A stretch of DNA of 64,000 bases from Rhizobium sp. Q54 (lineage in GTDB: Bacteria; Pseudomonadota; Alphaproteobacteria; UBA7879; VGCX01), in the NCBI GenBank assembly GCA_945870825.1, contig CAMBTM010000004.1, positions 2,594 through 66,593 on the forward strand, given 5' to 3'. Both the position numbers and the translations under genes were made by a program. The notes beneath the pieces were generated by a model. That model had not been told where the DNA came from. It did no database searches and saw nothing but the letters and a program-made list of their open reading frames with translations. This document shows, piece by piece, positions 1-64,000 of this stretch. Numbering within the stretch: the first letter of the stretch is position 1; every line of letters begins with the position of its first letter.

Positions 1-120
1 ATCAATTTTTGAGAGGGGTTGTCATGGTGGCAAAAGTCTTTCATAGTTTGGTGTAGGGTGTTCATTTTTGATGGGTGTATAACATTAAAAAGGCACATCT
101 TCATGAAAGATTAGGAAAAA

Positions 121-1872
121 ATGTATTGTATCATCCAGCATTCTTTAAAGAATTTGGCCCCTATTACGTGGGGAAAAGTATCTTCGCTTTACGAAAAGGT
201 CTTGATTGTCGGCGTCTTTTTCATGCTTCCTTTGATTACCAGTGCGTCGTTAAGGGATAGTTACACGGTGATCAAATGGAAACTGGTCCATGTTTTTGCC
301 ATTCTTGCCTTGTTTCAACTTCTGTTTATGCATAAAAAACTCATTCTCCCTAATCTTGGAAGGCCATTTACCCTAATATTTCTAGGGATTATAGGTCTTT
401 GGGGGTGGGAATACTATTTTCACCAGATTCCTTTTTTCTCTGCAGTAACGTTGGATCGTGCGGCTTTTGTCGGCCTTGTCCTCTTTTTCTATAAAAATTT
501 TAAAGATACCCCAAGGACACTTGATTTTGTGTGTCATAGCGTGATGGCCTCCATGGTTATTTTTGCAGTTCTTGTTTTTAAACAAGGCATGCTCACCCCT
601 CAAGAACTCTTTGCTTATGACCTTCCCATCGCCGTTCGTTCAAAAATACAGCTTACTTTTGGCAACGAAAACATGGCGGCACAATTTATAAGTGTCTCAT
701 TTCTTTGTATTTTTCGAGAAATCTTTGTCAGAAAAACCCTTTGGATCAAAATACTTTGTGGGTTTTTTGGGGTGCTTACGGCCCTATTTCTTTTGAAAAC
801 GGGTTGTCGTTCTGCCTTGTTGGGGGTCTCTATGGGGGCTGCCTTTTATGGGGCTATGCAGGTGAGGTCACCTTATCGCGGATATTTCTTGAAGGGTGGA
901 TTCATATTGGGGATTTGTCTTTTGACCCTTTTTGTGGGGGTTCGTACACGTACCGTCCAACATCGCCAAGAAATGTGGACGAATGCCATTCAAATGGTGA
1001 AAGATTATCCTTTCGGGGTTGGGCGTGAACGGTTTAATTTTTATCATGTCCTTTACCAAAGTCCTCATCAAATCCAGCCTCGTTTTGAAGGACTTATTGA
1101 AAGAACACCCCATAACGAGGCGTTGAAATACCTGGTGGAAGAGGGGTGGATATTTCTGGGGCTTGTCATATTGATGCTGGTATTACTATTGAAAACACAT
1201 GGCAGTTTCTTATTAAAAACCCTTAGGAAGGAGGAAAGACTTCAATGGATAGGGGGCCTTTTCTTTGTTCTGGGCTCTGAATTTTCTTTCCAATTCCCCT
1301 TTGAGATAGCCTTTCCTTACCTCATGGTTGCGTATTTTTTTGGGTATATCCTTTCCGTCATTCCAAAAGAACAGAAGGTATCTTTGCCCCTTGTCGTGAC
1401 TATTCCTGGATTTTTTCTGTTTGTTACCGCAACGGCGTTTTTGTTTGTGGCAAATTTGGGCCATGGCAGCAAACGGTTTGATTCTTTCTTTACAAAGTTG
1501 GGGTGTCGAATTGCGCCTTACGAGTGGCGGACGTGCGATCAGTACGTCAAAACCCTTGAAGAAGAAGAGAAATGGTGGAAAATCCTCCCCGAATGTTTGG
1601 ATCAGTTAGAACGAAGACCCTATAACTTCACAAGTCTTGTTCAGCTGGGCCGTGCGTATTTCATGGAAAAAGATCTTAAGAATTCTTGCAAGGTGGCCTG
1701 GTTTTATGACAGACTTTTTGATCATCAAAGCCATCTTAAAGGATTTGTAACAAATGTATGTCCTCGGTCTGATCAGGAACACTATCTTAATCTTTCTCTC
1801 AAAGATCATTATCGGGGTGTATTTGATCACTTGTCAGAAGCCCACCAAAAAAGGCTTTTACGGCGGGTTTAA
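121..1872 (+). CDS. Polytopic membrane protein, O-antigen ligase (Wzy_C)-like, with C-terminal soluble TPR-like extension
   Basis: 583-aa ORF. About 12 hydrophobic segments in the first ~400 aa, with a large loop between them as in WaaL/O-antigen ligases. C-terminal ~170 aa hydrophilic and helical. First gene of the polysaccharide locus. Confidence 0.5.
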   Translation: MYCIIQHSLKNLAPITWGKVSSLYEKVLIVGVFFMLPLITSASLRDSYTVIKWKLVHVFAILALFQLLFMHKKLILPNLGRPFTLIFLGIIGLWGWEYYFHQIPFFSAVTLDRAAFVGLVLFFYKNFKDTPRTLDFVCHSVMASMVIFAVLVFKQGMLTPQELFAYDLPIAVRSKIQLTFGNENMAAQFISVSFLCIFREIFVRKTLWIKILCGFFGVLTALFLLKTGCRSALLGVSMGAAFYGAMQVRSPYRGYFLKGGFILGICLLTLFVGVRTRTVQHRQEMWTNAIQMVKDYPFGVGRERFNFYHVLYQSPHQIQPRFEGLIERTPHNEALKYLVEEGWIFLGLVILMLVLLLKTHGSFLLKTLRKEERLQWIGGLFFVLGSEFSFQFPFEIAFPYLMVAYFFGYILSVIPKEQKVSLPLVVTIPGFFLFVTATAFLFVANLGHGSKRFDSFFTKLGCRIAPYEWRTCDQYVKTLEEEEKWWKILPECLDQLERRPYNFTSLVQLGRAYFMEKDLKNSCKVAWFYDRLFDHQSHLKGFVTNVCPRSDQEHYLNLSLKDHYRGVFDHLSEAHQKRLLRRV

Positions 1873-1899
1873 TAGGAGGCCCCAGTTTTAAAGCCCCCC

Positions 1900-1928
1900 T
1901 TGACAATCATTCTTCCACACATTAAGTT
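1900..1928 (+). promoter_or_regulatory. Candidate sigma70-like promoter (TTGACA ... TAAGTT) upstream of regulator gene
   Basis: Perfect -35 hexamer TTGACA at 1900-1905. The -10 element is weak and 15-17 nt downstream. Lies in the 82-bp gap before the ORF at 1955. Confidence 0.2.
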
Positions 1929-1954
1929 CTGTTCATGAACATAATGTTGGAGTA

Positions 1955-2545
1955 ATGCAACTTAAAATGGCGGCTTTTCAAGATACACGGGAACAGACGG
2001 AACAAAAAGTGATGGTTCATCTCTTGAGTGAGATCGACAAAAATCCTTCGTTTACTCAACGGCATCTGGCAAGCGAGCTTGGGATTGCTTTGGGGTTAAT
2101 GAACCATTATTTGAAGCGGTCTGTTACGAAAGGATGGCTTAGGGCTTCCCAGGTGTCTCCTCGCCGTATTACGTATTTTTTAACGCCTGAAGGATTTCTT
2201 GAAAAAGGCCGCATGGTGAAGGATTACCTTGCCCGTTCTATGACATTTTTCCGAGATGCTCGGTCCCAATGTACCGACATTTTTGACCGCTGTAAGACCA
2301 ACGGATGGCATCAGGTGGCCTTAGTCGGGGAGGGGGATCTTGCCGATATTGCCCGCCTTGTGGCACTCAGTGTTGGTGTTGAAGTTTTTGTGATGGATTC
2401 AAAGGCTGATTTTAAAGACGTTCAGGCTATCCTTGTGACGGATGTTCTTAATCCTCAGGGTGTTTATGATGCGTTGAGAAAGAAAAAAGATCTGCCACCG
2501 ATCATTTTGCTGCCATTGCTCCATATATCAACGAGGGCCTTATGA
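1955..2545 (+). CDS. Winged-helix transcriptional regulator with C-terminal Rossmann/CoA-binding-like domain
   Basis: N-terminal wHTH-like segment (PSFTQRHLASELGIALGLMNHYLKRSV). C-terminal part resembles the CoA-binding-like N-domains of polysaccharide glycosylphosphotransferases (HQVALVGEGDLADIARLV...). Its stop overlaps the next start. Confidence 0.5.
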   Translation: MQLKMAAFQDTREQTEQKVMVHLLSEIDKNPSFTQRHLASELGIALGLMNHYLKRSVTKGWLRASQVSPRRITYFLTPEGFLEKGRMVKDYLARSMTFFRDARSQCTDIFDRCKTNGWHQVALVGEGDLADIARLVALSVGVEVFVMDSKADFKDVQAILVTDVLNPQGVYDALRKKKDLPPIILLPLLHISTRAL

Positions 2546-3051
2546 GTGCGTTGACGTGGTCTGTTGTTTATACCCAAGCGTTAAAAGAGGGGGTGGCAGC
2601 TCAAAACCTGAAAGATCAAGGGTTTGAGGTTTATTTGCCTCGGTTTAAAAAGCTCCGTCGGCATGCCAGAAAAGTTGACGAGGTGTTGGCCCCCTTGTTT
2701 CCCCGCTATGTTTTTATTGGGATGGATCGGGAAATAGCCCAGTGGCGCAGCATCAAAGGGACGAGGGGTGTTTCCCATTTGTTGATGACCGATGACCGGC
2801 ATCCAGCCGTTGTGCCGAGTCTTATTATTGAATCTTTGAAGGCCCAAGAGGTCAGCGCAGGGGTTGTTCCCGTTGAAACGCTGATTGTTTTCCAAAAAGG
2901 TGAAAAGCTTCGGATTCTGGAGGGCGCGTTTAAGGACCATGTGGCGACCTTTGAAGGCCTTGATGATAAGGCACGGGTTGAACTTTTATTGACGTTTTTG
3001 GGTCGAGAGACAAAGATTGCCCTTCCCCATTATGGGGTGGAAGTCGCCTAA
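2542..3051 (+). CDS. NusG/RfaH-family transcription antitermination paralog (NGN + KOW domains)
   Basis: 169 aa, the size of a specialised NusG paralog. NGN-like N-domain (EVYLPRF...PLFPRYVFIG). C-terminal KOW motif GEKLRILEGAFKDHVATF. Sits at the head of a >29-kb same-strand locus. Confidence 0.75.
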   Translation: MSALTWSVVYTQALKEGVAAQNLKDQGFEVYLPRFKKLRRHARKVDEVLAPLFPRYVFIGMDREIAQWRSIKGTRGVSHLLMTDDRHPAVVPSLIIESLKAQEVSAGVVPVETLIVFQKGEKLRILEGAFKDHVATFEGLDDKARVELLLTFLGRETKIALPHYGVEVA

Positions 3052-3135
3052 AAATAGTTTTTTTATGCCCTTCCTTAGGGGGGGTGTTTGTTGATATAAG
3101 AATGAATCCAGTTTGGGAGGAATTTTCACCCAGAC

Positions 3136-3147
3136 TGCGGCAGCATG
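3136..3147 (+). promoter_or_regulatory. ops-like element (TGCGGCAGCATG vs E. coli ops GGCGGTAGCGTG) in operon leader
   Basis: Matches ops at 9 of 12 positions. Located in the non-coding leader between the NusG paralog and the first biosynthetic gene. Weak: the key T6 position is not conserved. Confidence 0.2.
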
Positions 3148-3168
3148 GGGAAAATTTAGGGATAGTTT

Positions 3169-4125
3169 ATGATAAAATGGTTTAAAAGGTTTATTATTGG
3201 AATCTTGGTTCTCGTTGGTTTTGGGGTGATATCTTTTCATCAACCCTTTTTAAATCAACATGTATTAAAGCCCTTATGGATTCCTATGATTCCTTATGTT
3301 CAATCGGCTATCATTCGTTTTTACATAGAGCCTTTCAATGATGGGGCGTCTGTTGATGCTGACCATGTAATATCGACCATGGATAACGGGATGCCAATTG
3401 TTGTGAATAAGCATGATCGGTGTGTTTGTTGGTCTATAAGATTTAGGGGTCTTTGGGATTCCAGTGAAATGGCGGTTATTAAAAATCTTATTAAGCCTGG
3501 ATTTAAAATCATTGAAGCAGGTGCCAATTTTGGAGTTCATACTTTATCCATGGCAAAAATCGTTGGTGAAAACGGCCATGTCTATGCTTTTGAAGCTAAT
3601 CCTCATGTATCGAAATATCTTAAACAATCGATTTTTGATTTGAATCATTTAACCAATGTGACCCTTTATGAAAAAGGTTTGGGAGACCAAGCCAAAAGCC
3701 TCTTTTTAAATTTTGGTCTTGCAAACATTGGTGGTGGAACGTTGGCCAATGAAGACTCTGGTACTTCTGTTAAAACAGAGATTGTACGTCTGGACGATGC
3801 ATTAAAAGATATCAAAGTAGATATGCTAAAAATGGATACAGAAGGATACGAGGGAAAAATCCTTGAAGGGGCCCAGGATATTTTGAAAAATAATCCAGAC
3901 ATGATCATCATGATGGAATGGTCTCAAGATGCCCTTCGTGCCCAGGGAAGTGATCCAAAGAGTATTTTAGAGAATTTAGCTTCCCATGGATTTGATAAAA
4001 TATGGAAAATTGGCGAACGTCGGAGCAAAGAGGAAGGGACGCTTTTTCCTTTGACCATGGAAGAAGTTTTGAATATTCCGTACTGTGATCTTGTGTTGTC
4101 ACGCCGGGATTTGAATGTGCAATAA
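3169..4125 (+). CDS. FkbM-family SAM-dependent methyltransferase
   Basis: N-terminal TM anchor, then an FkbM-type motif IEAGANFGVHTLSMAKIVGENGHVYAFEANP. Confidence 0.75.
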   Translation: MIKWFKRFIIGILVLVGFGVISFHQPFLNQHVLKPLWIPMIPYVQSAIIRFYIEPFNDGASVDADHVISTMDNGMPIVVNKHDRCVCWSIRFRGLWDSSEMAVIKNLIKPGFKIIEAGANFGVHTLSMAKIVGENGHVYAFEANPHVSKYLKQSIFDLNHLTNVTLYEKGLGDQAKSLFLNFGLANIGGGTLANEDSGTSVKTEIVRLDDALKDIKVDMLKMDTEGYEGKILEGAQDILKNNPDMIIMMEWSQDALRAQGSDPKSILENLASHGFDKIWKIGERRSKEEGTLFPLTMEEVLNIPYCDLVLSRRDLNVQ

Positions 4126-5064
4126 TTGATGAAGAATTTTTTAAAAAAAATCTTTAAATCCCATCTGTATTTGAATGTCTTTTTTTATATCTTTAATAAG
4201 ATTTTAAGTAAAATCCGCCTTTCTTTTGGTATCATCGAGAGTAGTTCTGGTACGACCCATGCGGCGTTGCCCTTGAAAGAGTCTTTGGCCTATATTGAAG
4301 GGGTTTTTGAAGATTACTGCCGAGTTTCAGGGCGCAAGACCTTTCAAGGGAAACTTGCTGAACTGGGGCCAGGGGACAATGATGGTGTGGCCTTGATGTT
4401 TTTGGCTCATGGGGCAACACAGGCGCATTTAGCCGATCGGTTTTATTCCAAACGAGATCGTTTAAATCACCAAAAAATTTATGAAGCTTTGGGGGAAAAA
4501 TATCCAAAGACTTTGACGGGTGTGAAGAATGTTCGACGTTTTTATGGGGCGGAGGCTGCCGGCGAGACGTTTTTCCAGCAAAATAAGGGGTATGATTATA
4601 TTGTTTCCCGGTCTGTTTTGGAACATGTGGATAATCCAGAAATTGTCTTAAAAAATATGATTGAGGCCTTAAACCCAGGGGGTCTATTGATTCATAAGGT
4701 TGATTTGCGGGATCATGGTATGTACACGCCTTTTTCTGACCCCTTAAAATTTTTGGAAGTCCCCACATGGCTTTATGGTCTGATGACCCAAGGGACAGGG
4801 TATCCCAATCGGTTTTTATTTCATCGGTATAAGGATATATTGATAAAACTTAATCCCAAGACCCAATTTTATGTCGCTGGTCTCTATGGTGTATCCGACT
4901 TAGTGCAAGCGTACCCCTTAGATAAGATTCCGCTAAACCTTAAAAAGAAAGCTGTTGCTTATGTTAATAAATACCGTCACCACTTTGCCCATGAATTTTC
5001 CGACATATCTGCAGAGTATTTGATGGTGTCGAGTTTCTTTTTTGTTTGTGAGAAGGCTGCATGA
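4126..5064 (+). CDS. Class I SAM-dependent methyltransferase
   Basis: Glycine-rich motif-I-like LAELGPGDNDGV and VSRSVLEHVDNPE...LNPGGLLI (Methyltransf_11/12-like). Confidence 0.55.
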   Translation: MMKNFLKKIFKSHLYLNVFFYIFNKILSKIRLSFGIIESSSGTTHAALPLKESLAYIEGVFEDYCRVSGRKTFQGKLAELGPGDNDGVALMFLAHGATQAHLADRFYSKRDRLNHQKIYEALGEKYPKTLTGVKNVRRFYGAEAAGETFFQQNKGYDYIVSRSVLEHVDNPEIVLKNMIEALNPGGLLIHKVDLRDHGMYTPFSDPLKFLEVPTWLYGLMTQGTGYPNRFLFHRYKDILIKLNPKTQFYVAGLYGVSDLVQAYPLDKIPLNLKKKAVAYVNKYRHHFAHEFSDISAEYLMVSSFFFVCEKAA

Positions 5065-6812
5065 GTAGTCCCTCTATCTTTTCAGCCATTCAAAAGATCC
5101 GCGATCTTTTAACCCGGGAAGAGAAATTTCGTTGGCTTGGGATCGCGGGGTTCGCCCTTTGTTCATCTTTGTTGGAAGTGCTGACAGCAACGTTGATCGT
5201 TGTTTTTGCCCAGGTCTTGAATCAACCAGAAACAGGACAGCGGTATTTAGCCAAACTCGGCTTTATGGAGATTTTACCCCCGGGCCGCTTAGTCTTTTAT
5301 ATGGCCCTTTTGGTTGGTGCTGTATATCTCTTTAAGAACATTGTTTCAGCGTGTGAGGCCTTTTATCAAAACTTTTCCATCCAAAAGATGAATTATCATT
5401 TTAAGAATAAATTGCTTCATCGGTATGCGGAGGCGGAGTACGGGTTTTATTTGACCAGAAATTCGTCTTTGGGCATGGCTGTTGTGGGTGGAGATGCTGA
5501 ATCGATGTTTTCGGGTGGTATGTTGGCGTTAGGATCGATTCTTTCTGAGGGGGTTATTTTCGTTCTTTTGATCGCCATGGTGGTTGCCATGAATCCGTCT
5601 TTGGCATTTTCTATATTTGGAATTGGGTTGGTGTTAGGGGTGATTGTATCTAAAGGGCTGCTTCCACGGTTTTATGTCTTTGGTCAACGGCTTCAAGAAG
5701 CGTCTCTTCATACAAGTCAAAACCTCCTTCAGTTCTTTCATGCGTTTAAAGAAATCATTCTTCTTGGAAAGCGTGAAGCTTTTGTGGACGCCTATAAGTA
5801 TTACTCGTTAAAAAAATCCCGGGTTCAGGCCTTGCAGACAGCCACCAACCTTTTGCCCCGTATGGTGATTGAAGTGGTCTTTATGGGACTTTTTGTTGCA
5901 ACTATTGCCTTTCTTTGTTTGGAACATGAAAGTCCTATTCAGATGATGGGAATTTTGGGGGGATACCTTTATACGGGGTTTCGTCTCATGCCAGGACTGA
6001 ACCGTATGATTAGTCAAATCAACACATTTAAATCAACGATTCCATCGATTGAACGGGTCCACAAAGAATATTTAAGCGTTGCGACGAAAGAGAGTTATGA
6101 AGAGGCGCCAGGGCTTACTTTTCAAAAATCCATTACTTTCGAAGATGTCGATTTCCGGTACCTGCACACCAAAAAAAACGCCTTAAATCATATTTCATTT
6201 TCTATTCAAAAAGGCGAATGTATTGGGATTGTAGGGGAGACAGGGTCTGGAAAATCAACATTGGTGGATTTAGTTCTGGGCCTTTTGCACCCCTCTTCCG
6301 GATCTATTGTGGTGGACGACAAATTTCCTGTCAATTCTTACCAGTGGCATCAAAAAATTGGGTATGTACCCCAGAGTATTTATCTGACAGATGACACCAT
6401 TGAGGCCAATATTGCCTTTGGTGAAAAAGAAATTGATGACGTACGGTTGAATGCAGCCATGGATGCGGCGCAATTGCGTAAATTTATTACTCATCTTCCA
6501 GAAGGTTCCAAGACTGTTGTGGGGGAACGGGGGATTCGCTTATCAGGGGGGGAGCGCCAGCGTATCGCTATTGCGCGGGCCTTGTACCGGAACCCTGAGG
6601 TCTTGATCTTTGACGAGGCGACGTCAGCGTTGGATAATGAAACAGAAGCAGCCTTGATGGAAACAATCCATAAGGTAAGTCAAGCTCGCACCGTCATCAT
6701 GATCGCCCACCGATTGACGACCTTGAAGGACTGTGACCGGATTGTGGTCATGGAGGGGGGGCATTTGAAATCTCTCATTGATTATGAAACATTGAATGCA
6801 CAGCGTATATAG
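5061..6812 (+). CDS. Fused ABC transporter permease/ATP-binding protein (exporter type, MsbA/Wzm-Wzt-like)
   Basis: N-terminal 6-TM domain. Walker A GETGSGKST, signature LSGGERQR, Walker B LIFDEATSALD. Confidence 0.85.
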   Translation: MSSPSIFSAIQKIRDLLTREEKFRWLGIAGFALCSSLLEVLTATLIVVFAQVLNQPETGQRYLAKLGFMEILPPGRLVFYMALLVGAVYLFKNIVSACEAFYQNFSIQKMNYHFKNKLLHRYAEAEYGFYLTRNSSLGMAVVGGDAESMFSGGMLALGSILSEGVIFVLLIAMVVAMNPSLAFSIFGIGLVLGVIVSKGLLPRFYVFGQRLQEASLHTSQNLLQFFHAFKEIILLGKREAFVDAYKYYSLKKSRVQALQTATNLLPRMVIEVVFMGLFVATIAFLCLEHESPIQMMGILGGYLYTGFRLMPGLNRMISQINTFKSTIPSIERVHKEYLSVATKESYEEAPGLTFQKSITFEDVDFRYLHTKKNALNHISFSIQKGECIGIVGETGSGKSTLVDLVLGLLHPSSGSIVVDDKFPVNSYQWHQKIGYVPQSIYLTDDTIEANIAFGEKEIDDVRLNAAMDAAQLRKFITHLPEGSKTVVGERGIRLSGGERQRIAIARALYRNPEVLIFDEATSALDNETEAALMETIHKVSQARTVIMIAHRLTTLKDCDRIVVMEGGHLKSLIDYETLNAQRI

Positions 6813-8988
<2,176 letters not shown>

Positions 8989-8992
<4 letters not shown>

Positions 8993-9615
8993 AGACAGTT
9001 GTTATTATTCAAGCAAGAATGACTTCTTCGAGGTTGCCTGGAAAGGTTATTCTTCCCTTAGGGCAGGGCACTGTGCTTGCAGAGGTTCTGAAACGATCTA
9101 AGGCCATTCAAGGGATAGATGAGGTGTGTTGTGCCATTCCTATAGGCGAAATACATGACGTACTTGTTCCAGAAATTGAAAAGTACGGATGCACCGTTTA
9201 TAGGGGTTCGGAAACTAACGTGCTAGAGAGATATTATGAAGCAGCTAAATTTTTAAATGCGGACGTCATTATGCGCATTACGAGTGATTGCCCCCTCATT
9301 AATTCTGAAGTTTGTGCAGATGTCTTGAGTCTTCATATGAAAAATAATGCACAATATACTTGCAATAACATGCCGCCTTCTTGGCCACATGGATACGATT
9401 GTGAAGTATTTGGAATAAAAGAGTTGGAAGATGCTATGCAATACTCCACGCTGCCAGATGATTTCGAACACGTCACCGAATGGATGAGGAGGTCTTTAGT
9501 AGTTCATAACCTTCAAAACCCTAATGGGAATGAAAGGCATTTGCGTATTACGCTGGACACACCAGAGGACTACGAATTCATTAAAAATTATTATGAAACG
9601 GTAGAGAAAAATTAG
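8989..9615 (+). CDS. pseF: Acylneuraminate/pseudaminic acid cytidylyltransferase, PseF-like
   Basis: N-terminal IIQARMTSSRLPGKV motif of the CMP-NeuAc synthetase family. 208 aa. ATGA overlap with pseC. Confidence 0.65.
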
Positions 9616-9624
9616 GCTATTCCA

Positions 9625-10626
9625 GTGATAAAAATAGCATTTTTCCGTTTTGAAGCGTCTTCAAAAATTGGTGCAGGTCACGCCATTCGATCCTCTGTAT
9701 TAGCAGATGCCTTAACTGAAAAAGCCTGGCAATGTAAGATTGTAACGTCAGAAACATCCTACAATTTTATAAAAGACTTAGAAAGATTTGAGAGAGTTGA
9801 TCCAGATTCTTTTTTTGAAGAAAGACCTTCCTGTGATTTACTCGTCATTGATTCATATGATTTGGGAGAGGATTACGAAAAGCATTTTCGTGATTGTACA
9901 AAAAAAATTATGGTGATTGATGATTTAGCCAATAGAAAACATGACAGCGATATTTTGCTAGATCATACATATGGCCGAGAAGCCTATGATTATAAAGACC
10001 TTGTTCCGGAGGGGTGCAAGATTCTAGCAGGAAGCGATTATGTGTTGCTTCGAAAAGAGTTTGTTGAACTCAGGTCAAAAGCCTTGGAAAAAAGGCGAGC
10101 GACTAAAGAAATAAAACGGCTCTTAATATCCATGGGAGGAAGTGACCCAGAAAATCACGCTGTGAAGGTGTTGGAGATTGTTAGAAAAAGTGGGTTTTCA
10201 GGAGTTATTGACCTTGCTCTAGGGTTTTCTAACCATAATCGCCTTTTGGTAGAAAAATATGCTCAAGACTTTCTTTTAAACGTTAATATTCACCTCAATC
10301 CAGATATGGGTGAGCTCATATATCAAGCGGATTTAGCCATAGGAGGTGGTGGTAGTAGTATGTGGGAGCGTTCTTGTTTAGGACTGCCGACCCTTATGGT
10401 GGTGCTTGCAGATAATCAGTTTTCTATTGCACAAAATCTTCACAAGTCAGGCGCTGCAATTTATTTAGGTGAAATTAATACAATTGATGTTAATGATGCA
10501 TCAACTATTTTAAAAAACTTAATACAAGATAATTTTCAAAGGGAAAGATTACAGAACAATTCATTTCAAATCTGTAATGGGCAAGGGATTTCTTCAATAA
10601 TAGAGGTAATAAATGACGTACATTGA
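9625..10626 (+). CDS. pseG: UDP-2,4-diacetamido-2,4,6-trideoxy-beta-L-altropyranose hydrolase, PseG-like
   Basis: Characteristic PseG N-terminus IAFFRFEASSKIGAGHAIRS, a GT-B fold, and placement between the pseF and pseI homologs. Confidence 0.7.
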   Translation: MIKIAFFRFEASSKIGAGHAIRSSVLADALTEKAWQCKIVTSETSYNFIKDLERFERVDPDSFFEERPSCDLLVIDSYDLGEDYEKHFRDCTKKIMVIDDLANRKHDSDILLDHTYGREAYDYKDLVPEGCKILAGSDYVLLRKEFVELRSKALEKRRATKEIKRLLISMGGSDPENHAVKVLEIVRKSGFSGVIDLALGFSNHNRLLVEKYAQDFLLNVNIHLNPDMGELIYQADLAIGGGGSSMWERSCLGLPTLMVVLADNQFSIAQNLHKSGAAIYLGEINTIDVNDASTILKNLIQDNFQRERLQNNSFQICNGQGISSIIEVINDVH

Positions 10627-11662
10627 ACTTGGGGCAAGAAAAATAGGGACAGGATTTCCAGCTTATATAGTGGCCGAAATTGGCATTAACCATAATGGGG
10701 ATATGGATCTTGCAAAAAAAACTATCTTGGCAGCTAAAAAAGCTGGAGCATGTGCTGTAAAGTTTCAAAACTATAAAACGGAAGATTTTGTACCCATAAG
10801 AAACTTGGAATATGAGTATCTTTCTCAGGGAAAATTAGTTAAAGAGTTTCAATATGATATGTTTAAGCGCTATGAGTTGAGCGATAATCATGTGATGGAG
10901 TTAAAAGCTTTTTGTGATGAAAATAATATTGACTTTCACTCGACACCTACAAATAACCATGGCGTGGATCTTTTAAAGAAAATTGGTGTTCTCGTTCTTA
11001 AAAATGGTTCTGATTATTTGACCAACCTAGATCTTATTACGTATATGGGAAAATCTGGATTGCCTACGGTTTTGTCCACAGGGATGGCTCTCATCAGTGA
11101 AATAGATGAAGCTGTAAGGGTTTTTCGTGATGCTGGTAATGAGAACCTGATTTTACTCCATTGTACCTCACGGTATCCAACGCCTCCGGAGGACATTAAT
11201 TTAAGAAAAATTAAAACTCTTCGAAAGACGTTCGCAGTTGTTGCGGGGTTTAGTGACCATTCAGAGGGCGCTTGGGCAGCTGCAGGATCCATTTGTTATG
11301 GGGCAGTGTGGATTGAGAAACACTTTACTTTGGATAGAAACTTACCTGGACCTGATCACAGATTTTCTTCTGATTCAACAGAGTTATCTCATTTAGTTGA
11401 GGGTGTCAGATATATGGAAAAATCATTGGGGGTATCTGCTCTTGGACCAACAGATGAAGAGAAAGGATCAAGAGAGAGTTTTCGCTTGTCGTGCTGTGCT
11501 GCCAGAGATTTAGAAGTTGGTGCAATGCTTTCTAGTGAAGATATCATGTTTCTTCGCCCTGGAGATGGGATTCCTCCAAAAAATAAAGATCTATTAGTGG
11601 GTAGGAAGGTTAATAAATGTTTAAAACAGGGGGACCCCATAGGTTCTAAAGATATTAGCTAA
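10613..11662 (+). CDS. pseI: Pseudaminic acid synthase (NeuB family), PseI-like
   Basis: NeuB TIM-barrel N-terminus YIVAEIGINHNGDMDLAKK..AK.AGA, with a C-terminal SAF/antifreeze-like domain. Confidence 0.8.
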   Translation: MTYIELGARKIGTGFPAYIVAEIGINHNGDMDLAKKTILAAKKAGACAVKFQNYKTEDFVPIRNLEYEYLSQGKLVKEFQYDMFKRYELSDNHVMELKAFCDENNIDFHSTPTNNHGVDLLKKIGVLVLKNGSDYLTNLDLITYMGKSGLPTVLSTGMALISEIDEAVRVFRDAGNENLILLHCTSRYPTPPEDINLRKIKTLRKTFAVVAGFSDHSEGAWAAAGSICYGAVWIEKHFTLDRNLPGPDHRFSSDSTELSHLVEGVRYMEKSLGVSALGPTDEEKGSRESFRLSCCAARDLEVGAMLSSEDIMFLRPGDGIPPKNKDLLVGRKVNKCLKQGDPIGSKDIS

Positions 11663-12507
11663 TGAAAATAAAAATTGTTTTCTTAGGCAACCATACGGTA
11701 GGGGTTCAAGTATTGAAAACAATGCATGAACTGGGTTGTCTATCTGGAATTATTGCACACCCAGAAGATCCAGAAGATGGGGTAAGGTATTTATCTGTAT
11801 ACGAGTATGGAAAACAGCTTAACGTGCCGGTGATAAGGGCAACACCAAAAGATCCAGTCCTGAGAGAATTTATTAATAAAATTAAGCCGGATCTTATTTG
11901 GGTTACGGACTATAAATACTTACTTCCCTCTTCAGTATTTTTATTCCCTAGGTTGGGGGCTATCAACCTCCATCCCAGTCTTTTACCTTATTACAAAGGG
12001 CGTGCTTCTTTAAATTGGGCGCTTATTTATGGAGAAAAAAAAGTTGGATTAACAGCACATTTTATTGATGAAGGTGTTGATACTGGTGATATTATTAAGC
12101 AGGTGGAGTTACCACTTCATGAAGATGATTATATCGGAGATGTTCTTGATAAAATATATCCTTTATATAGTCAAATTACGCGAGAGGTCATAGAGATGTT
12201 TAGAGAGGGCGCGGTCCTTAGGCATAAACAGCTCGAAGACGGAGGATCAATCTATCCAGCTAGAACAGAGAAAGATGGCTTGATTGATTGCACATGGTCT
12301 GCACAAAAAGTGTTGAACTTTATTAAAGCCCTTTCAAAACCCTATCCAGGTGCTTTTGTGATAGACGGAGCCAATAAAATTATTGTTTGGAGAGCCGAAT
12401 TAGTATCAATCGAATTTGAATCCTTAGGGATTCATAGAGTGGGGGATGATATATATCTTCAGTGTGGGGACGGGGCTTTAAAAATAAAAGATTGTAAGAT
12501 GGTTTGA
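11662..12507 (+). CDS. Sugar N-formyltransferase (Fmt/ArnA-N/WlaRD family)
   Basis: Formyl-transferase catalytic motif HPSLLPYYKGRASLNWALIYGEKKVGLTAHFIDEGVDTGDI. 281 aa. Sits directly after pseI, where pseH would be expected. Confidence 0.7.
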   Translation: MKIKIVFLGNHTVGVQVLKTMHELGCLSGIIAHPEDPEDGVRYLSVYEYGKQLNVPVIRATPKDPVLREFINKIKPDLIWVTDYKYLLPSSVFLFPRLGAINLHPSLLPYYKGRASLNWALIYGEKKVGLTAHFIDEGVDTGDIIKQVELPLHEDDYIGDVLDKIYPLYSQITREVIEMFREGAVLRHKQLEDGGSIYPARTEKDGLIDCTWSAQKVLNFIKALSKPYPGAFVIDGANKIIVWRAELVSIEFESLGIHRVGDDIYLQCGDGALKIKDCKMV

Positions 12508-12525
12508 TAGGTAGGGAGAATAAAA

Positions 12526-13191
12526 ATGTTTAATGCCGTTTGGAATGAAAAATATGCCGCGGGTGATTCACTCAATAAGTATCCATGGGATAAAATTGTA
12601 AGCTTCATCTTTAAGTTTCGTCCTCGAAATAAAGAAAGACATGAAACTAAAGTTTTAGAACTAGGATTTGGGAGTGGCTGTAATTTATGGTTCTGTGCAC
12701 GAGAGGGTTTTGATTGTTATGGTATTGAGGGATCAGCAATTGGTGTTAAACATGCTCAGCAATGGTTCTCTAAGGAGAATTTGCAGGCTGATTTGACGCA
12801 AGGAATGTTTTATCCATTAAATTTTTCAGAAGAATTTTTTGATTTGATTATTGATAGAGGTTCTCTAACTTGCGTTAACTCTAAGGACAGCTATTTGTCG
12901 CTGCAAGAAATTTTCAGAACTTTAAAAACCGGGGGTTATTTTTGCTTTAATCCCTATTCGACTCGTCACACATCTTCTGTAGAAGGGACTTTGCTACCCA
13001 CAGGGTTGACTAAAATAAAATCGGGCACTCTAACAGGGGTAGGAGATATTAAATTTTATGATGAAAAAACAATTAGAGAACTTGTTGAAAAAGTAGGCTT
13101 CAAAATAAAAGAAATGCGCCACATAGAAGATCATTATTTTACCCCTTCTTATGGCACTCATGCAGAATGGTTTTTGGTTTTGGAGAAATAG
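12526..13191 (+). CDS. Class I SAM-dependent methyltransferase
   Basis: Motif I VLELGFGSGCN and post-I FDLIIDRGSL. Confidence 0.55.
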   Translation: MFNAVWNEKYAAGDSLNKYPWDKIVSFIFKFRPRNKERHETKVLELGFGSGCNLWFCAREGFDCYGIEGSAIGVKHAQQWFSKENLQADLTQGMFYPLNFSEEFFDLIIDRGSLTCVNSKDSYLSLQEIFRTLKTGGYFCFNPYSTRHTSSVEGTLLPTGLTKIKSGTLTGVGDIKFYDEKTIRELVEKVGFKIKEMRHIEDHYFTPSYGTHAEWFLVLEK

Positions 13192-13195
13192 GAGA

Positions 13196-13789
13196 ATGCA
13201 TAATAAAGATTATGTTACATTAAACAAATCTGTCTATTTAGAGTGCTTATCTAAGAATGGGGATAGTCACCTATCTCTTAATTGGGGGAGCAAAGACTCT
13301 CAAGACAAGCGGTTCAAAGCATTGATCGATGTTGCTCAAAATATTTTTGTATCGAATATATTAGATGTTGGTTGCGGGCTTGGACATTTTTTAGACTTTC
13401 TTTTGACAAAAGGGTTTCATGGAAATTATACAGGGAGTGATATTTTAGAAGAAATGATTGCAATGGCTAAAATACGTCATACCAATTCAATGTTTGAAGT
13501 AAAAAATCTCTCTAGTTACTCTTCCCATTCTTATGATTATGTTTTTATGAGTGGTATTTTTACGTTAGCCGATGAAAAAATCTTTAAGGAAATGGTGAGT
13601 ATGGCATTCGATGTGTGTGCAAAAGGCCTTGCCTTTAATTCTCTCAGCACATGGGCACCACAAAAAGAAGATAATGAATTTTATGCAGATCCCCTTAAGA
13701 CGTTAGAATTTTGTTCTAAATTAACGCCAAAAGTTGTTTTAAAACATGAATATTTGCCCCATGATTTTACAATTTATATGTATAAATAA
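13196..13789 (+). CDS. Class I SAM-dependent methyltransferase
   Basis: Motif I ILDVGCGLGHF. Start placed at the internal ATG just after the upstream stop; the ORF as called from 13151 would overlap by 41 nt. Confidence 0.55.
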   Translation: MHNKDYVTLNKSVYLECLSKNGDSHLSLNWGSKDSQDKRFKALIDVAQNIFVSNILDVGCGLGHFLDFLLTKGFHGNYTGSDILEEMIAMAKIRHTNSMFEVKNLSSYSSHSYDYVFMSGIFTLADEKIFKEMVSMAFDVCAKGLAFNSLSTWAPQKEDNEFYADPLKTLEFCSKLTPKVVLKHEYLPHDFTIYMYK

Positions 13790-14476
13790 ATGATCATATC
13801 AATTAATCAGCCAGCTTATTTGCCTTGGCTAGGTTACTTCAATAGAATCGTAAAAAGTGACCTGCATATTGTTTTAGATCATGTGCAGTTTGAGAAAAAT
13901 AGTTTTATAAATAGAAATAAAATACTTTTGGATGGAAAACCTTTGTGGTTGACATTGCCCATATTAACAAAAGGTCATTTCAATGATTTGAGAATCGAAG
14001 ATTTATTGATTGATTCTAAAATAAATTGGGAAAAAAAGCATCTTTCATCAATCATGCAGGCTTACTCAAAATCTTCACATTGGATCGAATTCAAGGATGA
14101 GTTAGAAATAATCTATTCTAAAAATACAGATTCTCTCAGCAATATTTTGGATGATTCTCTAAAATTTTTTATGAAGTATTTAAAGATAGAAACACCTATT
14201 GAGTATTCTTCAAAATACGATTTTCGTGCTAGAAAAAGTGATCTTGTTTTGGAGATTTGCCAGAGATTTCAAGCGCGTTATTATCTTTCTGGTCCTCTTG
14301 GACGAAATTATTTGGAACTCACTAAATTCCAAGATTGTGGTATTGAGATTTTATTTGATGATTATGTGCATCCTATTTATCCGCAAAAATCAGAAAACTT
14401 CATCCCCTACCTATCTACTTTAGATCTTATAGCTAATTGCGGAAAAGAATCATTGAGGGTTTTAACAAATGTCTAA
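13790..14476 (+). CDS. WbqC-family protein
   Basis: Characteristic WbqC N-terminus MIISINQPAYLPWLGYFNRI. Confidence 0.7.
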   Translation: MIISINQPAYLPWLGYFNRIVKSDLHIVLDHVQFEKNSFINRNKILLDGKPLWLTLPILTKGHFNDLRIEDLLIDSKINWEKKHLSSIMQAYSKSSHWIEFKDELEIIYSKNTDSLSNILDDSLKFFMKYLKIETPIEYSSKYDFRARKSDLVLEICQRFQARYYLSGPLGRNYLELTKFQDCGIEILFDDYVHPIYPQKSENFIPYLSTLDLIANCGKESLRVLTNV

Positions 14477-15143
14477 AAATATTCTTATTATTGCGGCGCA
14501 TCCAGATGATGAGGTCTTGGGATGTGGTGCTACAATGGCACGGCATACCCATCATGGTGACAATGTGGGGGTTGTTTTTGTTTCAGACGGTGTTGGGGCA
14601 AGAAATAGTGATTTTGAAAACAATTTAAAAAAGAGGAAAGAATCTGCCCTAAAGGCTTTGAAGATTTTAGGGGCAGATTGCTTAAGTTTTCTAGATTTCC
14701 CAGACAATCGGTTGGATACGATTCCATTTTTGGACATTGTGCAGCCCTTAGAAGATATCATCAACGCGTTTAATCCATCCATAGTGTATACGCATCATTA
14801 TGGAGATCTCAATATTGATCATGCCATTGTCCATCGTGCAATTATGACGGCCTGTAGACCTCTTCCTCATACACCTATAGAGGAAATTTATTCCTATGAA
14901 GTTGTTTCGTCTACTGAATGGGGTTTGCAAGGAGCTTATTTTCAACCTAACCGTTTTGTAGATGTTAGTGATTTTTTTTCAAAGAAGATTGAGGCGATTC
15001 AAGCTTATCATGAAGAGATGCGGCTTTTTCCTCATAGCCGTTCTATAGAACATATTGACGCCCTTGCGGTTCACAGAGGCGCAACTGTTGGACTAAAAAA
15101 AGCTGAAGCTTTTTTTCTAGTACGGGCAATCCATGGTAGATAA
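14469..15143 (+). CDS. PIG-L/LmbE-family N-deacetylase
   Basis: N-terminal ILIIAAHPDDEVLGCGATMA zinc-binding motif. Confidence 0.75.
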   Translation: MSKNILIIAAHPDDEVLGCGATMARHTHHGDNVGVVFVSDGVGARNSDFENNLKKRKESALKALKILGADCLSFLDFPDNRLDTIPFLDIVQPLEDIINAFNPSIVYTHHYGDLNIDHAIVHRAIMTACRPLPHTPIEEIYSYEVVSSTEWGLQGAYFQPNRFVDVSDFFSKKIEAIQAYHEEMRLFPHSRSIEHIDALAVHRGATVGLKKAEAFFLVRAIHGR

Positions 15144-16971
15144 GTATAAAAAATTCCAAGGAGTTGCAATTGTTCAATATCCTGAGCAAGTGGGTATTTA
15201 TAAAAATTATTTTTCCCGCGAAGGGATTCCTCAAGACAGCATCTTTTGGGTGGCCACTAGTGATCCCGCATTTTTCTTTTTAGAAAAAGAAAGAATAGCT
15301 TTTTCAAAAATAACAGATTTCTATGATTATAATATTTTTTATAAAAATGTTTTTAATGAATCATATAAAAATTTAGACAAGGCACTAAGATGTATAGATA
15401 AAGAAATATTTACATATTATCCTACATTAGAAAAATATGGAATTTCTTTTGCTGAGGGGTCTCTCTATTATCTAAGGATGTGGTGTGATAGTTTTGAAAC
15501 TGATCTTTATGAAATGCAATCTCTTAAAAATATCATTTCTGACAGCTCTAAAGTATACTATGTCCCATCTTCAAAGCAGGGTTTTTTTTATGGATTATAT
15601 CCCATGCATATCAACCGATCACTGGAAGAAGTGCTCGGGCTAGTCTTTGAAAAAGATAGACTGCATGCTTTAGACTCCTTTGATCCCAAGACAAGCATTG
15701 TAAGTTTTTCAAAAGATTTTGAAGAAAAAGAGATAAATGACTTTTTTAAAAATAGAATTGATACTTTTGGTCATATAGAAAGACTTAAAAAGAGATTAGA
15801 GTCCCTGCTTCAAGATTTATGGGGAGAGAAAAAATATCTGGCCATGGGGATCGATAAAGACTGGATGTCAGATTCTGGATCTTTTGACTTTTTTGAAAAC
15901 TATATTGATGAAATTCAAAATTTGCCATCATCTATAAAAGTAGATCATGATAAATATATAAAAAATATAAGCCATTTTTTTGTTATTAGTGGAATCAATT
16001 ATTATGATTGCATGAAGCATATAATTCATAAAACACTAGAAAAATTCTTAATTTCTTCCTTTAAAACTATAGATTTCTATCATAATGATAAAAATAAAGA
16101 AAAATGGACGGCTCTTTTTTCTATCGGTTTTGTTAGTTTTGAATCTCAATCATTAGCAAAACTTTTTAAGTTTTATGGAAAAAAAGTTATTTGTACTCAT
16201 CACGGCTCTTTGGCAATTCTAGAAGACAAAATCAATCATTACCTGGAATATCCTTATATCACAGACTATATTGTTTGGGGGGAAGGTGTAAAAAACCAAT
16301 TACAAACAGAATATGATTTCAGCAATATACGCATACATACTTTGGGGTCTTTATCTCTAGCGTGTTTGAAAAATACGATAGAGAAGGTAAAAGAAAAAAA
16401 AATATCAAAGTCACAGTTTAAAAAACCCATTATTATTTTCTTGCTTCAGAGTATAAACGATAAAGTAAGGGTAACGCTTGATCATCCCCCAGGCATCATT
16501 GATTTTATCAATCAAAGAGATTTGATCACCTCTATCTTAGATACTCATCTTGATTTTGAGCTGATTATAAAAGGACACCCTTCTACAGCGGGTTATCTTC
16601 AGTCTTCCTTGAGGTTTTTATTTAAAAAGGATAGTAGAGTGCATTATACAAGCACACTCCCATTGAAAAATTTTCTAGCAGACAGTATGTATTTTATAAC
16701 AGACAGGCCTTCTACATCCTTGTTTCAAGCAATGATCGCTGGATTGAAGTGTTATTGTTTGATAAATTCAGAATTTTATACAAGCAATTTTATTGAATGT
16801 TTAAAAGAAGATGGCATCCTGTTTAAAAATAATCAAGCACTTGTAAAAGCACTGCATAATGACTTAGCCACTAAGAGGAAAGGGGAAAATCTTGAAACCT
16901 CTGTTACAATAAAAAAATATTGTACTATTTATAATGGTCCTATTGAGGAGGTGCTTAGTTTTGAAAAATAA
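15133..16971 (+). CDS. Hypothetical protein (612 aa), possible polysaccharide glycosyltransferase/polymerising enzyme
   Basis: Long soluble ORF inside the locus with no motif I can assign. Its size and context fit a Maf/KpsC/TagF-like transferase. Confidence 0.35.
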   Translation: MVDKYKKFQGVAIVQYPEQVGIYKNYFSREGIPQDSIFWVATSDPAFFFLEKERIAFSKITDFYDYNIFYKNVFNESYKNLDKALRCIDKEIFTYYPTLEKYGISFAEGSLYYLRMWCDSFETDLYEMQSLKNIISDSSKVYYVPSSKQGFFYGLYPMHINRSLEEVLGLVFEKDRLHALDSFDPKTSIVSFSKDFEEKEINDFFKNRIDTFGHIERLKKRLESLLQDLWGEKKYLAMGIDKDWMSDSGSFDFFENYIDEIQNLPSSIKVDHDKYIKNISHFFVISGINYYDCMKHIIHKTLEKFLISSFKTIDFYHNDKNKEKWTALFSIGFVSFESQSLAKLFKFYGKKVICTHHGSLAILEDKINHYLEYPYITDYIVWGEGVKNQLQTEYDFSNIRIHTLGSLSLACLKNTIEKVKEKKISKSQFKKPIIIFLLQSINDKVRVTLDHPPGIIDFINQRDLITSILDTHLDFELIIKGHPSTAGYLQSSLRFLFKKDSRVHYTSTLPLKNFLADSMYFITDRPSTSLFQAMIAGLKCYCLINSEFYTSNFIECLKEDGILFKNNQALVKALHNDLATKRKGENLETSVTIKKYCTIYNGPIEEVLSFEK

Positions 16972-17677
16972 TAAGATTTTAGCCGCATGGCAGCAACTTC
17001 CATCACCCCAAGTCACCATCGCCATGGCGAGTTTGGGGTTTGATTGGGTGGTGGTGGATCTTGAGCATACGTCAATTACAACACAAGAAGCAGAAGCTAT
17101 TTTTATGGCTGCAGAACGTTGCAATGCTAAGCCTTTTGCAAGACTTCCTTCTGCAGAGCCCTATCTTGCACGACGTCTTCTAGATGCGGGTGCTGTGGGG
17201 TTGCTTATTCCCGTTGTTGAATCAAAAGAGTCGTTTAATGATTTTGCGCGTCATTGCTTTTTTCCTCCCAAAGGACGACGGGGATTAGGGTTAGTGCGTG
17301 CCAATGGATGGGGAGATCATTTGAAAGAGTATTTCGATGACTTTAAACCTCTTCTTATCGCTCAAATTGAGACAAAATTGGCTGCTGATAATATTCATAG
17401 CATTCTTTCTTCTGAGTTTTTAGACGGCATTATGGTGGGGCCCTATGATCTTTCCGCGAGCCTTGGAAAACCAAGACAATTTGATGATCCAGACTTTAAA
17501 AAATTGTGCCAGTTCATTGTGGAGGAAGCGAGAAAGAAGAAGAAACTCGTTGGATTTCATCAGGTTGAACCAAATCTTGAGGCTTTGAAATTACGTATCC
17601 AAGAAGGATATGACTTTGTTGCCTATGGGACCGATATTGTTGCTTTAAGGCATGCGTTAACAGGAGTGAAATCATGA
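16961..17677 (+). CDS. HpcH/HpaI-family class II pyruvate aldolase
   Basis: GFDWVVVDLEHTSI and MVGPYDLSASLG motifs. Start set at the TTG preceded by GAGGAGG; the ATG at 16934 overlaps the upstream gene by 38 nt. Confidence 0.6.
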   Translation: MKNNKILAAWQQLPSPQVTIAMASLGFDWVVVDLEHTSITTQEAEAIFMAAERCNAKPFARLPSAEPYLARRLLDAGAVGLLIPVVESKESFNDFARHCFFPPKGRRGLGLVRANGWGDHLKEYFDDFKPLLIAQIETKLAADNIHSILSSEFLDGIMVGPYDLSASLGKPRQFDDPDFKKLCQFIVEEARKKKKLVGFHQVEPNLEALKLRIQEGYDFVAYGTDIVALRHALTGVKS

Positions 17678-18432
17678 AAAAAATATGTGTTATTCCAGCA
17701 AGGATGGGTTCCACACGGTTTCCAGGGAAACCCTTGGCAACAGCCCTTGGTATTCCTGTGATTGTTCATGTAGCAAAGCGATGTGCCTTGTCAGGGCATA
17801 TTGATCATAGTGTGGTTGCAACCTGTGATTTAGAAATTAAGAACGTTTGTGAAGAAAATGGAATCGCCGTTATCATGACGAGTGATCAGCACGAACGTTG
17901 CACGGATAGGGTTAGTGAGGCTATTGAAAAATGTGGATGGGAATTTAAGGATGATGACTTTGTCTTGATGGTTCAAGGGGATGAGATTTTGGTAACCCCA
18001 GCCATGTTAGATTCCGTGATCGATGAGTATGAACGCACGCGGTCGCCGGTGGTTAATCTTCTCTCCACAATATATGCAGCGCAAGATCATGAGGACCCTA
18101 ATGTTGTGAAAGTGGTTTCTGCTCCTGATCAAAGAGCTCTCTATTTCTCAAGAGCGCCTATTCCTTCAAGATATAGAGATAGTCAGGCTCCCTCTTATCA
18201 GCAGACGGGGGTTATCGGATTTTCTAGAAAATTTTTAAGAGAATTTAGTGAGTTACCACAAACACCTTTAGAAAAAATAGAATCCATTGATATGCTCAGA
18301 GTCTTAGAACATGGTCTTCCCTTGAGGGTTGTCTATACGGACAAAGAAACTGTTGCTGTTGATGTGCCTTATGATCTGGAGCGTGCTGAAAAAATCTTGG
18401 CAACAGATCCCCTTGTTAAAAACTATGCGTAA
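17674..18432 (+). CDS. KdsB-like cytidylyltransferase (3-deoxy-ulosonate/CMP-sugar synthetase family)
   Basis: MKKICVIPARMGSTRFPGKPLA...IVHV closely parallels the KdsB N-terminus. 252 aa. Confidence 0.75.
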   Translation: MKKICVIPARMGSTRFPGKPLATALGIPVIVHVAKRCALSGHIDHSVVATCDLEIKNVCEENGIAVIMTSDQHERCTDRVSEAIEKCGWEFKDDDFVLMVQGDEILVTPAMLDSVIDEYERTRSPVVNLLSTIYAAQDHEDPNVVKVVSAPDQRALYFSRAPIPSRYRDSQAPSYQQTGVIGFSRKFLREFSELPQTPLEKIESIDMLRVLEHGLPLRVVYTDKETVAVDVPYDLERAEKILATDPLVKNYA

Positions 18433-19384
18433 GAAAATTCTTATCTCGAATATAGGATTCGGCGATGCCTCTTCTCAAGCAATAGGAGTCCTTGAAAACA
18501 AGGCATTAGTGATTGAAAACAAAGATAGACGCCGATTCACGGAAGAAGATTTCATAAAAACTATCCAAGATGTGGAAATCCTTATTGCAGGGACGGAAAA
18601 GATTACAACGTCTGTTCTTGAAAATGCTCCTTGCCTAAAGCTTATTGCACGGGTGGGGGTAGGGGTGGACAATATCGATCTAGATGCTGCACGAGAAAAG
18701 AAAATAAGCATTTGCTATACCCCAGATGCGCCTTCTGAATCTGTTCCTGAATTTACCCTAGCGCTTATCTTCAATCTTTTGAAGGGTATTGGGGAGTCGG
18801 ATCGAAAAATGCATCAAGCCAAGTGGCATCGACCCATGGGGAGGATGCTTTCTTCTTGTATTGTTGGAATCGTTGGCGCTGGAAAAATAGGATCCAAGGT
18901 TGCCCAATTGATTCATTCACTATCTTCTTCAACAACAGTTTTATTTTATGATCCCTATGTTGAGGCCATCCCCTCTGCAGAAAAATGTGATTTGGAGGAT
19001 CTTTTGAAGAGGTCGGATGTGGTGTCACTGCATCTTTCTCTGAATGCTGGGACAAAAGGACTTATCAATGAAGATCTTTTGAGTAAAATGAAACAAGGAA
19101 GTTATTTGATCAATACATCGCGTGGGAGTGTGATTGATGAAGGGGCTCTTTATACGGCCCTTCAAACCAAACATTTAGCAGGAGCAGCACTCGATGTCTT
19201 TAATGTTGAGCCTTATAATGGGGCGTTGACAGAACTGGACAACTGCCTCTTAACCTCTCATATTGGTTCTATGACGCATGAGGGAAGGGCGTTGATGGAA
19301 AACCAGGTAGCTGAGGATGTGGTTCGTTATTTGGATAATCAGTCGTTACTCAGGTCTTTGAAAGGATTTGATTTTGCAAGGTAA
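18425..19384 (+). CDS. D-isomer-specific 2-hydroxyacid dehydrogenase (NAD-binding)
   Basis: GIVGAGKIGSKVAQL NAD fold and the catalytic region SRGSVIDEGAL...HIGSMTHE. Start placed at the internal ATG with an 8-nt overlap. Confidence 0.7.
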   Translation: MRKKILISNIGFGDASSQAIGVLENKALVIENKDRRRFTEEDFIKTIQDVEILIAGTEKITTSVLENAPCLKLIARVGVGVDNIDLDAAREKKISICYTPDAPSESVPEFTLALIFNLLKGIGESDRKMHQAKWHRPMGRMLSSCIVGIVGAGKIGSKVAQLIHSLSSSTTVLFYDPYVEAIPSAEKCDLEDLLKRSDVVSLHLSLNAGTKGLINEDLLSKMKQGSYLINTSRGSVIDEGALYTALQTKHLAGAALDVFNVEPYNGALTELDNCLLTSHIGSMTHEGRALMENQVAEDVVRYLDNQSLLRSLKGFDFAR

Positions 19385-19385
19385 A

Positions 19386-20276
19386 ATGAAAAAAGCGGTA
19401 GTCTTTGGTGGATCTGGGTTTGTGGGAAGTCATGTAGCGGATGCTTTAACAAACGCTGGCATAGAAACCACAATTTTTGACCTACACCCTTCTGACTTTA
19501 TTAATGATAAGCAGATTTTTATTCAAGGAAGCATTTTAGATCAAGACTTGGTCCAAAAGACCATTGAAGGTAAAGATTATGTGTATCACTTAGCTGGACA
19601 AGCTGATATTGGGATTGGATTTGAGACACCAAAGGATACATTGCATTTAAATATCCAAGGCACCATTAATATTCTTGAAGCATGTCGCAAGGCAAGCATT
19701 GAACGGTTTGTGTTTGCCTCTACAGTTTATGTTTATTCTGATGTGGGTGGTTTTTATAGAGCCAGCAAGCAAGCCTGTGAAATTATCATCGAAGAGTATC
19801 AAAAGAATTTTGGTATTGATTATACAATTCTGCGATATGGGTCTTTGTATGGTCCGCGTGCGGGGGAAAAAAACTTTATTTATCGTATTATTCAACAGGC
19901 TATTCTTGATAAAAAAATCAAGGTTGGCTATGAAAACGATGAAAAAAGGGATTTTATCCATATCTATGACGCTGCCCGTATGAGTGTTGATATTCTCAAA
20001 GAAGACTATAAAAACGTGCATGTGATGCTGACCGGGTATCAACATATTAGTCGGGGTGAGTTAATTAATATTGTTACTGAAATGCTGGGCGGTGGAATTG
20101 AGATTCAAATTACGAAACCTGAACTTGATAAGGCTCATGGGCATTATAAATTAACGCCTTATGTGTTTAAACCAAAAATTTCACGAAAACTTGTAAGCTC
20201 TGAATACTTAGAGTTTGGACAAGGGATTTTGAGCTGTATGGAAGAGATTTATGAAAAGCACGTTAAACAAGACTAG
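19386..20276 (+). CDS. NAD-dependent epimerase/dehydratase (SDR family)
   Basis: VVFGGSGFVGSHV motif and YRASKQACE (YxxxK). Confidence 0.7.
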   Translation: MKKAVVFGGSGFVGSHVADALTNAGIETTIFDLHPSDFINDKQIFIQGSILDQDLVQKTIEGKDYVYHLAGQADIGIGFETPKDTLHLNIQGTINILEACRKASIERFVFASTVYVYSDVGGFYRASKQACEIIIEEYQKNFGIDYTILRYGSLYGPRAGEKNFIYRIIQQAILDKKIKVGYENDEKRDFIHIYDAARMSVDILKEDYKNVHVMLTGYQHISRGELINIVTEMLGGGIEIQITKPELDKAHGHYKLTPYVFKPKISRKLVSSEYLEFGQGILSCMEEIYEKHVKQD

Positions 20277-20895
20277 ATCATTTTTTCTTGATTTTGATGG
20301 TGTTGTCGTTGAATCAGCTGATATTAAAACAGAAGCTTTTTATGATCTCTATCTTCCTTATGGTAAAGAAGTTGCAATCCTAGCAAAAGACTACCATCTT
20401 AATCATCAAGGTGTTAGTCGTTCTAAGAAATTTGATGCCATGCATGAACTTTTTCTGGGGAAAAAGTGTTCTGATGATGAAAAAAAGATTTTAACCAAAA
20501 AATTCTCAGAACTTGTTTTTGATAAAATTCTTCTATGCCCTTTGGTAGATGGAATTATTGGATTTCTCAAACAACAGAAAGAGAAAAATATCCCTGTTTT
20601 TTTACTCTCTGCCACTCCCCATGATGAACTCCTTAATATTTGTGAAAAGAGAGGGCTTTCTCTGTTTTTTAAGGAAATGTATGGGGCCCCTTTTGAAAAA
20701 AGTGAAAGAGGCACGTTTATCATGCAGCAGCATCACTTTGCCAAAAATGACATTATTTTTATTGGAGATAGTATCAGTGATTTTAATGCGGCTTCTGCCA
20801 TAGGGGTTAATTTTATAGGACGTGTCAAAGAGGGAGATAAAAACCCTTTTGATTCCAAAGTTAAAGTGATCAAGGATTTCAAAGCACTATTATGA
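20251..20895 (+). CDS. HAD-superfamily hydrolase/phosphatase
   Basis: Motif I FFLDFDGVVVES and motif IV FIGDSISD. Confidence 0.6.
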   Translation: MKSTLNKTRSFFLDFDGVVVESADIKTEAFYDLYLPYGKEVAILAKDYHLNHQGVSRSKKFDAMHELFLGKKCSDDEKKILTKKFSELVFDKILLCPLVDGIIGFLKQQKEKNIPVFLLSATPHDELLNICEKRGLSLFFKEMYGAPFEKSERGTFIMQQHHFAKNDIIFIGDSISDFNAASAIGVNFIGRVKEGDKNPFDSKVKVIKDFKALL

Positions 20896-21503
20896 AAGAA
20901 CACTTATTTGAATCCTTAGAAGAAGCTGGATTGTTTTTAAAAGAAAGCATTCAAAATGATCTACAGCGGCAGATAAATATATATGATCAGGCAGTTCTCA
21001 TTCTTCCGGGTGGTAATAACATTCGGTCATTCTTTCCTTATTTAATTGATCTTGATGTTGATTGGAAAAGAGTTGCCATTGGATTGAGTGATGAACGATG
21101 TGTTTCTCTTGAGGATTCGATGAGCAACGAACGACAGTTGCGGGAATGTTTTTTATCCCATCTTCCAAAATATAATTACCATCCACTGAATCAAGACTTC
21201 GTCCATAAAATTCAAGAGATTGCTCCTATTACACTCTTAAGCATGGGGATTGATGGTCATGTTGCTTCACTTTTTTCTGAGGAATCATCAGAGTGGGGCG
21301 CAATGGGTGTGAGTCTTTATAAGACGAAAAAACAAAACCCAAACCGCGTCGGGCTTTCGAAAGAGGCCTTGCTTCTATCCGATAAAATTTATATCTTAGC
21401 AAGAGGTCCGGAGCGTTTGGAAAGACTTAATGAGATAAAAGAGGCGTCATTTTATTTGGGTGATGTTTATGAGAAGGCTGTGATGATTAAGGTGTTAAAA
21501 TGA
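20892..21503 (+). CDS. 6-phosphogluconolactonase/glucosamine-6-P isomerase-family protein
   Basis: LSMGIDGHVASLF signature of the Pgl/NagB sugar-phosphate isomerase fold. Confidence 0.5.
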   Translation: MKEHLFESLEEAGLFLKESIQNDLQRQINIYDQAVLILPGGNNIRSFFPYLIDLDVDWKRVAIGLSDERCVSLEDSMSNERQLRECFLSHLPKYNYHPLNQDFVHKIQEIAPITLLSMGIDGHVASLFSEESSEWGAMGVSLYKTKKQNPNRVGLSKEALLLSDKIYILARGPERLERLNEIKEASFYLGDVYEKAVMIKVLK

Positions 21504-22336
21504 TAAAGAAAATTATTAAAGATTTACTTGCGAATACTGCTCAAAAATTAGTTAGGTTTTGTGTGAATAAGGGGTGCATGACACAAGATGATGTCATTGA
21601 AAAATTAAGTGAGTATGTTGATGTTCCAACAAAACATGGAGTGATAAAGTTTTTTTGTCCTGGCCAAATTCCTATTTGGAGAGCAAATACATTTTTTGAT
21701 TTAGAGCCTGAAACCTTAGCATGGGTGGATTCTTTTGAAACGGATACTGTTTTTTTCGATATTGGTGCTAATGTGGGTTTATACAGCCTTTATGCTGGAA
21801 TGAAGGGGCATGAAGTCTTGTCTTTTGAGCCCTATAGTGCAAATCAATATATTTTAAACAAGAATATATATATTAATAAACTTGATCATAGAATTACAGC
21901 GTTATCTGCTGCAATCTCAGATAAGTTTCAATTTTCTAAATTTTACATGCAAAATATGCAGTTTGGTTCGGCAGAAAATACAACAGGAAAAGCTGTGGAC
22001 TGGAAAGAAGAAAAATTTATTCCAAAATTTCAACAAGGGATTATGGAATATTCTTTAGATCAGCTTTTAAATATTCAAAAGATGCCGTTCCCAAATTATA
22101 TAAAGATAGATGTTGATGGGGTTGAAGATCAAATATTGCTGGGTGCTCGTGAAACTTTAAAGGATATTAGAGTGAAGCAAGTTCTTATTGAGCTGGATGA
22201 AAAACACTCAATGCACGACTGGTGTGTAAAATTTATGGGGGAAAGTGGTTTTGTATTAGATGTTAAAGAACAAAGTGATGTATTTGCACAAGGTACATAC
22301 AAAAATATGTATAACTACATATTTTCAAGAAAATAA
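21500..22336 (+). CDS. FkbM-family methyltransferase
   Basis: FFDIGANVGLYSLYAGMKGHEVLSFEP motif. Confidence 0.7.
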   Translation: MIKKIIKDLLANTAQKLVRFCVNKGCMTQDDVIEKLSEYVDVPTKHGVIKFFCPGQIPIWRANTFFDLEPETLAWVDSFETDTVFFDIGANVGLYSLYAGMKGHEVLSFEPYSANQYILNKNIYINKLDHRITALSAAISDKFQFSKFYMQNMQFGSAENTTGKAVDWKEEKFIPKFQQGIMEYSLDQLLNIQKMPFPNYIKIDVDGVEDQILLGARETLKDIRVKQVLIELDEKHSMHDWCVKFMGESGFVLDVKEQSDVFAQGTYKNMYNYIFSRK

Positions 22337-22348
22337 TAAACCATCTTT

Positions 22349-24139
22349 ATGATTATTTCTTTTAGAGATTTATATCCTTTCAAGGAATTTACGTCATCTT
22401 TTTACTTCATAGGGTTCAACACAGAAAATCTGCTCTCCCTTGAAAAAAAAGGGATTTCCGTTTCTTTCTTAGCAAAAGAAAGAATGACAATTTTAAATGA
22501 GATTAGAGACGATATTATCAACTTTGACAAAGGGATTGCTGATGTATCAGATCCTTTGTGGCTTGCGAGTGATCTCGCTGAAAACAATATCTGTCTTGAA
22601 AATTTTAACCTCTATATCCTTAATACGCTGTCTATTATTAGAAATGAACGATTGCAAAAAAAGGGAGTGGTTTTTATTTGTGATGATGATGAACAAGTCT
22701 ATCTTTACAAATCTCTTTTAAAGGGAAATGGTCTTAAAATAACTGGACGTGTTAATTACTTTAAACTTCTAAGAAGGCTCATGGGGTGTCTCACTCAAAA
22801 AGTTCTAGGCCTTTATCAGAGTGTGTGTAAAGTAGTGATTCTGCGCAGCTTAAGGCGTGGTTACCGCGTCAAACTACAGACAGAAGATTTAGAAAAAACA
22901 GATATTCTTTGTATGAATTGGGTTGCTGAACAATCATTTAGAGATGGAAATCTTTTTCTAAAAGATCGGTATTTCGGTGATTTGCTCTCGAAATTAAAGC
23001 AAAAAAAATTAAAAGTCGCCGTTATGGGTAAGGCTCTTGATTTTGTCTGTTCTTTCAAAGAAATTGCAAGGTCTGCAATCAATGAGAAAAGCCAGGTCTA
23101 TTTTCTACAAGATTTCTTAAAAATATCCGATATTTTTAAGATATTTTTTCAGTCATTTGGATTTTTGAAATATTTTAATCATCCATTCGTTGTGAAGGAC
23201 GTTAATTTTTCTCACCTATGGCAATGGTTCTGCTTAAAAGATGCCTTAAAGCCCCGGATTCCTTCAGCTTTAGAAACATTTCATGCAGCGCGCAGTATTT
23301 GCAAAACTATTAAGAACCCTGATATAAAATTAATTTACCCTTATGAGAATCAAGCGTGGGAAAAAGTTTTAGCCCTAGCCTTTGCACAGAAATTCTCTTC
23401 GAATCATCTTTATGCGTATCAGCATTTTCCTGTGTCGAAGGATTATCTAACAATTTATCCATCGAATGCGTATAGAGAAAGAAAGATTAACCCAAAGATT
23501 TTATTAAGCGATTCCTTTTTTGGCAATTATTTGAGAGAAAAAGGATGTGGAGACACTACCCTGCTAGGGAATTTTAGATTTGAAAATGTACTGAAAAATG
23601 ATCAACAATGTTCTTCTGTAAAAAAAGAGGACATTCTCTGCGCTTGTTCCATTCAATTTAATGATTCTTTGGAACTTATATCAAGATCTATAAAGCTGAT
23701 TCAAAAGTTTGATCCGACTTTTCAACAAAAGATCACATTAACAGTCAATTTTCATCCCCTTATGCGAGATATTGAAAAGAAAAAAATAAGAGAGCTTTTT
23801 TCTGATGCTAGGATTAATATCCACTGGTCTCCATTAAGTGCAGACGAACTTTTAAAGAGTACACGCATAGTTTTTTATAACTCAAATTCTATTTGTTTGA
23901 ATGCAGCAGCAAATGGTATTCCAGCAGTGTTTATTAGTTCAGACTTACAAATAGATCTTGATAGAATTCCAGATATATCTATAAAAGATGATGAGCTAGG
24001 GATAAAAAAAATAGAATCTATTTTGAGCAATGAAGATCACTATAGGATGGAATCAAACCTATTTAGAGGCTATTTTGAATCATATTTTGTGCCACCGCAG
24101 CACTCAATCTTGAATGAAATTTTTAAACGAGGGCAATAA
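22349..24139 (+). CDS. Hypothetical protein (596 aa), possible capsule/teichoic-like polysaccharide transferase
   Basis: Long soluble ORF. C-terminal region (IHWSPLSADELLKSTRIVFYNSNSICLNAAANGIPAVFISS) is reminiscent of GT-B/TagF-like C-domains. Confidence 0.35.
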   Translation: MIISFRDLYPFKEFTSSFYFIGFNTENLLSLEKKGISVSFLAKERMTILNEIRDDIINFDKGIADVSDPLWLASDLAENNICLENFNLYILNTLSIIRNERLQKKGVVFICDDDEQVYLYKSLLKGNGLKITGRVNYFKLLRRLMGCLTQKVLGLYQSVCKVVILRSLRRGYRVKLQTEDLEKTDILCMNWVAEQSFRDGNLFLKDRYFGDLLSKLKQKKLKVAVMGKALDFVCSFKEIARSAINEKSQVYFLQDFLKISDIFKIFFQSFGFLKYFNHPFVVKDVNFSHLWQWFCLKDALKPRIPSALETFHAARSICKTIKNPDIKLIYPYENQAWEKVLALAFAQKFSSNHLYAYQHFPVSKDYLTIYPSNAYRERKINPKILLSDSFFGNYLREKGCGDTTLLGNFRFENVLKNDQQCSSVKKEDILCACSIQFNDSLELISRSIKLIQKFDPTFQQKITLTVNFHPLMRDIEKKKIRELFSDARINIHWSPLSADELLKSTRIVFYNSNSICLNAAANGIPAVFISSDLQIDLDRIPDISIKDDELGIKKIESILSNEDHYRMESNLFRGYFESYFVPPQHSILNEIFKRGQ

Positions 24140-24141
24140 AA

Positions 24142-25215
24142 ATGTTTTTAAAGAAAAAAAGTTATTTAAGAGCTATACAGCGTATTAGAATTCCAGAAAC
24201 ACGTGATTTAGTCCATGGATTAAGACTAGATCGCAATGAGAGGGTTGCCGATTGGCCTGACAACTTTATGGCAGAGGTTCTTTCTTCAAAACATGCCTCT
24301 TTCTTTAGTACCTATCCCGATCTTTCAGGGCTTTATAAGAAATTATCTTCCCATTTAAATGTTAAACAGTCCCAAGTTCTTGTATCATCTGGTATTGATG
24401 GTGTTATTAAAACTCTCTTTGAAATACTGGTGAATCCAGGTGAAAAAATTGGCGTATTTGCACCAACTTACGCCATGTACGACGTTTATGCAAAGTTATT
24501 TCAATCTGAGATGGTTCATGTGGGTTATAAGGAAAATTATGAGCCAAATTGGGATTCTTTTGAGGCATTTTTAAAGCAAGATCCCATTATTCTGTTCTTA
24601 CCTAATCCAAATCAACCAATAGAATCCTGCTTTTCTTTGGAAGAATTAAGACTTATTGCAAAGAAATGCTTGGACATTGGATGTCTATTTGTTGTGGATG
24701 AAGCCTATCACTATTTTGGTGCAGAATCTGCACTTCCTTTGATAAATGAATTTGAAAATGTTGTTGTTATGAGGACTTTTTCAAAAGCCTTTGGTATTCC
24801 CTCTGCACGTCTTGGATATATGGTCTCAACAGAAGAGAATATGGAACTCCTTTCTAAAACACGTCTTGCTCACGAAGCAAACGCATTAAGTGCTGCTATG
24901 GCTGAGTACCTTTTAGATAATTTTGATATTGTAAAGGATTATGCCAATCAAATTAATCAAGCACGGGCTTATGTTAAGAAGGAGCTATTAGAATTGGGTG
25001 TTCATGCAAGGGGAGAGAAGGGAAACTATCTTTTGATTCCACTTGCATCCAGTTTGCAAACAAAAAATTGCGTAGCATCCTTGAGAGAGCAAAAAATTTA
25101 TGTGAAAGGCCCATGGAACGCTCCCTGGGATAATTGCATCACTATAACGCTAGGGCCTAAAGACCTTATGGAACGTTTTATAGAGTCCATAAAAGAATTT
25201 ATGAGGCACGCATGA
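24142..25215 (+). CDS. Class I/II PLP-dependent aminotransferase (HisC/CobD-like)
   Basis: FSKAFGIPSARLGY lysine motif typical of histidinol-phosphate aminotransferase-like enzymes. Confidence 0.65.
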   Translation: MFLKKKSYLRAIQRIRIPETRDLVHGLRLDRNERVADWPDNFMAEVLSSKHASFFSTYPDLSGLYKKLSSHLNVKQSQVLVSSGIDGVIKTLFEILVNPGEKIGVFAPTYAMYDVYAKLFQSEMVHVGYKENYEPNWDSFEAFLKQDPIILFLPNPNQPIESCFSLEELRLIAKKCLDIGCLFVVDEAYHYFGAESALPLINEFENVVVMRTFSKAFGIPSARLGYMVSTEENMELLSKTRLAHEANALSAAMAEYLLDNFDIVKDYANQINQARAYVKKELLELGVHARGEKGNYLLIPLASSLQTKNCVASLREQKIYVKGPWNAPWDNCITITLGPKDLMERFIESIKEFMRHA

Positions 25216-26150
25216 AAATTCTTGTTACAGGTGGAATGGGGTATATAGGAAGTAACCTTATCAAACGGTTAGAGAAAGATAATCATGCAATAACAATTCT
25301 TGATAATCTTTCCACAAGTCTTAAGGGGGGCCAAACTCAGCATGAATTAGTTTGTGCGGATATTACAAACTATGAATTACTTAAAGCATCTTTTGAGGGA
25401 AGAGTATTTGATGTTGTTTTGCATCTCGCTGCGCAATCTTCAGGCCCAGCTTCTTTTAAAGATCCAGAGCTTGATTTAAGAATTAATATTCTTGGAACCT
25501 TAAATATTATTCGGTTATGTGATCATCTTAAAATACCAAGAATTCTGTTTGCGTCCTCATTTACTGTTTACGGTGATAATCTTACACATGAAATGCTTAG
25601 TGAATCTTTACCCTGTGAACCAAAATCTCTTTATGGGGTTGGTAAATTAACGGGAGAACAGTATCTTAAAGTGTACGCCGAAAAGCTTGGTATCTCTTGG
25701 AATGCTCTACGCATGTTCAACGTTTATGGACCAGGGCAAGATTTATCTAGAAAAGATCAAGGGATTGTCAGCATTTTTCTGGGGTATGTGAGAGAAGGGG
25801 ACTATATTCCACTACAAGGAAAAGTAGAGAGATTTAGGGACTTAGTTTATATCGATGATGTGGTATCAGCGTGGGTTTTATGTCTCGAAAAAAATATTCC
25901 TAACCAAATTTTTAATGTTGGATCGGGATCTAAAACAACTATCAAAGAGTTGATCGAGTCAATCGCTGATTTACATAAAAAAAACGTTACCATTGAGGTT
26001 GTTGGATCCACTCCTGGCGATATTATGGGGTGCTATGCAGACATCTCTAAGTCTCGAGATCTCTTAGGATATAATCCTCAGTACCAACTAAAATCTGGAT
26101 TAGCTCATTTCAAAAATTGGGCGGATCAGACCTTTGGAGAAGTAGTATGA
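25212..26150 (+). CDS. NAD-dependent sugar epimerase/dehydratase (GalE-like)
   Basis: MKILVTGGMGYIGSNL and YGVGKLTGE (YxxxK). Confidence 0.75.
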   Translation: MKILVTGGMGYIGSNLIKRLEKDNHAITILDNLSTSLKGGQTQHELVCADITNYELLKASFEGRVFDVVLHLAAQSSGPASFKDPELDLRINILGTLNIIRLCDHLKIPRILFASSFTVYGDNLTHEMLSESLPCEPKSLYGVGKLTGEQYLKVYAEKLGISWNALRMFNVYGPGQDLSRKDQGIVSIFLGYVREGDYIPLQGKVERFRDLVYIDDVVSAWVLCLEKNIPNQIFNVGSGSKTTIKELIESIADLHKKNVTIEVVGSTPGDIMGCYADISKSRDLLGYNPQYQLKSGLAHFKNWADQTFGEVV

Positions 26151-27115
26151 GCACTCTATGTTGGTTGTGCAATCAAGAAACTCTTTCAAAATCCGTACAG
26201 TTGCGTTCTAAAAAAGAAGCGCTTATTCAGTATTGTGGGTCATGTCATTTTGAATTTTTTTCTCATGAAAACAAATCATTGCTTATAGGAGATCAGCTCG
26301 ATAAGACACGGCTGCAGTCAGCTGGGTTAGATATTCCAAAACAGGAAAAGGATTTTGAAAATGGGTATAAGCAATCCCAGTCTTATATTCAGGAATATTT
26401 GACGAAAGAAGATATTGGGAAAAATATATTAGAAATAGGATGCTCTTGGGGATATTTTTTAAAAGCAGTGAGAGAGTTTGGCGCAGTTCCTTACGGCGTT
26501 GAAATTAATCCAGTTAGAGCTAGTTATGTGGCAGAGAACTTGAACATAAGATGTGAGGCTGATATTGAAAAGTACCATTCTTCTGCGATTAAGTTTAAAA
26601 AAATATTCTCTTTTTACTGCTTAGAATACATAAAAAATCCAATAGATTTTTTTAAACGCCTATTCGATCTTCTTGAAGATGGCGGTGAGATGATTTTTAT
26701 CACACCCAATTTAGATGATGTGTTAAAGGATATTTGGAAGAATAAAGGCTATCAGGATTTTTTCTACGATGAGTGTGCTATCGCTTATTACTCTTCTCAA
26801 GCAGTAAAATCTTTGGTCCACGTTCTTAAAAAAGAGCACGATGATCTTAAGGAGACAATTTATACGCAACAAGGGTATAGTTTCTATAACCATCTTCATT
26901 GGTACTTCAATCAAAAACCAATTAACAATAACAGTCTGGTTGGAGGTGATCACTTGTCTGAAGATCTTCGACAAGTTTTTGGTGCAAAGAAAGATAAGAT
27001 AAGCTTAGAGCTTGTGAAAATTATTGATGATTTTGATGTCCAATACAGAAAAGTGATAGAAGGAAATGATCTGGGTAATCAGATTATTATGAGGATTCAG
27101 AAGAATGACTTATAA
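26147..27115 (+). CDS. SAM-dependent methyltransferase with N-terminal CxxC...CxxC zinc ribbon
   Basis: CWLCNQ...CGSCHF zinc-ribbon-like motif, then ILEIGCSWGYF motif I. Confidence 0.5.
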   Translation: MSTLCWLCNQETLSKSVQLRSKKEALIQYCGSCHFEFFSHENKSLLIGDQLDKTRLQSAGLDIPKQEKDFENGYKQSQSYIQEYLTKEDIGKNILEIGCSWGYFLKAVREFGAVPYGVEINPVRASYVAENLNIRCEADIEKYHSSAIKFKKIFSFYCLEYIKNPIDFFKRLFDLLEDGGEMIFITPNLDDVLKDIWKNKGYQDFFYDECAIAYYSSQAVKSLVHVLKKEHDDLKETIYTQQGYSFYNHLHWYFNQKPINNNSLVGGDHLSEDLRQVFGAKKDKISLELVKIIDDFDVQYRKVIEGNDLGNQIIMRIQKNDL

Positions 27116-27935
27116 TACAAAAATATGGAAAGAAAACGAAGATAAATATCAAGAACATTGGGAGGATAAAGGCATTGGAGGTGTTTTTAACGATATAGAT
27201 ACCAATGCATTTTCTGGACTAGAAAAATATATTAATGAAGAAGGTTTCTTGAAAGATTTTGAAAAATGCCTTCATGCACTCAGTGGTTTAGGAAAAAAAA
27301 TACATGGAAAGGGTGCAGATTTAGCCTGTGGAAGCATGTGGTTAACTTCATATGTTGTCAATAAATTTGAAAAAGTATTAGATACAGTTTATTCCGTTGA
27401 TTTTTCTAGAAAGAATATTTTTAACCTTGGACAAAAATTGCTCACCCACTACAAAGTCAATCCAGAAAAATTATTCCTGTGTCTAGGATCTTTTTATGAC
27501 ATTAAGCTACCTTCAGAAAGTTTAGATTTTGTGGTGATGTCTCAAGCTTTCCATCATGCCGATGATCCAGATAAGTTCTTGCAAGAAGCTAGTCGTGTAT
27601 TAAAAAAAGAGGGTTTTTTGATAATGATTGGAGAGCTCTATATCAAGAAACGGCTTTATCTAAAATGTTATCTTAATTACTTGATGGCATGTGTCGTATC
27701 GTCAAAATATTTTCCGAGCTTTCTAGTTCAATCTATTGAAAAGCTTAAAAAAATGAAAGAAAGAGACTTGAGAGGATCTTTCCAAGCGTTATATTTCCCG
27801 CCAGACCCACAAATGGGTGATCACTACCATTTGAAGTCACAGTATGAAGGATTTTTCTCAAGGAATAAGTTTAATTTTGTGCATATTAAATCAACACAAT
27901 CTAATCATTTAGCATACGTACTTTATAAATCATGA
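27105..27935 (+). CDS. Class I SAM-dependent methyltransferase
   Basis: ADLACGSMW motif I and the acidic loop FVVMSQAFHHADDP. Confidence 0.5.
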   Translation: MTYNTKIWKENEDKYQEHWEDKGIGGVFNDIDTNAFSGLEKYINEEGFLKDFEKCLHALSGLGKKIHGKGADLACGSMWLTSYVVNKFEKVLDTVYSVDFSRKNIFNLGQKLLTHYKVNPEKLFLCLGSFYDIKLPSESLDFVVMSQAFHHADDPDKFLQEASRVLKKEGFLIMIGELYIKKRLYLKCYLNYLMACVVSSKYFPSFLVQSIEKLKKMKERDLRGSFQALYFPPDPQMGDHYHLKSQYEGFFSRNKFNFVHIKSTQSNHLAYVLYKS

Positions 27936-28789
27936 AGAACACTAATCCTTTGGTGACAATCGTTATAGCAACTTATAGAAGAAAGTTTTTTCTTTCTAAG
28001 ACGATTGCTTCTGTTTTGTCTCAAACTTATTCTAATTTAGAAGTCATTGTAGTGAATGATGACAAAGAAGATTCTCTCCAAGAATTAATAGATTCTTTTG
28101 GAGATTTTCGGCTACATCTTTTTGAAATCGATCATTCTGGAAGACCTGCGGTTCCAAGAAATTTTGGAGCCCGAAAGGCTTCTGGAGAGCTTATAGCGTT
28201 CTGTGATGATGATGATATTTGGTTTCCCAAAAAAATAGAGGAACAAGTAAAGGTTTTTGATCTTCATCCTGACGTTAAATTATGTTACACAGACTATGTA
28301 TTGATGGATGAAAATGATAAAAAAATAGCTCATGTAAAAGTAGAGAGTTCTAAAAAAATTACAAATTTTAGAAGACATTTGTTTAAAAATGACATTACGT
28401 TTTCAACGATTATGGTTTGTAGACGGGTGTTTTTAGATGGCCTGTGGTTTGATGAAAGACCAATTCTGAAGGCATCAGAGGATTATCTATTTTTGAGCCA
28501 TCTTTTGTATCTGTATCCTGTCTTTTTTATTGAGAGTTCTCTTGTGCAATATCGTATACACCTCGGTGGAATTAGTTATTCTTACAATAATGCAAGAAAA
28601 ATTTTTCGCTATTATGTTCGTATTGTAATATGTTTTTATGACTTACTGAAGAATAGAAGAATATCTTTTGTAGAATTTATCTCTTTTGCTAAATTTCATT
28701 TAGTATATAGTATAAAGCAAATTTTATTTCCTTATTATAGCAAAATCAAGACAATATTGGAGGAAAAGTGTCTAAAAAAAGAGTATTAG
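27932..28789 (+). CDS. Family 2 glycosyltransferase
   Basis: [26 protein letters not shown]...VVNDD and DDD motifs typical of GT2. Confidence 0.75.
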
Positions 28790-29706
28790 TTACAGGGGGG
28801 GCCGGATTTATAGGATCCCATTTGTGCCGTAAGCTTTTGGAGAAAGGGTGCGATGTTTTATGTATTGATAATTTTTTTACAGGACGAAAAGAAAACATAG
28901 CTGAATTGTTCTCTAATCCTTATTTTGAATTCATCCGTCATGATATTATTGAACCCATAAATCTTGAAGTAGATGAGATTTATAATTTGGCCTGTCCAGC
29001 GAGCCCAATTTATTATCAGTCGGATCCAGTACAAACGGTTAAGGCAAATGTTCTTGGAGCTATTAACACACTAGAGATTGCAAAGCGGACAGGCGCTAAG
29101 ATTTTGCAAGCTTCAACGAGCGAGGTTTATGGGGACCCTGAACACGATGTTCAATCTGAATCCTACTGGGGAAATGTCAATCCTATAGGCATAAGAAGTT
29201 GTTATGATGAAGGAAAACGGTGTGCGGAAACTCTATTCTTTGACTATTTTAGAGAATACGATGTCAAAATAAGAGTTGCCCGAATTTTTAATACATATGG
29301 TCCTTATATGAGGCCTGATGATGGTCGTGTTGTGAGTAATTTCATTGTTCAAGCATTGACTAATAATAAAATAACGCTTTATGGAACTGGTCAGCAAATA
29401 AGGAGTTTTTGCTTCATTTCTGATTTGATTGATGGGTTAATAAGGCTTATGGAAAATGATATCGCTTTGCACACACCTGTTAATCTTGGAAATCCTACGC
29501 CAATAAATATGAAATCCCTTGCAGAGACTGTTTCTGGCCTTGTTGGAAAAACGATAGACGTAGAATATCTGCCCCTTCCTCAAGATGATCCTAAAAAGAG
29601 ACAACCAGATATTTCTCTTGCAAAAAAGTTTCTAGATTGGCAGCCAAAAATCTCTTTAGAACAAGGATTAATTCAGACAATCAATTATTTTAAGACTATT
29701 GTTTAA
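28768..29706 (+). CDS. UDP-glucuronate decarboxylase (UDP-xylose synthase)-family SDR
   Basis: [18 protein letters not shown]...[11 protein letters not shown] is the diagnostic UXS/ArnA-C motif. YDEGKRCAE catalytic YxxxK. Confidence 0.8.
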
Positions 29707-29715
29707 AATTTCCCC

Positions 29716-30816
29716 ATGCATCTCACCCTCGTCATCTCATCCCTAAACCCCGGTGGGGCGGAGAGGGTCTTATCGAACCTCGCAAATTATTGGGTATCGA
29801 AAGGACACCAAGTATCTCTTATTACCTTCGCGTCACCCACCGCCCTTCCTTTCTACTCCCTTGATCCTAAAATTAACCTTATTCAACTGGGTCAAACCCA
29901 CTCTGAATCCAATTTATTCAAACGTGTTATCAATAGCCTCAAACGTATTCTTACCTTACGCAAAACACTCCAAAAATTAAAGCCCGATCGTATTATTTCC
30001 TTTGTGGACGTGACGAATATAACAACTCTCATGGCGTCCTTTTGGCTCAAAACTCCGGTCATTGTGTCGGAGAGGACCCATCCGGGGCACTATAAAATTC
30101 CAGGGCTTTATAATGTGTTGCGACGGTGGGTGTATCCAAAGGCAACTTGTGTTGTTGTTCAAACTCAAGGGGCCGCAGATTATTTTAAGGATCTGAAAAA
30201 CCTAGAGATTATTCCAAATGCGGTGCCTCTGCCAGCCTGCACAAAAGACCATCATACCATTAAGCACATCATTTCTCTGGGGCGTCTTTGTCCTTTTAAA
30301 GGGTTTGACACCCTCATCCATTCCTTTTCCCACCTCCTCAGAACCCATCCCCACCTCACACTTACCATTTATGGCGAAGGGGCGGAACGCCCCCGTCTTG
30401 AATCCCTTATCAGATCCCTCAACCTTCAAAGCAAAATCCATCTCCCTGGCACCACACCCAATGTCCAAGAGGCCCTTCTCAACGCCGATCTTTTTATCTT
30501 CCCGTCTCACTATGAAGGATTTCCCAATGCCCTGTGCGAGGCCATGGCGGTTGGACTTCCTGTTATTGCCTCCAACTGTTCAGGGACGATTGATATTATA
30601 AGGGATACTATCGATGGGCGGCTTTTCCCCATTGGTGATGGGGATGCTTTAACAAAAATCGCTCTTGAATTATTAAACGATCCCGTGCAATGTCAACGCC
30701 TGGGCCAGCAGGCGAAAGAAGTGACAACGCGCTTTAGTCCGGACCGTATTTTCGCCCTCTGGGACAAAGTTTTGGGAAATAACGTTTTGGGGCATAAGAT
30801 TTTAGAGAAAAAATGA
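29716..30816 (+). CDS. Family 4 glycosyltransferase (GT-B, retaining)
   Basis: EGFPNALCEAMAVGLPVIAS (the EX7E region of GT4). Confidence 0.75.
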   Translation: MHLTLVISSLNPGGAERVLSNLANYWVSKGHQVSLITFASPTALPFYSLDPKINLIQLGQTHSESNLFKRVINSLKRILTLRKTLQKLKPDRIISFVDVTNITTLMASFWLKTPVIVSERTHPGHYKIPGLYNVLRRWVYPKATCVVVQTQGAADYFKDLKNLEIIPNAVPLPACTKDHHTIKHIISLGRLCPFKGFDTLIHSFSHLLRTHPHLTLTIYGEGAERPRLESLIRSLNLQSKIHLPGTTPNVQEALLNADLFIFPSHYEGFPNALCEAMAVGLPVIASNCSGTIDIIRDTIDGRLFPIGDGDALTKIALELLNDPVQCQRLGQQAKEVTTRFSPDRIFALWDKVLGNNVLGHKILEKK

Positions 30817-31745
30817 TAACAAACGGCATTCATCATCGTTCCCAAATCACCAAAGACCTTAAGCTTAAGGATTTTTTTGGCGTTGATAAAAGGATTTCCA
30901 TCACCCTTTATGATCAAATCTTGGATTTGCCTAATGCAGAGGATTTAGCAGAGCGGATTCTGCTTTTGTTTTCTGACGAACGGGGAGCCTACAAACGGAC
31001 CTACAGAAAACGGTTTGAGGAATTTGATAAAGTTGTTCTAACCCTTATTGAGAAAAATTTAAAAGGGCCCTTATTATTCCAAGATGTTGGAATTAGTGAC
31101 GGAAGAACTGCGGCCGATTTTTTTGAAAAAGGGGCCCAACTTTTTCAAAAAATAATTTACACAGCTTCTGACTATAATCCCAAAGTCTACGTCATCGAAA
31201 AAAGAACTGTCAAAACGACCCTGAGTCAGACGGGGAAAGTTTTAGAAATCGTGTGGCCACCCTTTGTTTTCAACCTCAGTCGGCCAGATCGTTATTATCC
31301 TTTGAATACCGTGATTCGCTGGTTCATCCAATTTTTCAAAGTCAATCCTCTTATAGCCGCCTACAAAGCTGGCAAGGTCAAAGCAAAAGAACTGCTCTTG
31401 TTTTGTCCTGCTGCTTTGAATCTGGCTAAAAAAGATCCTCGTTTTATTCTTGAACAACACGACCTTTTAAAGCCCTTTAAAGAACAAAGTCATATCATCC
31501 GGGCTATGAATGTCTTAAATACCACGTATTTTTCAAAGCCAGAATTTGAAAAGGTGATTACCTATATCCATGACGGACTTTTAGCAAATGGTCTTTTCAT
31601 CACAGGGTCCAACCAAGATGCAGGTTCCCTTGTTCATGGCGGCGTCTATCAAAAGACAACGCAAGGATTTGAAAAACTCTGGCAGTCAGGGGAGGGGTCT
31701 CCCATTGACGAGATGATAATGGATTTTTCTAAAACGTCCCATTGA
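30813..31745 (+). CDS. Hypothetical protein, last gene of the locus
   Basis: 310-aa ORF with ATGA overlap to the GT4 gene. No motif I can assign; QDVGISDGRTA is weakly methyltransferase-like. Confidence 0.35.
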   Translation: MITNGIHHRSQITKDLKLKDFFGVDKRISITLYDQILDLPNAEDLAERILLLFSDERGAYKRTYRKRFEEFDKVVLTLIEKNLKGPLLFQDVGISDGRTAADFFEKGAQLFQKIIYTASDYNPKVYVIEKRTVKTTLSQTGKVLEIVWPPFVFNLSRPDRYYPLNTVIRWFIQFFKVNPLIAAYKAGKVKAKELLLFCPAALNLAKKDPRFILEQHDLLKPFKEQSHIIRAMNVLNTTYFSKPEFEKVITYIHDGLLANGLFITGSNQDAGSLVHGGVYQKTTQGFEKLWQSGEGSPIDEMIMDFSKTSH

Positions 31746-31919
31746 CATACCCCCCGTTCTTCCTTCATAAATGGAGTTATGCAATATATTTACGCAATAG
31801 TCTGTCTCGTTATTATGGTCGCCTCCGCACGGCTGGCGGGCGCCAGCCCCATATATTCTCGCATCACATTTTAATCCCCCTTTTGTTTCTTAAAATAGTT
31901 TAAGTTTGGAGTTTGCGTT

Positions 31920-33158
31920 ATGTGCAAAAAAAATAGTGTGTTATGGATGTGGTCGTTACTGTCGGCCTTTTTCTTTTATCAATTCGTTGCTCGCGTGTGC
32001 CCCAGCGTCATGGCGGATGAAATTCAACGGTATTTCCAGGTGGATGCTACCCAATTTGGCGTCTTGATGGGTATTTACTACGCGGCTTATGCCGCCATGC
32101 AAGTCCCCAATGGAATTATGCTGGATCTTTATGGTCCCCGTTATGTGGCAACCGTTTGCTGTATCCTTTGTGCCTTTGGGTGCTTGATCTTTTCCATGGC
32201 GGATAGTTGGTTCTTGATCAAGATGGCGCGCATGATGATAGGGGCTGGAAGTGCCGGGGCCTTTATTTCAACCTCAAAACTGATCCGCTCTTGGTTTGAT
32301 GAATCAAAATACGCCAAAATTGTGGGTATTACCATTACGATTGGGTTGATGGGCGGTATGTTTGGCGGCAAGCCTGTTGGGTTTTTAAAGAACGCAATAG
32401 GGTGGCAACATACGTTTTTCATCATTGCCTTGATCGGCATTGTCATTGCGCTTTTGATCTTTGTTTTTGTTCGAAACCCTGATGATTTTCAAGCAATTCA
32501 GCAAGAAAACAACATCTTGAAGCGGGCTTGGGATAAGATGATTTCTGAAAGAATCTACCTTATTGCGATCTTTGGATCCATTTTGTCTGGCCCTCTTTAT
32601 GGTTTTGCCGATTCTTGGGGGGTGTCTTATTTTAAACAAGCCTTGGGGTGGAGTGGCGATCTTGCTGAATATACCTCAACCATCGTTTATGGCGGCATGG
32701 CTTTAGGGGGTCCATTGATTGCCGTGTTGGCAGGCCAAAAGGGGCAATCGAACCGGAGCATCATTATCCTCAGTGGATTTTTTATGGCCATATGTATGGC
32801 GATCATCTTTGCAACGGAGCCGTCTTTTGGGATGGTTGCAGTGCTCCTTGGGATTCTTGGGTTCTTCTGTGCGTATCAGGTCTTAATCTTTGACCTTGTG
32901 GCCGAGCGGACACCTAAGAATCTGGCTGGTACCATGATTGGATTCGTGAATATGATCAATATGCTCAGCGGCTTTGTGTTTCCGTACCTTGTGGGCTCTC
33001 TGCTTGACTGCTTTTGGTCAGGTGAAATCCTTGAAGGTGTTCGGGTTTATTCTGCGACAGCCTTTACCATCGCCCTTTCAACGATTGTTTTAGGTCTTTT
33101 GATTGGCGCCGTTGGGTTTTATTTCATCAAGAGTGCATCCCAGAAAAAATCCGCTTAA
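31920..33158 (+). CDS. MFS transporter
   Basis: 12 predicted TM segments. MFS signature-like GPRY and MIGAGSAGAF loops. Confidence 0.75.
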   Translation: MCKKNSVLWMWSLLSAFFFYQFVARVCPSVMADEIQRYFQVDATQFGVLMGIYYAAYAAMQVPNGIMLDLYGPRYVATVCCILCAFGCLIFSMADSWFLIKMARMMIGAGSAGAFISTSKLIRSWFDESKYAKIVGITITIGLMGGMFGGKPVGFLKNAIGWQHTFFIIALIGIVIALLIFVFVRNPDDFQAIQQENNILKRAWDKMISERIYLIAIFGSILSGPLYGFADSWGVSYFKQALGWSGDLAEYTSTIVYGGMALGGPLIAVLAGQKGQSNRSIIILSGFFMAICMAIIFATEPSFGMVAVLLGILGFFCAYQVLIFDLVAERTPKNLAGTMIGFVNMINMLSGFVFPYLVGSLLDCFWSGEILEGVRVYSATAFTIALSTIVLGLLIGAVGFYFIKSASQKKSA

Positions 33159-33174
33159 GTTAACAACGTTTACC

Positions 33175-33213
33175 AATCCCCATCATACCTAAGCTGTGAT
33201 GGGGATTTTTTTA
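33175..33213 (+). terminator. Rho-independent terminator for the MFS gene
   Basis: Perfect 11-bp stem AATCCCCATCA/TGATGGGGATT with an 11-nt loop, followed by TTTTTTT. Overlaps the stop of the convergent CAP10 gene. Confidence 0.65.
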
Positions 33214-34298
33214 TACGCATTAAACACCCGGGCCAGGTAGTGCAACATCTCTTCATAGGTTAGGTTATCTCGCACAAACGCTTGGGCGTTATCGCTGATG
33301 ATTTGTGCCTCTTGTGGATGACTTTCGGCCCATTGATACTCGGCCTCAAGGTCGCTTAAATCTTTTTGCACTTCCACATAGTGTACCCCTGGTTTGATTC
33401 CCCCATAATACCATTGCTGGTGGGAGGACGCCTGTTTGAATGTCACAGAATTAGAGGCCAGTTTCCAAAGAAGCCCTGGCCAGGTGGAGCTGATGCCATC
33501 GAGAGATAAAAGATACTTAAACTGAATCTGATATTCTGGAATCATATAGGATTGATCCCGTCCATCGGTGATCACTGCATCTAGAAAAGGCAATGTCATT
33601 TGGACTACTCTTTCACGAATGGGGTTTGTATTGCTTCCCCGCCACAACAGGGTGTTCTTCTTCTTGGCCCATGGGAAGATAAAATTTGCGAAACGAATGG
33701 TTGGATAATGATACGCCCACCGGGACAGATTCATCCCATCAGGGATGAGGATTAAATTCCTTTGTCTCGCATCGCTCACATCCTTGGAAAAGACAAAAAT
33801 CGGAATCTCCCCCCGATATCCTTCAAAAATCTTATCATTGATACAAACAATAAAGTCCAGACCTTCAGGCAGGAGGTTTTCTTTCAACAAGATTTCCAAA
33901 GCATGGTGAAGAGCGGTTAGACGTCCTTGAAATTGTTGGATTGTTTGTGGGTATTGGATAATTTCCCCCTTTTTTATCGTAAAGCGCACTAAGAGGAATT
34001 TTTGAAGATCCTCTTTGGAAAATTGGCTCATATAGCTATCCAAAGATTCTTTCGAAGTGTGCGAAGGCGAGATGCTTGCCAGGTTTCCTTTGATCTGTTC
34101 TTGCATCCAGGAAGGCCCCAAACGTTCGATCTTTGTTCTTATATTTTTTCCATCATAAGGCGCAATCAAATAAAATTTCAGCCGTGCCAATGCGTCTACG
34201 GTATCAAATCGACTATCATCAAGTCCTCGCCATAATCCAAAAGGTAGGATATTAAAAATAACAATCATACAAAGAGTGATGAATAAAATTTTTTTCAT
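33189..34298 (-). CDS. Secreted CAP10/glycosyltransferase family 90-like protein (eukaryote-type LPS-modifying/O-glycosyltransferase domain)
   Basis: N-terminal signal peptide. LLWRGSNTNPIRERVV and surrounding W/R-rich motifs match the CAP10 domain. Confidence 0.55.
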   Translation of the reverse strand: MKKILFITLCMIVIFNILPFGLWRGLDDSRFDTVDALARLKFYLIAPYDGKNIRTKIERLGPSWMQEQIKGNLASISPSHTSKESLDSYMSQFSKEDLQKFLLVRFTIKKGEIIQYPQTIQQFQGRLTALHHALEILLKENLLPEGLDFIVCINDKIFEGYRGEIPIFVFSKDVSDARQRNLILIPDGMNLSRWAYHYPTIRFANFIFPWAKKKNTLLWRGSNTNPIRERVVQMTLPFLDAVITDGRDQSYMIPEYQIQFKYLLSLDGISSTWPGLLWKLASNSVTFKQASSHQQWYYGGIKPGVHYVEVQKDLSDLEAEYQWAESHPQEAQIISDNAQAFVRDNLTYEEMLHYLARVFNAYKKIPITA

Positions 34299-34352
34299 GA
34301 GCTTTCCAATCGATAAAATGGGAATTCTAGCAAAGAGAGCGAGGTCTTTCCA

Positions 34353-34375
34353 TAGCCAATTTTATCCTCAGATTT
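34353..34375. promoter_or_regulatory. Inverted pair of DnaA-box-like sequences (TTATCCTCA / TGTGGATAA) in the CAP10 gene promoter region
   Basis: TGTGGATAA is a perfect reverse-complement of the TTATCCACA consensus; the partner matches 8 of 9. They are 5 bp apart, 55-77 bp upstream of the CAP10 start. Confidence 0.3.
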
Positions 34376-34387
34376 TGTGGATAAGTC

Positions 34388-34429
34388 TGTGTAAAGAACC
34401 CTGAAAGGGGCGGGGGCTCTGCCCGCCCC
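34388..34429 (-). terminator. Candidate terminator hairpin downstream of rnr
   Basis: GGGGCGGG...CCCGCCCC GC-rich hairpin about 75 nt past the rnr stop. Moderately T-rich tract on the minus strand. Confidence 0.4.
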
Positions 34430-34501
34430 AGGAATGAGTCCGCTCTAGGGCTTTATCTTCCGTCAAACCCTTTGTTTTAAAGGGTTTCAAGGGAAGACCT
34501 T

Positions 34502-36505
34502 TTATCTCTTCTTCTTTGAAAACCCTGGTTTTTTTCCATATTTTTTAAGGGGGCTATTGGCCTGTGGGCCAAGAATGGGTTCAAAGGTCAACCGTCCCTT
34601 GGTTGTGTCTGCTTCCAACAGTTTGACCGTCATGGGATCCCCAAAGGAAAACACACGGCGTGTACGACGGCCTTCAAGGCGTGTTGGGAGCTCTTTATAG
34701 ATATAATAGTCATCACTCATCAGTCGCATGGGCACAAGGCCACTTGCCCCCATATGGGGGATATTCACAAAAAGGCCTGCCTTTGTAATGCCAGATATAT
34801 AGACTTCAAAGGTTTCTCCTTGGCGTCCGGCTAGATAATGGGTCATGTAACGATCCATGGCTTCACGTTCAGCCCCTTGGGCCCTGCGTTCTGCAATGGA
34901 AATATGAGCGCCGTATTCTTCAAAATTCTTCGCGTCTCCCTCAGGAAGCGCATCTTCTTTATAGCCCATAATCGATAAAAGACCCCGGTGGACCAGAATA
35001 TCGGCATATCGGCGAATGGGGGATGTGAAGTGAGCATAGTGTTCAAGGTTGAGTCCAAAGTGTCCAATATTCTTAGGACGATAAAGTGCTTGGCTTTGGG
35101 ATCGCAGCACCAGTTCGTTCACAATACTTTGGTGGGGAGTATCTTTAACGGACCCCAAAAGGGCTGTTAAGTCTTGAGGGGTTTTTAAAGGACCCCGATA
35201 AGCAATCTTCAAATGGTTCAGCATGCGCCGGACTTCCTCGATCTTTTCAAAATCGGGAATGTCATGGATACGATACATACAGGGCATATCAGCCTTTTCC
35301 AATGTTTCTGCTGCAGCCACATTGGCTAAAATCATGAATTCTTCAATAAGGCGATGGCTGTCGAGGCGTTCTTTTTGGATAAGATCTTTGACAAATCCCT
35401 TTTCATCAAAGATGACATAGGGTTCGATGCTATCGATTTCTAAGGTGCCACGGGCAATACGTCCTTTTTGCAAGGATTGAAAAGCACCGTAGAGAGGTTC
35501 CACAATATCTTTCATGGGATGGGTTGTCGACTCATGAATCATTTGCACTTCTTCATAGGTCATCCGGGCATGGGATTTCATCAGTCCCCGCACAAACTTG
35601 TCTTTTTTCTTTCGTCCTGCTGCATCGATCCAGATATGGACTGCAACACAGGCCCTATCTTCATTGGGATTGAGGGAACAAAGGCCGTTGGACAGCACAT
35701 GGGGAAGCATGGGGATGACACGGTCTGGGAAATAAACAGAGGTTCCCCGATCATAAGCCTCTTTATCCAATGTTGAACCAGGCCGCACGTAATGGGCTAC
35801 GTCAGCAATCGCCACAATAATATGAAAGCCGCCTGGGTTTTTGGGATCTCTATCAGGGGCGGCCCAGACGGCGTCATCAAAGTCTCTGGAATCTTTACCA
35901 TCAATAGTCACAAGGGACATATTTCTTAAATCTTCTCTGGTGCCAAGCGGGGGGACGGATCCTTTTTCTGCAATATTTAGGGCTTCTTGTGAAAATTCTA
36001 TCGGCAAATTGGCCATATGGGAGACAAGTAAGCTGACATCCGTTGTTTTACCAACCTCACTATCTACATGAATCACGGGCGGGTCTTCTGACATCACCGT
36101 TCCCCGCATGACCGATCCAGCGGTCGACGGATCAAAGGATCCTTCGTTATCTAACAAAAAGGCAATTTTAATCTTACGTTGCAAAGGGATAAAACGAATA
36201 CCTCGATCTGTGAGATAAACAGTCCCCAGAATGCTTGACCCGATCAGGCTTTGTGTTGGGAAGGGAGAAGATGTTAATTCTTTAACAAACCGCGGGACAG
36301 GCTTTCTGACATAAAGACCTTCTGTCGTTAAATCACGTAAAATATTCTTCAAGCGTCGTCTCATGCCAACACTACGCAGGCCCATTCCTTTCACAATATC
36401 GCGCTTTGTGGGAAGAGATGTGGACTTTTTAATAAATGCTAAAACATTGTCACGGGAAAGATCATGAGATTGTTTTTTAGATCCTTCTTCATTTTGATTA
36501 TTCAA
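34502..36505 (-). CDS. rnr: Ribonuclease R (RNase II/VacB family 3'-5' exoribonuclease)
   Basis: 667 aa. RNB catalytic domain with a C-terminal S1 domain and basic tail. Confidence 0.9.
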   Translation of the reverse strand: MNNQNEEGSKKQSHDLSRDNVLAFIKKSTSLPTKRDIVKGMGLRSVGMRRRLKNILRDLTTEGLYVRKPVPRFVKELTSSPFPTQSLIGSSILGTVYLTDRGIRFIPLQRKIKIAFLLDNEGSFDPSTAGSVMRGTVMSEDPPVIHVDSEVGKTTDVSLLVSHMANLPIEFSQEALNIAEKGSVPPLGTREDLRNMSLVTIDGKDSRDFDDAVWAAPDRDPKNPGGFHIIVAIADVAHYVRPGSTLDKEAYDRGTSVYFPDRVIPMLPHVLSNGLCSLNPNEDRACVAVHIWIDAAGRKKKDKFVRGLMKSHARMTYEEVQMIHESTTHPMKDIVEPLYGAFQSLQKGRIARGTLEIDSIEPYVIFDEKGFVKDLIQKERLDSHRLIEEFMILANVAAAETLEKADMPCMYRIHDIPDFEKIEEVRRMLNHLKIAYRGPLKTPQDLTALLGSVKDTPHQSIVNELVLRSQSQALYRPKNIGHFGLNLEHYAHFTSPIRRYADILVHRGLLSIMGYKEDALPEGDAKNFEEYGAHISIAERRAQGAEREAMDRYMTHYLAGRQGETFEVYISGITKAGLFVNIPHMGASGLVPMRLMSDDYYIYKELPTRLEGRRTRRVFSFGDPMTVKLLEADTTKGRLTFEPILGPQANSPLKKYGKKPGFSKKKR

Positions 36506-38851
36506 TCAACTATCCTTTATTTTCTTTTTATATTTTTTATTATCACCTTGTTCGGTCAAAATTGCAATGGCTCGATCGAATGACACCGCGAGAATGTTAT
36601 CATCTTTGATGGAGGCAAATGTTTTACCGTGTTTGACATAAGGACCGAACCGTCCAATACCAAGACTGATCATATCGCCTGTTTCTGGGTGTTTTCCAAG
36701 ATCCTTCGGGAGTGACAAAAGATTGAGCGCTTCTTGGAGCGTGACTTGGGCAGGATCCATCCCTTTTAAAAGAGAAATACGTTTAGGCTTTTCTTTCCCT
36801 TTGGCTTCCCCTAACTGAATATAAATACCATAAGGTCCCTTGCGGATGGTAATGTCTTGGGATGTTGCTGGATCTTTGCCAAGGATTTTAGGGTATTCAC
36901 CTTGTTCCCCGGCGCCCTCTGATCCTTCATCCTCTTTTAATAATTCCCCAATAGGTTGGGTATGTTTACACTCTGGGTAATCTGTACAGCCAATAAAGGC
37001 CCCAAAACGGCCAAGCTTGAGATGCAGTTTCCCTTTTTTACATGTGGGACAGGTACGATCATCATTGTTATTGGGGAAGAAAAACGTCCCAAGTTCCTTA
37101 TCAAGGACATCTAACACATCACCGATCTTCAAGTCTTTTGTTTTATCAACGGCAGCTTTGAACTCTTGCCAGAAGGTGGTTAGAACCTTTTTCCAAGACA
37201 AGGACCCTTCCGCAATTTCATCCAGCTCATCTTCCAAAGAAGCTGTGAAATCATATTCCACATATTTTTTAAAGAAGTTCTCCAAAAATGTGGAGACAAG
37301 ACGCCCCCTGCCATCCGGGATAAACTGGCGTTTTTCCAACGTTACGTAATGGCGCAGTTGCAGCACATGGAGAATAGAGGCGTAGGTGGAAGGCCGTCCA
37401 ATTCCCAATTCTTCCATCTTTTTAACCAAGCTTGCTTCTGTATAGCGGGGAGGGGGTTGGGTAAAATGCTGGCTGGGCTGGATAACTTCCTTAGAAACGG
37501 CTTCCCCTTCCTTTAAAACGGGAAGGCGGTTTTCTTTTTCTTCCTCATCCTCTTCTTCATCTTTTCCTTCACGGTACAAACAAAAGAATCCATCAAATTT
37601 GATGGTGGATCCAGTCGCCCGGAATGTAATTTTTTGATCATCGGATTGAAGATCAGCGACAACTTGGTCCAAAATGGCACTTTCCATTTGGGAGGCCAAA
37701 GCCCGTTTCCAAATCAGGGTATAGAGTTTTAGTTGTTGGGGATCCAAAAGAGATGCCAAGGACTCAGGTGTGCGTCTTAAATCAGTGGGTCGGATGGCTT
37801 CATGGGCTTCTTGAGCGTTTTTGGCCTTGGATTTGTAGAAACGAGGGGCCTCTGGTTTATAAGTTGGCCCATATTCCTTTTCAATATAGTCCCGGCATGC
37901 CGTGATGAAATCATTGGAAACATTAACACTGTCTGTTCTCATATAGGTAATAAGACCCACTGTTTCCCCTTTTAACTCAACGCCTTCATAAAGGCCTTGG
38001 GCCAATTGCATGGTGCGAGATGCGCCAAAATACAATTTACGGGCCGCCTCTTGTTGCAAGGTTGACGTGATAAAGGGCGGGGAGGGATGGCGTTTAGCCT
38101 GCTTTTTCTCAAGTGTTGCAACCTTAAAAGACTGGGGCTCAATTTGGGCCAGGGCTTCTTTCGCGAGAATTTCAGTATTTAAAGAAAACTTTGTGAGCTT
38201 CTTATCATTCAAATGGGTTAGGCGCCCGATGAAACTGTTTTTATCTTGGGTTTTAAAGGTTCCTTCAATGGTCCAATATTCTTCTGACTTAAATTTTTCA
38301 ATCTCCCCTTCGCGCTCTGTAATAAGACGCAGTGCCACCGATTGAACGCGTCCTGCAGACTTGCTGCCAGGCAATTTCCGCCATAAAACAGGCGACAGGG
38401 TAAACCCCACAAGATAATCCAAGGCCCGGCGAGCAAGGTACGCATTGACCAATTCTTGGTTCAACTGTCTGGGATGTTCGATGGCATCCACAATGGCTTT
38501 TTTATTGACCTCATGGAAGACGCTTCGGTAAACGGCTTTGTCTTTGAGAAGTTTTTTTTCTTTTAACGTTTCCAAAACATGCCAAGCAATGGCTTCTCCC
38601 TCGCGATCAGGGTCGGTTGCGAGATAAATGGCATCGGCTTTTTTAACGGCGTCCCCAATGAGTTTAAGGTTCTTTTTCCCCTCGTTAGACACTTCCCATA
38701 CCATGGAAAAGTCATGATCAGGATCGACGGAACCATTTTTGGATGGAAGGTCTCTGACGTGGCCATAACTTGCGAGGACTTGGAAATTAGACCCAAGATA
38801 TTTCCCAATGGTACGGGCTTTAGAGGGAGATTCCACAATTACAACATTCAT
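36506..38851 (-). CDS. topA: DNA topoisomerase I
   Basis: MNVVIVESPSKARTIGKYLG TOPRIM N-terminus. Active-site tyrosine region GLITYMRTDS. C-terminal zinc ribbons and basic repeats. 781 aa. Confidence 0.95.
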   Translation of the reverse strand: MNVVIVESPSKARTIGKYLGSNFQVLASYGHVRDLPSKNGSVDPDHDFSMVWEVSNEGKKNLKLIGDAVKKADAIYLATDPDREGEAIAWHVLETLKEKKLLKDKAVYRSVFHEVNKKAIVDAIEHPRQLNQELVNAYLARRALDYLVGFTLSPVLWRKLPGSKSAGRVQSVALRLITEREGEIEKFKSEEYWTIEGTFKTQDKNSFIGRLTHLNDKKLTKFSLNTEILAKEALAQIEPQSFKVATLEKKQAKRHPSPPFITSTLQQEAARKLYFGASRTMQLAQGLYEGVELKGETVGLITYMRTDSVNVSNDFITACRDYIEKEYGPTYKPEAPRFYKSKAKNAQEAHEAIRPTDLRRTPESLASLLDPQQLKLYTLIWKRALASQMESAILDQVVADLQSDDQKITFRATGSTIKFDGFFCLYREGKDEEEDEEEKENRLPVLKEGEAVSKEVIQPSQHFTQPPPRYTEASLVKKMEELGIGRPSTYASILHVLQLRHYVTLEKRQFIPDGRGRLVSTFLENFFKKYVEYDFTASLEDELDEIAEGSLSWKKVLTTFWQEFKAAVDKTKDLKIGDVLDVLDKELGTFFFPNNNDDRTCPTCKKGKLHLKLGRFGAFIGCTDYPECKHTQPIGELLKEDEGSEGAGEQGEYPKILGKDPATSQDITIRKGPYGIYIQLGEAKGKEKPKRISLLKGMDPAQVTLQEALNLLSLPKDLGKHPETGDMISLGIGRFGPYVKHGKTFASIKDDNILAVSFDRAIAILTEQGDNKKYKKKIKDS

Positions 38852-38963
38852 TCCTAAAAACCTTCCGTTATTCGTTTTCTAGCACTACCCTGGCTTGGCA
38901 TTGAATGCCTTATATAATGATTTGACGTCTCCTTCAAGCATAATGAGAGAAGAACATGCTCCA

Positions 38964-39165
38964 TAACAGGAAGAATCAAAAAAATGATCTCTTTGAAAAT
39001 GTGGGAAAATCCTACTTAAAATCAGGGGGGGTGGGATTATTGTGCAAAGGGTTTTGAACAGGAGACTCAAACTTAACAAGAGATTATCAGATTGTTGAAG
39101 CTTCCAGGAAATTGGGTTGAATTACCCCCCGAGATATGATGTACTGAAGAAAACAGGGGGACAAT
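38964..39165 (+). repeat. ~200-bp intergenic repeat, copy A (5' leader/promoter region of LRR gene 1)
   Basis: Over 95% identical to 41867-42067 and to the first 88 bp after 43703. Contains a G-rich SD (AGGGGG) 6 nt before the ATG. Confidence 0.85.
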
Positions 39166-41865
39166 ATGAATAATTTCAGTAAAACTTACTTAATAAAAAA
39201 GATTTATTTCAGTTTATTTTTAAGTATTGTAATATTGAGTCATCAGGGTTTTTGTGCAGCAAGTGACTACATTCTTCCACTGGCAGAAAAACATTTTACA
39301 AATTCTATTTGTTGTGTTGAAGGCTTTTGTGCTGTTGATGAGAGATGGATTGAGAATTTCGGCAAACGGGATGTAACTAGAGAAGAGGTTGCTAAACCCT
39401 TTAAATCGGCTCTGCAAAAGAAGATTGATGGGGAAGCTTCTAAAGGAAAAAATATCATTATCGCAGTTAAAGGATCAAGGATTCCTTTAGGATTCAATGA
39501 GGGTGATGGAGAGGCGGAGACAAAAGAGACGGTAGAAGACCGAGATGTTAAGGTAGCAGAGGATCGTGTGTATCGTTCTATTGATGCAAAAGAACTTTTT
39601 GGAGAGGATATCATCACAACCTATGCGGCAAAAGGATACACATTCTGGTCTAGGAATCCTATGAAAGCAGATGATGCGAAACAAGCTGAGAATAGAATTA
39701 ACTTCCAACAAGCCATAGGGGCCCGGTATGTTTGGGGGAGGGACATTGAAGAAGGTGGGATATTACCTGCAGCAACAGACGCTGAGGCAGTTTTGAATAC
39801 CCTAACGCCCCACGTGGTTTTTAGCACAGCAAATTTAAGCGATCAGGCTATTCGAACAAGAATTGAAGCCTTTTTTTATCGGGCCAATAAGGCTGTATGG
39901 CCAGGTATTTCTCCCGCTGGTAGAGAAAAAGAATGGGATGAAGCAAAATTGCTTCATGAATCCGTTGCTAAGGCTGTTGCGGTGATTGATCTGCAACCTA
40001 ATTCAGTCAAGGATTCCCCTGAAGTGCGCCTTGGGTTAAAGCATTCTTATATCCGACGGCTTATTGTTACAACTACGGCGCCAATAGAACCGGGGTTAAA
40101 GATTGGAGATGAATTCCTTTTTGGTTGCAATGAATTAACCTCTCTTGAATTCAGAGGGCTTGAGAGTGTCACAACGATTGGGGATAAATTCCTTGGGGGT
40201 TGTACTGGCTTACTCTCTCTTGAATTGAGAGGATTTGAGAATGTCACAACGGTTGGGAATTACTTTCTTTCTAGTTGTACTGGCTTACAATCTCTTGATT
40301 TGAGAGGATTTGAGAATGTCACAACGATTGGGAATTTCTTCCTTGTTAACTGCACTGCCTTACTCTCCCTGGATTTGAGTCCTTTAATGAATGTCAAAGC
40401 GATTGGGAATTACTTCCTTCTTCGTTGCAGTAGTCTAGACTCTCTGGATTTGAGTCCTTTAATGAATGTCACAACGATTGGGAATTACTTCCTTTATGAC
40501 TGCCCTCACTTAGACCCTCTTGAATTGAGGGGTATTGATTATGTAAAAAAAATTCAGCTCAATAATATTTTTGCACAAAATATTCGTGGCACGGAAGATT
40601 TTCATATTCTAGATATCAGACAGATTGAAAATATCGCCAATGAAAAACAGTGGGAATTAATTAAGGGAGAAGCTTGGAATATTTTAAACTCGCTCCTGCA
40701 AAGAATGCCAGACAAAATAATGCCAAACAGTAGTATTCTCGCAGTAAAAGGAGACATATCCCCGTTGGGTCATGAAGAGGCGGAGACAAAAGGGAAAGTA
40801 GAAGAGCTGGATGTTAAAGAAGCACAGGATACGGGGCATCCTGCTTTACGTGGGTATCATTCGATTGATCCAGTTGTCCTTTTTGGGGACAACATCATCA
40901 CAAGCTATGCGGCACAAGGATATACATTTTGGACTAGGAATCCTATGAAAGCAGATGGTGCGAAACAAGCTGAGAATAGAATTAACTTCCAACAAGCCAT
41001 AGGGGCCCGGTATGTTTGGGGGACGGATATTCAAGAAGGTGGGATATTACCTGATGCAACAGGTCCTGAGGCAGTTTTGAATACCCTAACGCCCCACGTG
41101 GTTTTTAGCACAGCAGATTTAAGAAATGACCCTATTTCACGAAATATTAACGCCTTTTTTGATGCGGCTAATACGCGTGCACGGGGCCCTGGAGGCGCCA
41201 GTGAAGAAGAGATATTAGCGGCTGAATCCAAGGTCAATGCTATTGCTGTAATTGATGTAGAGGCGGTGGAAACTGCTTCAGGCCATGAGCTGAAGCTTTC
41301 ATCGAGTAACTTATCTAAAATCCGACGGCTTATTGTTACAACTACGGCGCCAATAGAACCGGGGTTAAAGATTGGAAATGAATTTCTTTCTTCGTGCACG
41401 GAATTAACCTCTCTTGAATTCAGAGGGTTTGAGAAGGTCACAACGATTGGGGATGACTTCCTTATTATTTGTAACGGCTTAACCTCTATTGATTTGAGTG
41501 GTTTAAGGAATGTCACAACGATTGGGAATGGCTTCCTTTGCTTATGTATTCGCTTACAATCTCTTAATTTGAGAGGGCTTGAGAATGTCAAAACGATTGG
41601 GAATTCCTTCCTTTGCCGTTGTGCTCGCTTAAAATCTCTTGATTTGAGTCCTTTAATTAAGGTCACAACGATTGGGAATTACTTCCTTGGGGATTGTACT
41701 GGGTTAACCTCTCTTAATTTGAGGGGGCTTGAGAATATCACAACGATTGGGGATAATTTTCTTGCTAATACTAGTCCTCAAATTATTTCCATTAAATCAG
41801 CGATTGAAGCTAGGCCAGAACCTACTTTGGCAGAGAAAGTGAAGGGGTATATTGAAATCCGTTGA
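39166..41865 (+). CDS. Secreted leucine-rich-repeat protein (BspA-like ~23-aa LRR units); internally duplicated two-module paralog
   Basis: Sec signal peptide MNNFSKTYLIKKIYFSLFLSIVILSHQGFCA. Repeated units LTSLDLRGFENVTTIGNxFLxxCTG. Residues ~130-450 and ~540-899 are paralogous copies. Confidence 0.8.
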   Translation: MNNFSKTYLIKKIYFSLFLSIVILSHQGFCAASDYILPLAEKHFTNSICCVEGFCAVDERWIENFGKRDVTREEVAKPFKSALQKKIDGEASKGKNIIIAVKGSRIPLGFNEGDGEAETKETVEDRDVKVAEDRVYRSIDAKELFGEDIITTYAAKGYTFWSRNPMKADDAKQAENRINFQQAIGARYVWGRDIEEGGILPAATDAEAVLNTLTPHVVFSTANLSDQAIRTRIEAFFYRANKAVWPGISPAGREKEWDEAKLLHESVAKAVAVIDLQPNSVKDSPEVRLGLKHSYIRRLIVTTTAPIEPGLKIGDEFLFGCNELTSLEFRGLESVTTIGDKFLGGCTGLLSLELRGFENVTTVGNYFLSSCTGLQSLDLRGFENVTTIGNFFLVNCTALLSLDLSPLMNVKAIGNYFLLRCSSLDSLDLSPLMNVTTIGNYFLYDCPHLDPLELRGIDYVKKIQLNNIFAQNIRGTEDFHILDIRQIENIANEKQWELIKGEAWNILNSLLQRMPDKIMPNSSILAVKGDISPLGHEEAETKGKVEELDVKEAQDTGHPALRGYHSIDPVVLFGDNIITSYAAQGYTFWTRNPMKADGAKQAENRINFQQAIGARYVWGTDIQEGGILPDATGPEAVLNTLTPHVVFSTADLRNDPISRNINAFFDAANTRARGPGGASEEEILAAESKVNAIAVIDVEAVETASGHELKLSSSNLSKIRRLIVTTTAPIEPGLKIGNEFLSSCTELTSLEFRGFEKVTTIGDDFLIICNGLTSIDLSGLRNVTTIGNGFLCLCIRLQSLNLRGLENVKTIGNSFLCRCARLKSLDLSPLIKVTTIGNYFLGDCTGLTSLNLRGLENITTIGDNFLANTSPQIISIKSAIEARPEPTLAEKVKGYIEIR

Positions 41866-41866
41866 A

Positions 41867-42067
41867 AACAGGAAGAATCAAAAAAATGATCTCTTTGAAA
41901 ATATGAGAAAATCCTACTTAAAATCAGGGGGGGTGGGATTATTGTGCGCAGGGTTTTGAACAGGAGACTCAAACTTAACAAGAGGTTATCAGATTGTTGA
42001 AGCTTCCAGAAAATCCGGTTGAATTACCCCCCGAGATATGATGTACTGAAGAAAACAGGGGGACAAT
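41867..42067 (+). repeat. ~200-bp intergenic repeat, copy B
   Basis: Near-identical to 38964-39165. Confidence 0.85.
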
Positions 42068-43702
42068 ATGAATAATTTCATTAAAACTTACTTAATAAAA
42101 AAGATTTATTTCAGTGTATTTTTAAGTATTGTAATGATGAGTCATCAGGGTTTTTGTGCAGGAAGCTCAGCGCGCGCTGCAGGAGCCCCAGAGCGCTCTG
42201 CTAGTCAACTACCACCTGGTGTTGCTGGCAAGATGGTTTCTTTTTTAGATTCAAAAAGTCAGGCGGCCTATCATGCGACCTCTAAAGATGCGCGCGATGA
42301 TGTTGTTGATGCAAAAAAAATTAACTTGGAAGATGCTTTTAAACGAGCAGTTCATTGTAAGTCAGGTTTTTGTATTCTAGATATGCGAGAGATTCAAAAT
42401 ATCGCCAATCACCCGGAGTGGAAATTAATTAAGGGAGAAGCTTGGAGTATTTTAAACTCGGTCCTGCAAAGAATGCCAGATAGTAGTATTCTCGCAGTAA
42501 AAGGAGACATATCCGCGTTGGGTCATGAAGAGGCGGAGACAAAAGGGAAAGTAGAAGAGCTGGATGTTAAAGAAGCACAGGATACGGGGCATCCTGCTTT
42601 ACGTGGGTATCATTCGATTGATCCAGGCTCGCTTTTTGGGGAGAACATCATTACAACCTATGCGGCACAAGGATATACATTTTGGTCTAGGAATTCTATG
42701 AAAGCAGATGGTGCGAAACAAGCTAACAATAAAATTAACTTCCAACAAGCCATAGGGGCCCGGTATGTTTGGGGGACGGATATTCAAGAAGGTGGGATAT
42801 TACCTGATGCAACAGGTCCTGAGGCAGTTTTGAATACCCTAACGCCCCACGTGGTTTTTAGCACAGCAAATTTAAGCAATCAGGCTATTCAAACAAGAAT
42901 TAGAGCTTTTTTTGATGCGGCTAATAGGCGTGCAAGGGGCCCTGGAGGCGCCAGTGAAGAAGAGATATTAGCGGCTGAATCCAAGGTCAATGCTATTGCT
43001 GTAATTGATGTAGAGGCGGTGGAAACTGCTTCAGGCCATGAGCTGAAGCTTTCATCAAGTGTTGCCTTGGCCTTATCTAAAATCCGACGGCTTATTGTTA
43101 CAACTACGGCGCCAATAGAAACGGGGTTAAAGATTGGAGATGAATTCCTTTTTGGTTGCAATGAATTAACCTCTCTTGAATTGAGAGGGTTTGAGAAGGT
43201 CACAACGATTGGGGATGGCTTCCTTTTGGGTTGTACTGGGTTAACATCTCTTGATTTGAGTCCTTTAAGGAATGTCACAACGATTGGGCTTGCCTTACTT
43301 GAGGGTTCTACTGGCTTAAAATCTCTTGATTTGAGTGGTTTAAGGAATGTCACAACGATTGGGAATGAATTCCTTTTGGGTTGCACTGGGTTAACCTCTC
43401 TTGATTTGAGTCCTTTAAGAAATGTGACAACGATTGGGTATAGGTTCCTTTGTGACTGTACTGGATTAACCTCTCTTGATTTGAGAGGGCTTGAGAATGT
43501 CACAACGATTGGGGATGACTTCCTTTCTGACTGTACTGGATTAACCTCTCTTGATTTGAGAGGGCTTGAGAATATCACAACGATTGGGGATAATTTTCTT
43601 GCTAATACTAGTCCTCAAATTATTTCCATTAAATCAGCGATTGAAGCTAGGTCAGAACCTACTTTGGCAGATAAAGTGAAGGGGTATATTGAAATCCGTT
43701 GA
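42068..43702 (+). CDS. Secreted leucine-rich-repeat protein, single-module paralog of the upstream gene
   Basis: Same signal peptide and C-terminus as the 899-aa gene. Long identical stretches (ARGPGGASEEEILAAESKVNAIAVIDVEAVETASGHELKLSS). Seven BspA-like LRR units. Confidence 0.8.
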   Translation: MNNFIKTYLIKKIYFSVFLSIVMMSHQGFCAGSSARAAGAPERSASQLPPGVAGKMVSFLDSKSQAAYHATSKDARDDVVDAKKINLEDAFKRAVHCKSGFCILDMREIQNIANHPEWKLIKGEAWSILNSVLQRMPDSSILAVKGDISALGHEEAETKGKVEELDVKEAQDTGHPALRGYHSIDPGSLFGENIITTYAAQGYTFWSRNSMKADGAKQANNKINFQQAIGARYVWGTDIQEGGILPDATGPEAVLNTLTPHVVFSTANLSNQAIQTRIRAFFDAANRRARGPGGASEEEILAAESKVNAIAVIDVEAVETASGHELKLSSSVALALSKIRRLIVTTTAPIETGLKIGDEFLFGCNELTSLELRGFEKVTTIGDGFLLGCTGLTSLDLSPLRNVTTIGLALLEGSTGLKSLDLSGLRNVTTIGNEFLLGCTGLTSLDLSPLRNVTTIGYRFLCDCTGLTSLDLRGLENVTTIGDDFLSDCTGLTSLDLRGLENITTIGDNFLANTSPQIISIKSAIEARSEPTLADKVKGYIEIR

Positions 43703-43703
43703 A

Positions 43704-43791
43704 AACAGGAAGAATAAAAAAAATGATCTCTTTGAGAATGTGGGAAAATCCTACTTAAAATCAGGGGGGGTGGGATTATTGTGCGCAGGGT
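43704..43791 (+). repeat. Intergenic repeat, truncated copy C
   Basis: First ~88 bp match copies A and B, then diverge into the dprA 3' flank. Confidence 0.75.
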
Positions 43792-43848
43792 TCAAAGGAC
43801 TTCAATAACAGCAGTTTAGATTTCCATTTTTCTTTGGGGAAGACCATC

Positions 43849-44988
43849 TCACCCTGCCTGGCTATTTTTCCCCAAACTCAACAGTCCCCCAAAGTAAGTC
43901 ATAATTTTTCCTTCCAACTCCAACTGTGTGCAAAGACGGTTGAAAGATTCAACGGACCCGCCGAAGTGCTCTAAAACAATGTCTCGTGGCAGCGGTTCTT
44001 GGCTGAGGAGAGAAAGAAGGGTTGCCTCATCCCGGTCAGGAAGTTGTGCCACAGGACAAGAGGGTAGGGGTTCTGAAGAGAGCGTATTTCCAAAAACATC
44101 CAAAATATCCTCAGCCCGGGTTACAAAAATGGCGCCTTGTTTTAGAAGATGATTGCTGCCAGCGCATCTTGGGTCAAGGGGGGATCCCGGAATTGCAAAC
44201 ACATCCCGGCCTTGTTCCAGGGCATATTCCGCTGTTATCATGGAACCTGACTGAAACCGCGCTTCGCTTAAAAGAACACCGCGGGCGACCCCCGAAATCA
44301 GACGGTTGCGTCTTGGAAAATGCTGTCCTTGAGGTTGAAGACCTAAGGGCGTTTCACTGATCAAACATCCAGTTTCTTGAATTTTTTTGTAAAGAATCCC
44401 ATTTTCTTCTGGATAAATCACATCAACGCCTCCAGCTAGAACCCCAACCGTACCACAGGTAAGACTGGCTTCATGGGCGGCTGTATCCATGCCACGGGCA
44501 AATCCGGACACAATATAAATATCCTGTTTGATAAGATCACCAATCAGACGTTTCATAAAGTCTCGGCTATTGATAGAGGCATTGCGACTTCCGACAACGC
44601 CCAGCAAGGGTTTTTGGAGAATACTGGCATTACCAAGTACACTTAAAACTGGCGGCATATCTTTGATTTCTTGTAAAAGGGAAGGATAGGTTGGATCCAG
44701 GAATGTTAAAAGATGGATCCCGATTTTCTGGTGGTGGGTTAGTTCTTTTTCAATGTCTTGAGGGGCGCACAAGGCGGCACTTTTAATGTTTTGCGTCGCC
44801 TCTTTAAAATGATGTACTGCCTCAAGGGCGCTTCCATAGTGGTGATAGAGTTGAAAGAATCGAACAGGTCCAATGCCAGGGCTGCGGATGAGGCGTACAA
44901 TAGCAAAGCGTTCAGCGTCTGTTGGGGGGCCCTCAGACCTTTTTGGATTGGGACTCTTTGCGTTTGTCTTGACCAACTTTTGGCTCAT
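43849..44988 (-). CDS. dprA: DNA processing protein DprA (Smf)
   Basis: Rossmann-like DprA core (VVGSRNAS...VSGFARGMDTAAHEASL...VLAGGVD). The annotated start overlaps plsY by 56 nt and may lie further in. Confidence 0.8.
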   Translation of the reverse strand: MSQKLVKTNAKSPNPKRSEGPPTDAERFAIVRLIRSPGIGPVRFFQLYHHYGSALEAVHHFKEATQNIKSAALCAPQDIEKELTHHQKIGIHLLTFLDPTYPSLLQEIKDMPPVLSVLGNASILQKPLLGVVGSRNASINSRDFMKRLIGDLIKQDIYIVSGFARGMDTAAHEASLTCGTVGVLAGGVDVIYPEENGILYKKIQETGCLISETPLGLQPQGQHFPRRNRLISGVARGVLLSEARFQSGSMITAEYALEQGRDVFAIPGSPLDPRCAGSNHLLKQGAIFVTRAEDILDVFGNTLSSEPLPSCPVAQLPDRDEATLLSLLSQEPLPRDIVLEHFGGSVESFNRLCTQLELEGKIMTYFGGLLSLGKNSQAG

Positions 44989-45547
44989 CTCCTTTTAAAA
45001 GACGTTGAATATTAGGGGCATGTTTTACACATACCAAGGCACTTAAAATCAGTGTTGGGGTAAGCAATCCGCCATAATGCCAAACCCAAACACTCAACGG
45101 CACAAGCACAGCGACGAACAGTGCCGCAAGGGATGAATATTTAAAAAGTAACAAAAAGGCCATCCACCCTAAAATAGCTTGCATCCCCAAAGGAACACTA
45201 AGGGCCATCAAGACACCCCCATAGGTTGCAACACCCTTTCCTCCTTTAAAATCAAGCCATATGGGGAACATATGGCCTAAAACAACAAGGATTGCTGCTA
45301 AATCCTCAACACCGAACTTTTTGGCGATTACAACAACGCCCCATCCTTTGAAAAAGTCAAAAAACAGGGTCAAAAGAGCGAGGGTCTTTTTGCCGGTCCG
45401 CAACACATTGGTAGCGCCAATATTGCCTGACCCGATGGTACGAATATCACCGTAACCTGCAATCTGTGTAATAATCAGGCCAAAAGGAATGGATCCAGCA
45501 AAGTAAGACAACACTAAAATAAGGCCTTGAGTCAAATTGAAAATCAT
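44933..45547 (-). CDS. plsY: Glycerol-3-phosphate acyltransferase PlsY
   Basis: GSGNIGATNVLRTGKK motif. Five TM segments. 204 aa. Confidence 0.85.
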   Translation of the reverse strand: MIFNLTQGLILVLSYFAGSIPFGLIITQIAGYGDIRTIGSGNIGATNVLRTGKKTLALLTLFFDFFKGWGVVVIAKKFGVEDLAAILVVLGHMFPIWLDFKGGKGVATYGGVLMALSVPLGMQAILGWMAFLLLFKYSSLAALFVAVLVPLSVWVWHYGGLLTPTLILSALVCVKHAPNIQRLLKGDEPKVGQDKRKESQSKKV

Positions 45548-46332
45548 CGTTTTTTTCTCCTATCAGTTGATTGATGAAAAACTTCATAGAGTGCAATTGC
45601 CGCCGCATTAGATACATTAAGGGTTTGAAACGTGGCACTTGTTGGAAGACGGAGCAAGACATCACAGCTTTCTGCCGTTAACCGACGAAGACCCTTGCCT
45701 TCTGCACCCAAAACAAGTGCTGTATTGCCTTCAAATGAAAAGTCCCCCAGTTCTTGGGTTCCCTCTTCATCGAGTCCCACACACCAGAAGTTTTTGGTCT
45801 TTAAATAGTCCATGGCTTGTTTCAAATTATTGACAATGACAACAGGGACATGTTCCAAGGCACCCGATGCAACTTTTGCCAAGGTTCCATTAATTTCTGC
45901 ACTATGGTGGAGAGGCATGACAAGGGCTTTCGCCCCAAACACAGCGGAAGATCGAAGGATCGCCCCCACATTGTGGGGGTCCGTTACTTGATCAAGAAGG
46001 ATAATTGTTGCAGGACTTTCTGTTCCTTCCACAATATCTTCGAGGGATAATGTTGCCAAAGGGGCGACTTCCAAAAGCAGGCCTTGGTGGACATCGCTTG
46101 GGGAAAGACGGTTGTCTAGAACTTCGGATGTGACAAAAATGGGGGATGTGACGGATTGAATGCGATGTTGAAGAAGGGAATCCATGCTTGAAAAGGCCTT
46201 TTGAGTCATGAACAATACATGACCGCCCCGTTTTGGATTTTCTAATGCGGCAAGGCACGCATGAATCCCAAATAAGATTTGTTTTCCATGGGGGGCTTTC
46301 CCCGTTTTTATAGGTGGTTTTCCGCGCTTCAT
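45544..46332 (-). CDS. rlmB: SpoU-family rRNA 2'-O-methyltransferase (RlmB-like)
   Basis: N-terminal L30e-like domain and a C-terminal SPOUT domain (LDQVTDPHNVGAILRS, LVLGAEGKGL). Confidence 0.75.
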   Translation of the reverse strand: MKRGKPPIKTGKAPHGKQILFGIHACLAALENPKRGGHVLFMTQKAFSSMDSLLQHRIQSVTSPIFVTSEVLDNRLSPSDVHQGLLLEVAPLATLSLEDIVEGTESPATIILLDQVTDPHNVGAILRSSAVFGAKALVMPLHHSAEINGTLAKVASGALEHVPVVIVNNLKQAMDYLKTKNFWCVGLDEEGTQELGDFSFEGNTALVLGAEGKGLRRLTAESCDVLLRLPTSATFQTLNVSNAAAIALYEVFHQSTDRRKKR

Positions 46333-47747
46333 GACAGGACTTGTACATTAATGATGTTGGTAGATCCAGGGTTTCCAAAAGGAACACCGCAGGTAAAGAC
46401 AATAGCATCTCCTGATTCCCCGCCATGATCTTTGACCATGGACAAAGCACCTGCTTGCATATCTTCAAACGTATGAACGCCTTGGACAAGGGTGGGGTAA
46501 ACGCCCCAAACAAGAGCCAATTGCCGTGCTGTCTGGAGGCTATCGGTCATGCCAAAAATGACACAGGAAGGCCGTTTATGGGACACGCGCCGGGCGGTTC
46601 CCCCAAGGGCCGTATAGGTTACAATAGCAGCAGCAGGAAGCGTATAGGATAACTGAGTTGCGGCAGCAGAAATGGCATCCGATACCTGATGGTTCGCTAT
46701 TCCCCCCATTTTGGCCAAGAACGACAAATAAAATTCATCTTCTTCAACGGAGGTGATAATCTTTCCCATCATGGAAATGGCCTCTAAAGGATACTGTCCC
46801 GTTGCAGACTCTGCCGATAACATGACGGCATCTGCTCCATCATAAACAGCTGTTGCCACATCAGAAGCCTCAGCGCGGGTGGGGAAGGGGTGTTCTTTCA
46901 TGGTTTCCAGCATTTGGGTTGCAACAATGACGGGTTTCCCAAGGGCTCTGCAGGTTCGAATAATTTTCTTTTGAAGGGCAGGGACTTTTTCAGGCGATAG
47001 TTCAACCCCTAAATCCCCCCGTGCCACCATAATCCCATCGGACAGGGCAACAATGTCTTCCAAATTCTCCAAGGCTTGGGGTTTTTCTATTTTGGCAAGG
47101 ATCGCAGCCTTTGTCCCAACAAGGGACCGGAGCTCTCGCATATCGTCACCCCGTTGAACAAACGAAAGACCGATAAAGTCTATGGGATGCTGAAGGGCAA
47201 AGTGAAGATCTTCAAGATCTTTGTCCGTCATGGCCTTAATGGGTAAATTGCCCCCCGGAACATTAACGCCTTTATGGTCTGAGAGGATGCCGCCCACCAT
47301 GACAGTTGTTTGGATGTGATCTTTTGTTGCCTGGTCGACCCGCAAACGAATGGCCCCATCATTCAACAAAAGCAAGCTTCCAGGGGTCAAATGGGGATAA
47401 ATGTCCCCATGGGGAAAAGAAACGCGATGGTCGTCACCGGGATTTTCATTAAGGTCCAGGACAAAGGAATCTCCATCCTTCAAAAGAACCCCGGATTTAT
47501 CTTGAAACCGTCCGACCCTCAGTTTAGGGCCTTGAAGATCAACCAAAATGCCTAAAGGATGACCGTCCTCTTTTTCAACTTGGCGAATCCATGTAATGGA
47601 TTGTGCATGAATGGCATGGGTCCCATGGGACATATTGAGACGGAAAACATTGACACCTGCTGTGACAAAAGCACGTATAACATCAAGGGAGGCACTCGCA
47701 GGGCCTAGTGTTGCAACAATCTTAACTTTTCGGTATGGCACCCTCAA
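46329..47747 (-). CDS. pyk: Pyruvate kinase
   Basis: RKVKIVATLGPAS N-terminus and MVARGDLGVE active-site motif. 472 aa. Confidence 0.9.
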   Translation of the reverse strand: MRVPYRKVKIVATLGPASASLDVIRAFVTAGVNVFRLNMSHGTHAIHAQSITWIRQVEKEDGHPLGILVDLQGPKLRVGRFQDKSGVLLKDGDSFVLDLNENPGDDHRVSFPHGDIYPHLTPGSLLLLNDGAIRLRVDQATKDHIQTTVMVGGILSDHKGVNVPGGNLPIKAMTDKDLEDLHFALQHPIDFIGLSFVQRGDDMRELRSLVGTKAAILAKIEKPQALENLEDIVALSDGIMVARGDLGVELSPEKVPALQKKIIRTCRALGKPVIVATQMLETMKEHPFPTRAEASDVATAVYDGADAVMLSAESATGQYPLEAISMMGKIITSVEEDEFYLSFLAKMGGIANHQVSDAISAAATQLSYTLPAAAIVTYTALGGTARRVSHKRPSCVIFGMTDSLQTARQLALVWGVYPTLVQGVHTFEDMQAGALSMVKDHGGESGDAIVFTCGVPFGNPGSTNIINVQVLS

Positions 47748-47768
47748 GGGCGGTTACTCCTTTAAAGA

Positions 47769-49133
47769 TTAGTTGGAAAGGATACGGGACAAAAGATCGA
47801 TATCATTCCGCAATGAAATATCACCTAATTTCAATTCTTCTATTTTTTTCACAGCATGCATGACTGTCGTATGGTCACGGCCCCCGAACTTTTTACCAAT
47901 TTCAGGCAAAGACCGGGTGGTCAGCTGTTTACTCAGGTACATTGCAACTTGGCGAGGACGTGCCACACATCGTAGACGCTTAGGAGAATGCATGTCACTG
48001 GTACGCACATTAAAATGTTCAGCCACTTGGCGCTGAATATCTTCAATCGTCACATGACGTTCATTAGCACGCAGCAGATCTTTGAGGACCTGTTGGGTTG
48101 TCTCGAGAGAAACTTTTCCACCAACCAGGGTTACGTGGGCCAAGATTCTATTCAGGGCACCTTCTAGTTCACGAATGTTGGATGTGATTTTATAGGCCAA
48201 GAACTCTAAAACTTCCGCTGGGATGGTGACATCCAGCTTTTCAACTTTAGATTGGAGAATGCCTAAACGAAGCTCGTAAGACGTGGGGTGAATATCTGCC
48301 ACAAGACCCCATCCCAGGCGAGAACGCATGCGTTCTTCAATACCCTGCATTTCGGACGGTGACTTATCGGCAGACAGAATAATTTGTTTCTTTTGGTCAA
48401 CTAAGGAATTGAAGGTGTGGAAAAATTCTTCCTGGGTTGATTCTTTGCCACTGATGAACTGGACGTCATCGATCATAAGAACATCTACAGAACGGAAGTA
48501 TTCACGAAAGTCGATGATGTTTTTATTCCGTAAAGCCCGGATGAATTGATACATGAACTTTTCAGCGGACATGTAAATGACCTTGCGATCCTTGCGATGT
48601 ATGTGAAGGTGCCACGCCACGGCATGCATCAAGTGGGTTTTTCCAAGCCCAACCCCGCCATAAAGAAAGAGGGGGTTGAAATTAACCTGGTCTGTTTCTG
48701 CTACGCGGCGTGCTGCCGCATAAGCCAATTCATTGGGTTTGCCAACCACGAAATTCTCAAAGGTAAAGCGGGGGTCAAGGCCTGCTGTGTGGTCATTCAA
48801 CGGAGCTTTTCTTGCCTCCACATCAGGCATCATAAAGGGAGCTTGGGTAGGTTCATCGGTTAAGACGGGAACGGCATCATTCACAATAACGTCAATAGCA
48901 TGAACATCAGGGGACTTTTCTTGCCAACACGCCAATAACTTAGAGAGATATCGGGCCTGAATCCAATCGCGGATAAAAGGGGTTGGAACAGAAAGCACAA
49001 CTTTCCCGCCCAGGTCTTCCTCAAACCTGAGAGATTTTAACCAGCCACGATAAGCATTTTCCCCAAAAATTTCTTGAAGGGAAACAGCAATATCGCGCCA
49101 GATAGCTTGTTGATCATACGTATGTGCGTTCAT
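47769..49133 (-). CDS. dnaA: Chromosomal replication initiator protein DnaA
   Basis: AAA+ Walker [11 protein letters not shown] and Walker [10 protein letters not shown]-terminal DnaA-box-binding HTH ([11 protein letters not shown]). 454 aa. Confidence 0.95.
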
Positions 49134-49216
49134 GATAAGTGTCTTTAGAATTAATCTAACCCACTCTATCCGATTTTAGAAAGAGGTACAATGAGAAGAG
49201 AGAAAAATATTTTTTT

Positions 49217-49851
49217 ATAGCAAATTAGATTAACAAAAACGCACCCCCCGAGGCCATCATCACGAGGAGCAAGGCTTTTGCGAAGCGGAAGCTTCTGGAA
49301 ACTGCGACGTGGTGACCCAGGAAGATTTAGCTATCTGGCTAAACAACCATACATTTTTAAGGACCAACGTAAATTGTCATGTGCTAGCGCATCGCCTTTT
49401 GGCTGATCCTGGGTCACCACGTCGTGCCTGCGGCACTCCTCGTGATCTGATACAACGCCCACGAAATGTGTGAGAGAAATGTAGGCTTTTTTTGGTTTAA
49501 AGTCCTTGAAAATACTGTATTTTAGCCCCCCCCGACGCCGTCTTCCAGAGCCCCGCTGCAAGCGAGGCGTGGGATCCAGAAGGTTAGCCGAATGGCTAAA
49601 ATGGCCCCTTTCAACCCTCTAAAATGGTGAGGGAGTCAAATCTTGAGTAGCCCTAACGGGCTATTTTTCTGGATCCCACGCCCACCTTCGGTGGGCTTTG
49701 GAGGACGGCACTGGTGGGCTTTAGGGGTGTCTGAATGATCGATGGAGAGAAGGGTTTTTCTTTATCACACATTTCGTGGGGATGTATCAGCTCGTGATGA
49801 CGGCCTTGGGGGGGATTTTTTGGGTGCGTTTTTGTTAATCTAATTTGCTAT
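49217..49851. repeat. 635-bp non-coding element bounded by perfect 30-bp terminal inverted repeats, with several nested internal inverted repeats (MITE-like or structured-RNA-like)
   Basis: ATAGCAAATTAGATTAACAAAAACGCACCC at 49217-49246 is the exact reverse complement of 49822-49851. The imperfect inverted repeat extends about 25 bp further inward. Internal perfect inverted repeats: 49305-49321/49408-49424, 49568-49585/49665-49683, and 49457-49473/49765-49781. Confidence 0.6.
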
Positions 49852-49855
49852 ATCC

Positions 49856-50308
49856 CTAAAAAAGACCGGTTGATCCAAATCCTTCAGGATTTCTGCCGGT
49901 TTCCTCAGATCTTAGGTTTTCTCGTGTGTCAAATGTCACCTGAGCGATAGGGGCGATGATAAGCTGGGCGATCCGCATCCCGCGTGTGATGACAAAGTCC
50001 TCTTCGCCTAAATTAATAAGAATTACCTTAAGTTCCCCCCGGTAATCAGCGTCAATGGTCCCAGGGGTGTTGAGAACTGTGATGCCATGTTTGAAGGCAA
50101 GCCCAGACCGGGGGCGAATTTGCCCTTCAAACCCTCGAGGCAGGGCAATCATGATACCAGAGGGAACTAATGTTCTTGCTCCTGGTTTGAGGGTAAGGGA
50201 ATCCTCAATGGCTGCCATAAGATCTACGCCTGCGCTATCCAGTGTTGCATAACGCGGGAGTTCTAAGCCTTTTCCATGGGGGGCTTGTTCAATATGTACG
50301 GTGAGCAT
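49856..50308 (-). CDS. dut: dUTP diphosphatase
   Basis: MLTVHIE...[12 protein letters not shown]...[10 protein letters not shown] dUTPase motifs. Start placed at the internal Met of the longer ORF. Confidence 0.9.
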
Positions 50309-50309
50309 G

Positions 50310-51098
50310 TTATTCCTTCCATCCTTGGTGAATAGCAACGAGTCCTGAACAAAGGCCTTCATGACGAACATGGCAGAAACCCGCCTCTCGTATCATGGCT
50401 GATACAGCGTCTGCTTTTGGAAAGGTTGCGATACTTTCACTTAAATACTGGTAAGCATCCTTTTGGTCAAGGATGACCTTGCCTATGAGGGGAATCAAGG
50501 ACATGGCATAAAAATTATAAAGAGGCTTAAGAGGGCCTTCAATTTGGCTAAACTCCAGACAGAAAAAAGGACTGCCGGGTTTAAGGACACGGTAAGCCTC
50601 TGATAAGGTCTTGGCTTTGTCTGTGACATTCCGTAGACCAAAAGAAATAGTATAGGCGTCAAAAGAATGATCATCAAAGGGAAGATTCTCCGCTGGGCCA
50701 CATACCCAGTCAATGCCTTGAAGGATATTGTGGTCCAAGGCCTTTTCTTGACCTTTTTGGATCATTTCTGGGGTGAGGTCATAAACCACAACGGAGGGAT
50801 CAAGGTCTTCCATAGACGTTAAAAATTGAAAAGCAATGTCTCCTGTGCCGCCTGCCACATCTAAAAGCCTCATGTGGGGACGTTTGGGGATAAGGGTTAG
50901 AAAATGCCGTTTCCACAAACGGTGGAGACCAAAGCTCATGAGGTCATTCATAAGGTCATAGCGGTCCGCAACACGGCCAAAAAGGTCACGAATCAACGAA
51001 GGTTTTTCATCGTCAAAAACCTCTTTGAACCCAAAATTTGTCTTTTTTCTTTGTTCATCCATGGATGCGAGTTTAGAAGGAACGTCCCAAAGATTCAA
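50310..51098 (-). CDS. ubiE: Ubiquinone/menaquinone biosynthesis C-methyltransferase UbiE
   Basis: N-terminal KTNFGFKEV...[24 protein letters not shown] motif [12 protein letters not shown]. True start may be the Met at 51062. Confidence 0.85.
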
Positions 51099-51174
51099 TT
51101 TGAATATTCACCTTGACAAGATATTTCAATAGGCATATTCATCTCCTCCCACTTTTAATAAAAGGAGTATCAAC

Positions 51175-64000: not shown

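Follow-up and report, generated by a model that had tools for sequence, protein, structure and literature searches.

The region between positions 121 and 31745 of the window (the whole stretch of 64,000 nucleotides that was analysed) encodes the biosynthesis of a surface glycan in an uncultured, symbiont-like, Holosporales-like alphaproteobacterium, and it appears to be expressed as a self-driven antitermination operon. A marR-rfaH gene pair followed by an ops-like element would give rise to one processive transcript covering 3169-31745, a reading to which we assign a probability of about 0.68. With this marR-rfaH-ops cassette at the head of the genes, it becomes understandable how a single transcript of such length could be made.

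Our ORF listing with refined starts contained 33 intact ORFs between 121 and 31745 (Table 1). An earlier note on this DNA had described about 35 genes that were all on the + strand; the strand was confirmed, and the number has to be lowered. The junctions are as tight as had been stated there, since 20 of 32 are overlaps, including 11 of the 4-nt ATGA type, and another 10 leave 0-18 nt between the genes, so that 30 of 32 do not exceed 18 nt. The only larger gaps, of 94 nt (1873-1966) and 117 nt (3052-3168), flank the regulator pair. Behind them, 30 genes follow each other from 3169 to 31745 without an intergenic space above 18 nt and with overlaps at 19 of 29 junctions. Coding density amounts to 99.1% for 121-31745 and 99.8% for 3169-31745, and no long ORF on the - strand competing with the string was backed by a family match. 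The rest of the window served as a control: its roughly 24 ORFs change strand about 7 times, at most 7 in a row share a strand, and neighbouring genes usually lie tens to hundreds of nucleotides apart. A patchwork of pseudogenes, considered in the earlier note as a refutation, was not seen: the ORFs are unbroken and their family matches span the profiles almost end to end, hence there is no sign of gene decay.

Table 1. Features of the glycan locus and its downstream end (positions in the window)
Feature	Position	Strand	Evidence or remarks
Wzy_C-domain membrane protein, 583 aa	121-1872	+	Pfam PF04932, 43.5 bits; ~11 hydrophobic segments (hydropathy scan)
Sigma-70-like promoter	1900-1928	+	TTGACA (1900-1905), 17-nt spacer, TAAGTT (1923-1928); read from sequence
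Inverted-repeat operator GTTCtgttcatGAAC (GTTC-N7-GAAC)	1926-1940	+	Putative MarR-like binding site
MarR-family (EPS-associated type) winged-helix regulator	1967-2545	+	Pfam HTH_24; C-terminal Rossmann-like extension
RfaH-like specialised NusG paralog, 169 aa	2542-3051	+	NGN and KOW domains; Pfam NusG
Stem-loop followed by T-rich tract	3065-3087	+	Just 3' of rfaH stop; 10 pairs, terminator-like scan
Leader hairpin AGTTTGGGAGGAATTTTCACCCAGACT	3110-3136	+	Family-invariant CACC in 3' arm
Ops-like element TGCGGCAGCATG	3136-3147	+	Non-template strand; 21 nt 5' of first structural gene
FkbM-type methyltransferase	3169-4125	+	Pfam; NCBIfam fkbM_fam
Class I SAM methyltransferase	4129-5064	+	Pfam
Fused TMD-NBD ABC exporter	5061-6812	+	Best match PglK (lipid-linked oligosaccharide flippase), then HepA, MsbA
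Pseudaminic-acid-type nonulosonic acid genes (Pse block)	6822-12507	+	Six genes; NCBIfam and Pfam
PseB	6822-7832	+	NCBIfam 494.8 bits (cut-off 407.75)
PseC	7829-8992	+	NCBIfam 485.7 bits (cut-off 423.5)
Cytidylyltransferase	8989-9615	+	Within Pse block
PseG	9625-10626	+	NCBIfam 222.8 bits (cut-off 153.55)
NeuB-family synthase	10613-11662	+	Under NeuB and PseI cut-offs alike
Formyltransferase	11662-12507	+	Matches PRK06988, 194.6 bits
Methyltransferase	12526-13191	+	Pfam
Methyltransferase	13196-13789	+	Pfam
WbqC	13790-14476	+	Pfam
PIG-L deacetylase	14469-15143	+	Pfam
Soluble 612-aa protein	15133-16971	+	Without family match
Low-GC 14-gene cassette	16934-29706	+	Pfam, NCBIfam; GC3 0.24-0.40
Cassette genes 1-4, in order: HpcH/HpaI aldolase, KdsB-like cytidylyltransferase, 2-hydroxyacid dehydrogenase, SDR			
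Cassette genes 5-7, in order: HAD hydrolase, Pgl/NagB-fold protein, FkbM methyltransferase			
Cassette genes 8-10, in order: 596-aa GT-B-fold protein, HisC-like aminotransferase (class I/II), SDR	22349-24139 (596-aa protein)		
Cassette genes 11-14, in order: two methyltransferases, GT2, UXS/dehydratase-like SDR			
GT4 glycosyltransferase	29716-30816	+	Best matches PglH, PglJ; GC3 0.48
310-aa protein	30813-31745	+	Without family match; weak CheR hint; GC3 0.40
MFS transporter	31920-33158	+	Pfam MFS_1; preceded by 174-nt gap
Strong intrinsic terminator	33175-33207	.	13-bp stem then T7; terminator scan

The two regulators form a conserved unit, which became apparent from a comparison with 79 related loci taken from GTDB genomes. 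marR is located immediately 5' of rfaH in 71 of these loci, with an overlap of typically 4 nt (ATGA type in the window), and sugar and nonulosonic-acid genes come after the pair on the same strand. The TTGAC[AG] element of the promoter is kept upstream of marR in related loci. The operator overlaps with the -10 element as well as with the position where transcription should begin; one to three copies were found within -250 to +60 of marR in 56 of 60 related loci, with a background expectation of 0.006 per 310 nt. It is presumed to be bound by the MarR-like protein, whose match to NCBIfam TIGR04176 (MarR_EPS) reaches 59.2 bits and stays under the cut-off of 88. The longest marR ORF opens at 1955, and the likely start is at 1967 (MAAFQ...), as in the gene call of locus L001. 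The MarR-like and NusG/RfaH-like pair at 1955-3051 had been missed by the earlier reader. Among NCBIfam models the second protein scored best with RfaH (115 bits, under the TIGR01955 equivalog cut-off of 144.5), followed by UpxY (66) and NusG (63). Its best PDB match was E. coli RfaH with 59.7 bits versus about 37 for NusG. Most of its 809 homologs, from Holosporales and other Alphaproteobacteria, are named RfaH.

Transcription of the unit likely begins at the marR promoter (about 1900) rather than at 121. The Wzy_C gene sits 5' of this promoter, and no Wzy_C homolog adjoins rfaH in the 79 related loci. At the other end the unit may run beyond 31745, where the string had been thought to stop, up to the terminator at 33175-33207. 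This terminator is situated between the MFS gene and a convergent GT90 gene; downstream of ops it is the sole strong one. The MFS gene may close the unit or stand on its own. Inside the string, the terminator scan detected no strong terminator; terminator-like matches occurred about as often as by chance (16 vs 13.9+/-4.5 and 16 vs 14.5+/-3.4), and the same holds for promoter-like matches in comparison with shuffled sequence (52 vs 48.4+/-6.1 and 53 vs 52.4+/-6.5). The one or few long coupled transcripts proposed earlier gained partial support from the marR-rfaH-ops head, the chance-level internal signals and a sister locus, while the start had to be moved.

These data also bear on the view that the string is a supra-operon of independent units with several internal promoters, for example the regulators, the Pse block, the low-GC cassette, and the GT4 gene with the 310-aa gene, RfaH and ops serving the first few genes or acting elsewhere in the genome. 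GC3 jumps near PseG and between the third SDR gene and the GT4 gene, and the low-GC cassette moves as a block in other contigs. Moreover, the region holds about 100 sigma-70-like matches, the scan covered the sigma-70 type only, and as far as sequence alone can tell promoters may lie within coding sequence. We nevertheless consider this arrangement unlikely, because the promoter-like matches are no commoner than in shuffled sequence, 3169-31745 is densely packed, and strong internal terminators were not found. In addition, the sister locus in GCA_964402405.1 (L085), about 25.5 kb on one strand with the same architecture, holds RfaH, the hairpin/ops element, Pse genes, WbqC, PIG-L and the same cassette, and retains this string directly behind rfaH/ops. 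The earlier note had suggested that loci of this size and density are rare in reduced host-associated genomes; a 25.5-kb counterpart exists in at least one related MAG. It is from the sequence of the string and its relatives that we infer operon status.

The leader between rfaH and the first structural gene belongs to the proposed antitermination operon. In 64 of the 79 related loci, 47-102 nt 3' of rfaH, a covarying hairpin precedes GCGGTAGC(G)TG; GCGG[T/C]AG lies 24-102 nt past the stop codon. The composite CACC..GCGGYAGC motif occurs once in the window; of its 71 occurrences in 1.57 Mb, 65 lie within 200 nt 3' of rfaH, where by our estimate roughly 1 would be expected. The window element TGCGGCAGCATG shares 9 of its 12 positions with E. 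coli ops GGCGGTAGCGTG and departs from it at positions 1, 6 (C for T) and 10 (A), whereas the family consensus tGCGGTAGCgTG shares 11. None of the 63 distinct elements varies at positions 2-5 or 7-9. In E. coli, substituting ops G4, G5, A7 or G8 abolishes RfaH recruitment and a C3 substitution reduces it, while T6 belongs to the more tolerant positions, T6A resulting in about 3-fold less recruitment (PMC5995543; the ops consensus and mutational data were taken from this study and PMC11880322). The bases essential in E. coli hence fall within the invariant positions of the family, and its sole variable core position is T6. In 61 of 63 family members the MFE hairpin ends 0-4 nt 5' of the element, and 56 of 63 fold better with their own arms than with swapped ones (p=2e-10). 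Across the family, G-U pairs are numerous and compensatory changes occur (G-C to C-G at -2; C-G, U-A and G-C at -5). RNA folding of 3052-3168 also gave the preceding stem-loop at 3065-3087. Located between regulators and structural genes, it could act as a weak attenuator and halt part of transcription ahead of ops.

Hairpin and GCGGYAGC might instead serve some other purpose in the leader. They could stabilise the RNA or direct its processing, be bound by the MarR-like or a different protein, or form a small RNA, the likeness to ops being coincidental or due to a generic pause signal. The G-U pairs and compensatory changes speak for an RNA-level structure, which E. coli ops does not need, and the window copy is off at three ops positions. 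Several ops-contacting residues of E. coli RfaH are altered in the window protein (K10->Q12, H20->N22, R23->D25), although Q24 and R73 are retained. The Rfam JUMPstart model did not detect the hairpin/ops-like element, and the hairpin weakly matched the Agrobacterium sRNA family Atu_C7 (E=2). However, the invariant bases are those essential for RfaH recruitment, the motif almost always stands directly behind rfaH, as does the second copy behind a second rfaH gene in L006, and the MarR-type operator is a distinct palindrome conserved in its own right, which makes another function of the element rather improbable. Hardly credible is the absence of any functional unit, with replication-strand gene bias and serial insertion of horizontally acquired sugar genes at a hotspot as the sole causes: GC skew is positive throughout 1-44 kb, non-locus + strand genes included, dnaA is nearby (47769-49133) and composition is mosaic, but a 70% strand bias yields a run of 33 with an estimated probability of about 1e-5 and the adjoining 30 kb changes strand about 7 times. 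Overlapping start and stop codons and a gene order kept in distant contigs indicate selection on the arrangement.

The family matches bore out the O-antigen-ligase-like protein, the fused ABC exporter, the pse genes, WbqC, PIG-L and GT2/GT4 listed in the earlier note. About nine methyltransferases had been counted; seven clear SAM-type enzymes and one weak candidate were found, the latter being the 310-aa protein, which may be a SAM methyltransferase. Instead of at least four unassignable proteins, three ORFs (612, 596 and 310 aa) were without match in Pfam and NCBIfam, and of these the 596-aa protein has a GT-B fold according to its AF2 model (pLDDT 89.5; top PDB matches are GT-B enzymes). 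Judged by its sequence, the Wzy_C protein is an O-antigen-ligase/WaaL-like or PglL-like enzyme. An initiating phosphoglycosyltransferase is not encoded within the window. The exporter (310 bits with NCBIfam NF050066 PglK, under the cut-off of 1000) is kept beside marR-rfaH with 60-72% identity in nine related loci, including L002, L004, L005, L008, L009 and L011-L013. Homologs of the genes at 29716-31745 adjoin rfaH in L007, L011 and L014 at 49-60% identity. The order methyltransferase-WbqC-PIG-L-large protein is common to the window, L081 and L085; the large protein of L085 is 42% identical to the 612-aa protein, and no similarity to it was detectable for that of L081.

Composition varies along the locus in a mosaic fashion: GC3 is 0.24-0.40 in the genes at 9625-29706 and 0.33-0.52 in flanking genes. 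Its low-GC cassette is collinear in the metagenomic contigs L081-L084 and L086 at 42-80% amino-acid identity. We infer that it is portable and that it probably makes a second CMP-activated 3-deoxy-ulosonic acid. The string contains two CTP_transf_3 cytidylyltransferases. The Pse block would provide a pseudaminic-acid-type sugar, probably formylated at 7-N because a formyltransferase replaces the PseH acetyltransferase; in the sister locus, a GNAT acetyltransferase follows NeuB at this place. With multiple O- or N-methylations in addition, the product would be the complex, modified, non-standard glycan suggested previously, for which the comparative evidence gives partial support while its chemistry is predicted from the genes.

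In the proposed antitermination operon, the sigma-70-type promoter would transcribe marR and rfaH under control of the locus's own MarR-like repressor at the overlapping operator. The hairpin would form in the transcript 59 nt past the rfaH stop codon, and RNA polymerase would pause at the ops-like sequence, as in E. coli; the hairpin end about 10 nt 5' of the predicted pause base corresponds to the geometry of hairpin-stabilised pauses. The RfaH-like protein may then load onto the paused complex, exclude NusG and Rho and couple polymerase to ribosomes, so that a single processive transcript would span the 30 genes from 3169 to 31745 and perhaps extend over the MFS gene as far as the terminator. 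The glycan would be built on a lipid carrier by the GT2, GT4 and GT-B-fold transferases and flipped by the PglK/Wzk-like exporter; for its transfer to lipid A-core or to proteins, the Wzy_C protein is the candidate ligase.

A cis-encoded RfaH paralog that is co-transcribed with its target and has an ops-like site has been described for IncX plasmids (PrfaH; PMC11880322). Speaking against the proposal, the AF2 model of the RfaH-like protein of the window shows the KOW domain as a beta-barrel and not as the autoinhibited alpha-hairpin, and the equivalent of E48 is Ala. RfaH rescues 'xenogeneic' targets from NusG/Rho silencing (PMC7593976), and the low GC3 of the cassette fits such targets. The GC skew of +0.05 to +0.21 across 1-30 kb, however, renders the mRNA strand G-rich and C-poor, opposite to typical Rho loading sites, which makes the need for anti-Rho activity questionable. 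The cassette seems to keep the logic of the Kdo pathway, i.e. isomerase, aldol condensation, phosphatase and CMP activation, although its Pgl/NagB-like, HpcH aldolase, HAD and KdsB-like set is not orthologous to the Kdo pathway enzymes.

The ORF listing with refined starts contains an unbroken plus-strand series of 33 genes from 121 to 31745. Start codons were refined by upstream context, domain boundaries, and orthologous gene calls. Overlaps were found at 20 of the 32 junctions, 11 of them of the 4-nt ATGA type, and a further 10 junctions are gaps of 0 to 18 nt. The two larger gaps measure 94 nt (1873-1966) and 117 nt (3052-3168). From 3169 to 31745 the coding density amounts to 99.8%. In the other 30 kb of the window, which served as an internal control, about 24 ORFs with about 7 strand changes were found, no more than 7 consecutive ORFs share a strand, and neighbours are often 40-700 nt apart. 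The single-strand, densely packed run claimed in the earlier note is thus confirmed, with 33 intact ORFs and 30 of the 32 junctions overlapping or separated by at most 18 nt. Its inventory was essentially right, apart from the counts of about 35 genes (33) and about nine methyltransferases (7 clear ones and 1 weak candidate), and apart from two key genes at 1955-3051, encoding a MarR-like and an RfaH-like protein, which it lacked. A patchwork of frameshifted pseudogenes, which the note had named as one of the findings that would overturn its reading, is ruled out because every ORF is intact and the family profiles are covered almost end to end (PseB 2-323 of 324, PseC 1-378 of 380, WbqC 1-217 of 218, KdsB-like 1-241 of 243). 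A plain long operon is ordinary for surface-glycan loci. Worth follow-up are the putative RfaH module, wired in cis and equipped with a conserved ops core and a pause-type hairpin, and, as a portable unit, the HpcH/KdsB-like cassette.

Predicted features of the marR-rfaH region and of the low-GC cassette
Feature	Position	Strand	Remarks
Promoter	TTGACA 1900-1905, TAAGTT 1923-1928	+	17-nt spacer; upstream of marR
Operator GTTCTGTTCATGAAC	1926-1940		over the -10 element and the expected start site
Winged-helix MarR-like regulator	1955/1967-2545	+	best NCBIfam match: MarR family EPS-associated regulator TIGR04176, 59.2 bits (cut-off 88)
RfaH-like protein	2542-3051	+	169 aa, NGN and KOW; Pfam NusG; ATGA overlap with the MarR-like ORF
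Stem-loop	3065-3087	+	directly after rfaH, before ops; 10 pairs, T-rich interrupted tail
ops-like element TGCGGCAGCATG	3136-3147	non-template strand	only composite hairpin/CACC-context site in the window
14-gene cassette	16934-29706		HpcH aldolase, KdsB-like, 2-hydroxyacid dehydrogenase, SDR, HAD, Pgl/NagB-fold, FkbM, 596-aa, HisC-like aminotransferase, SDR, two methyltransferases, GT2, SDR
Terminator	33175-33207	+	after the MFS gene; 13-bp stem followed by T7

The product of the second of the two genes combines NGN and KOW domains and is nearer to RfaH than to housekeeping NusG. Its NCBIfam scores are 115 bits for RfaH, which is below the TIGR01955 equivalog cut-off of 144.5 bits, 66 for UpxY, 63 for NusG, and 45 for LoaP, and a PDB search gave 59.7 bits for E. 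coli RfaH versus about 37 for NusG. Most of its 809 homologs are labelled RfaH; the nearest occur in Holosporales and other alphaproteobacterial MAGs, Holospora, and Odyssella. Together with the nearest MarR and ABC homologs, they point to a Holosporales-like alphaproteobacterium as the source of the window. The residues contacting ops in E. coli, K10, H20, R23, Q24, and R73, correspond to Q12, N22, D25, Q26, and R75, so that Q24 and R73 alone are retained. I93 and F130 are conserved as I96 and F137, the equivalent of R138 is kept, and the autoinhibition residue E48 is replaced by A50. An AF2 model built on a 25-sequence alignment (pLDDT 74.5, moderate confidence) presents the KOW domain as a beta-barrel, not in an autoinhibited alpha-helical state. 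By analogy, suppression of Rho and polarity across the downstream operon is proposed as the role of this protein. The MarR-like gene lies in a polysaccharide locus and its adjacency to rfaH is conserved. At its C-terminus the MarR-like protein is extended by about 90 aa (residues ~110-190), and this extension, in which a Rossmann-like motif (VALVGEGDLA) occurs, could be a domain sensing a nucleotide or nucleotide-sugar ligand.

The GTDB species genomes were scanned with an RfaH alignment, which resulted in 79 related loci, and tblastn searches were carried out with the window proteins. In 71 of the 79 loci rfaH is directly preceded by a marR homolog, mostly with a 4-nt overlap, and the same-strand genes following rfaH in the relatives are sugar-nucleotide, Pse/NeuB, and transferase genes. 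In nine of the closest, Holosporales-like relatives the next conserved gene encodes the same ABC exporter (60-72% identity). Upstream of marR, a TTGAC[AG] -35 element overlapped or flanked by one to three GTTC-N7-GAAC palindromes was detected in 56 of 60 loci, the chance expectation for the palindrome being 0.006 per 310 nt. The position of the operator in the window is classical for a MarR-type dimer repressing its own gene, and such autorepression is what we infer.

Within the gene string, sigma-70-like matches (52 versus 48.4+/-6.1 and 53 versus 52.4+/-6.5 in shuffles) and terminator-like matches (16 versus 13.9+/-4.5 and 16 versus 14.5+/-3.4) remain at shuffle level. The two best plus-strand terminator-like structures are the stem-loop after rfaH and the terminator after the MFS gene, neither of which lies within the gene string; the former could attenuate transcription ahead of ops. 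No terminator was seen between the Wzy_C gene (121-1872) and the marR promoter downstream of it. In many relatives only 47-60 nt separate the rfaH stop codon from ops, which is too short for a separate promoter, and hence read-through from the marR promoter is the simplest model. The earlier interpretation of the string as one long operon is partly supported. The putative antitermination cassette strengthens it, the limits have to be revised to ~1900 at one end and to 31745 or 33207 at the other, and the locus turns out to be mosaic. The plus-strand GC skew is positive over 1-44 kb and flatter beyond. The dnaA gene (47769-49133, minus strand) is located 15 kb from the locus and is preceded by a non-coding stretch of 722 nt (49134-49855).

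The putative loading site was discovered only via a comparative k-mer analysis of the flanks of the rfaH loci, which brought out two conserved non-coding elements, this one and the promoter/operator upstream of marR. The sequence GCGG[T/C]AG follows rfaH in 64 of the 79 loci, which places an ops-like element in the leader of the presumed target operon. In the same number of loci it belongs to a larger arrangement downstream of rfaH, GGGTGA-loop-TCACCCGGACT-GCGGTAGC-(G/A)TGG, that is located 24-102 nt past the rfaH stop codon, and 47-102 nt past it in all of these loci except one. The family consensus tGCGGTAGCgTG is identical in 11 of 12 positions to the E. coli ops consensus GGCGGTAGCGTG, which was taken from PMC5995543 and PMC11880322. 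An alignment of the 63 distinct copies has the invariant columns CACC and GCGG.AGC, corresponding to ops positions 2-5 and 7-9. In E. coli, substitutions of G4, G5, A7, and G8 abolish and substitution of C3 reduces RfaH recruitment (PMC5995543), and all of these bases are among the invariant ones of the family. The C3:G8 pair and the loop bases G4-A7 of the non-template DNA loop are conserved as well. Position 6 (T or C) is the sole variable core position, and in E. coli the T6A exchange lowers RfaH recruitment only about 3-fold (PMC5995543). The window carries the C6 variant, common to nine other loci, mostly of the closest Holosporales-like relatives. A covariation analysis of position 6 with RfaH residues returned arginine at the R73 equivalent as top candidate; this signal is confounded by clade and was not used.

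In 61 of the 63 members a folded hairpin ends 0-4 nt before the element. At hairpin position -2 the pair alternates between G-C (28 members) and C-G (12 members), and at positions -4 and -5 C-G, U-G, U-A, and G-C pairs occur among the members. Furthermore, in 56 of 63 cases the 5' arm finds a better partner in the 3' arm of the same member than in those of distally differing members (Wilcoxon p=2e-10). The pair alternation, the pair variety, and the own-arm preference support selection on the leader hairpin as an RNA-level structure.

Of the 71 instances of the composite motif CACC[CT]-N3-7-GCGG[TC]AGC in the 1.57 Mb of sequence that was fetched, 65 are located on the same strand within 200 nt downstream of rfaH, where we estimate about 1 by chance. 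Two further copies follow the second rfaH of one relative and the rfaH of the sister locus in GCA_964402405.1. In the relative with two rfaH copies (L006, 10001-12430), about 1.9 kb separates the copies, and a hairpin with ops follows each of them. A search with the E. coli ops 8-mer GGCGGTAG allowing one mismatch gave 22 matches versus 17.7 expected, and thus nothing meaningful. The 9-mer TGCGGCAGC is present in 4 copies in the window versus 0.36 expected from shuffles. Those at 46659, 48712 (minus strand), and 51498 were rejected as loading sites, being intragenic and without the context of hairpin and CACC; codon usage (GCG-GCA-GC) is the probable reason for their presence. An Rfam search of the whole window gave no match, and JUMPstart RNA (RF01707), described for gamma-Proteobacteria (PMC2864571), was found neither at the gathering score nor at E<=10 in the leader of the window or of a relative with the canonical GGCGGTAGCGTGG. 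The only Rfam match was a non-significant one between the leader hairpin in L056 (10545-10571) and the Agrobacterium sRNA family Atu_C7 (RF02501; 11.9 bits, E=2.1). The Atu_C7 sRNA might be a leader fragment with the same hairpin.

The marR-rfaH-hairpin-ops module was met in Holosporales-like, Rhodospirillales-like, Bradyrhizobium, and Hyphomicrobiales genomes. The sequence evidence points to the use of the same ops core across the Alphaproteobacteria. It is not universal in the RfaH family, since the homologs in four loci (L010, L014, L015, and L017, from Holospora undulata, Legionella-labelled MAGs, and Fluviispira) have neither an adjacent marR nor an ops-like element within 400 nt downstream. 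The sister locus (GCA_964402405.1, contig CAYOCE010000001.1) runs on one strand over about 25.5 kb up to a convergent tRNA synthetase gene. Its RfaH is 63% identical, and its hairpin and C6 ops are as in the window. It encodes PseB, PseF, PseG, NeuB, a GNAT, and PseC, as well as a methyltransferase, WbqC, PIG-L, a 611-aa protein, and the same cassette. The architecture is therefore conserved and occurs beyond the window genome, and modification genes have been swapped in a manner typical of O-antigens. The sister locus has no marR and retains the promoter and the operator GTTCATGAAC (L085, 9787-10576). Its RfaH ORF opens with the MarR-like sequence MAIFQNT, which looks like an in-frame deletion joining the start of marR to rfaH.

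We propose that marR, rfaH, hairpin, and ops together drive the long transcript, and assign to this model a probability of roughly two in three. Upon release of MarR the marR promoter would fire, and the 5' end of the transcript would be translated into MarR and RfaH. RNA polymerase would then transcribe the hairpin and pause at the ops-like site. In his-type pauses a nascent hairpin about 10 nt upstream of the pause base provides the pause-stabilising spacing. The 3' end of the hairpin lies about 10 nt upstream of the base matching the E. coli pause base, U11 (PMC5995543), and the nascent hairpin may prolong the pause for RfaH loading. At the paused complex RfaH would bind the small non-template DNA loop and displace NusG, rendering the complex resistant to pausing and Rho and coupled to the ribosome, with the outcome that 28.6 kb of tightly coupled genes are expressed. 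In a bolder reading such a unit would be self-priming, because one transcript would supply RfaH and, a little farther downstream, the site at which it loads, and the unit would be gated as a whole by the MarR-type repressor; Holosporales-like lineages would use the C6 variant of ops. GC3 amounts to 0.24-0.40 over 9625-29706 versus 0.33-0.52 in flanking genes, and this low-GC3 block is the kind of "xenogeneic" DNA that RfaH rescues from NusG/Rho silencing (PMC7593976). The mRNA of the string is G-rich and C-poor, which is not the preference of Rho.

Contigs from three other sources contain the low-GC cassette in collinear order at 42-80% identity. Its KdsB-like enzyme passes the subfamily cut-off (NF009905, 275 versus 255 bits). 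Among the Kdo pathway enzymes KdsD, KdsA, KdsC, and KdsB it is the only one to do so, and no KdsA or KdsD was found in the locus. The HpcH aldolase, the Pgl/NagB-fold protein, and the HAD hydrolase appear to take positions analogous to the Kdo enzymes. Our working hypothesis is that the cassette provides a route to a second CMP-activated 3-deoxy-ulosonic acid, following the logic of the Kdo pathway with non-orthologous enzymes. The specific sugar chemistry is held with less confidence than the regulatory model. The 596-aa protein of the cassette has just 13 database homologs, none of them named. Its structure model, which is confident (pLDDT 89.5, pTM 0.90), has a GT-B fold, and its nearest PDB entries are UDP-GlcNAc 2-epimerases and GT-B glycosyltransferases (target-normalised TM 0.5-0.6, about 10% identity). 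The fold and these matches suggest either a transferase or a NeuC-like hydrolysing epimerase. The 596-aa protein and the 612-aa orphan protein of the locus were compared and rejected as paralogs. The latter has no NCBIfam or Pfam match and no detectable similarity to the LIC12162-family protein that occupies the same slot in a related locus (L081).

Upstream of the cassette, the locus shares with the pseudaminic acid pathway (PseB, C, H, G, I, F) a block of PseB, PseC, PseG, a NeuB-family synthase, and a cytidylyltransferase. The first three pass the NCBIfam equivalog cut-offs with 494.8 (407.75), 485.7 (423.5), and 222.8 (153.55) bits, respectively. The synthase is below both the NeuB (326.5, cut-off 399.65) and the PseI cut-off (261.9, cut-off 340.25). 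For the cytidylyltransferase of 208 aa, the match to the CTP_transf_3/KdsB models is confined to their N-terminal part, and the protein is below the PseF cut-off; its ortholog in the sister locus is 73% identical. Unlike the known pathway, the locus has no PseH/GNAT: a Pfam search detected no acetyltransferase domain among its 33 proteins. Instead, a formyltransferase gene (11662-12507) follows the synthase in the slot held by the GNAT in the sister locus, which suggests 7-N-formyl pseudaminic acid as the product. O-antigens containing Pse5Ac7Fo are exemplified by Pseudomonas aeruginosa O7/O9. The modification block comprises two methyltransferases, WbqC, PIG-L, and the 612-aa orphan, in an order also found in L081 and the sister locus. 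A conserved tail consists of a GT4 (best match PglH/PglJ; GC3 0.48) and a 310-aa protein (GC3 0.40), with higher GC3 values, and homologs of the tail genes adjoin rfaH in other relatives.

Export and ligation resemble the Helicobacter Wzk/WaaL route by virtue of a PglK-like exporter and a Wzy_C protein. With the H. pylori O-antigen system (WecA, glycosyltransferases, Wzk, WaaL) and the Campylobacter pgl system (PglH/J, PglK) the locus shares a fused ABC exporter with PglK as best match, a GT4 closest to PglH/PglJ, and a candidate ligase of the Wzy_C family, and like them it is devoid of Wzx, Wzy/Wzz, and a Wzm/Wzt pair. In contrast to these systems, scores are far under the equivalog cut-offs (310 bits versus 1000 for PglK, the best match of the exporter), and no PglB, WecA, or PglC was found in the window. 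Among the ORFs scanned from 121 to 61551 there was no initiating phosphoglycosyltransferase of the Bac_transf or MraY type. A GT90 (CAP10-like) glycosyltransferase gene (33189-34298, minus strand) converges on the locus terminator and may belong to the same glycan system.

Reading both parts jointly, we tentatively regard marR-rfaH-hairpin-ops as an antitermination driver that primes itself, is portable, and is widespread in Alphaproteobacteria, and the cassette as an uncharacterised route to a CMP-activated ulosonic acid via a class II (HpcH) pyruvate aldolase and not a KdsA/NeuB-type synthase; the chances that both hold are somewhat below even. Detailed knowledge of the RfaH mechanism is limited to E. 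coli, in which the protein acts in trans, and the recruitment modes of other RfaH-like proteins are unknown according to a survey (PMC7593976). The wiring proposed here differs from that of E. coli in a cis-encoded rfaH, MarR-type gating, and assistance by a hairpin. If true, this would be the first recruitment mechanism for a non-enterobacterial, cis-encoded RfaH and a model for the expression of long horizontally acquired glycan operons, including those of obligate or facultative protist symbionts. The module would also be a compact candidate tool for the expression of long heterologous operons. The glycan predicted for the cell surface, which would carry two acidic ulosonic sugars along with N-formyl and methyl groups, matters for host recognition, and new sugar biochemistry may be found in the conserved HpcH/KdsB-like cassette. 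Elsewhere in the window, two BspA-type leucine-rich-repeat proteins (39166-41865 and 42068-43702, plus strand) and two tandem Fic-domain proteins (52131-53102 and 53142-54137, minus strand), the second of which is fused to a MerR HTH, are encoded. Such effector-like genes are typical of protist-associated bacteria, and these would fit a lifestyle of this kind.

In the searchable literature, coverage of which is incomplete, no description of an alphaproteobacterial marR-rfaH-hairpin-ops cassette was found. A search combining RfaH with alphaproteobacterial genera retrieved no functional study, and a search with the 8-mer GCGGTAGC only primer lists. In enterobacteria, control of long polysaccharide operons by RfaH and ops is classical. 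With the RfaH-ops systems of E. coli and Salmonella (JUMPStart; LPS, capsule, hemolysin, and tra operons) the locus shares a NusG paralog nearer to RfaH than to NusG, a leader that has the ops core in its non-template strand and precedes a long polysaccharide operon, and the type of target, which is long, AT-rich, and apparently acquired. In contrast to these systems, rfaH is a cis-encoded gene here, with translational coupling to a MarR-like gene, and precedes its putative loading site within one transcription unit. The ops element directly adjoins a covarying RNA-type hairpin, and the window has C at ops position 6. Further differences are the replacement of K10, H20, R23, and E48, the score below the equivalog cut-off, and the missing JUMPstart match.

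NusG paralogs encoded in cis are known as well, namely UpxY, TaA, and LoaP. As in Bacteroides UpxY (with UpxZ), Myxococcus TaA, Bacillus LoaP, and IncX PrfaH, the antiterminator gene heads its long operon. UpxY and UpxZ also share with the locus the pairing of an antiterminator with a second small regulator, although the partner here is a MarR-type DNA-binding protein and not UpxZ. In contrast to UpxY and LoaP, our protein is of the RfaH type by HMM score. IncX PrfaH is co-transcribed with its target and has an ops-like site (PMC11880322). That site belongs to the region of the prfaH promoter and thus precedes the gene, whereas the putative loading site is located downstream of the antiterminator gene in our locus. 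The survey of Wang et al. 2020 (mBio) stated that recruitment was known only for E. coli RfaH, gave no loading site or promoter/operator, and associated the RfaH cluster "CL4" with an HTH regulator and envelope-biogenesis neighbours (PMC7593976). The HTH and polysaccharide association of CL4 very likely represents the same marR-rfaH cassette as described here.

Follow-up and report, generated by a model that had tools for sequence, protein, structure and literature searches.

RfaH and ops of E. coli, a system that sustains RNA polymerase through very long operons, are the textbook example of how an elongation factor is recruited to a specific sequence, and RfaH is the textbook fold-switching protein as well. 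In E. coli, residue E48 is needed for RfaH autoinhibition, and a T6A change in ops lowers RfaH recruitment approximately 3-fold. The JUMPstart leader of gammaproteobacteria (Rfam RF01707) contains ops. Among other NusG paralogs, LoaP of the Firmicutes binds a leader RNA hairpin, while the UpxY proteins of Bacteroides come with UpxZ, which does not bind DNA and inhibits non-cognate UpxYs. For the E. coli element, bases G4, G5, A7 and G8 are known to be essential, being needed for RfaH contact and not for pausing; G12 is required for the pause at U11, and a pocket of H20, R23, Q24 and R73 takes up T6 (Zuber et al., 2018, PMC5995543). According to a survey of the family, Alphaproteobacteria hold 18% of rfaH genes, one RfaH cluster has an associated HTH regulator, recruitment is known for E. 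coli RfaH only, and ops recognition was proposed to be a late acquisition (Wang et al., 2020, mBio, PMC7593976).

Here, we analysed a 64-kb stretch of alphaproteobacterial DNA, in the following called the window. On comparative sequence evidence, two small regulator genes and two short DNA signals, which head a 29-kb cluster of surface-sugar genes, are a widely conserved alphaproteobacterial counterpart of E. coli RfaH/ops. The features are:

1900–1928, + strand: promoter-like site of the regulator pair (TTGACA 1900–1905, 17-nt spacer, TAAGTT 1923–1928)
1931–1940, no strand: perfect palindrome GTTCATGAAC, candidate wHTH operator, 2 nt after the -10 hexamer
1967–2545, + strand: wHTH regulator, 192 aa (ORF, profile, AlphaFold2 and Foldseek evidence)
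2542–3051, + strand: RfaH-like NusG paralog, 169 aa, NGN plus KOW-like C-terminal domain (CTD) (profile, PDB and model evidence)
3065–3087, + strand: weak terminator-like hairpin, then TGTTTGTTG (-12.7 kcal/mol, z -2.0)
3092–3100, + strand: extended -10-like TGaTATAAG, a consensus match; possible internal promoter
3109–3137, + strand: leader hairpin, CAGUUUGGG (3109–3117) pairing with CCCAGACUG (3129–3137) (folding and covariance)
3136–3147, + strand: ops-like element TGCGGCAGCATG, 9/12 identical to E. coli ops GGCGGTAGCGTG
3169–31745, + strand: presumed target, ~28.6 kb of co-directional, tightly packed glycan genes (gene annotation)

The two regulator genes and their promoter

The 169-aa protein contains a Pfam NusG/NGN domain (E 3.8e-18), and among all NusG-family models it is best matched by RfaH, with an end-to-end alignment over residues 6–164. 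The NCBIfam RfaH scores (115 bits for TIGR01955 and 81 bits for NF006534) both miss their cut-offs of 144.5 and 124; the scores for UpxY (NF033644, 66 bits, cut-off 100), housekeeping NusG (TIGR00922, 63 bits, cut-off 135.7) and LoaP (NF033641, 44.6 bits, cut-off 125) are lower still, LoaP being the weakest NusG-paralog match. The closest solved relative is likewise E. coli RfaH (3e-15, versus 2e-8 for NusG), and the gene lies among a wHTH gene and glycan genes, as opposed to the secE-nusG-rplK context of housekeeping NusG. The earlier note had proposed comparing a predicted structure of the protein with RfaH, and in this comparison the AlphaFold2 model of the NGN domain indeed superposes on that of E. 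coli RfaH with an rmsd of 1.8–2.7 Å at 30% identity. The PLFPRY motif (PLFPNY in E. coli) is invariant in 150 family members; together with the Pfam match and the superposition it identifies an NGN domain with the RNAP-binding (β' clamp-helices) surface.

Equivalents of Q24, T72 and R138 are also invariant in the 150 members, and those of I93 and F130 are conserved (I93, F130 and R138 correspond to I96, F137 and R145 in the window protein). The E. coli residues K10, H20, R23 and R73, which contact ops, correspond to Q12, N22, D25 and R75. Most of the family has H at position 20, R at position 23 and V, I or F at position 73, so that, as aligned, each clade keeps a different half of the putative ops pocket. 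E48 is not conserved, and its equivalent in the window protein is A50. The C-terminal 59 aa are 44% identical to the RfaH CTD and 33% identical to the NusG KOW domain, and by sequence they resemble the two about equally; the AlphaFold2 model of this domain mixes helix and strand at low confidence (pLDDT 35–58).

The preceding ORF (1955–2545) encodes 196 aa with an alternative start and overlaps the rfaH-like ORF by 4 nt; the conserved start is more likely ATG 1967, giving a predicted 192 aa. The protein consists of a MarR-like winged helix (HTH_24, 1.9e-5), a long helix and a small α/β C-domain. The match to MarR_EPS (TIGR04176) reaches 59 bits against a cut-off of 88 and covers residues 17–101 only, and MarR proteins found with Foldseek likewise match only the N-terminal part of the model. 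For the C-domain, AlphaFold2 predicts a small β-α-β fold (pLDDT 85.6) with a conserved LVGxGDLADIA turn. A CoA-binding, Rossmann-like C-domain had been suggested previously: a small Rossmann-like α/β fold with the GxGDLA turn is indeed predicted, whereas CoA binding is unsupported, and we rejected a Rex or CoA-binding identity, as the C-domain gave no CoA_binding or Rex match by sequence or by fold. The proposal of a dedicated RfaH-like NusG paralog with a linked wHTH regulator that carries an α/β C-domain is borne out.

The promoter-like site upstream of the pair is identical, base for base, in three close relatives (L082, L086 and L087), and in distant loci TTGAC -35 elements abut the palindrome. 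In the window, where GTTCATGAAC or its spaced form GTTCA-N5-TGAAC occurs as a single copy, the palindrome covers the expected transcription start. In 71 of 75 loci, one of the two forms lies in the 220 nt that precede the wHTH start, and 126 of the 137 occurrences in 0.9 Mb of loci fall within this zone. One copy fills the -35/-10 spacer in most loci, while in several loci a copy is located upstream of -35. Furthermore, hairpin-ops copies that are not adjacent to rfaH are preceded, 50–180 nt upstream, by operator-bearing promoters (L020, L068, L104, L110, L115, L152, L153 and L159). The palindrome is probably the operator of the wHTH protein. Its presence at the wHTH gene's own promoter and before unlinked hairpin-ops copies also points to a DNA-binding initiation regulator and away from an inhibitor of NusG paralogs, which disfavours the analogy to UpxZ drawn in the earlier note.

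Co-conservation and co-localisation of all four parts (wHTH gene, rfaH-like gene, operator and hairpin-ops) are strong in the compared loci, and these, along with anatomy and homology, are what the analysis established. In 72 of 79 genomes the wHTH gene is the immediate upstream neighbour of the rfaH-like gene, and relatives of the 169-aa protein occur in at least 565 species of the genome collection, ranging from relatives of protist endosymbionts to Bradyrhizobium. Cultured strains with the locus include Bradyrhizobium retamae Ro19 (L073), B. murdochi WSM1741 (L055), B. mercantei SEMIA 6399 (L061) and Rhodospirillaceae LM-1 (L046). Given this spread, and the alphaproteobacterial share of rfaH genes (18%) in the 2020 survey (PMC7593976), the earlier supposition that such a paralog is unusual in an alphaproteobacterium is not supported. 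In the literature on RfaH or ops in alphaproteobacterial genera we found this survey alone, and no description of the cis elements of the cassette (ops, hairpin, operator). The RfaH homologs of Alphaproteobacteria and their HTH neighbour are already known, while the cis elements are apparently undescribed.

The leader: an RNA hairpin followed by an ops-like element

The spacer between the rfaH-like stop codon and the glycan operon is 117 nt long. In L082 and L085 its terminator-like hairpin (3065–3087) persists only loosely, as a hairpin, and these relatives (80–82% identical) also keep the TGnTATAAG; in many distant loci this stretch is too short to hold a promoter. Both features lie between the regulator gene pair and the 29-kb operon, and the -10-like site at 3092–3100 is a possible internal promoter; operon transcripts initiated there would begin with the leader hairpin. 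The presumed target genes encode methyltransferases, an ABC exporter, PseB/PseC/NeuB-type nonulosonic-acid enzymes, cytidylyltransferases, a formyltransferase, WbqC, PIG-L, epimerases, GT2 and GT4, and their GC content drops to 33–37% at 12–30 kb, compared to 41–47% in the flanks. In ten of ten diverse loci, the first genes after the hairpin-ops element are all glycan genes.

The ops-like element is identical to GGCGGTAGCGTG at positions 2–5, 7–9, 11 and 12, with C instead of T at position 6, and all the bases essential in E. coli (G4, G5, A7, G8) are present. By itself, a 9/12 match is at chance level in the window (13 seen versus 14.0 expected when three mismatches are allowed), and it is the comparative data that make the site real. 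A 19-nt conserved element, TCACCCAGACTGCGGCAGC (3126–3144), is unique in the window with 0 expected. In 67 of 82 related loci, the rfaH-like stop is followed, at a distance of 46–102 nt, by the consensus tTCACCCGGAc-TGCGG(T/C)AGC-nTG, in most alphaproteobacteria in the form TGCGGTAGCnTG; the core of this consensus, GCGG(T/C)AGC-nTG, is almost absent elsewhere in 965 kb of loci. In the reverse test, a metagenome scan that started from the element, an rfaH-like gene lay just upstream in 57 of 80 contigs. Conservation of the leader motif in related genomes, on which the earlier note had made its reading depend, is thus strong, and the motif is genuine. We also considered that the nTG at ops positions 10–12 is the start codon of the first gene, and rejected this for the conserved T11/G12 because only 23 of 121 stay open for at least 100 codons.

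The conserved element, at 24 nt, is longer than ops. Its 5' half forms the downstream (3') arm of a sense-strand hairpin whose pairs covary, and this arm runs into ops positions 1–2. The window hairpin folds with -13.9 kcal/mol (z -3.6, 0/200 shuffles). Eight loci of equal geometry served to build a covariance model, which found the hairpin in 59 loci; the MAFFT alignment of the leaders left the 5' arm unaligned. In the covariance-model alignment, 88% of cells are paired versus 31–51% for slid-partner controls, which are the fairer comparison, because the pair counts lean towards structure in an alignment that is fitted to it and includes five minus-strand palindrome matches. Double-sided changes occur in five of the ten pairs, and there are many sense-strand U·G wobbles. 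These wobbles, together with a loop length that varies from about 2 to 8 nt, led us to reject the hairpin as a double-stranded DNA operator. Searching the window against Rfam at the gathering threshold gave no match of the leader to JUMPstart (RF01707) or any other family, and at E ≤ 10 the leaders of the window and of L039 matched no family, JUMPstart included.

Base 6 of the element tracks the residues aligned with positions 23 and 73 of the E. coli T6 pocket: C6 accompanies 13 of 18 R73-type proteins versus 2 of 132 others, an association confounded by phylogeny.

A model for two-level control, and its alternatives

We propose, with a probability of roughly 0.7, that the cassette acts on a long cell-surface glycan operon at two levels, initiation and elongation; the binding partners, whether the wHTH protein represses or activates, what the hairpin does and antitermination are what we infer in the following steps. 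The wHTH protein would bind the GTTCA(N0/N5)TGAAC palindrome overlapping the core promoter of its own gene and thereby gate transcription; most likely it is an autorepressor released by a ligand, with the small α/β C-domain as the sensor. Transcription from the operator-bearing promoter would then yield the RfaH-like paralog. Polymerase entering the glycan operon would transcribe the leader, an RNA hairpin directly followed by the ops-like sequence, which also fits the consensus pause (G2 ... T11 G12), and would pause there with the non-template ops DNA exposed; pause stabilisation is our preferred reading of the hairpin's role. The RfaH-like NGN domain would recognise ops and lock onto polymerase, and the bound factor would exclude NusG/Rho-dependent termination and suppress pausing over the ~28 kb of low-GC genes. 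Counted against this model are the scores below the NCBIfam RfaH cut-offs, the changes K10→Q and R23→D (two of four ops contacts), C6, the lack of conservation of E48, the low-confidence model of the CTD and, in the window, the terminator-like hairpin between the rfaH-like gene and ops.

The sign of regulation by the wHTH protein is not readable from sequence, and the copies upstream of -35 in several loci would suit an activator or anti-silencer of the operator-bearing promoters. We nevertheless regard this alternative as unlikely: the window palindrome begins 2 nt after the -10 hexamer and lies over the expected start, and in most loci one copy occupies the -35/-10 spacer, both of which are classic repressor positions for MarR-type proteins.

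Distinctly less probable is recruitment by RNA, in which the paralog, like LoaP, would read the leader hairpin, or hairpin plus tail, and the likeness to ops would merely mirror a shared pause consensus. Covariation and sense-strand wobbles of the hairpin, an element exceeding the length of ops, K10 and R23 equivalents unlike those of E. coli and the presence of PDB 8f5g, a 'NusG-RNA complex', among the fold matches all speak in its favour. However, LoaP is the family that matches most weakly (45 bits), base 6 tracks the pocket residues, and the invariant G4, G5, A7 and G8 are the RfaH-contact bases, dispensable for pausing in E. coli (PMC5995543).

Slightly more improbable again is a general, sequence-independent paralog, with the 24-nt element being bound instead by the wHTH protein or some other factor, or acting at the mRNA 5' end in stability or translation. 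Because E48 is not conserved, autoinhibition, and hence ops dependence, may be absent; in addition, the transcript may begin right at the hairpin. Yet an 8-nt identity to ops within a family of RfaH homologs would then need coincidence, the wHTH protein has a different and far better candidate operator, and the variable loop and the U·G wobbles argue against a protein site in double-stranded DNA. Lastly, a chance origin of the window's 12-mer, which its chance-level match count would allow, is refuted by position-specific conservation in at least 67 loci and 57 metagenomic contigs and by the unique 19-nt element.

Returning to the two-level model, we tentatively suggest, as a possibility we hold to be somewhat doubtful, that its leader is a bipartite signal, in which the RNA hairpin would hold polymerase at the ops pause or be what the factor reads, and the ops DNA of the non-template strand would be recognised by an NGN pocket made of other residues than in E. 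coli, namely an R23-type pocket in most alphaproteobacteria and an R73-type pocket paired with C6 in the window clade. If so, ops would have been in use before the K10/R73 residues arose and before RfaH came to act in trans, RfaH would descend from a factor encoded in cis with a wHTH protein as its gate, and the late acquisition proposed by Wang et al. (2020, PMC7593976) would have to be revised. In that case the wHTH C-domain would represent a new sensor of small molecules, through which operon expression follows the glycan-precursor or redox state.

Comparison with known systems

The cassette adds a second, phylogenetically broad lineage for which genomes directly reveal the putative recruitment signal. 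It retains the same ops core while half of the putative reading residues have changed, pairs a natural T6-to-C6 variant with a different predicted pocket, and adds an RNA hairpin and a dedicated initiation regulator with a candidate operator, thus yielding testable hypotheses on the evolution of ops recognition. It would also offer a small, transferable switch, with two levels of control, for the expression of very long glycan operons, and operator plus hairpin-ops provide annotation rules for alphaproteobacterial O-antigen and capsule loci.

The gene pair probably corresponds to cluster CL4 of Wang et al. (2020, PMC7593976), a paper that gives none of the cis elements (ops, hairpin, operator). 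The JUMPstart covariance model does not match the window leader. For the wHTH part, MarR_EPS is the nearest named family and is also linked to exopolysaccharide loci, but it is a single-domain wHTH of ~105 aa that lacks the ~80-aa α/β C-domain present here. UpxY/UpxZ of Bacteroides resembles the cassette in that a NusG paralog heads its polysaccharide locus beside a second small regulatory gene; the second gene here, by contrast, encodes a wHTH protein that has a candidate operator of its own, and the UpxY score is 66 against a cut-off of 100. LoaP shares the cis-linked paralog and a small conserved hairpin in the target leader, although the sequence relation is weak and the hairpin here is followed by a bona fide ops core. 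Hairpin-stabilised pauses of the his type offer a comparison for the leader hairpin: the geometry is similar, with the hairpin ending ~12 nt upstream of the U11 equivalent if the last stem base is taken to be the one preceding ops position 1. In E. coli, by contrast, the ops pause does not depend on a hairpin, unlike in our preferred reading of the leader.

Compared to RfaH and ops of E. coli and Salmonella, the window clade has C6 and different equivalents of K10, R23 and E48, its CTD is as NusG-like as RfaH-like, and the NCBIfam cut-off is missed. What the two systems have in common is a homologous protein with a shared NGN fold, conserved equivalents of Q24, T72, I93, F130 and R138, and the core GCGGTAGC-nTG in the 5' leader of long, low-GC glycan operons.

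The gene pair and its downstream element

The earlier note had proposed that a dedicated RfaH-like factor is encoded here together with an ops-like leader, and this is supported: among the NCBIfam models, RfaH gave the 169-aa protein its best score (115 bits; UpxY 66, NusG 63, LoaP 45, each under its own cut-off), and the leader element recurs in 67 of the 82 non-redundant loci that we compared. These loci come from 79 genomes fetched by family profile. As the profile matched at least 565 species, and Alphaproteobacteria account for 18% of the rfaH genes counted by Wang et al. (2020, PMC7593976), the earlier view that such a paralog is unusual in an alphaproteobacterium is not supported. The closest solved structure is also E. 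coli RfaH (3e-15; NusG 2e-8), and the modelled NGN domain superposes on that of RfaH at 1.8–2.7 Å. The last 59 aa are about as close to the RfaH CTD (44% over 39 aa) as to the NusG KOW (33% over 55 aa); AlphaFold2 confidence in this domain is only 35–58, and fold switching is thus no more than a possibility.

Features of the cassette and its presumed target operon (window coordinates)
1900–1905: promoter-like element TTGACA
1923–1928: promoter-like element TAAGTT
1931–1940: palindrome (candidate operator), single copy in 64 kb
1955–2545, + strand: winged-helix (wHTH) ORF, overlapping the next ORF
2542–3051, + strand: rfaH-like ORF, 169 aa, NGN domain match 3.8e-18
3065–3087: weak terminator-like hairpin, between rfaH-like gene and leader hairpin
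3092–3100: conserved extended -10-like TGaTATAAG, between rfaH-like gene and leader hairpin
3109–3117 paired with 3129–3137, + strand: leader stem, -13.9 kcal/mol, z -3.6
3136–3147, + strand: ops-like TGCGGCAGCATG, within a 117-nt spacer; next gene starts at 3169
3169–31745, + strand: about 30 tightly packed genes for a nonulosonic acid-containing glycan

The wHTH gene, found directly 5' of the rfaH-like gene in 72 of 79 genomes, more likely starts at ATG 1967, judging from gene callers and about 440 homologs, which gives 192 aa with the N-terminus MAAFQD. The N-terminal part is a MarR-type winged helix (HTH_24 match 1.9e-5; MarR_EPS TIGR04176 59 bits, under the cut-off of 88), followed in the AlphaFold2 model (pLDDT 85.6) by a long helix and a small beta-alpha-beta-beta-alpha-beta domain with a near-invariant LVGxGDLADIA turn. 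This C-domain matched no Pfam family or PDB sequence; Foldseek with the model returned only MarR proteins for the N-terminal part and otherwise weak matches to wHTH plus Rossmann fold methyltransferases.

By itself, the ops-like match in the window is at chance level, since 13 matches with at most three mismatches were observed and 14.0 expected, but the comparative data alter that picture. In the closest relatives (L082–L087, metagenomic contigs with 80–82% identical proteins) TTCACCCRGACTGCGGCAGCAT is kept at the same place, and the spacer around it has diverged. Across the 67 loci, the consensus tTCACCCGGAc-TGCGG(T/C)AGC-nTG lies 46–102 nt 3' of the rfaH-like stop codon, with CACCC and GCGG.AGC invariant. 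Elsewhere in all 965 kb of loci this hairpin-ops element is almost absent, and its 19-nt version is present as a single copy in the window, where 0 are expected. The informative exceptions are a further copy behind the second rfaH-like gene of L005 and distal copies in loci L020 and L068. When, in reverse, public metagenomes were scanned with the DNA element alone, an rfaH-like gene ended 44–189 nt upstream in 57 of 80 contigs, several of the other 23 being merely too short. The predicted conservation of the leader motif in related genomes is thus seen in both searches.

One MAG (L005) carries a tandem duplication of the module at 6001–8440, comprising a partial wHTH remnant (7568–7831), a second rfaH-like gene (7941–8351) and, about 60 nt further on, its own hairpin-ops copy. 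Rickettsia-like, Legionella and Fluviispira rfaH-like relatives (L009, L013, L014, L016; 50–55% identity) have neither a wHTH neighbour nor a hairpin-ops element within 200 nt of the gene, so not every member of the protein family has the cassette. A start codon as the cause of T11/G12 conservation was rejected, because a frame of 100 codons or more follows only 23 of the 121 nTG codons. In the family, the frames that begin at such codons are mostly short (median 14 codons); in the window, the ATG at ops positions 10–12 opens a 4-codon mini-ORF (MGKI stop, 3145–3159) just 5' of the SD-like AGGGA of the first operon gene.

A hairpin in the leader transcript

The conserved TCACCCGGA(C) forms the 3' side of a stem; the opposing 5' arm, approximately TCCGGGTGA and often lengthened to GCAGTC..., lies 2–8 nt upstream. 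With a covariance model derived from eight loci, the hairpin was found in 59 loci, the window among them. In their alignment 88% of the cells are paired, against 31–51% with slid partners, and 5 of 10 stem pairs have double-sided changes (e.g. outermost pair G-C / C-G; inner C-G, U-A, U.G), counts biased in the structure's favour because the alignment was fitted to it. The covariation score lay above all 500 shuffles. The many sense-strand U.G wobbles and the variable loop length argue for a hairpin of the transcript and against a double-stranded DNA protein site. No Rfam family, JUMPstart included, matched the leader. If the stem is taken to extend only as far as the base preceding ops position 1, the U11-equivalent (3146) follows the end of the hairpin by about 12 nt, and this is the geometry of hairpin-stabilised pauses. 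By analogy, the leader hairpin would serve to stabilise such a pause.

Candidate operator, promoter and presumed target operon

A palindrome is present in the wHTH promoter region. In the window's clade it reads GTTCATGAAC; elsewhere it is GTTCA-N5-TGAAC, usually in two copies 22–28 nt apart. It lies at most 220 nt from the wHTH gene start in 71 of 75 loci, and 126 of all 137 occurrences in 0.9 Mb fall inside those stretches, where the copies overlap the -35/-10 spacer, the -10 or the start site (e.g. cTTGACGTTCAnnnnnTGAAC). With such a candidate operator in the promoter of the wHTH gene itself, the UpxZ analogy drawn earlier is not supported. Half-site spacing differs by clade (GTTCA|TGAAC, N0, in the window's Holosporales-like clade and N5 elsewhere; L008–L079 compared), a half-turn change, yet the wHTH proteins are 35–70% identical.

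Each hairpin-ops copy without a preceding rfaH-like gene (in L020, L068, L104, L110, L115, L152, L153 and L159) has the same operator-bearing promoter 50–180 nt upstream. This ties operator, promoter, hairpin-ops and the two genes into a single system, and the promoter feeding ops-containing transcripts is, judging from the sequence, the operator-controlled one. The palindrome would be bound by the wHTH protein, probably a ligand-released autorepressor in view of the operator positions; an activator is the less probable alternative. The promoter-proximal genes would supply the RfaH-like factor, RNA polymerase would pause at the hairpin-ops site, the NGN domain would read the non-template ops DNA, and the modified polymerase would then resist Rho and pausing through the long low-GC glycan operon.

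Among the products of this operon are a PseB-like dehydratase, a DegT aminotransferase, NeuB, two cytidylyltransferases, a formyltransferase, WbqC, PIG-L, several methyltransferases, epimerases, GT2, GT4 and an ABC exporter. GC is 33–37% across the distal two thirds of the cluster (12000–30000) and 41–47% in the flanks, which suggests horizontal acquisition; AT-rich DNA of this kind is where Rho or silencing would act. Given the terminator-like hairpin and the TGaTATAAG that follows it, the operon in the window may start separately, a few bases 5' of the leader hairpin. Many distant loci leave no room for a promoter at this place, so that the operon there is more likely reached by read-through from the wHTH promoter.

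Directly 5' of the cassette, on the same strand, is a gene for a Wzy_C (O-antigen ligase/polymerase-like) membrane protein (121–1872, +); in close relatives (L082) the upstream neighbour is a different, divergent gene, and the wHTH promoter is therefore the cassette boundary. Beyond the glycan cluster, the end of the locus is marked by housekeeping genes on the opposite strand (34502–38851, -), which encode an RNase R/II-type RNB+S1 protein and topoisomerase I. Two paralogous BspA-type leucine-rich-repeat proteins (39166–41865 and 42068–43702, +; 899 and 544 aa) have tandem units of 75 nt (25 aa), and segments of about 180–300 nt, mostly 77–95% identical, are common to and repeated within both genes. 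Proteins of this type are characteristic of bacteria that live with a host or as endosymbionts.

Comparison with E. coli RfaH and ops

The form in most alphaproteobacteria, TGCGGTAGCnTG, equals E. coli ops except at position 1 and the variable position 10; in the window's clade position 6 is C. Recruitment of E. coli RfaH strictly requires G4, G5, A7 and G8 and gains about 3-fold from C3 and T6, and the U11 pause requires G12 (Zuber et al., 2018, PMC5995543). The window's element has C3, G4, G5, A7, G8 and G12, and T6 alone is missing. We also mapped E. coli RfaH positions, including R138, the salt-bridge partner of E48, onto the window protein and 150 family members.

E. coli RfaH residues and their equivalents (window protein; family of 150)
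Q24, T72, R138: conserved; invariant
I93, F130 (autoinhibition): I96, F137; conserved
K10 (ops contact): Q12; Q or H
H20 (ops contact): N22; H or N
E48 (autoinhibition): A50; A, R or K

In E. coli, Q24 lines the T6 pocket and T72 contacts ops (PMC5995543). The columns best associated with the base at ops position 6 correspond to E. coli positions 73 and 23, both lining that pocket: C6 loci have R at position 73 in 13 of 15 cases and D, E, Q or A at position 23, and T6 loci have V, I, F or L at position 73 and R at position 23 (105 of 135). This association is compatible with position 6 being read directly, but clade structure confounds it, and several unrelated columns nearly equal it.

According to Wang et al. 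(2020, PMC7593976), who argued for a late origin of ops recognition, recruitment is known for E. coli RfaH only. We found no description of an alphaproteobacterial ops, hairpin or operator in the open-access literature; the gene pair was already catalogued, and what appears to be new is the cis-regulatory anatomy together with the integrated model. For transcription specialists, the cassette is a natural experiment on ops recognition. It is a real and conserved variant of RfaH/ops rather than a categorically new mechanism, and differs from the E. coli system in being cis-encoded, hairpin-extended and, probably, wHTH-gated.

Follow-up and report, generated by a model that had tools for sequence, protein, structure and literature searches.

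A conserved gene block pairing an HpcH/HpaI aldolase with a KdsB-family cytidylyltransferase probably serves CMP-ulosonic acid biosynthesis

The window analyzed here, a 64,000-nucleotide stretch of contig CAMBTM010000004.1 of Rhizobium sp. Q54, carries six translationally coupled genes on the plus strand at positions 16961 to 21503, which encode, in order, an HpcH aldolase, a KdsB-family cytidylyltransferase (CytT), a D-2-hydroxyacid dehydrogenase (2HADH), an extended SDR, a HAD-IA phosphatase, and a Pgl-like protein. All six enzymes named in a preliminary description of this DNA were located where it had placed them, with matching Pfam families, and the catalytic sequence motifs are retained in each of the six proteins. 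From the aldolase through the start of the FkbM-family gene that follows the block, reading frames overlap by 4, 8, 26, 4, and 4 nucleotides, with a 1-nucleotide gap otherwise. Terminator-like sites were not enriched (6 observed versus 7.5 expected). Together with a methyltransferase gene (21500 to 22336) and a gene for a GT-B protein (22349 to 24139), the block is a self-contained sub-operon within a locus of ∼31 kb that also encodes an RfaH-like regulator, a PglK-like flippase, and an O-antigen-ligase-like protein.

The same operon contains a pseudaminic-acid-type branch (6822 to 11662, plus strand), consisting of PseB, PseC, a short CTP_transf_3 protein, PseG, and a NeuB-family synthase. 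PseB (495; cut-off, 408), PseC (486; cut-off, 424), and PseG (223; cut-off, 154) all exceeded their cut-offs; the NeuB-family synthase (10613 to 11662) scored under both the NeuB and PseI cut-offs. This synthase, which is paired with its own short cytidylyltransferase in the window, is the sole PEP-type synthase in the operon. A profile search found no KdsA-type (DAHP_synth_1) gene in the operon, in agreement with the earlier reading of the block as one without a PEP-condensing synthase of that type. The window also encodes a PIG-L deacetylase and WbqC.

The first gene of the block (16961 to 17677, plus strand) encodes a 238-amino-acid class II (metal-dependent) pyruvate aldolase of the HpcH/HpaI family (99 bits against Pfam HpcH_HpaI PF03328; cut-off, 25). 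The previously proposed TTG start at 16961 is supported by its position 8 nucleotides past a GAGGAGG Shine-Dalgarno sequence and by the lengths of the orthologues (235 to 241 amino acids). The stop codon of the upstream gene, bigA, overlaps this start, and the aldolase stop overlaps the CytT start (ATGA), as had been described. The catalytic residues E44/H45/R70/E146/D172 line up with those of GarL, and 27 orthologues share them without exception. On sequence grounds, this class II pyruvate aldolase is catalytically intact, and it is tightly coupled to CytT. Its scores against the HpaI, GarL, and RhmA equivalogs (111 to 127 bits) are far under the cut-offs (369 to 441). Known aldolases of this class (HpaI, GarL, RhmA/YfaU, and SwHKA), with which it has fold and catalytic residues in common, reversibly form 4-hydroxy-2-oxo acids, 2-keto-3-deoxy sugar acids among them; some take hydroxypyruvate as the donor, and PDB entry 6R62 was deposited as a hydroxyketoacid aldolase. 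However, the known members are catabolic or have no assigned physiological role, whereas the clade of the block aldolase sits in glycan loci, coupled to a cytidylyltransferase.

CytT (17674 to 18432, plus strand) scored 149 bits against CTP_transf_3, 275 against the NCBIfam KdsB subfamily NF009905 (cut-off, 255), and 165 against TIGR00466 kdsB (cut-off, 155), but only 39 bits against PseF (cut-off, 206). Its N terminus, IPARMGSTRFPGKPL, is nearly KdsB-like, as the preliminary description had quoted it, and the protein is ∼37% identical to Escherichia coli KdsB. NCBI thresholds alone would name it "KdsB," and its homologues are labeled CMP-Kdo synthetase in public sources. CytT retains the KdsB catalytic and CTP residues R10, R15, K19, Q98, D100, and D235, and is thus predicted to be a catalytically intact KdsB relative; Q98, D100, and D235 form the KdsB metal site (PMC2901514). 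The predicted sugar pocket is remodeled, with the substitutions H181Q, Y185I, E210D, and Q211M at positions whose residues were present in all six Kdo-type enzymes compared (E. coli KdsB and KpsU and the Bacteroides, Sinorhizobium, Aquifex, and Streptomyces enzymes). The C5-OH of Kdo receives hydrogen bonds from Y185 and Q98, and 5-deoxy-Kdo does not serve as a substrate (PMC12199768). H181, E210, and Q211 are putative sugar contacts in view of their invariance. The loss of four Kdo-invariant residues, including the C5-OH-binding Y185, argues for a substrate other than Kdo, presumably some non-Kdo ulosonic acid.

The 2HADH (18425 to 19384, plus strand) is a D-isomer-specific enzyme with a SerA-like fold, and its best solved relative is the Pyrococcus horikoshii PGDH 1WWK (201 bits). 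Both Pfam domains (2-Hacid_dh_C, 168 bits; 2-Hacid_dh, 87 bits; both above cut-off) and the catalytic residues R240/D264/E269/H292 bear out its earlier assignment, but the SerA anion-binding arginines R60 and R62 are replaced by A and T. The extended SDR (19386 to 20276, plus strand; Pfam Epimerase, 153 bits) is of the epimerase/oxidoreductase type, with the motifs GGSGFVGSH and YRASK in its translation and UDP-hexose 4-epimerases (6DNT, 3EHE, and 4ZRM) as its best solved relatives; the TDE dehydratase motif is absent from it. The phosphatase (20251 to 20895, plus strand; Pfam HAD_2, 51 bits; NCBIfam HAD-SF-IA-v1, above cut-off) carries DFDGVV and GDSISD in its translation. The suggestion that it is a KdsC analogue was not supported: it is a C1-capped HAD-IA protein and no KdsC homologue, KdsC-type enzymes being HAD-IIIA. 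The Pgl/NagB-fold protein (20892 to 21503, plus strand; Pfam Glucosamine_iso, 98 bits) scored 92 bits against TIGR01198 pgl, under the cut-off of 124, and its solved relatives are all 6-phosphogluconolactonases. Its LSDER and GIDGHVASLF motifs align with the Thermotoga maritima enzyme, and because of them it looks more like a lactonase than like the KdsD-type isomerase proposed earlier, although a SIS_2 isomerase or a cyclase-family hydrolase takes its place in sister modules.

Several flanking genes travel with the block. The FkbM-family methyltransferase gene (21500 to 22336, plus strand; Pfam Methyltransf_21 and TIGR01444, both above cut-off) overlaps the Pgl-like stop, and FkbM genes adjoin the aldolase in seven aldolase-seeded loci (the window, L018, L031, L033, L047, L061, and L064) and are also present in three cytidylyltransferase-seeded look-ups. 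BigB (22349 to 24139, plus strand; 596 amino acids) has no Pfam matches, but its AlphaFold2 model (mean pLDDT, 89.4; pTM, 0.90) is a confident GT-B fold that Foldseek matched to GT-B enzymes with a probability of 1.0, making it a candidate CMP-sugar transferase. BigB homologues occur in 25 aldolase-seeded loci and lie directly 3′ of CytT in SAR11 loci. Farther downstream are genes on the plus strand for a HisC/CobD-like aminotransferase (24142 to 25215) and a second extended SDR, SDR2 (25212 to 26150), both assigned by Pfam and NCBIfam and possibly tailoring genes. The pair recurs in L007 (70% and 74% identity), and SDR2-like genes are found beside BigB-like genes in L003, L005, L008, and L011. 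A Pfam Methyltransf_23-type methyltransferase (26117 to 27115, plus strand) also co-occurs with the module, its BLAST cluster being found in 23 aldolase-seeded loci. Upstream, the open reading frame for BigA (15133 to 16971, plus strand; 612 amino acids) had no matches in the Pfam and NCBIfam copies searched, and its sole tblastn match, 42% identical, is directly upstream of the aldolase in L007. Pfam PF27859 (LIC12162) occurs in large proteins (534 to 595 amino acids) that lie at or next to this position in sister loci, among them one of 581 amino acids that overlaps the aldolase start in L003 and one of 595 amino acids that lies one gene upstream in L002; BigA is likened to these by position and size.

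The six genes are found in identical order in L003, L005, L007, L008, and L011, and the first four, up to the contig end, in L006; in all of these loci they lie alongside nonulosonic-acid genes. Identities between the window and these syntenic loci were 64 to 75% for the aldolase, 69 to 77% for CytT, 52 to 65% for 2HADH, 69 to 82% for the SDR, 45 to 59% for the HAD protein, and 37 to 58% for the Pgl-like protein. This conserved synteny indicates that the grouping is not a chance neighborhood. The loci were collected with an aldolase-derived pattern, with open reading frames and families assigned mechanically. Among the 58 with a called aldolase, whose sources include Omnitrophota, Elusimicrobiota, Planctomycetota, Bacteroidota, SAR11, and Prochlorococcus, a KdsB-like gene lay within 8 kb in 41, from more than 10 phyla, a 2HADH in 29, a HAD protein in 24, and a BigB-like protein in 25; in most module types the 2HADH adjoins CytT. 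When CytT homologues (57 to 61% identity) were used as seeds, an HpcH gene was immediately upstream in all five look-ups.

In module types I to III, no enzyme that forms C-C bonds other than the aldolase lies beside the KdsB-like gene, and types I, II, III, and V have a KdsB-like gene without a KdsA- or NeuB-type synthase, the Pse branch with its own cytidylyltransferase excepted. The marine type IV modules (SAR11 and Prochlorococcus) have genuine KdsA (338; cut-off, 242) and KdsC (132; cut-off, 107) genes, which, with one for a KdsD-like CBS protein, lie immediately upstream of HpcH-SDR-SDR-CytT. With two candidate synthases and one cytidylyltransferase, the type IV aldolase may not build the activated acid. 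Fifteen loci have two synthase-type genes per cytidylyltransferase; further ulosonic-acid enzymes in sister modules include KdsA, KdsC, DUF386 (YhcH-type), a DHDPS/NanA-type aldolase, and an AroB-related protein.

The best overall explanation, to which we give about an even chance, is that the sub-operon makes and CMP-activates a non-Kdo 2-ulosonic (α-keto) acid sugar. The aldolase would join pyruvate to an aldose or aldose-phosphate to give a 4-hydroxy-2-oxo (3-deoxy-2-ulosonic) acid, the HAD-IA phosphatase would remove the phosphate, and CytT would link the anomeric C2-OH to CMP by the standard two-metal KdsB chemistry. The SDR, lactonase-like hydrolase, and 2HADH would either prime the acceptor or tailor the acid; methylation of the acid would fall to the methyltransferases, and BigB would move the sugar onto a glycan also bearing the Pse-type sugar. 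However, no linear route employs all six enzymes, and the lactonase motifs point to a lactone intermediate for which a simple aldolase/phosphatase/cytidylyltransferase scheme has no need.

The logic resembles that of the canonical CMP-Kdo pathway (KdsD, KdsA, KdsC, and KdsB), in which an α-keto sugar acid is dephosphorylated, CMP activated, and transferred, and which shares a phosphatase step and a KdsB-family enzyme with the same CTP/Mg residues. It differs in having a pyruvate-dependent class II aldolase instead of PEP-dependent KdsA, a HAD-IA phosphatase, no SIS+CBS isomerase, and an altered CytT pocket, and in adding 2HADH, the SDR, the lactonase-like protein, and methyltransferases. CMP-nonulosonic acid pathways (NeuB/NeuA; Pse, Leg, and Kdn) likewise end in a CMP-activated 3-deoxy-2-ulosonic acid destined for a surface glycan, the Kdn route, too, uses a sugar-phosphate as the acceptor and then a HAD phosphatase, and the block shares its operon with a Pse-type branch; however, its synthase is not NeuB-type, and CytT belongs to the KdsB rather than the NeuA/PseF clade. 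In the Kdo8N pathway of Shewanella, a Kdo-type acid is tailored before CMP activation by the oxidase KdnB and the aminotransferase KdnA, followed by KdsB. The aminotransferase and SDR downstream of BigB are reminiscent of this, but KdnA and KdnB act on KdsA-made Kdo, and the block has no Fe-ADH-type KdnB.

A rather unlikely alternative, though the strongest, gives the aldolase a tailoring or side-branch role and has CytT activate an ulosonic acid supplied by other enzymes, either a housekeeping KdsA or the type IV KdsA/KdsC. The aldolase might then epimerize a 2-keto-3-deoxy acid at C4 through retro-aldol and aldol reactions or, with 2HADH, provide a decoration of the glycan, either a 2,4-dihydroxy acid or a branch derived from pyruvate. 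By the established reactions of HpcH aldolases and of 2-oxoacid reductases, the aldolase and 2HADH would pair naturally in 2,4-dihydroxy acid synthesis; the type IV gene layout and the fifteen loci with surplus synthases also favor this alternative, and PIG-L and WbqC suggest re-acylation of an amino sugar. Against it, the conserved core has no acyl-activating enzyme, four module types have no KdsA- or NeuB-type synthase for the KdsB-like enzyme, the aldolase stop-CytT start junction is the tightest and most widespread linkage, and the CytT pocket is unlike that of every Kdo enzyme compared.

It is less probable still that pyruvate and D-arabinose or arabinose-5-phosphate are combined by the aldolase in a PEP-independent route to ordinary CMP-Kdo, with CytT a divergent yet true CMP-Kdo synthetase in a KpsU-like, capsule-specific supply. 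Older literature describes a Kdo aldolase activity (EC 4.1.2.23), group 2 capsule loci carry the KdsB paralogue KpsU, and the KdsB thresholds and public names of CytT homologues agree with such a route. However, KpsU itself keeps H181, Y185, E210, and Q211, which the CytT family never does; recognition of the Kdo C5-OH requires Y185; and Kdo synthesis would have no use for the two additional oxidoreductases, the lactonase, or the methyltransferases, of which there are two or three. Although the nearest named aldolase families (HpaI, GarL, and RhmA) are catabolic, a chance placement of an aromatic- or sugar-acid-degrading aldolase beside LPS/glycan genes is very improbable and effectively refuted by synteny, given the far-under-cut-off equivalog scores, overlapping stop and start codons, a pairing with CytT kept across phyla, and no hpa, gar, or rhm genes found nearby.

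The block is thus a co-translated, evolutionarily conserved unit in a glycan locus and not part of aromatic catabolism, which the preliminary description had raised as a counterpossibility. Its view of a CMP-sugar unit is partly supported, without the KdsC and KdsD analogues; pyruvate-aldol synthesis followed by CMP activation accords with an intact aldolase coupled to CytT, but the marine KdsA/KdsC genes weaken the case for the aldolase as the skeleton builder. A literature search found no paper on this enzyme combination or pathway, consistent with its earlier designation as undescribed. With no KdsA-type synthase in the block, a NeuB-type synthase that has its own cytidylyltransferase, and an altered CytT pocket, the most economical reading is the one first proposed, a second, non-Kdo acidic CMP-sugar besides the Pse derivative. 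The block is real and probably represents CMP-ulosonic acid biosynthesis in a previously undescribed form.

The six-gene block at 16961-21503 proved to be as the preliminary description had it in every particular, the start of the aldolase included. The genes, all on the + strand, encode in order an HpcH aldolase (16961-17677), a KdsB-family cytidylyltransferase designated CytT (17674-18432), a D-2-hydroxyacid dehydrogenase, or 2HADH (18425-19384), an extended SDR (19386-20276), a HAD-IA phosphatase (20251-20895), and a 6-phosphogluconolactonase-like (Pgl-like) protein (20892-21503). The TTG start codon of the aldolase at 16961 follows GAGGAGG at a suitable spacing and yields a protein equal in length to its orthologues. 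The genes in the block overlap by 4 to 26 nt or are separated by a 1-nt gap, and terminator-like sites were not enriched.

The aldolase belongs to the HpcH/HpaI class II superfamily (Pfam PF03328, 99 bits versus a cut-off of 25). Its catalytic set, E44/H45, R70, E146, and D172, aligned with H50, R75, E153, and D179 of GarL and was invariant in 27 orthologues. Scores against the HpaI, GarL, and RhmA equivalog models (111 to 127 bits) were below the cut-offs of 369 to 441, and the aldolase had no catabolic operon context, its neighbors being glycan genes. A function in the catabolism of aromatic compounds or sugar acids was rejected on the basis of this gene context and synteny. Given the relationship of the HpcH fold to PEP mutase, a phosphonate-type pathway was considered; it was rejected because there was no Ppm and the match of the aldolase was clearly to HpcH.

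The same six genes were found in the same order, with 37 to 82% identity, in a metagenome contig (L003), three alphaproteobacterial MAGs (L005, L007, and L008), and a gammaproteobacterial MAG (L011). Another comparison locus, L006, stops after the fourth gene of the block, and a NeuB-type synthase is located upstream in each of these loci. A broader sample consisted of 62 loci from an aldolase-family scan with one genome per GTDB species, as well as three loci fetched otherwise. An aldolase was called in 58 of the loci, which were recruited by an aldolase-derived peptide pattern and analyzed with mechanical ORF calls and single-linkage BLAST clusters; in 41 of these 58, a KdsB-like gene was within 8 kb of the aldolase. 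The same 58 loci contained a 2HADH gene in 29 cases, a HAD gene in 24, a homologue of BigB (a 596-aa protein encoded 3' of the block in the window) in 25, and a Methyltransf_23 methyltransferase gene in 23. When the look-up was reversed and started from CytT homologues (57 to 61% identity), an HpcH gene ended at or overlapped the start of CytT in 5/5 contigs. The aldolase-cytidylyltransferase pair is the core of the module. 2HADH adjoins CytT almost always.

The modules were assigned, by our own grouping, to types I to V according to their accessory genes. Type I, found in the window, has 2HADH, the extended SDR, HAD, and the Pgl-like protein. Type II has a different CTP_transf_3 protein, 2HADH, HAD, an extended SDR, and a cyclase-family hydrolase, and type III has FSA/TalC, SIS_2, GFO, HAD, two classic SDRs, and 2HADH. 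Type IV, from SAR11 and Prochlorococcus, combines KdsC and KdsA with two classic SDRs and a KdsD-like CBS protein, and BigB immediately follows CytT. Type V has GFO, SIS_2, a classic SDR, an AroB-related TIGR04425 protein, and 2HADH. In one type V locus (L068), the gene for the AroB-related protein, a "sugar phosphate phospholyase (cyclizing)" (TIGR04425, 452 versus 400), is located at 9157-10227 between those for the SDR and 2HADH, which hints at DAHP-like (heptulosonate phosphate) intermediates or at deoxygenation by phosphate elimination.

In the pathway that we propose, a 4-hydroxy-2-oxo acid would arise by aldolase-catalyzed condensation of an aldose or aldose-phosphate with pyruvate or, possibly, hydroxypyruvate. 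HAD would strip a phosphate, CytT would form the CMP-sugar, BigB would transfer the activated sugar, and methyltransferases would decorate it. The chances that the aldolase serves as the synthase appear to be about even. This assignment is supported by simple bookkeeping. The aldolase is the only carbon-carbon bond-forming enzyme beside the KdsB-like gene in module types I, II, III, and V, and the NeuB-type synthase in the window is paired with a short cytidylyltransferase of its own. Alternatively, the aldolase may tailor or epimerize an acid whose synthesis is due to a different enzyme, or it may form a separate substituent. Type IV modules leave room for that alternative because genuine KdsA (338 versus 242) and KdsC (132 versus 107, from the Prochlorococcus locus) precede the aldolase there. 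Overall, a tailoring role seems rather unlikely.

A further possibility is that the block makes ordinary CMP-Kdo. CytT scored above the cut-offs of the KdsB models NF009905 (275 versus 255), NF003952 (257 versus 193), and TIGR00466 (165 versus 155), so that NCBI thresholds would name it KdsB, and public sources call its relatives KdsB. The residues that bind CTP and the two catalytic metals in KdsB, R10, R15, K19, Q98, D100, and D235 (PMC2901514, PMC3149649), were kept in CytT and 13 close relatives. However, H181, Y185, E210, and Q211, which were present in all six Kdo-type enzymes compared, from five lineages (E. coli KdsB, E. coli KpsU, and enzymes from Aquifex, Bacteroides, Sinorhizobium, and a Streptomyces), were replaced by Q, I, D, and M in CytT and all 13 relatives. 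The type III KdsB-like proteins have Q, S, D, and F at these positions. In a model based on crystal structure 3K8D of E. coli KdsB, Q98 and Y185 hydrogen-bond the C5-OH of Kdo, and 5-deoxy-Kdo is not a substrate (PMC12199768). The invariance of H181, E210, and Q211 leads us to infer that they, too, form part of the lining of the sugar site. With the nucleotide and metal residues kept and the four Kdo-side positions changed, the sequence indicates that the catalytic chemistry of CytT is that of KdsB and that its sugar is very probably not Kdo. CytT showed no link to KdsA, KdsC, KdsD, or lipid A-core genes: no DAHP_synth_1, KdsC-type, or SIS+CBS gene was found within 6822-31745, and the genomic link of CytT is to the HpcH aldolase instead. 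We regard synthesis of ordinary CMP-Kdo as improbable. The signature Q181, I/S185, D210, M/F211 provides a simple annotation test that separates CytT-type proteins from true KdsB.

Other KdsB-like proteins differed in their residues. The type IV proteins of Prochlorococcus and SAR11 (L039, 12243-13043; L047, 12262-13029) have kept E210 and Q211, carry R10H, H181I, and Y185I, and have N in place of the metal ligand D235. Upstream of each, a complete KdsC-KdsA-CBS set is encoded together with an HpcH aldolase and two classic SDRs. A plasmid of the Gram-positive Streptomyces sp. NBC_01471 (L072, 5986-6729) carries a kdsB gene with the complete Kdo-type signature H181, Y185, E210, and Q211 and with no LPS genes annotated nearby. 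None of the known unusual acids considered (Dha, Ko, Kdo8N, and the 4-deoxy-2-hexulosonic acid of E. coli K3) could be connected to the block at the gene level. A chance neighborhood of unrelated genes has a negligible probability.

2HADH retains the catalytic residues R240, D264, E269, and H292 but does not match D-3-phosphoglycerate dehydrogenase (SerA) in its TIGR01327 score (241 versus a cut-off of 454). Every type I member has A and T where E. coli SerA has the anion-binding residues R60 and R62. The absence of these arginines weakens a SerA-like supply of hydroxypyruvate by 2HADH and HAD and makes it appear unlikely that 2HADH is dedicated to converting 3-phosphoglycerate to hydroxypyruvate. 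The extended SDR has GxxGxxG and S/T-Y-K motifs and lacks the TDE dehydratase motif. The phosphatase, with DxDG and GDxxxD motifs, matched HAD-IA and beta-PGM-type models best, and TIGR01670 was not among the 11 NCBIfam families listed; the earlier suggestion of a KdsC analogue was not supported, as the protein is of the HAD-IA type rather than of the HAD-IIIA C0 architecture of KdsC. The Pgl-like protein scored 92 against TIGR01198, under the cut-off of 124, and carries LSDER and GIDGHVASLF, motifs of 6-phosphogluconolactonases (DER; G-x-DGH-x-AS-x-F), which would imply a lactone intermediate. The equivalent place in sister modules is taken by a cyclase-family hydrolase or an SIS_2 isomerase. 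No single linear route accommodates the extended SDR, the lactonase-like protein, and 2HADH. A chain from sugar-phosphate to lactone, aldonate-phosphate, 2-keto-aldonate, and CMP-sugar (SDR, Pgl-like protein, 2HADH, HAD, and CytT) was chemically tidy but was dropped because the aldolase, the most tightly linked gene, was left without a role.

The block lies within a single long + strand operon (approximately 1955-31745), which is preceded by a gene for a Wzy_C/O-antigen-ligase-like protein (121-1872). The head of the locus (within 121-6812) includes a MarR_EPS regulator, an RfaH-like antiterminator, and a PglK/MsbA-like ABC flippase; two methyltransferases are also encoded there. Assembly of the glycan probably takes place on a lipid carrier, followed by flipping by an ABC transporter and en bloc ligation, as in LOS or O-linked protein glycosylation. 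The G+C content of the operon is 33 to 40% (33 to 37% across 12000-30000), versus 42 to 48% in the flanks, a pattern that fits acquisition of the variable part of the locus by horizontal transfer.

In the pseudaminic acid-type (Pse) branch (6822-15143), PseB, PseC, and PseG passed NCBIfam cut-offs, and the NeuB-family synthase (10613-11662) scored under both the NeuB and PseI cut-offs. Matches of the short CTP_transf_3 cytidylyltransferase (8989-9615, 208 aa) to KdsB-type models were confined to the N-terminal half of the models (61 bits), and PseF was not among its matches in the NCBIfam scan at an E-value of 1e-10 or better. No PseH acetyltransferase was found in this branch. The Pse genes are followed by genes for a formyltransferase (11662-12507), two methyltransferases, WbqC (13790-14476), a PIG-L deacetylase (14469-15143), and the 612-aa protein BigA. 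The presence of the formyltransferase, WbqC, and the deacetylase in place of PseH suggests an N-formylated or re-acylated Pse derivative.

In many loci, the gene for a protein of ~530 to 610 aa reaches the start of the aldolase or lies a short distance upstream of it (BigA, 15133-16971, in the window; 8271-10016 in L003; 7175-8962 in the comparison locus L002). Large proteins at or next to the equivalent position in sister loci carry the recent Pfam family PF27859 (LIC12162). BigA had no detectable similarity to BigB (22349-24139). BigB lies 3' of the block with an FkbM methyltransferase, a HisC-like aminotransferase, more SDRs and methyltransferases, GT2, and GT4. Its predicted model (pLDDT, 89) has two Rossmann-like domains, and Foldseek matched it with a probability of 1.0 to UDP-GlcNAc 2-epimerases, trehalose-6-phosphate synthases, and BshA (TM-scores of 0.55 to 0.60 on the target). 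We are confident in the GT-B fold predicted for BigB; no CAZy family could be assigned to it.

Beyond the operon, two large BspA-type leucine-rich-repeat proteins (899 and 544 aa) and a GT90-family glycosyltransferase are encoded at 39166-43702 and 33189-34298 (− strand). Such proteins are frequent in host-associated bacteria. dnaA (47769-49133, − strand) is ~16 kb past the end of the glycan locus, so that the locus lies close to the origin of chromosome replication; between the two are genes for TopA, RNase R, DprA, and pyruvate kinase.

The block has the same end chemistry as the Kdo pathway but differs from it in synthase, phosphatase, isomerase, and sugar pocket. It has its logic and operon in common with nonulosonic acid pathways, whereas the synthase and cytidylyltransferase clade differ. 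Its aldolase has the fold and residues of catabolic HpcH aldolases, with the opposite physiological direction. In line with the earlier statement that this enzyme combination is not, to its author's knowledge, a described pathway, searches covering 8 million full texts yielded no account of a pathway that combines HpcH with a KdsB-like enzyme. A tblastn search of 72,556 plasmids with CytT found no member of its clade, the matches being only to canonical kdsB genes with <40% identity. These results suggest that the block represents a variant of CMP-ulosonic acid biosynthesis undescribed in the literature searched.

To our knowledge, CMP activation is known for only two classes of sugars, both of them products of PEP-condensing synthases: Kdo and the nonulosonic acids. 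It is possible, at somewhat less than an even chance, that the HpcH aldolase and the remodelled KdsB-like enzyme mark a large unrecognized class of surface sugars in bacteria, namely, CMP-activated ulosonic acids made from pyruvate via a reversible class II aldolase that replaces PEP-dependent KdsA/NeuB. The accessory sets of types I to V would yield a family of different acids, installed by a dedicated new GT-B family (BigB), in bacteria from freshwater Alphaproteobacteria to Omnitrophota, SAR11, and Prochlorococcus. If so, an aldolase would be the basis of a third supply route, served by a cytidylyltransferase clade and a transferase family of its own, which would account for thousands of genes automatically annotated as KdsB or catabolic aldolases and offer a natural aldolase and CMP-transferase pair for biocatalysis. 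It would also extend the range of acidic sugars on bacterial cell surfaces and bear on the surface chemistry, and hence the recognition by phages and grazers, of very abundant marine and freshwater bacteria.

Follow-up and report, generated by a model that had tools for sequence, protein, structure and literature searches.

A composite palindromic element, probably mobile, in the dut-dnaA spacer of an uncultured alphaproteobacterium

The window, which is the whole 64-kb stretch of DNA analysed here, carries dnaA and dut on the minus strand, and the 722-nt spacer between the two genes (49134-49855) raises the question of what fills it and how it came to lie beside dnaA. The dnaA gene (47769-49133) is recognised by the Pfam domains DnaA_N, Bac_DnaA and Bac_DnaA_C, and dut, the dUTPase gene (49856-50308), by the Pfam dUTPase domain. 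The source assembly has no called gene in the spacer, and a tRNA/tmRNA scan returned none. A sequence-only reading of this DNA had found no credible ORF in the interval apart from a 76-aa antisense frame; no gene is called there, as that reading would have it, but a 54-aa ORF on the plus strand accompanies the 76-aa ORF on the minus strand, and the spacer holds only these. The product of the 76-aa ORF was looked up among called proteins and had no record there. The same reading had proposed a non-autonomous transposable element resembling a MITE, a large structured non-coding RNA, or a structured regulatory or replication-related element, and had singled out the last of these for testing. We place a probability of roughly 80% on a version of the first: the palindromic block, hereafter element E, would be a lineage-specific, non-coding element with terminal inverted repeats, of composite build and similar to a bacterial MITE, which inserted upstream of the dnaA promoter. 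Under that interpretation, the eye-catching structure next to dnaA would be a recent insertion, and not an origin or a conserved regulator.

Element E proper spans 49218-49850 of the non-coding spacer and is 633 bp long. The block delimited earlier is present, with its length then put at 635 bp. Its ends read TAGCAAATT...AATTTGCTA, with the dinucleotide TA abutting each of them. A repeat search places the outer inverted repeat at 49216-49246 / 49822-49852, where 31 bp are 100% complementary; the terminal repeats are perfect as first described, but had been measured at 30 bp. Within the element, the left terminal inverted repeat occupies 49218-49266 (plus strand), and includes a perfect part at 49218-49246, TAGCAAATTAGATTAACAAAAACGCACCC, and an imperfect arm at 49247-49266 (plus strand) that ends in GAGGCCATCATCACGAG. 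The right arm, together with the right terminal inverted repeat, occupies 49799-49850 (plus strand), of which 49822-49850 is the perfect part. The imperfect continuation of the arms, previously estimated at about 25 bp, was located by the repeat search at 49244-49266 / 49791-49813, where 23 nt are 91% complementary.

Further inverted repeats lie inside the element, and all of those listed in the sequence-only reading are present, although their coordinates were slightly off. Two are perfect, with 18 bp at 49305-49322 / 49407-49424 and 16 bp at 49458-49473 / 49765-49780. The repeat that had been placed at 49568-49585 / 49665-49683 extends over 24 nt at 88% complementarity (49566-49589 / 49659-49682), with 16 perfect bp inside it (49566-49581 / 49667-49682). 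A 30-mer from the outer inverted repeat occurs at two sites only in the 64-kb window, and had 0 matches in 100 shuffles. Compared to shuffled sequences, the 722-nt spacer folds with an energy of -335 kcal/mol on the plus strand (z = -16.7) and -315 kcal/mol on the minus strand (z = -11.5). The nested hairpins and the 31-bp inverted repeat of element E exceed chance by far.

Palindromes of this kind could also be made by a metagenome assembler, as a spurious hairpin or a chimeric join. We find this hardly credible for element E, where the arms are just 31 bp long and give way to diverged arms and a unique interior, and where ordinary syntenic genes stand on both flanks. The window is 100% identical to contig k141_2051500 (88 kb) of ENA assembly ERZ27280271, and most of element E was recovered in a second assembly, ERZ27280276. 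In a third dataset, Logan contigs from run ERR3719156 carry dnaA and dut with the ends of element E beside them, and stop inside the proximal and distal 31-bp arms. These breaks were considered as a sign of many copies, but a break is what a k=31 graph gives at a 31-bp inverted repeat.

What speaks for an artefact is that the second sample yielded hybrid contigs, with a change of partner within the repeat, which shows that assemblers do have trouble at this locus. On one ERZ27280276 contig (L001/L085), the gene found upstream of this same dnaA is not dut but that of an MFS transporter. This contig and the window are identical from dnaA across two thirds of element E, after which the contig has a diverged version of the far arm. 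With X and Z denoting related copies of the element that are described below, the order in ERZ27280276 is dnaA-E(left)-X(right)-MFS and dut-E(right)-Z-DUF465, while the order in ERZ27280271 is dnaA-E-dut and ORF-X-MFS. The cross-overs fall in a core of ~100 nt that is identical between copies, and the two samples differ elsewhere at ~0.12-0.16% of positions. The partner switch represents either a repeat-mediated rearrangement in a sister strain or path-switching by the assembler, and with either cause, the swapping of partners inside the repeats confirms that the sequence is repeated. The repeats thus coincide with partner swaps that would part dnaA from dut in the sister strain. For annotation pipelines, the locus illustrates how such repeats break or mis-join metagenome assemblies.

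Comparison with related species provides insight on how the element arrived. A protein search identified DnaA homologues that are 79-86% identical. The closest of them, P0122, is 86% identical, and the relative that carries it is represented by three independent assemblies (L090, L091 and L092). This relative keeps the ubiE-dut-dnaA-pyk-spoU-plsY-dprA synteny, and the C-terminus of its dut product, GFGSTGLS*, is orthologous to GFGSTGLF* in the window, but just 102 bp separate its dut and dnaA. At the orthologous site, L090 carries a single TA (GAGAAAAATATTTTTT-TA-TCGCC), whereas the window reads ...TTTTTT-TA-element-TA-TCCC. In the dut-to-dnaA direction, the relative reads ...GGCGA-TA-AAAAAATATTTTTCTC..., and the window reads ...TAG(stop)GGA-TA-(TAGCAAATTAG ... 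CTAATTTGCTA)-TA-AAAAAATATTTTTCTC..., with the element in parentheses. The left TA (49216-49217), recognised by comparison with L090, and the right TA (49851-49852), with the dut stop codon (49856-49858) 3 nt away, are the two putative copies of a target-site duplication.

The two sides of the insertion are resolved differently. On the dnaA side, the 18-nt block next to the TA (49200-49217) is identical at 18 of 18 positions in the window, in L090 and in another relative, L099, where the block is present and element E is absent. This identity up to the TA makes the dnaA-side boundary exact, and the boundary coincides with the end of the inverted repeat and the TA. On the dut side, the relatives have ~14 nt more between the dut stop codon and the TA, and the junction is not one-to-one. 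The search for target-site duplications suggested by the sequence-only reading finds TA at both flanks of element E and a single TA in the related species, but in a comparison that is made across species and over a dut-side flank that differs by ~14 nt; we infer the TA duplication from a different species and not from a polymorphic empty site.

Two candidate links between the element and the older spacer were rejected. The tip of the inverted repeat was considered as native spacer on the basis of a MAFFT alignment with the relatives, but the similarity did not exceed chance (p ~0.06-0.5) and the tip also occurs at another locus of the organism, P. A direct repeat at 49151-49171 / 49835-49855 was considered as a relic end, but its first copy is the ancestral dnaA leader, which is present in the relatives.

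Element E is absent from every relative examined, and several of them have other content at the site. In the dut-dnaA interval or upstream of dnaA, L099 (DnaA 85% identical) has two unannotated ORFs, L095 (80%) has a DUF4143 ATPase, and L102 (82%) has an unrelated divergent gene. The dnaA-proximal ~100 bp are conserved in these three relatives, and the boundary upstream of this region repeatedly takes insertions. With a different insert in almost every relative sampled, the site upstream of the conserved block looks like a local insertion hot spot. Element E would have entered a dut-dnaA spacer of ~100 bp after the split from the nearest sampled relative.

The insertion is positioned 83 bp upstream of the dnaA ATG, and adjoins a conserved A/T-rich block of the dnaA promoter region without cutting into it. 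This block (49200-49217), which lies directly downstream of the insertion, resembles an UP element (AAAAAAATATTTTT). Alignments with L090 and L099 show that the native region upstream of dnaA is retained at 49134-49215 (minus strand). It contains a putative -35 (TTGTAC, 49186-49191, minus strand) and a putative -10 (TAGAGT, 49163-49168, minus strand), which we infer to be the promoter; the pair, TTGTAC-17-TAGAGT, was not called by a consensus promoter scan, and corresponds in position to TTGTGA-17-TATATT in the relative. The insertion probably spared the dnaA core promoter, and this would account for its being tolerated. Transcription that reads through from dut would meet 633 nt of very stable hairpins before it reached dnaA.

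The position beside dnaA is also the sole evidence for the proposal that element E is part of a replication origin or a DnaA-binding regulatory region, which we judge extremely unlikely. Within 49134-49855, there is no TTATCCACA-like DnaA box with ≤1 mismatch, and DnaA boxes across the window are barely enriched, at 27 compared to 19.7 expected. The cumulative GC skew rises smoothly through ~49 kb and has no minimum there, as would mark an oriC. The element is missing in relatives, and the same repeat occurs at loci that are not origins. The replication-related or regulatory role that had been put forward for testing thus finds no support in the boxes, in the skew or in the comparison with the relatives examined.

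That the repeat occurs elsewhere is central to the interpretation of element E. Multiple genomic copies had been named in the sequence-only reading as the mark of a MITE, and related copies, termed X, Y, Z and P, were indeed found at other loci of the organism. Together with the window copy, the family occupies at least 4-5 loci in ~125 kb, a biased sample, since the repeats themselves served as the path from one locus to the next. Copy X (L084:9526-9898) is 90% identical over 261 bp to window positions 49562-49820, and lies upstream of the MFS gene on contig k141_3266925 (L084), from the same sample as the window. The other copies are on L088, the contig that bears dut in the second sample (ERZ27280276). 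Copy Y (L088:~14098-14625) is complete, ~500 bp long, with near-perfect inverted ends of ~85 bp (GGCTCTTATGCAAAACGAGTGGGTAAGCATTTAAAAACACCCCCGCTGCCCGTCATCCAGAGCTGA...), copy Z (L088:10454-10910) is a hybrid, and P is a short solo end (L088:19975-20086) with the same terminal GTTAATCTAATTTGCTGTA as element E, whose left terminal sequence recurs there at L088:20063-20081.

All copies of the family are intergenic, adjoin unrelated genes and occur in either orientation. TA directly precedes five of the seven ends, including both ends of element E, the left end of Y, the right end of X, and P, compared to ~10% expected by chance. In copy Z, a TA stands before the end at a slightly shifted offset, and the right end of Y has no TA. 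Between copies, arms from the same side are alike; the right arms of X and Y, for example, both contain TCATAAATTTC, in contrast to left arms of the CACATTTC type. This like-with-like pattern argues for copying of whole units and not for independent selection for pairing.

The family appears restricted to this lineage. No second copy was found in the ~74 kb read of the dnaA contig (the rest of the window and ~10 kb past its right end), and none in ~70 kb of close relatives or at 80 more distant dnaA loci. Exact scans with two conserved core words gave 0 matches in GTDB representative genomes and JGI metagenomes, and blastn of element E against plasmid and phage collections gave no match. IMG/VR contained one match to a 17-mer of the inverted-repeat tip, which was attributed to chance because the similarity did not extend further.

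A closer look at element E shows that it is a mosaic of a few palindromic modules. Module B forms a hairpin core at 49267-49438 (plus strand), in which the 18-bp perfect stem described above encloses an 84-nt loop. Alignment of element E with the simple family copy Y shows a common interior and common arms, while element E has an extra segment of 180 bp, which corresponds to module B and is missing from Y. Inward of module B lies the inner unit A' (49447-49790, plus strand; 344 bp), which is common to X, Y and Z. A' is flanked by an 8-bp direct repeat, CTCGTGAT, at 49439-49446 and 49791-49798 (plus strand); on the plus strand of the 64-kb window this sequence has two sites, 49439 and 49791, both just outside the inverted ends of A'. 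These ends are 27 bp long (49447-49473, CTGATACAACGCCCACGAAATGTGTGA, and 49764-49790) and complementary at 25 of 27 positions. The composite build, with one unit inside another, had not been noticed in the earlier reading.

Hairpin C, inside A', spans 49535-49711 (plus strand), with outer arms at 49535-49552 / 49694-49711 and a stem formed by the 24-nt repeat at 49566-49589 / 49659-49682. The stem holds three small hairpins (TTAGCC-GAAT-GGCTAA, CCCTC-N9-GAGGG and TAGCCC-TAAC-GGGCTA), and ~100 nt of hairpin C are identical in E, X and Y. Hairpins B and C (the latter at 49566-49682) are paralogous at their stems and loop starts, GTGACCCAGGAAG..TTAGC..GGCTAAA, and have a common stem consensus of ..G[GT]GA[CT]CCAG[GA]A..TTAGC..GGCTAAA. 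Variants of the arm motif GCCGTCATCACGAG recur throughout the element.

The simplest reading of this arrangement is a nested insertion, in which A' would have entered, with an 8-bp duplication, a hairpin element of ~290 bp that carries module B and whose outer ends are the 31-bp repeat. Alternatively, module B may have been gained secondarily, and the CTCGTGAT pair could reflect a right arm that is present twice and not a target duplication. Because X, Y and Z carry A' between diverged versions of the same arms, joined at the same position, it is the composite or its deletion derivatives that would have propagated.

The folding of element E invites a different explanation, that of a structured non-coding RNA or cis-regulatory leader of dnaA, or an antisense RNA, encoded on the plus strand. 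In addition to the extreme folding, which is stronger on the plus strand by z-score, the plus-strand structure contains 25 G.U pairs compared to 12 on the minus strand, and one-sided substitutions keep a plus-strand G.U pair ~12 times, compared to 3-5 A.C mismatches. The central three-hairpin core, with ~100 nt identical in three copies, also fits such an RNA. We nevertheless regard it as very improbable. No relative that retains the dnaA locus has element E, and its copies stand beside unrelated genes in both orientations. There are 0 Rfam matches at gathering score in the whole window, and a permissive Rfam search of 49000-50000 gave chance-level matches only (E>=0.4; eukaryotic miRNA and snoRNA models). 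Covariation, which was considered as support for an RNA, is essentially absent, with an RNAalifold covariation term of -0.56 kcal/mol for E, Y, Z and X, and 3 of 107 pairs changed on both sides. The middle hairpin is disrupted in copy Z, perfect duplexes of 18-31 bp are typical of DNA repeats and not of folded functional RNAs, and strand-biased C-to-T mutation can yield the G.U bias. The large structured RNA suggested earlier is thus not supported, whether by Rfam, by covariation or by the relatives.

The asymmetric three-hairpin core, its identity over ~100 nt in three copies and the substitutions that keep G.U pairs could also mean that the whole family is a carrier of structured RNA, which would act as a cis-acting processing or insulator module, or as a guide-like RNA of some recombinase. 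This is a decidedly doubtful reading. If true, the placement at the dnaA promoter and the partner swaps would reflect a programmed, and not an accidental, rearrangement.

The family could also be a dispersed palindromic repeat of the REP/BIME or REPIN type, maintained by the host and not mobilised by a transposase. Its dispersal would be due to recombination, gene conversion or a RAYT-type enzyme, and its persistence to hairpins that serve between genes as terminators, insulators or RNase III sites. The intergenic position of every copy is as expected for such repeats, E, X, Z and P combine the modules in different ways, much like mosaic BIMEs, contigs change partners within the repeats, no cognate transposase was found, and the genome has a second, unrelated palindromic family. 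While these observations leave some room for a host-maintained repeat, we consider it unlikely given the well-delimited terminal inverted repeats, the TA next to most of the ends, the sharp insertion boundary seen against the relative, and the inner unit flanked by an 8-bp direct repeat. REP units are also 20-40 bp long, compared to 340-630 bp here, and the loci read have no RAYT gene.

Bacterial MITEs are described as intergenic sequences with terminal inverted repeats, 5'-TA-3' termini, target duplications and no coding capacity, and are typically <200 bp (PMC2229807). The family described here has terminal inverted repeats, perfect over 31 bp in E and ~85 bp long in Y, its window copy has no ORF beyond those of 54 and 76 aa, and X, Y, Z and P are dispersed copies. 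The small size of MITEs, usually <200-300 bp, is not shared, as E is 633 bp, Y is ~500 bp and A' is 344 bp; size is a convention and not a mechanism, and the excess in element E is accounted for by nesting. For a bacterial MITE, the length and the hierarchical nesting of element E are both unusual. The MITE-like, non-autonomous element proposed earlier is supported by the related copies, by the empty orthologous site in the closest relative and by the TA at both ends.

IS630/Tc1-mariner-type enzymes are the best-known class that duplicates TA, and the TA flanks of element E suggest a transposase of this type. The element would have been inserted by cut-and-paste at a TA target, with the transposase presumably supplied in trans. 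No transposase or autonomous element with matching ends was found in the ~125 kb of DNA from this organism, and the one IS nearby, an IS21, is unrelated. Once in place, the repeats would act as patches of homology, inside which the contigs of the second sample swap partners.

The organism itself has no close genome in GTDB. The best DnaA match in GTDB representative genomes is 62% identical, and the DnaA of Ca. Paracaedimonas acanthamoebae is 64% identical. The gene content, which includes LRR_5 proteins, Fic, HipA and an MFS transporter with best named matches from Legionella, suggests a host-associated alphaproteobacterium.

Several known systems resemble element E. In the Correia elements (CREE) of Neisseria, an IHF site, promoters and RNase III processing are known. 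Like element E, Correia elements are non-coding and intergenic, with terminal inverted repeats of ~26-30 bp and TA at both ends, and like the family as a whole, they form long hairpins if transcribed, often lie just upstream of genes and are recombination substrates (established knowledge and the review PMC2229807). However, Correia elements are 100-155 bp and single-layered, whereas element E is 633 bp and nested, with arms of up to ~85 bp in a sister copy, and the two have no sequence similarity. The pneumococcal RUP is likewise a non-autonomous inverted-repeat element at TA; it is attributed to IS630-Spn1, which inserts at TA, and is a model for mobilisation in trans by the IS630 family (PMC2229807). 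RUP is 107 bp long and shares its ends with a known IS of its own genome; for element E, no such IS was found in ~125 kb.

REP, BIME and REPIN sequences with their RAYT resemble element E as intergenic palindromic units in mosaic, nested arrays, whose hairpins may affect transcripts. REP units are 20-40 bp, without terminal inverted repeats in the transposon sense and without a TA duplication, and no RAYT gene was seen here. The RPE of Rickettsia and other repeats of intracellular alphaproteobacteria are, like the E family, lineage-specific palindromic repeats, and the gene content of the organism studied here points to a host-associated lifestyle. RPE are 100-150 bp and often lie in frame in coding genes, whereas the E family is entirely intergenic and has no sequence similarity to them. 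The family is a previously undescribed set of lineage-specific palindromic repeats in an uncultured alphaproteobacterium, probably of the already known MITE kind, to which REP/BIME/REPIN and RPE are more distant analogues than Correia elements and RUP.

Upstream of dnaA (47769-49133, - strand), a promoter region of ~100 bp is conserved and different content lies at its upstream edge in each relative, which gives this edge the appearance of a local hot spot for insertions. At the L090 dnaA locus nothing is inserted and a 102-bp spacer is found, at L099 the edge is occupied by two unannotated ORFs, at L095 by a DUF4143 ATPase, and at L102 by an unrelated divergent gene. The more distant relatives L095 (~9955-9965) and L102 (~1100-1110) carry a perfect DnaA box, TGTGGATAA, within the promoter region and directly upstream of a conserved TAGAGT, and at the equivalent position (window 49163-49190) this box is lost in the window, L090 and L099. 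A direct similarity of 21 nt (76%) connects the dnaA -10/leader region (49151-49171) with 49835-49855, the right end of the MITE-like palindromic element between dut and dnaA together with its flank. Because the relatives carry the 49151-49171 sequence too, this copy is the ancestral one, and the likeness to 49835-49855 is thus probably due to chance.

We compared the window and L084, another contig of its sample (ERZ27280271), with contigs L001/L085 and L088 from a sister strain (sample ERZ27280276), which are 99.84-99.88% identical to their counterparts. In the sister-strain contigs the partners are exchanged, with dnaA joined to an MFS gene and dut to a DUF465 locus, and the cross-over points fall within the ~100-nt identical core of the palindromic repeat. 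These junctions reflect either a real repeat-mediated rearrangement that parted dnaA from dut, or path-switching by the assembler.

The element between dut and dnaA is also asymmetric between strands. The predicted structure of 49216-49852 contains 25 G.U pairs on the + strand compared to 12 on the - strand, and the predicted + strand fold is 20 kcal/mol more stable than that of the - strand. Among the family copies, one-sided stem substitutions kept + strand wobble pairs ~12 times, compared to 3-5. Either mutational bias or strand-specific selection may account for the G.U asymmetry.

A second palindromic family, unrelated to the dut-dnaA element, is found at 60328-60541, with an SBP gene on one side and an ABC permease gene on the other; here TTGTCATCCCCGCGC motifs in tandem are opposed by inverted copies, with a GCAGGCGGGGACCCAG hairpin in the centre and 52-nt arms that are 96% complementary. 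A related copy (L088:11102-11154) adjoins the Z element, a hybrid copy of the dut-dnaA family. An IS21-family element, ~4.5-7 kb past the right end of the window on the same contig (L103:14903-17166), encodes IstA with an rve domain and IstB and has CCGTTCACGA repeat arrays at both ends. It is unrelated to the dut-dnaA palindromic family.

Two paralogous LRR_5 repeat genes (39166-43702, + strand; 899 and 544 aa, internal identity 80-95%) lie between dprA and topA, and judging by gene order the pair is a lineage-specific insertion, as topA directly follows dprA in L090 and L099. A 296-aa protein (51175-52065, + strand) has a hydrophobic, signal-peptide-like N-terminal segment, KKVPV repeats, and an RNase III-like domain with matches (PF14622, E = 2e-4; PF00636, E = 1e-3) that both fall under the Pfam cut-offs. 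The protein may thus be RNase III-like and either secreted or divergent. At the window start, a co-directional run of genes (1-31745, ~31 kb, + strand) has a G+C content of 33-43%, compared to ~45% elsewhere, and the location of all its genes on one strand also accounts for the steady positive GC skew. Since it encodes an ABC exporter along with an O-antigen ligase-like Wzy_C protein, this run is probably a surface-polysaccharide cluster.
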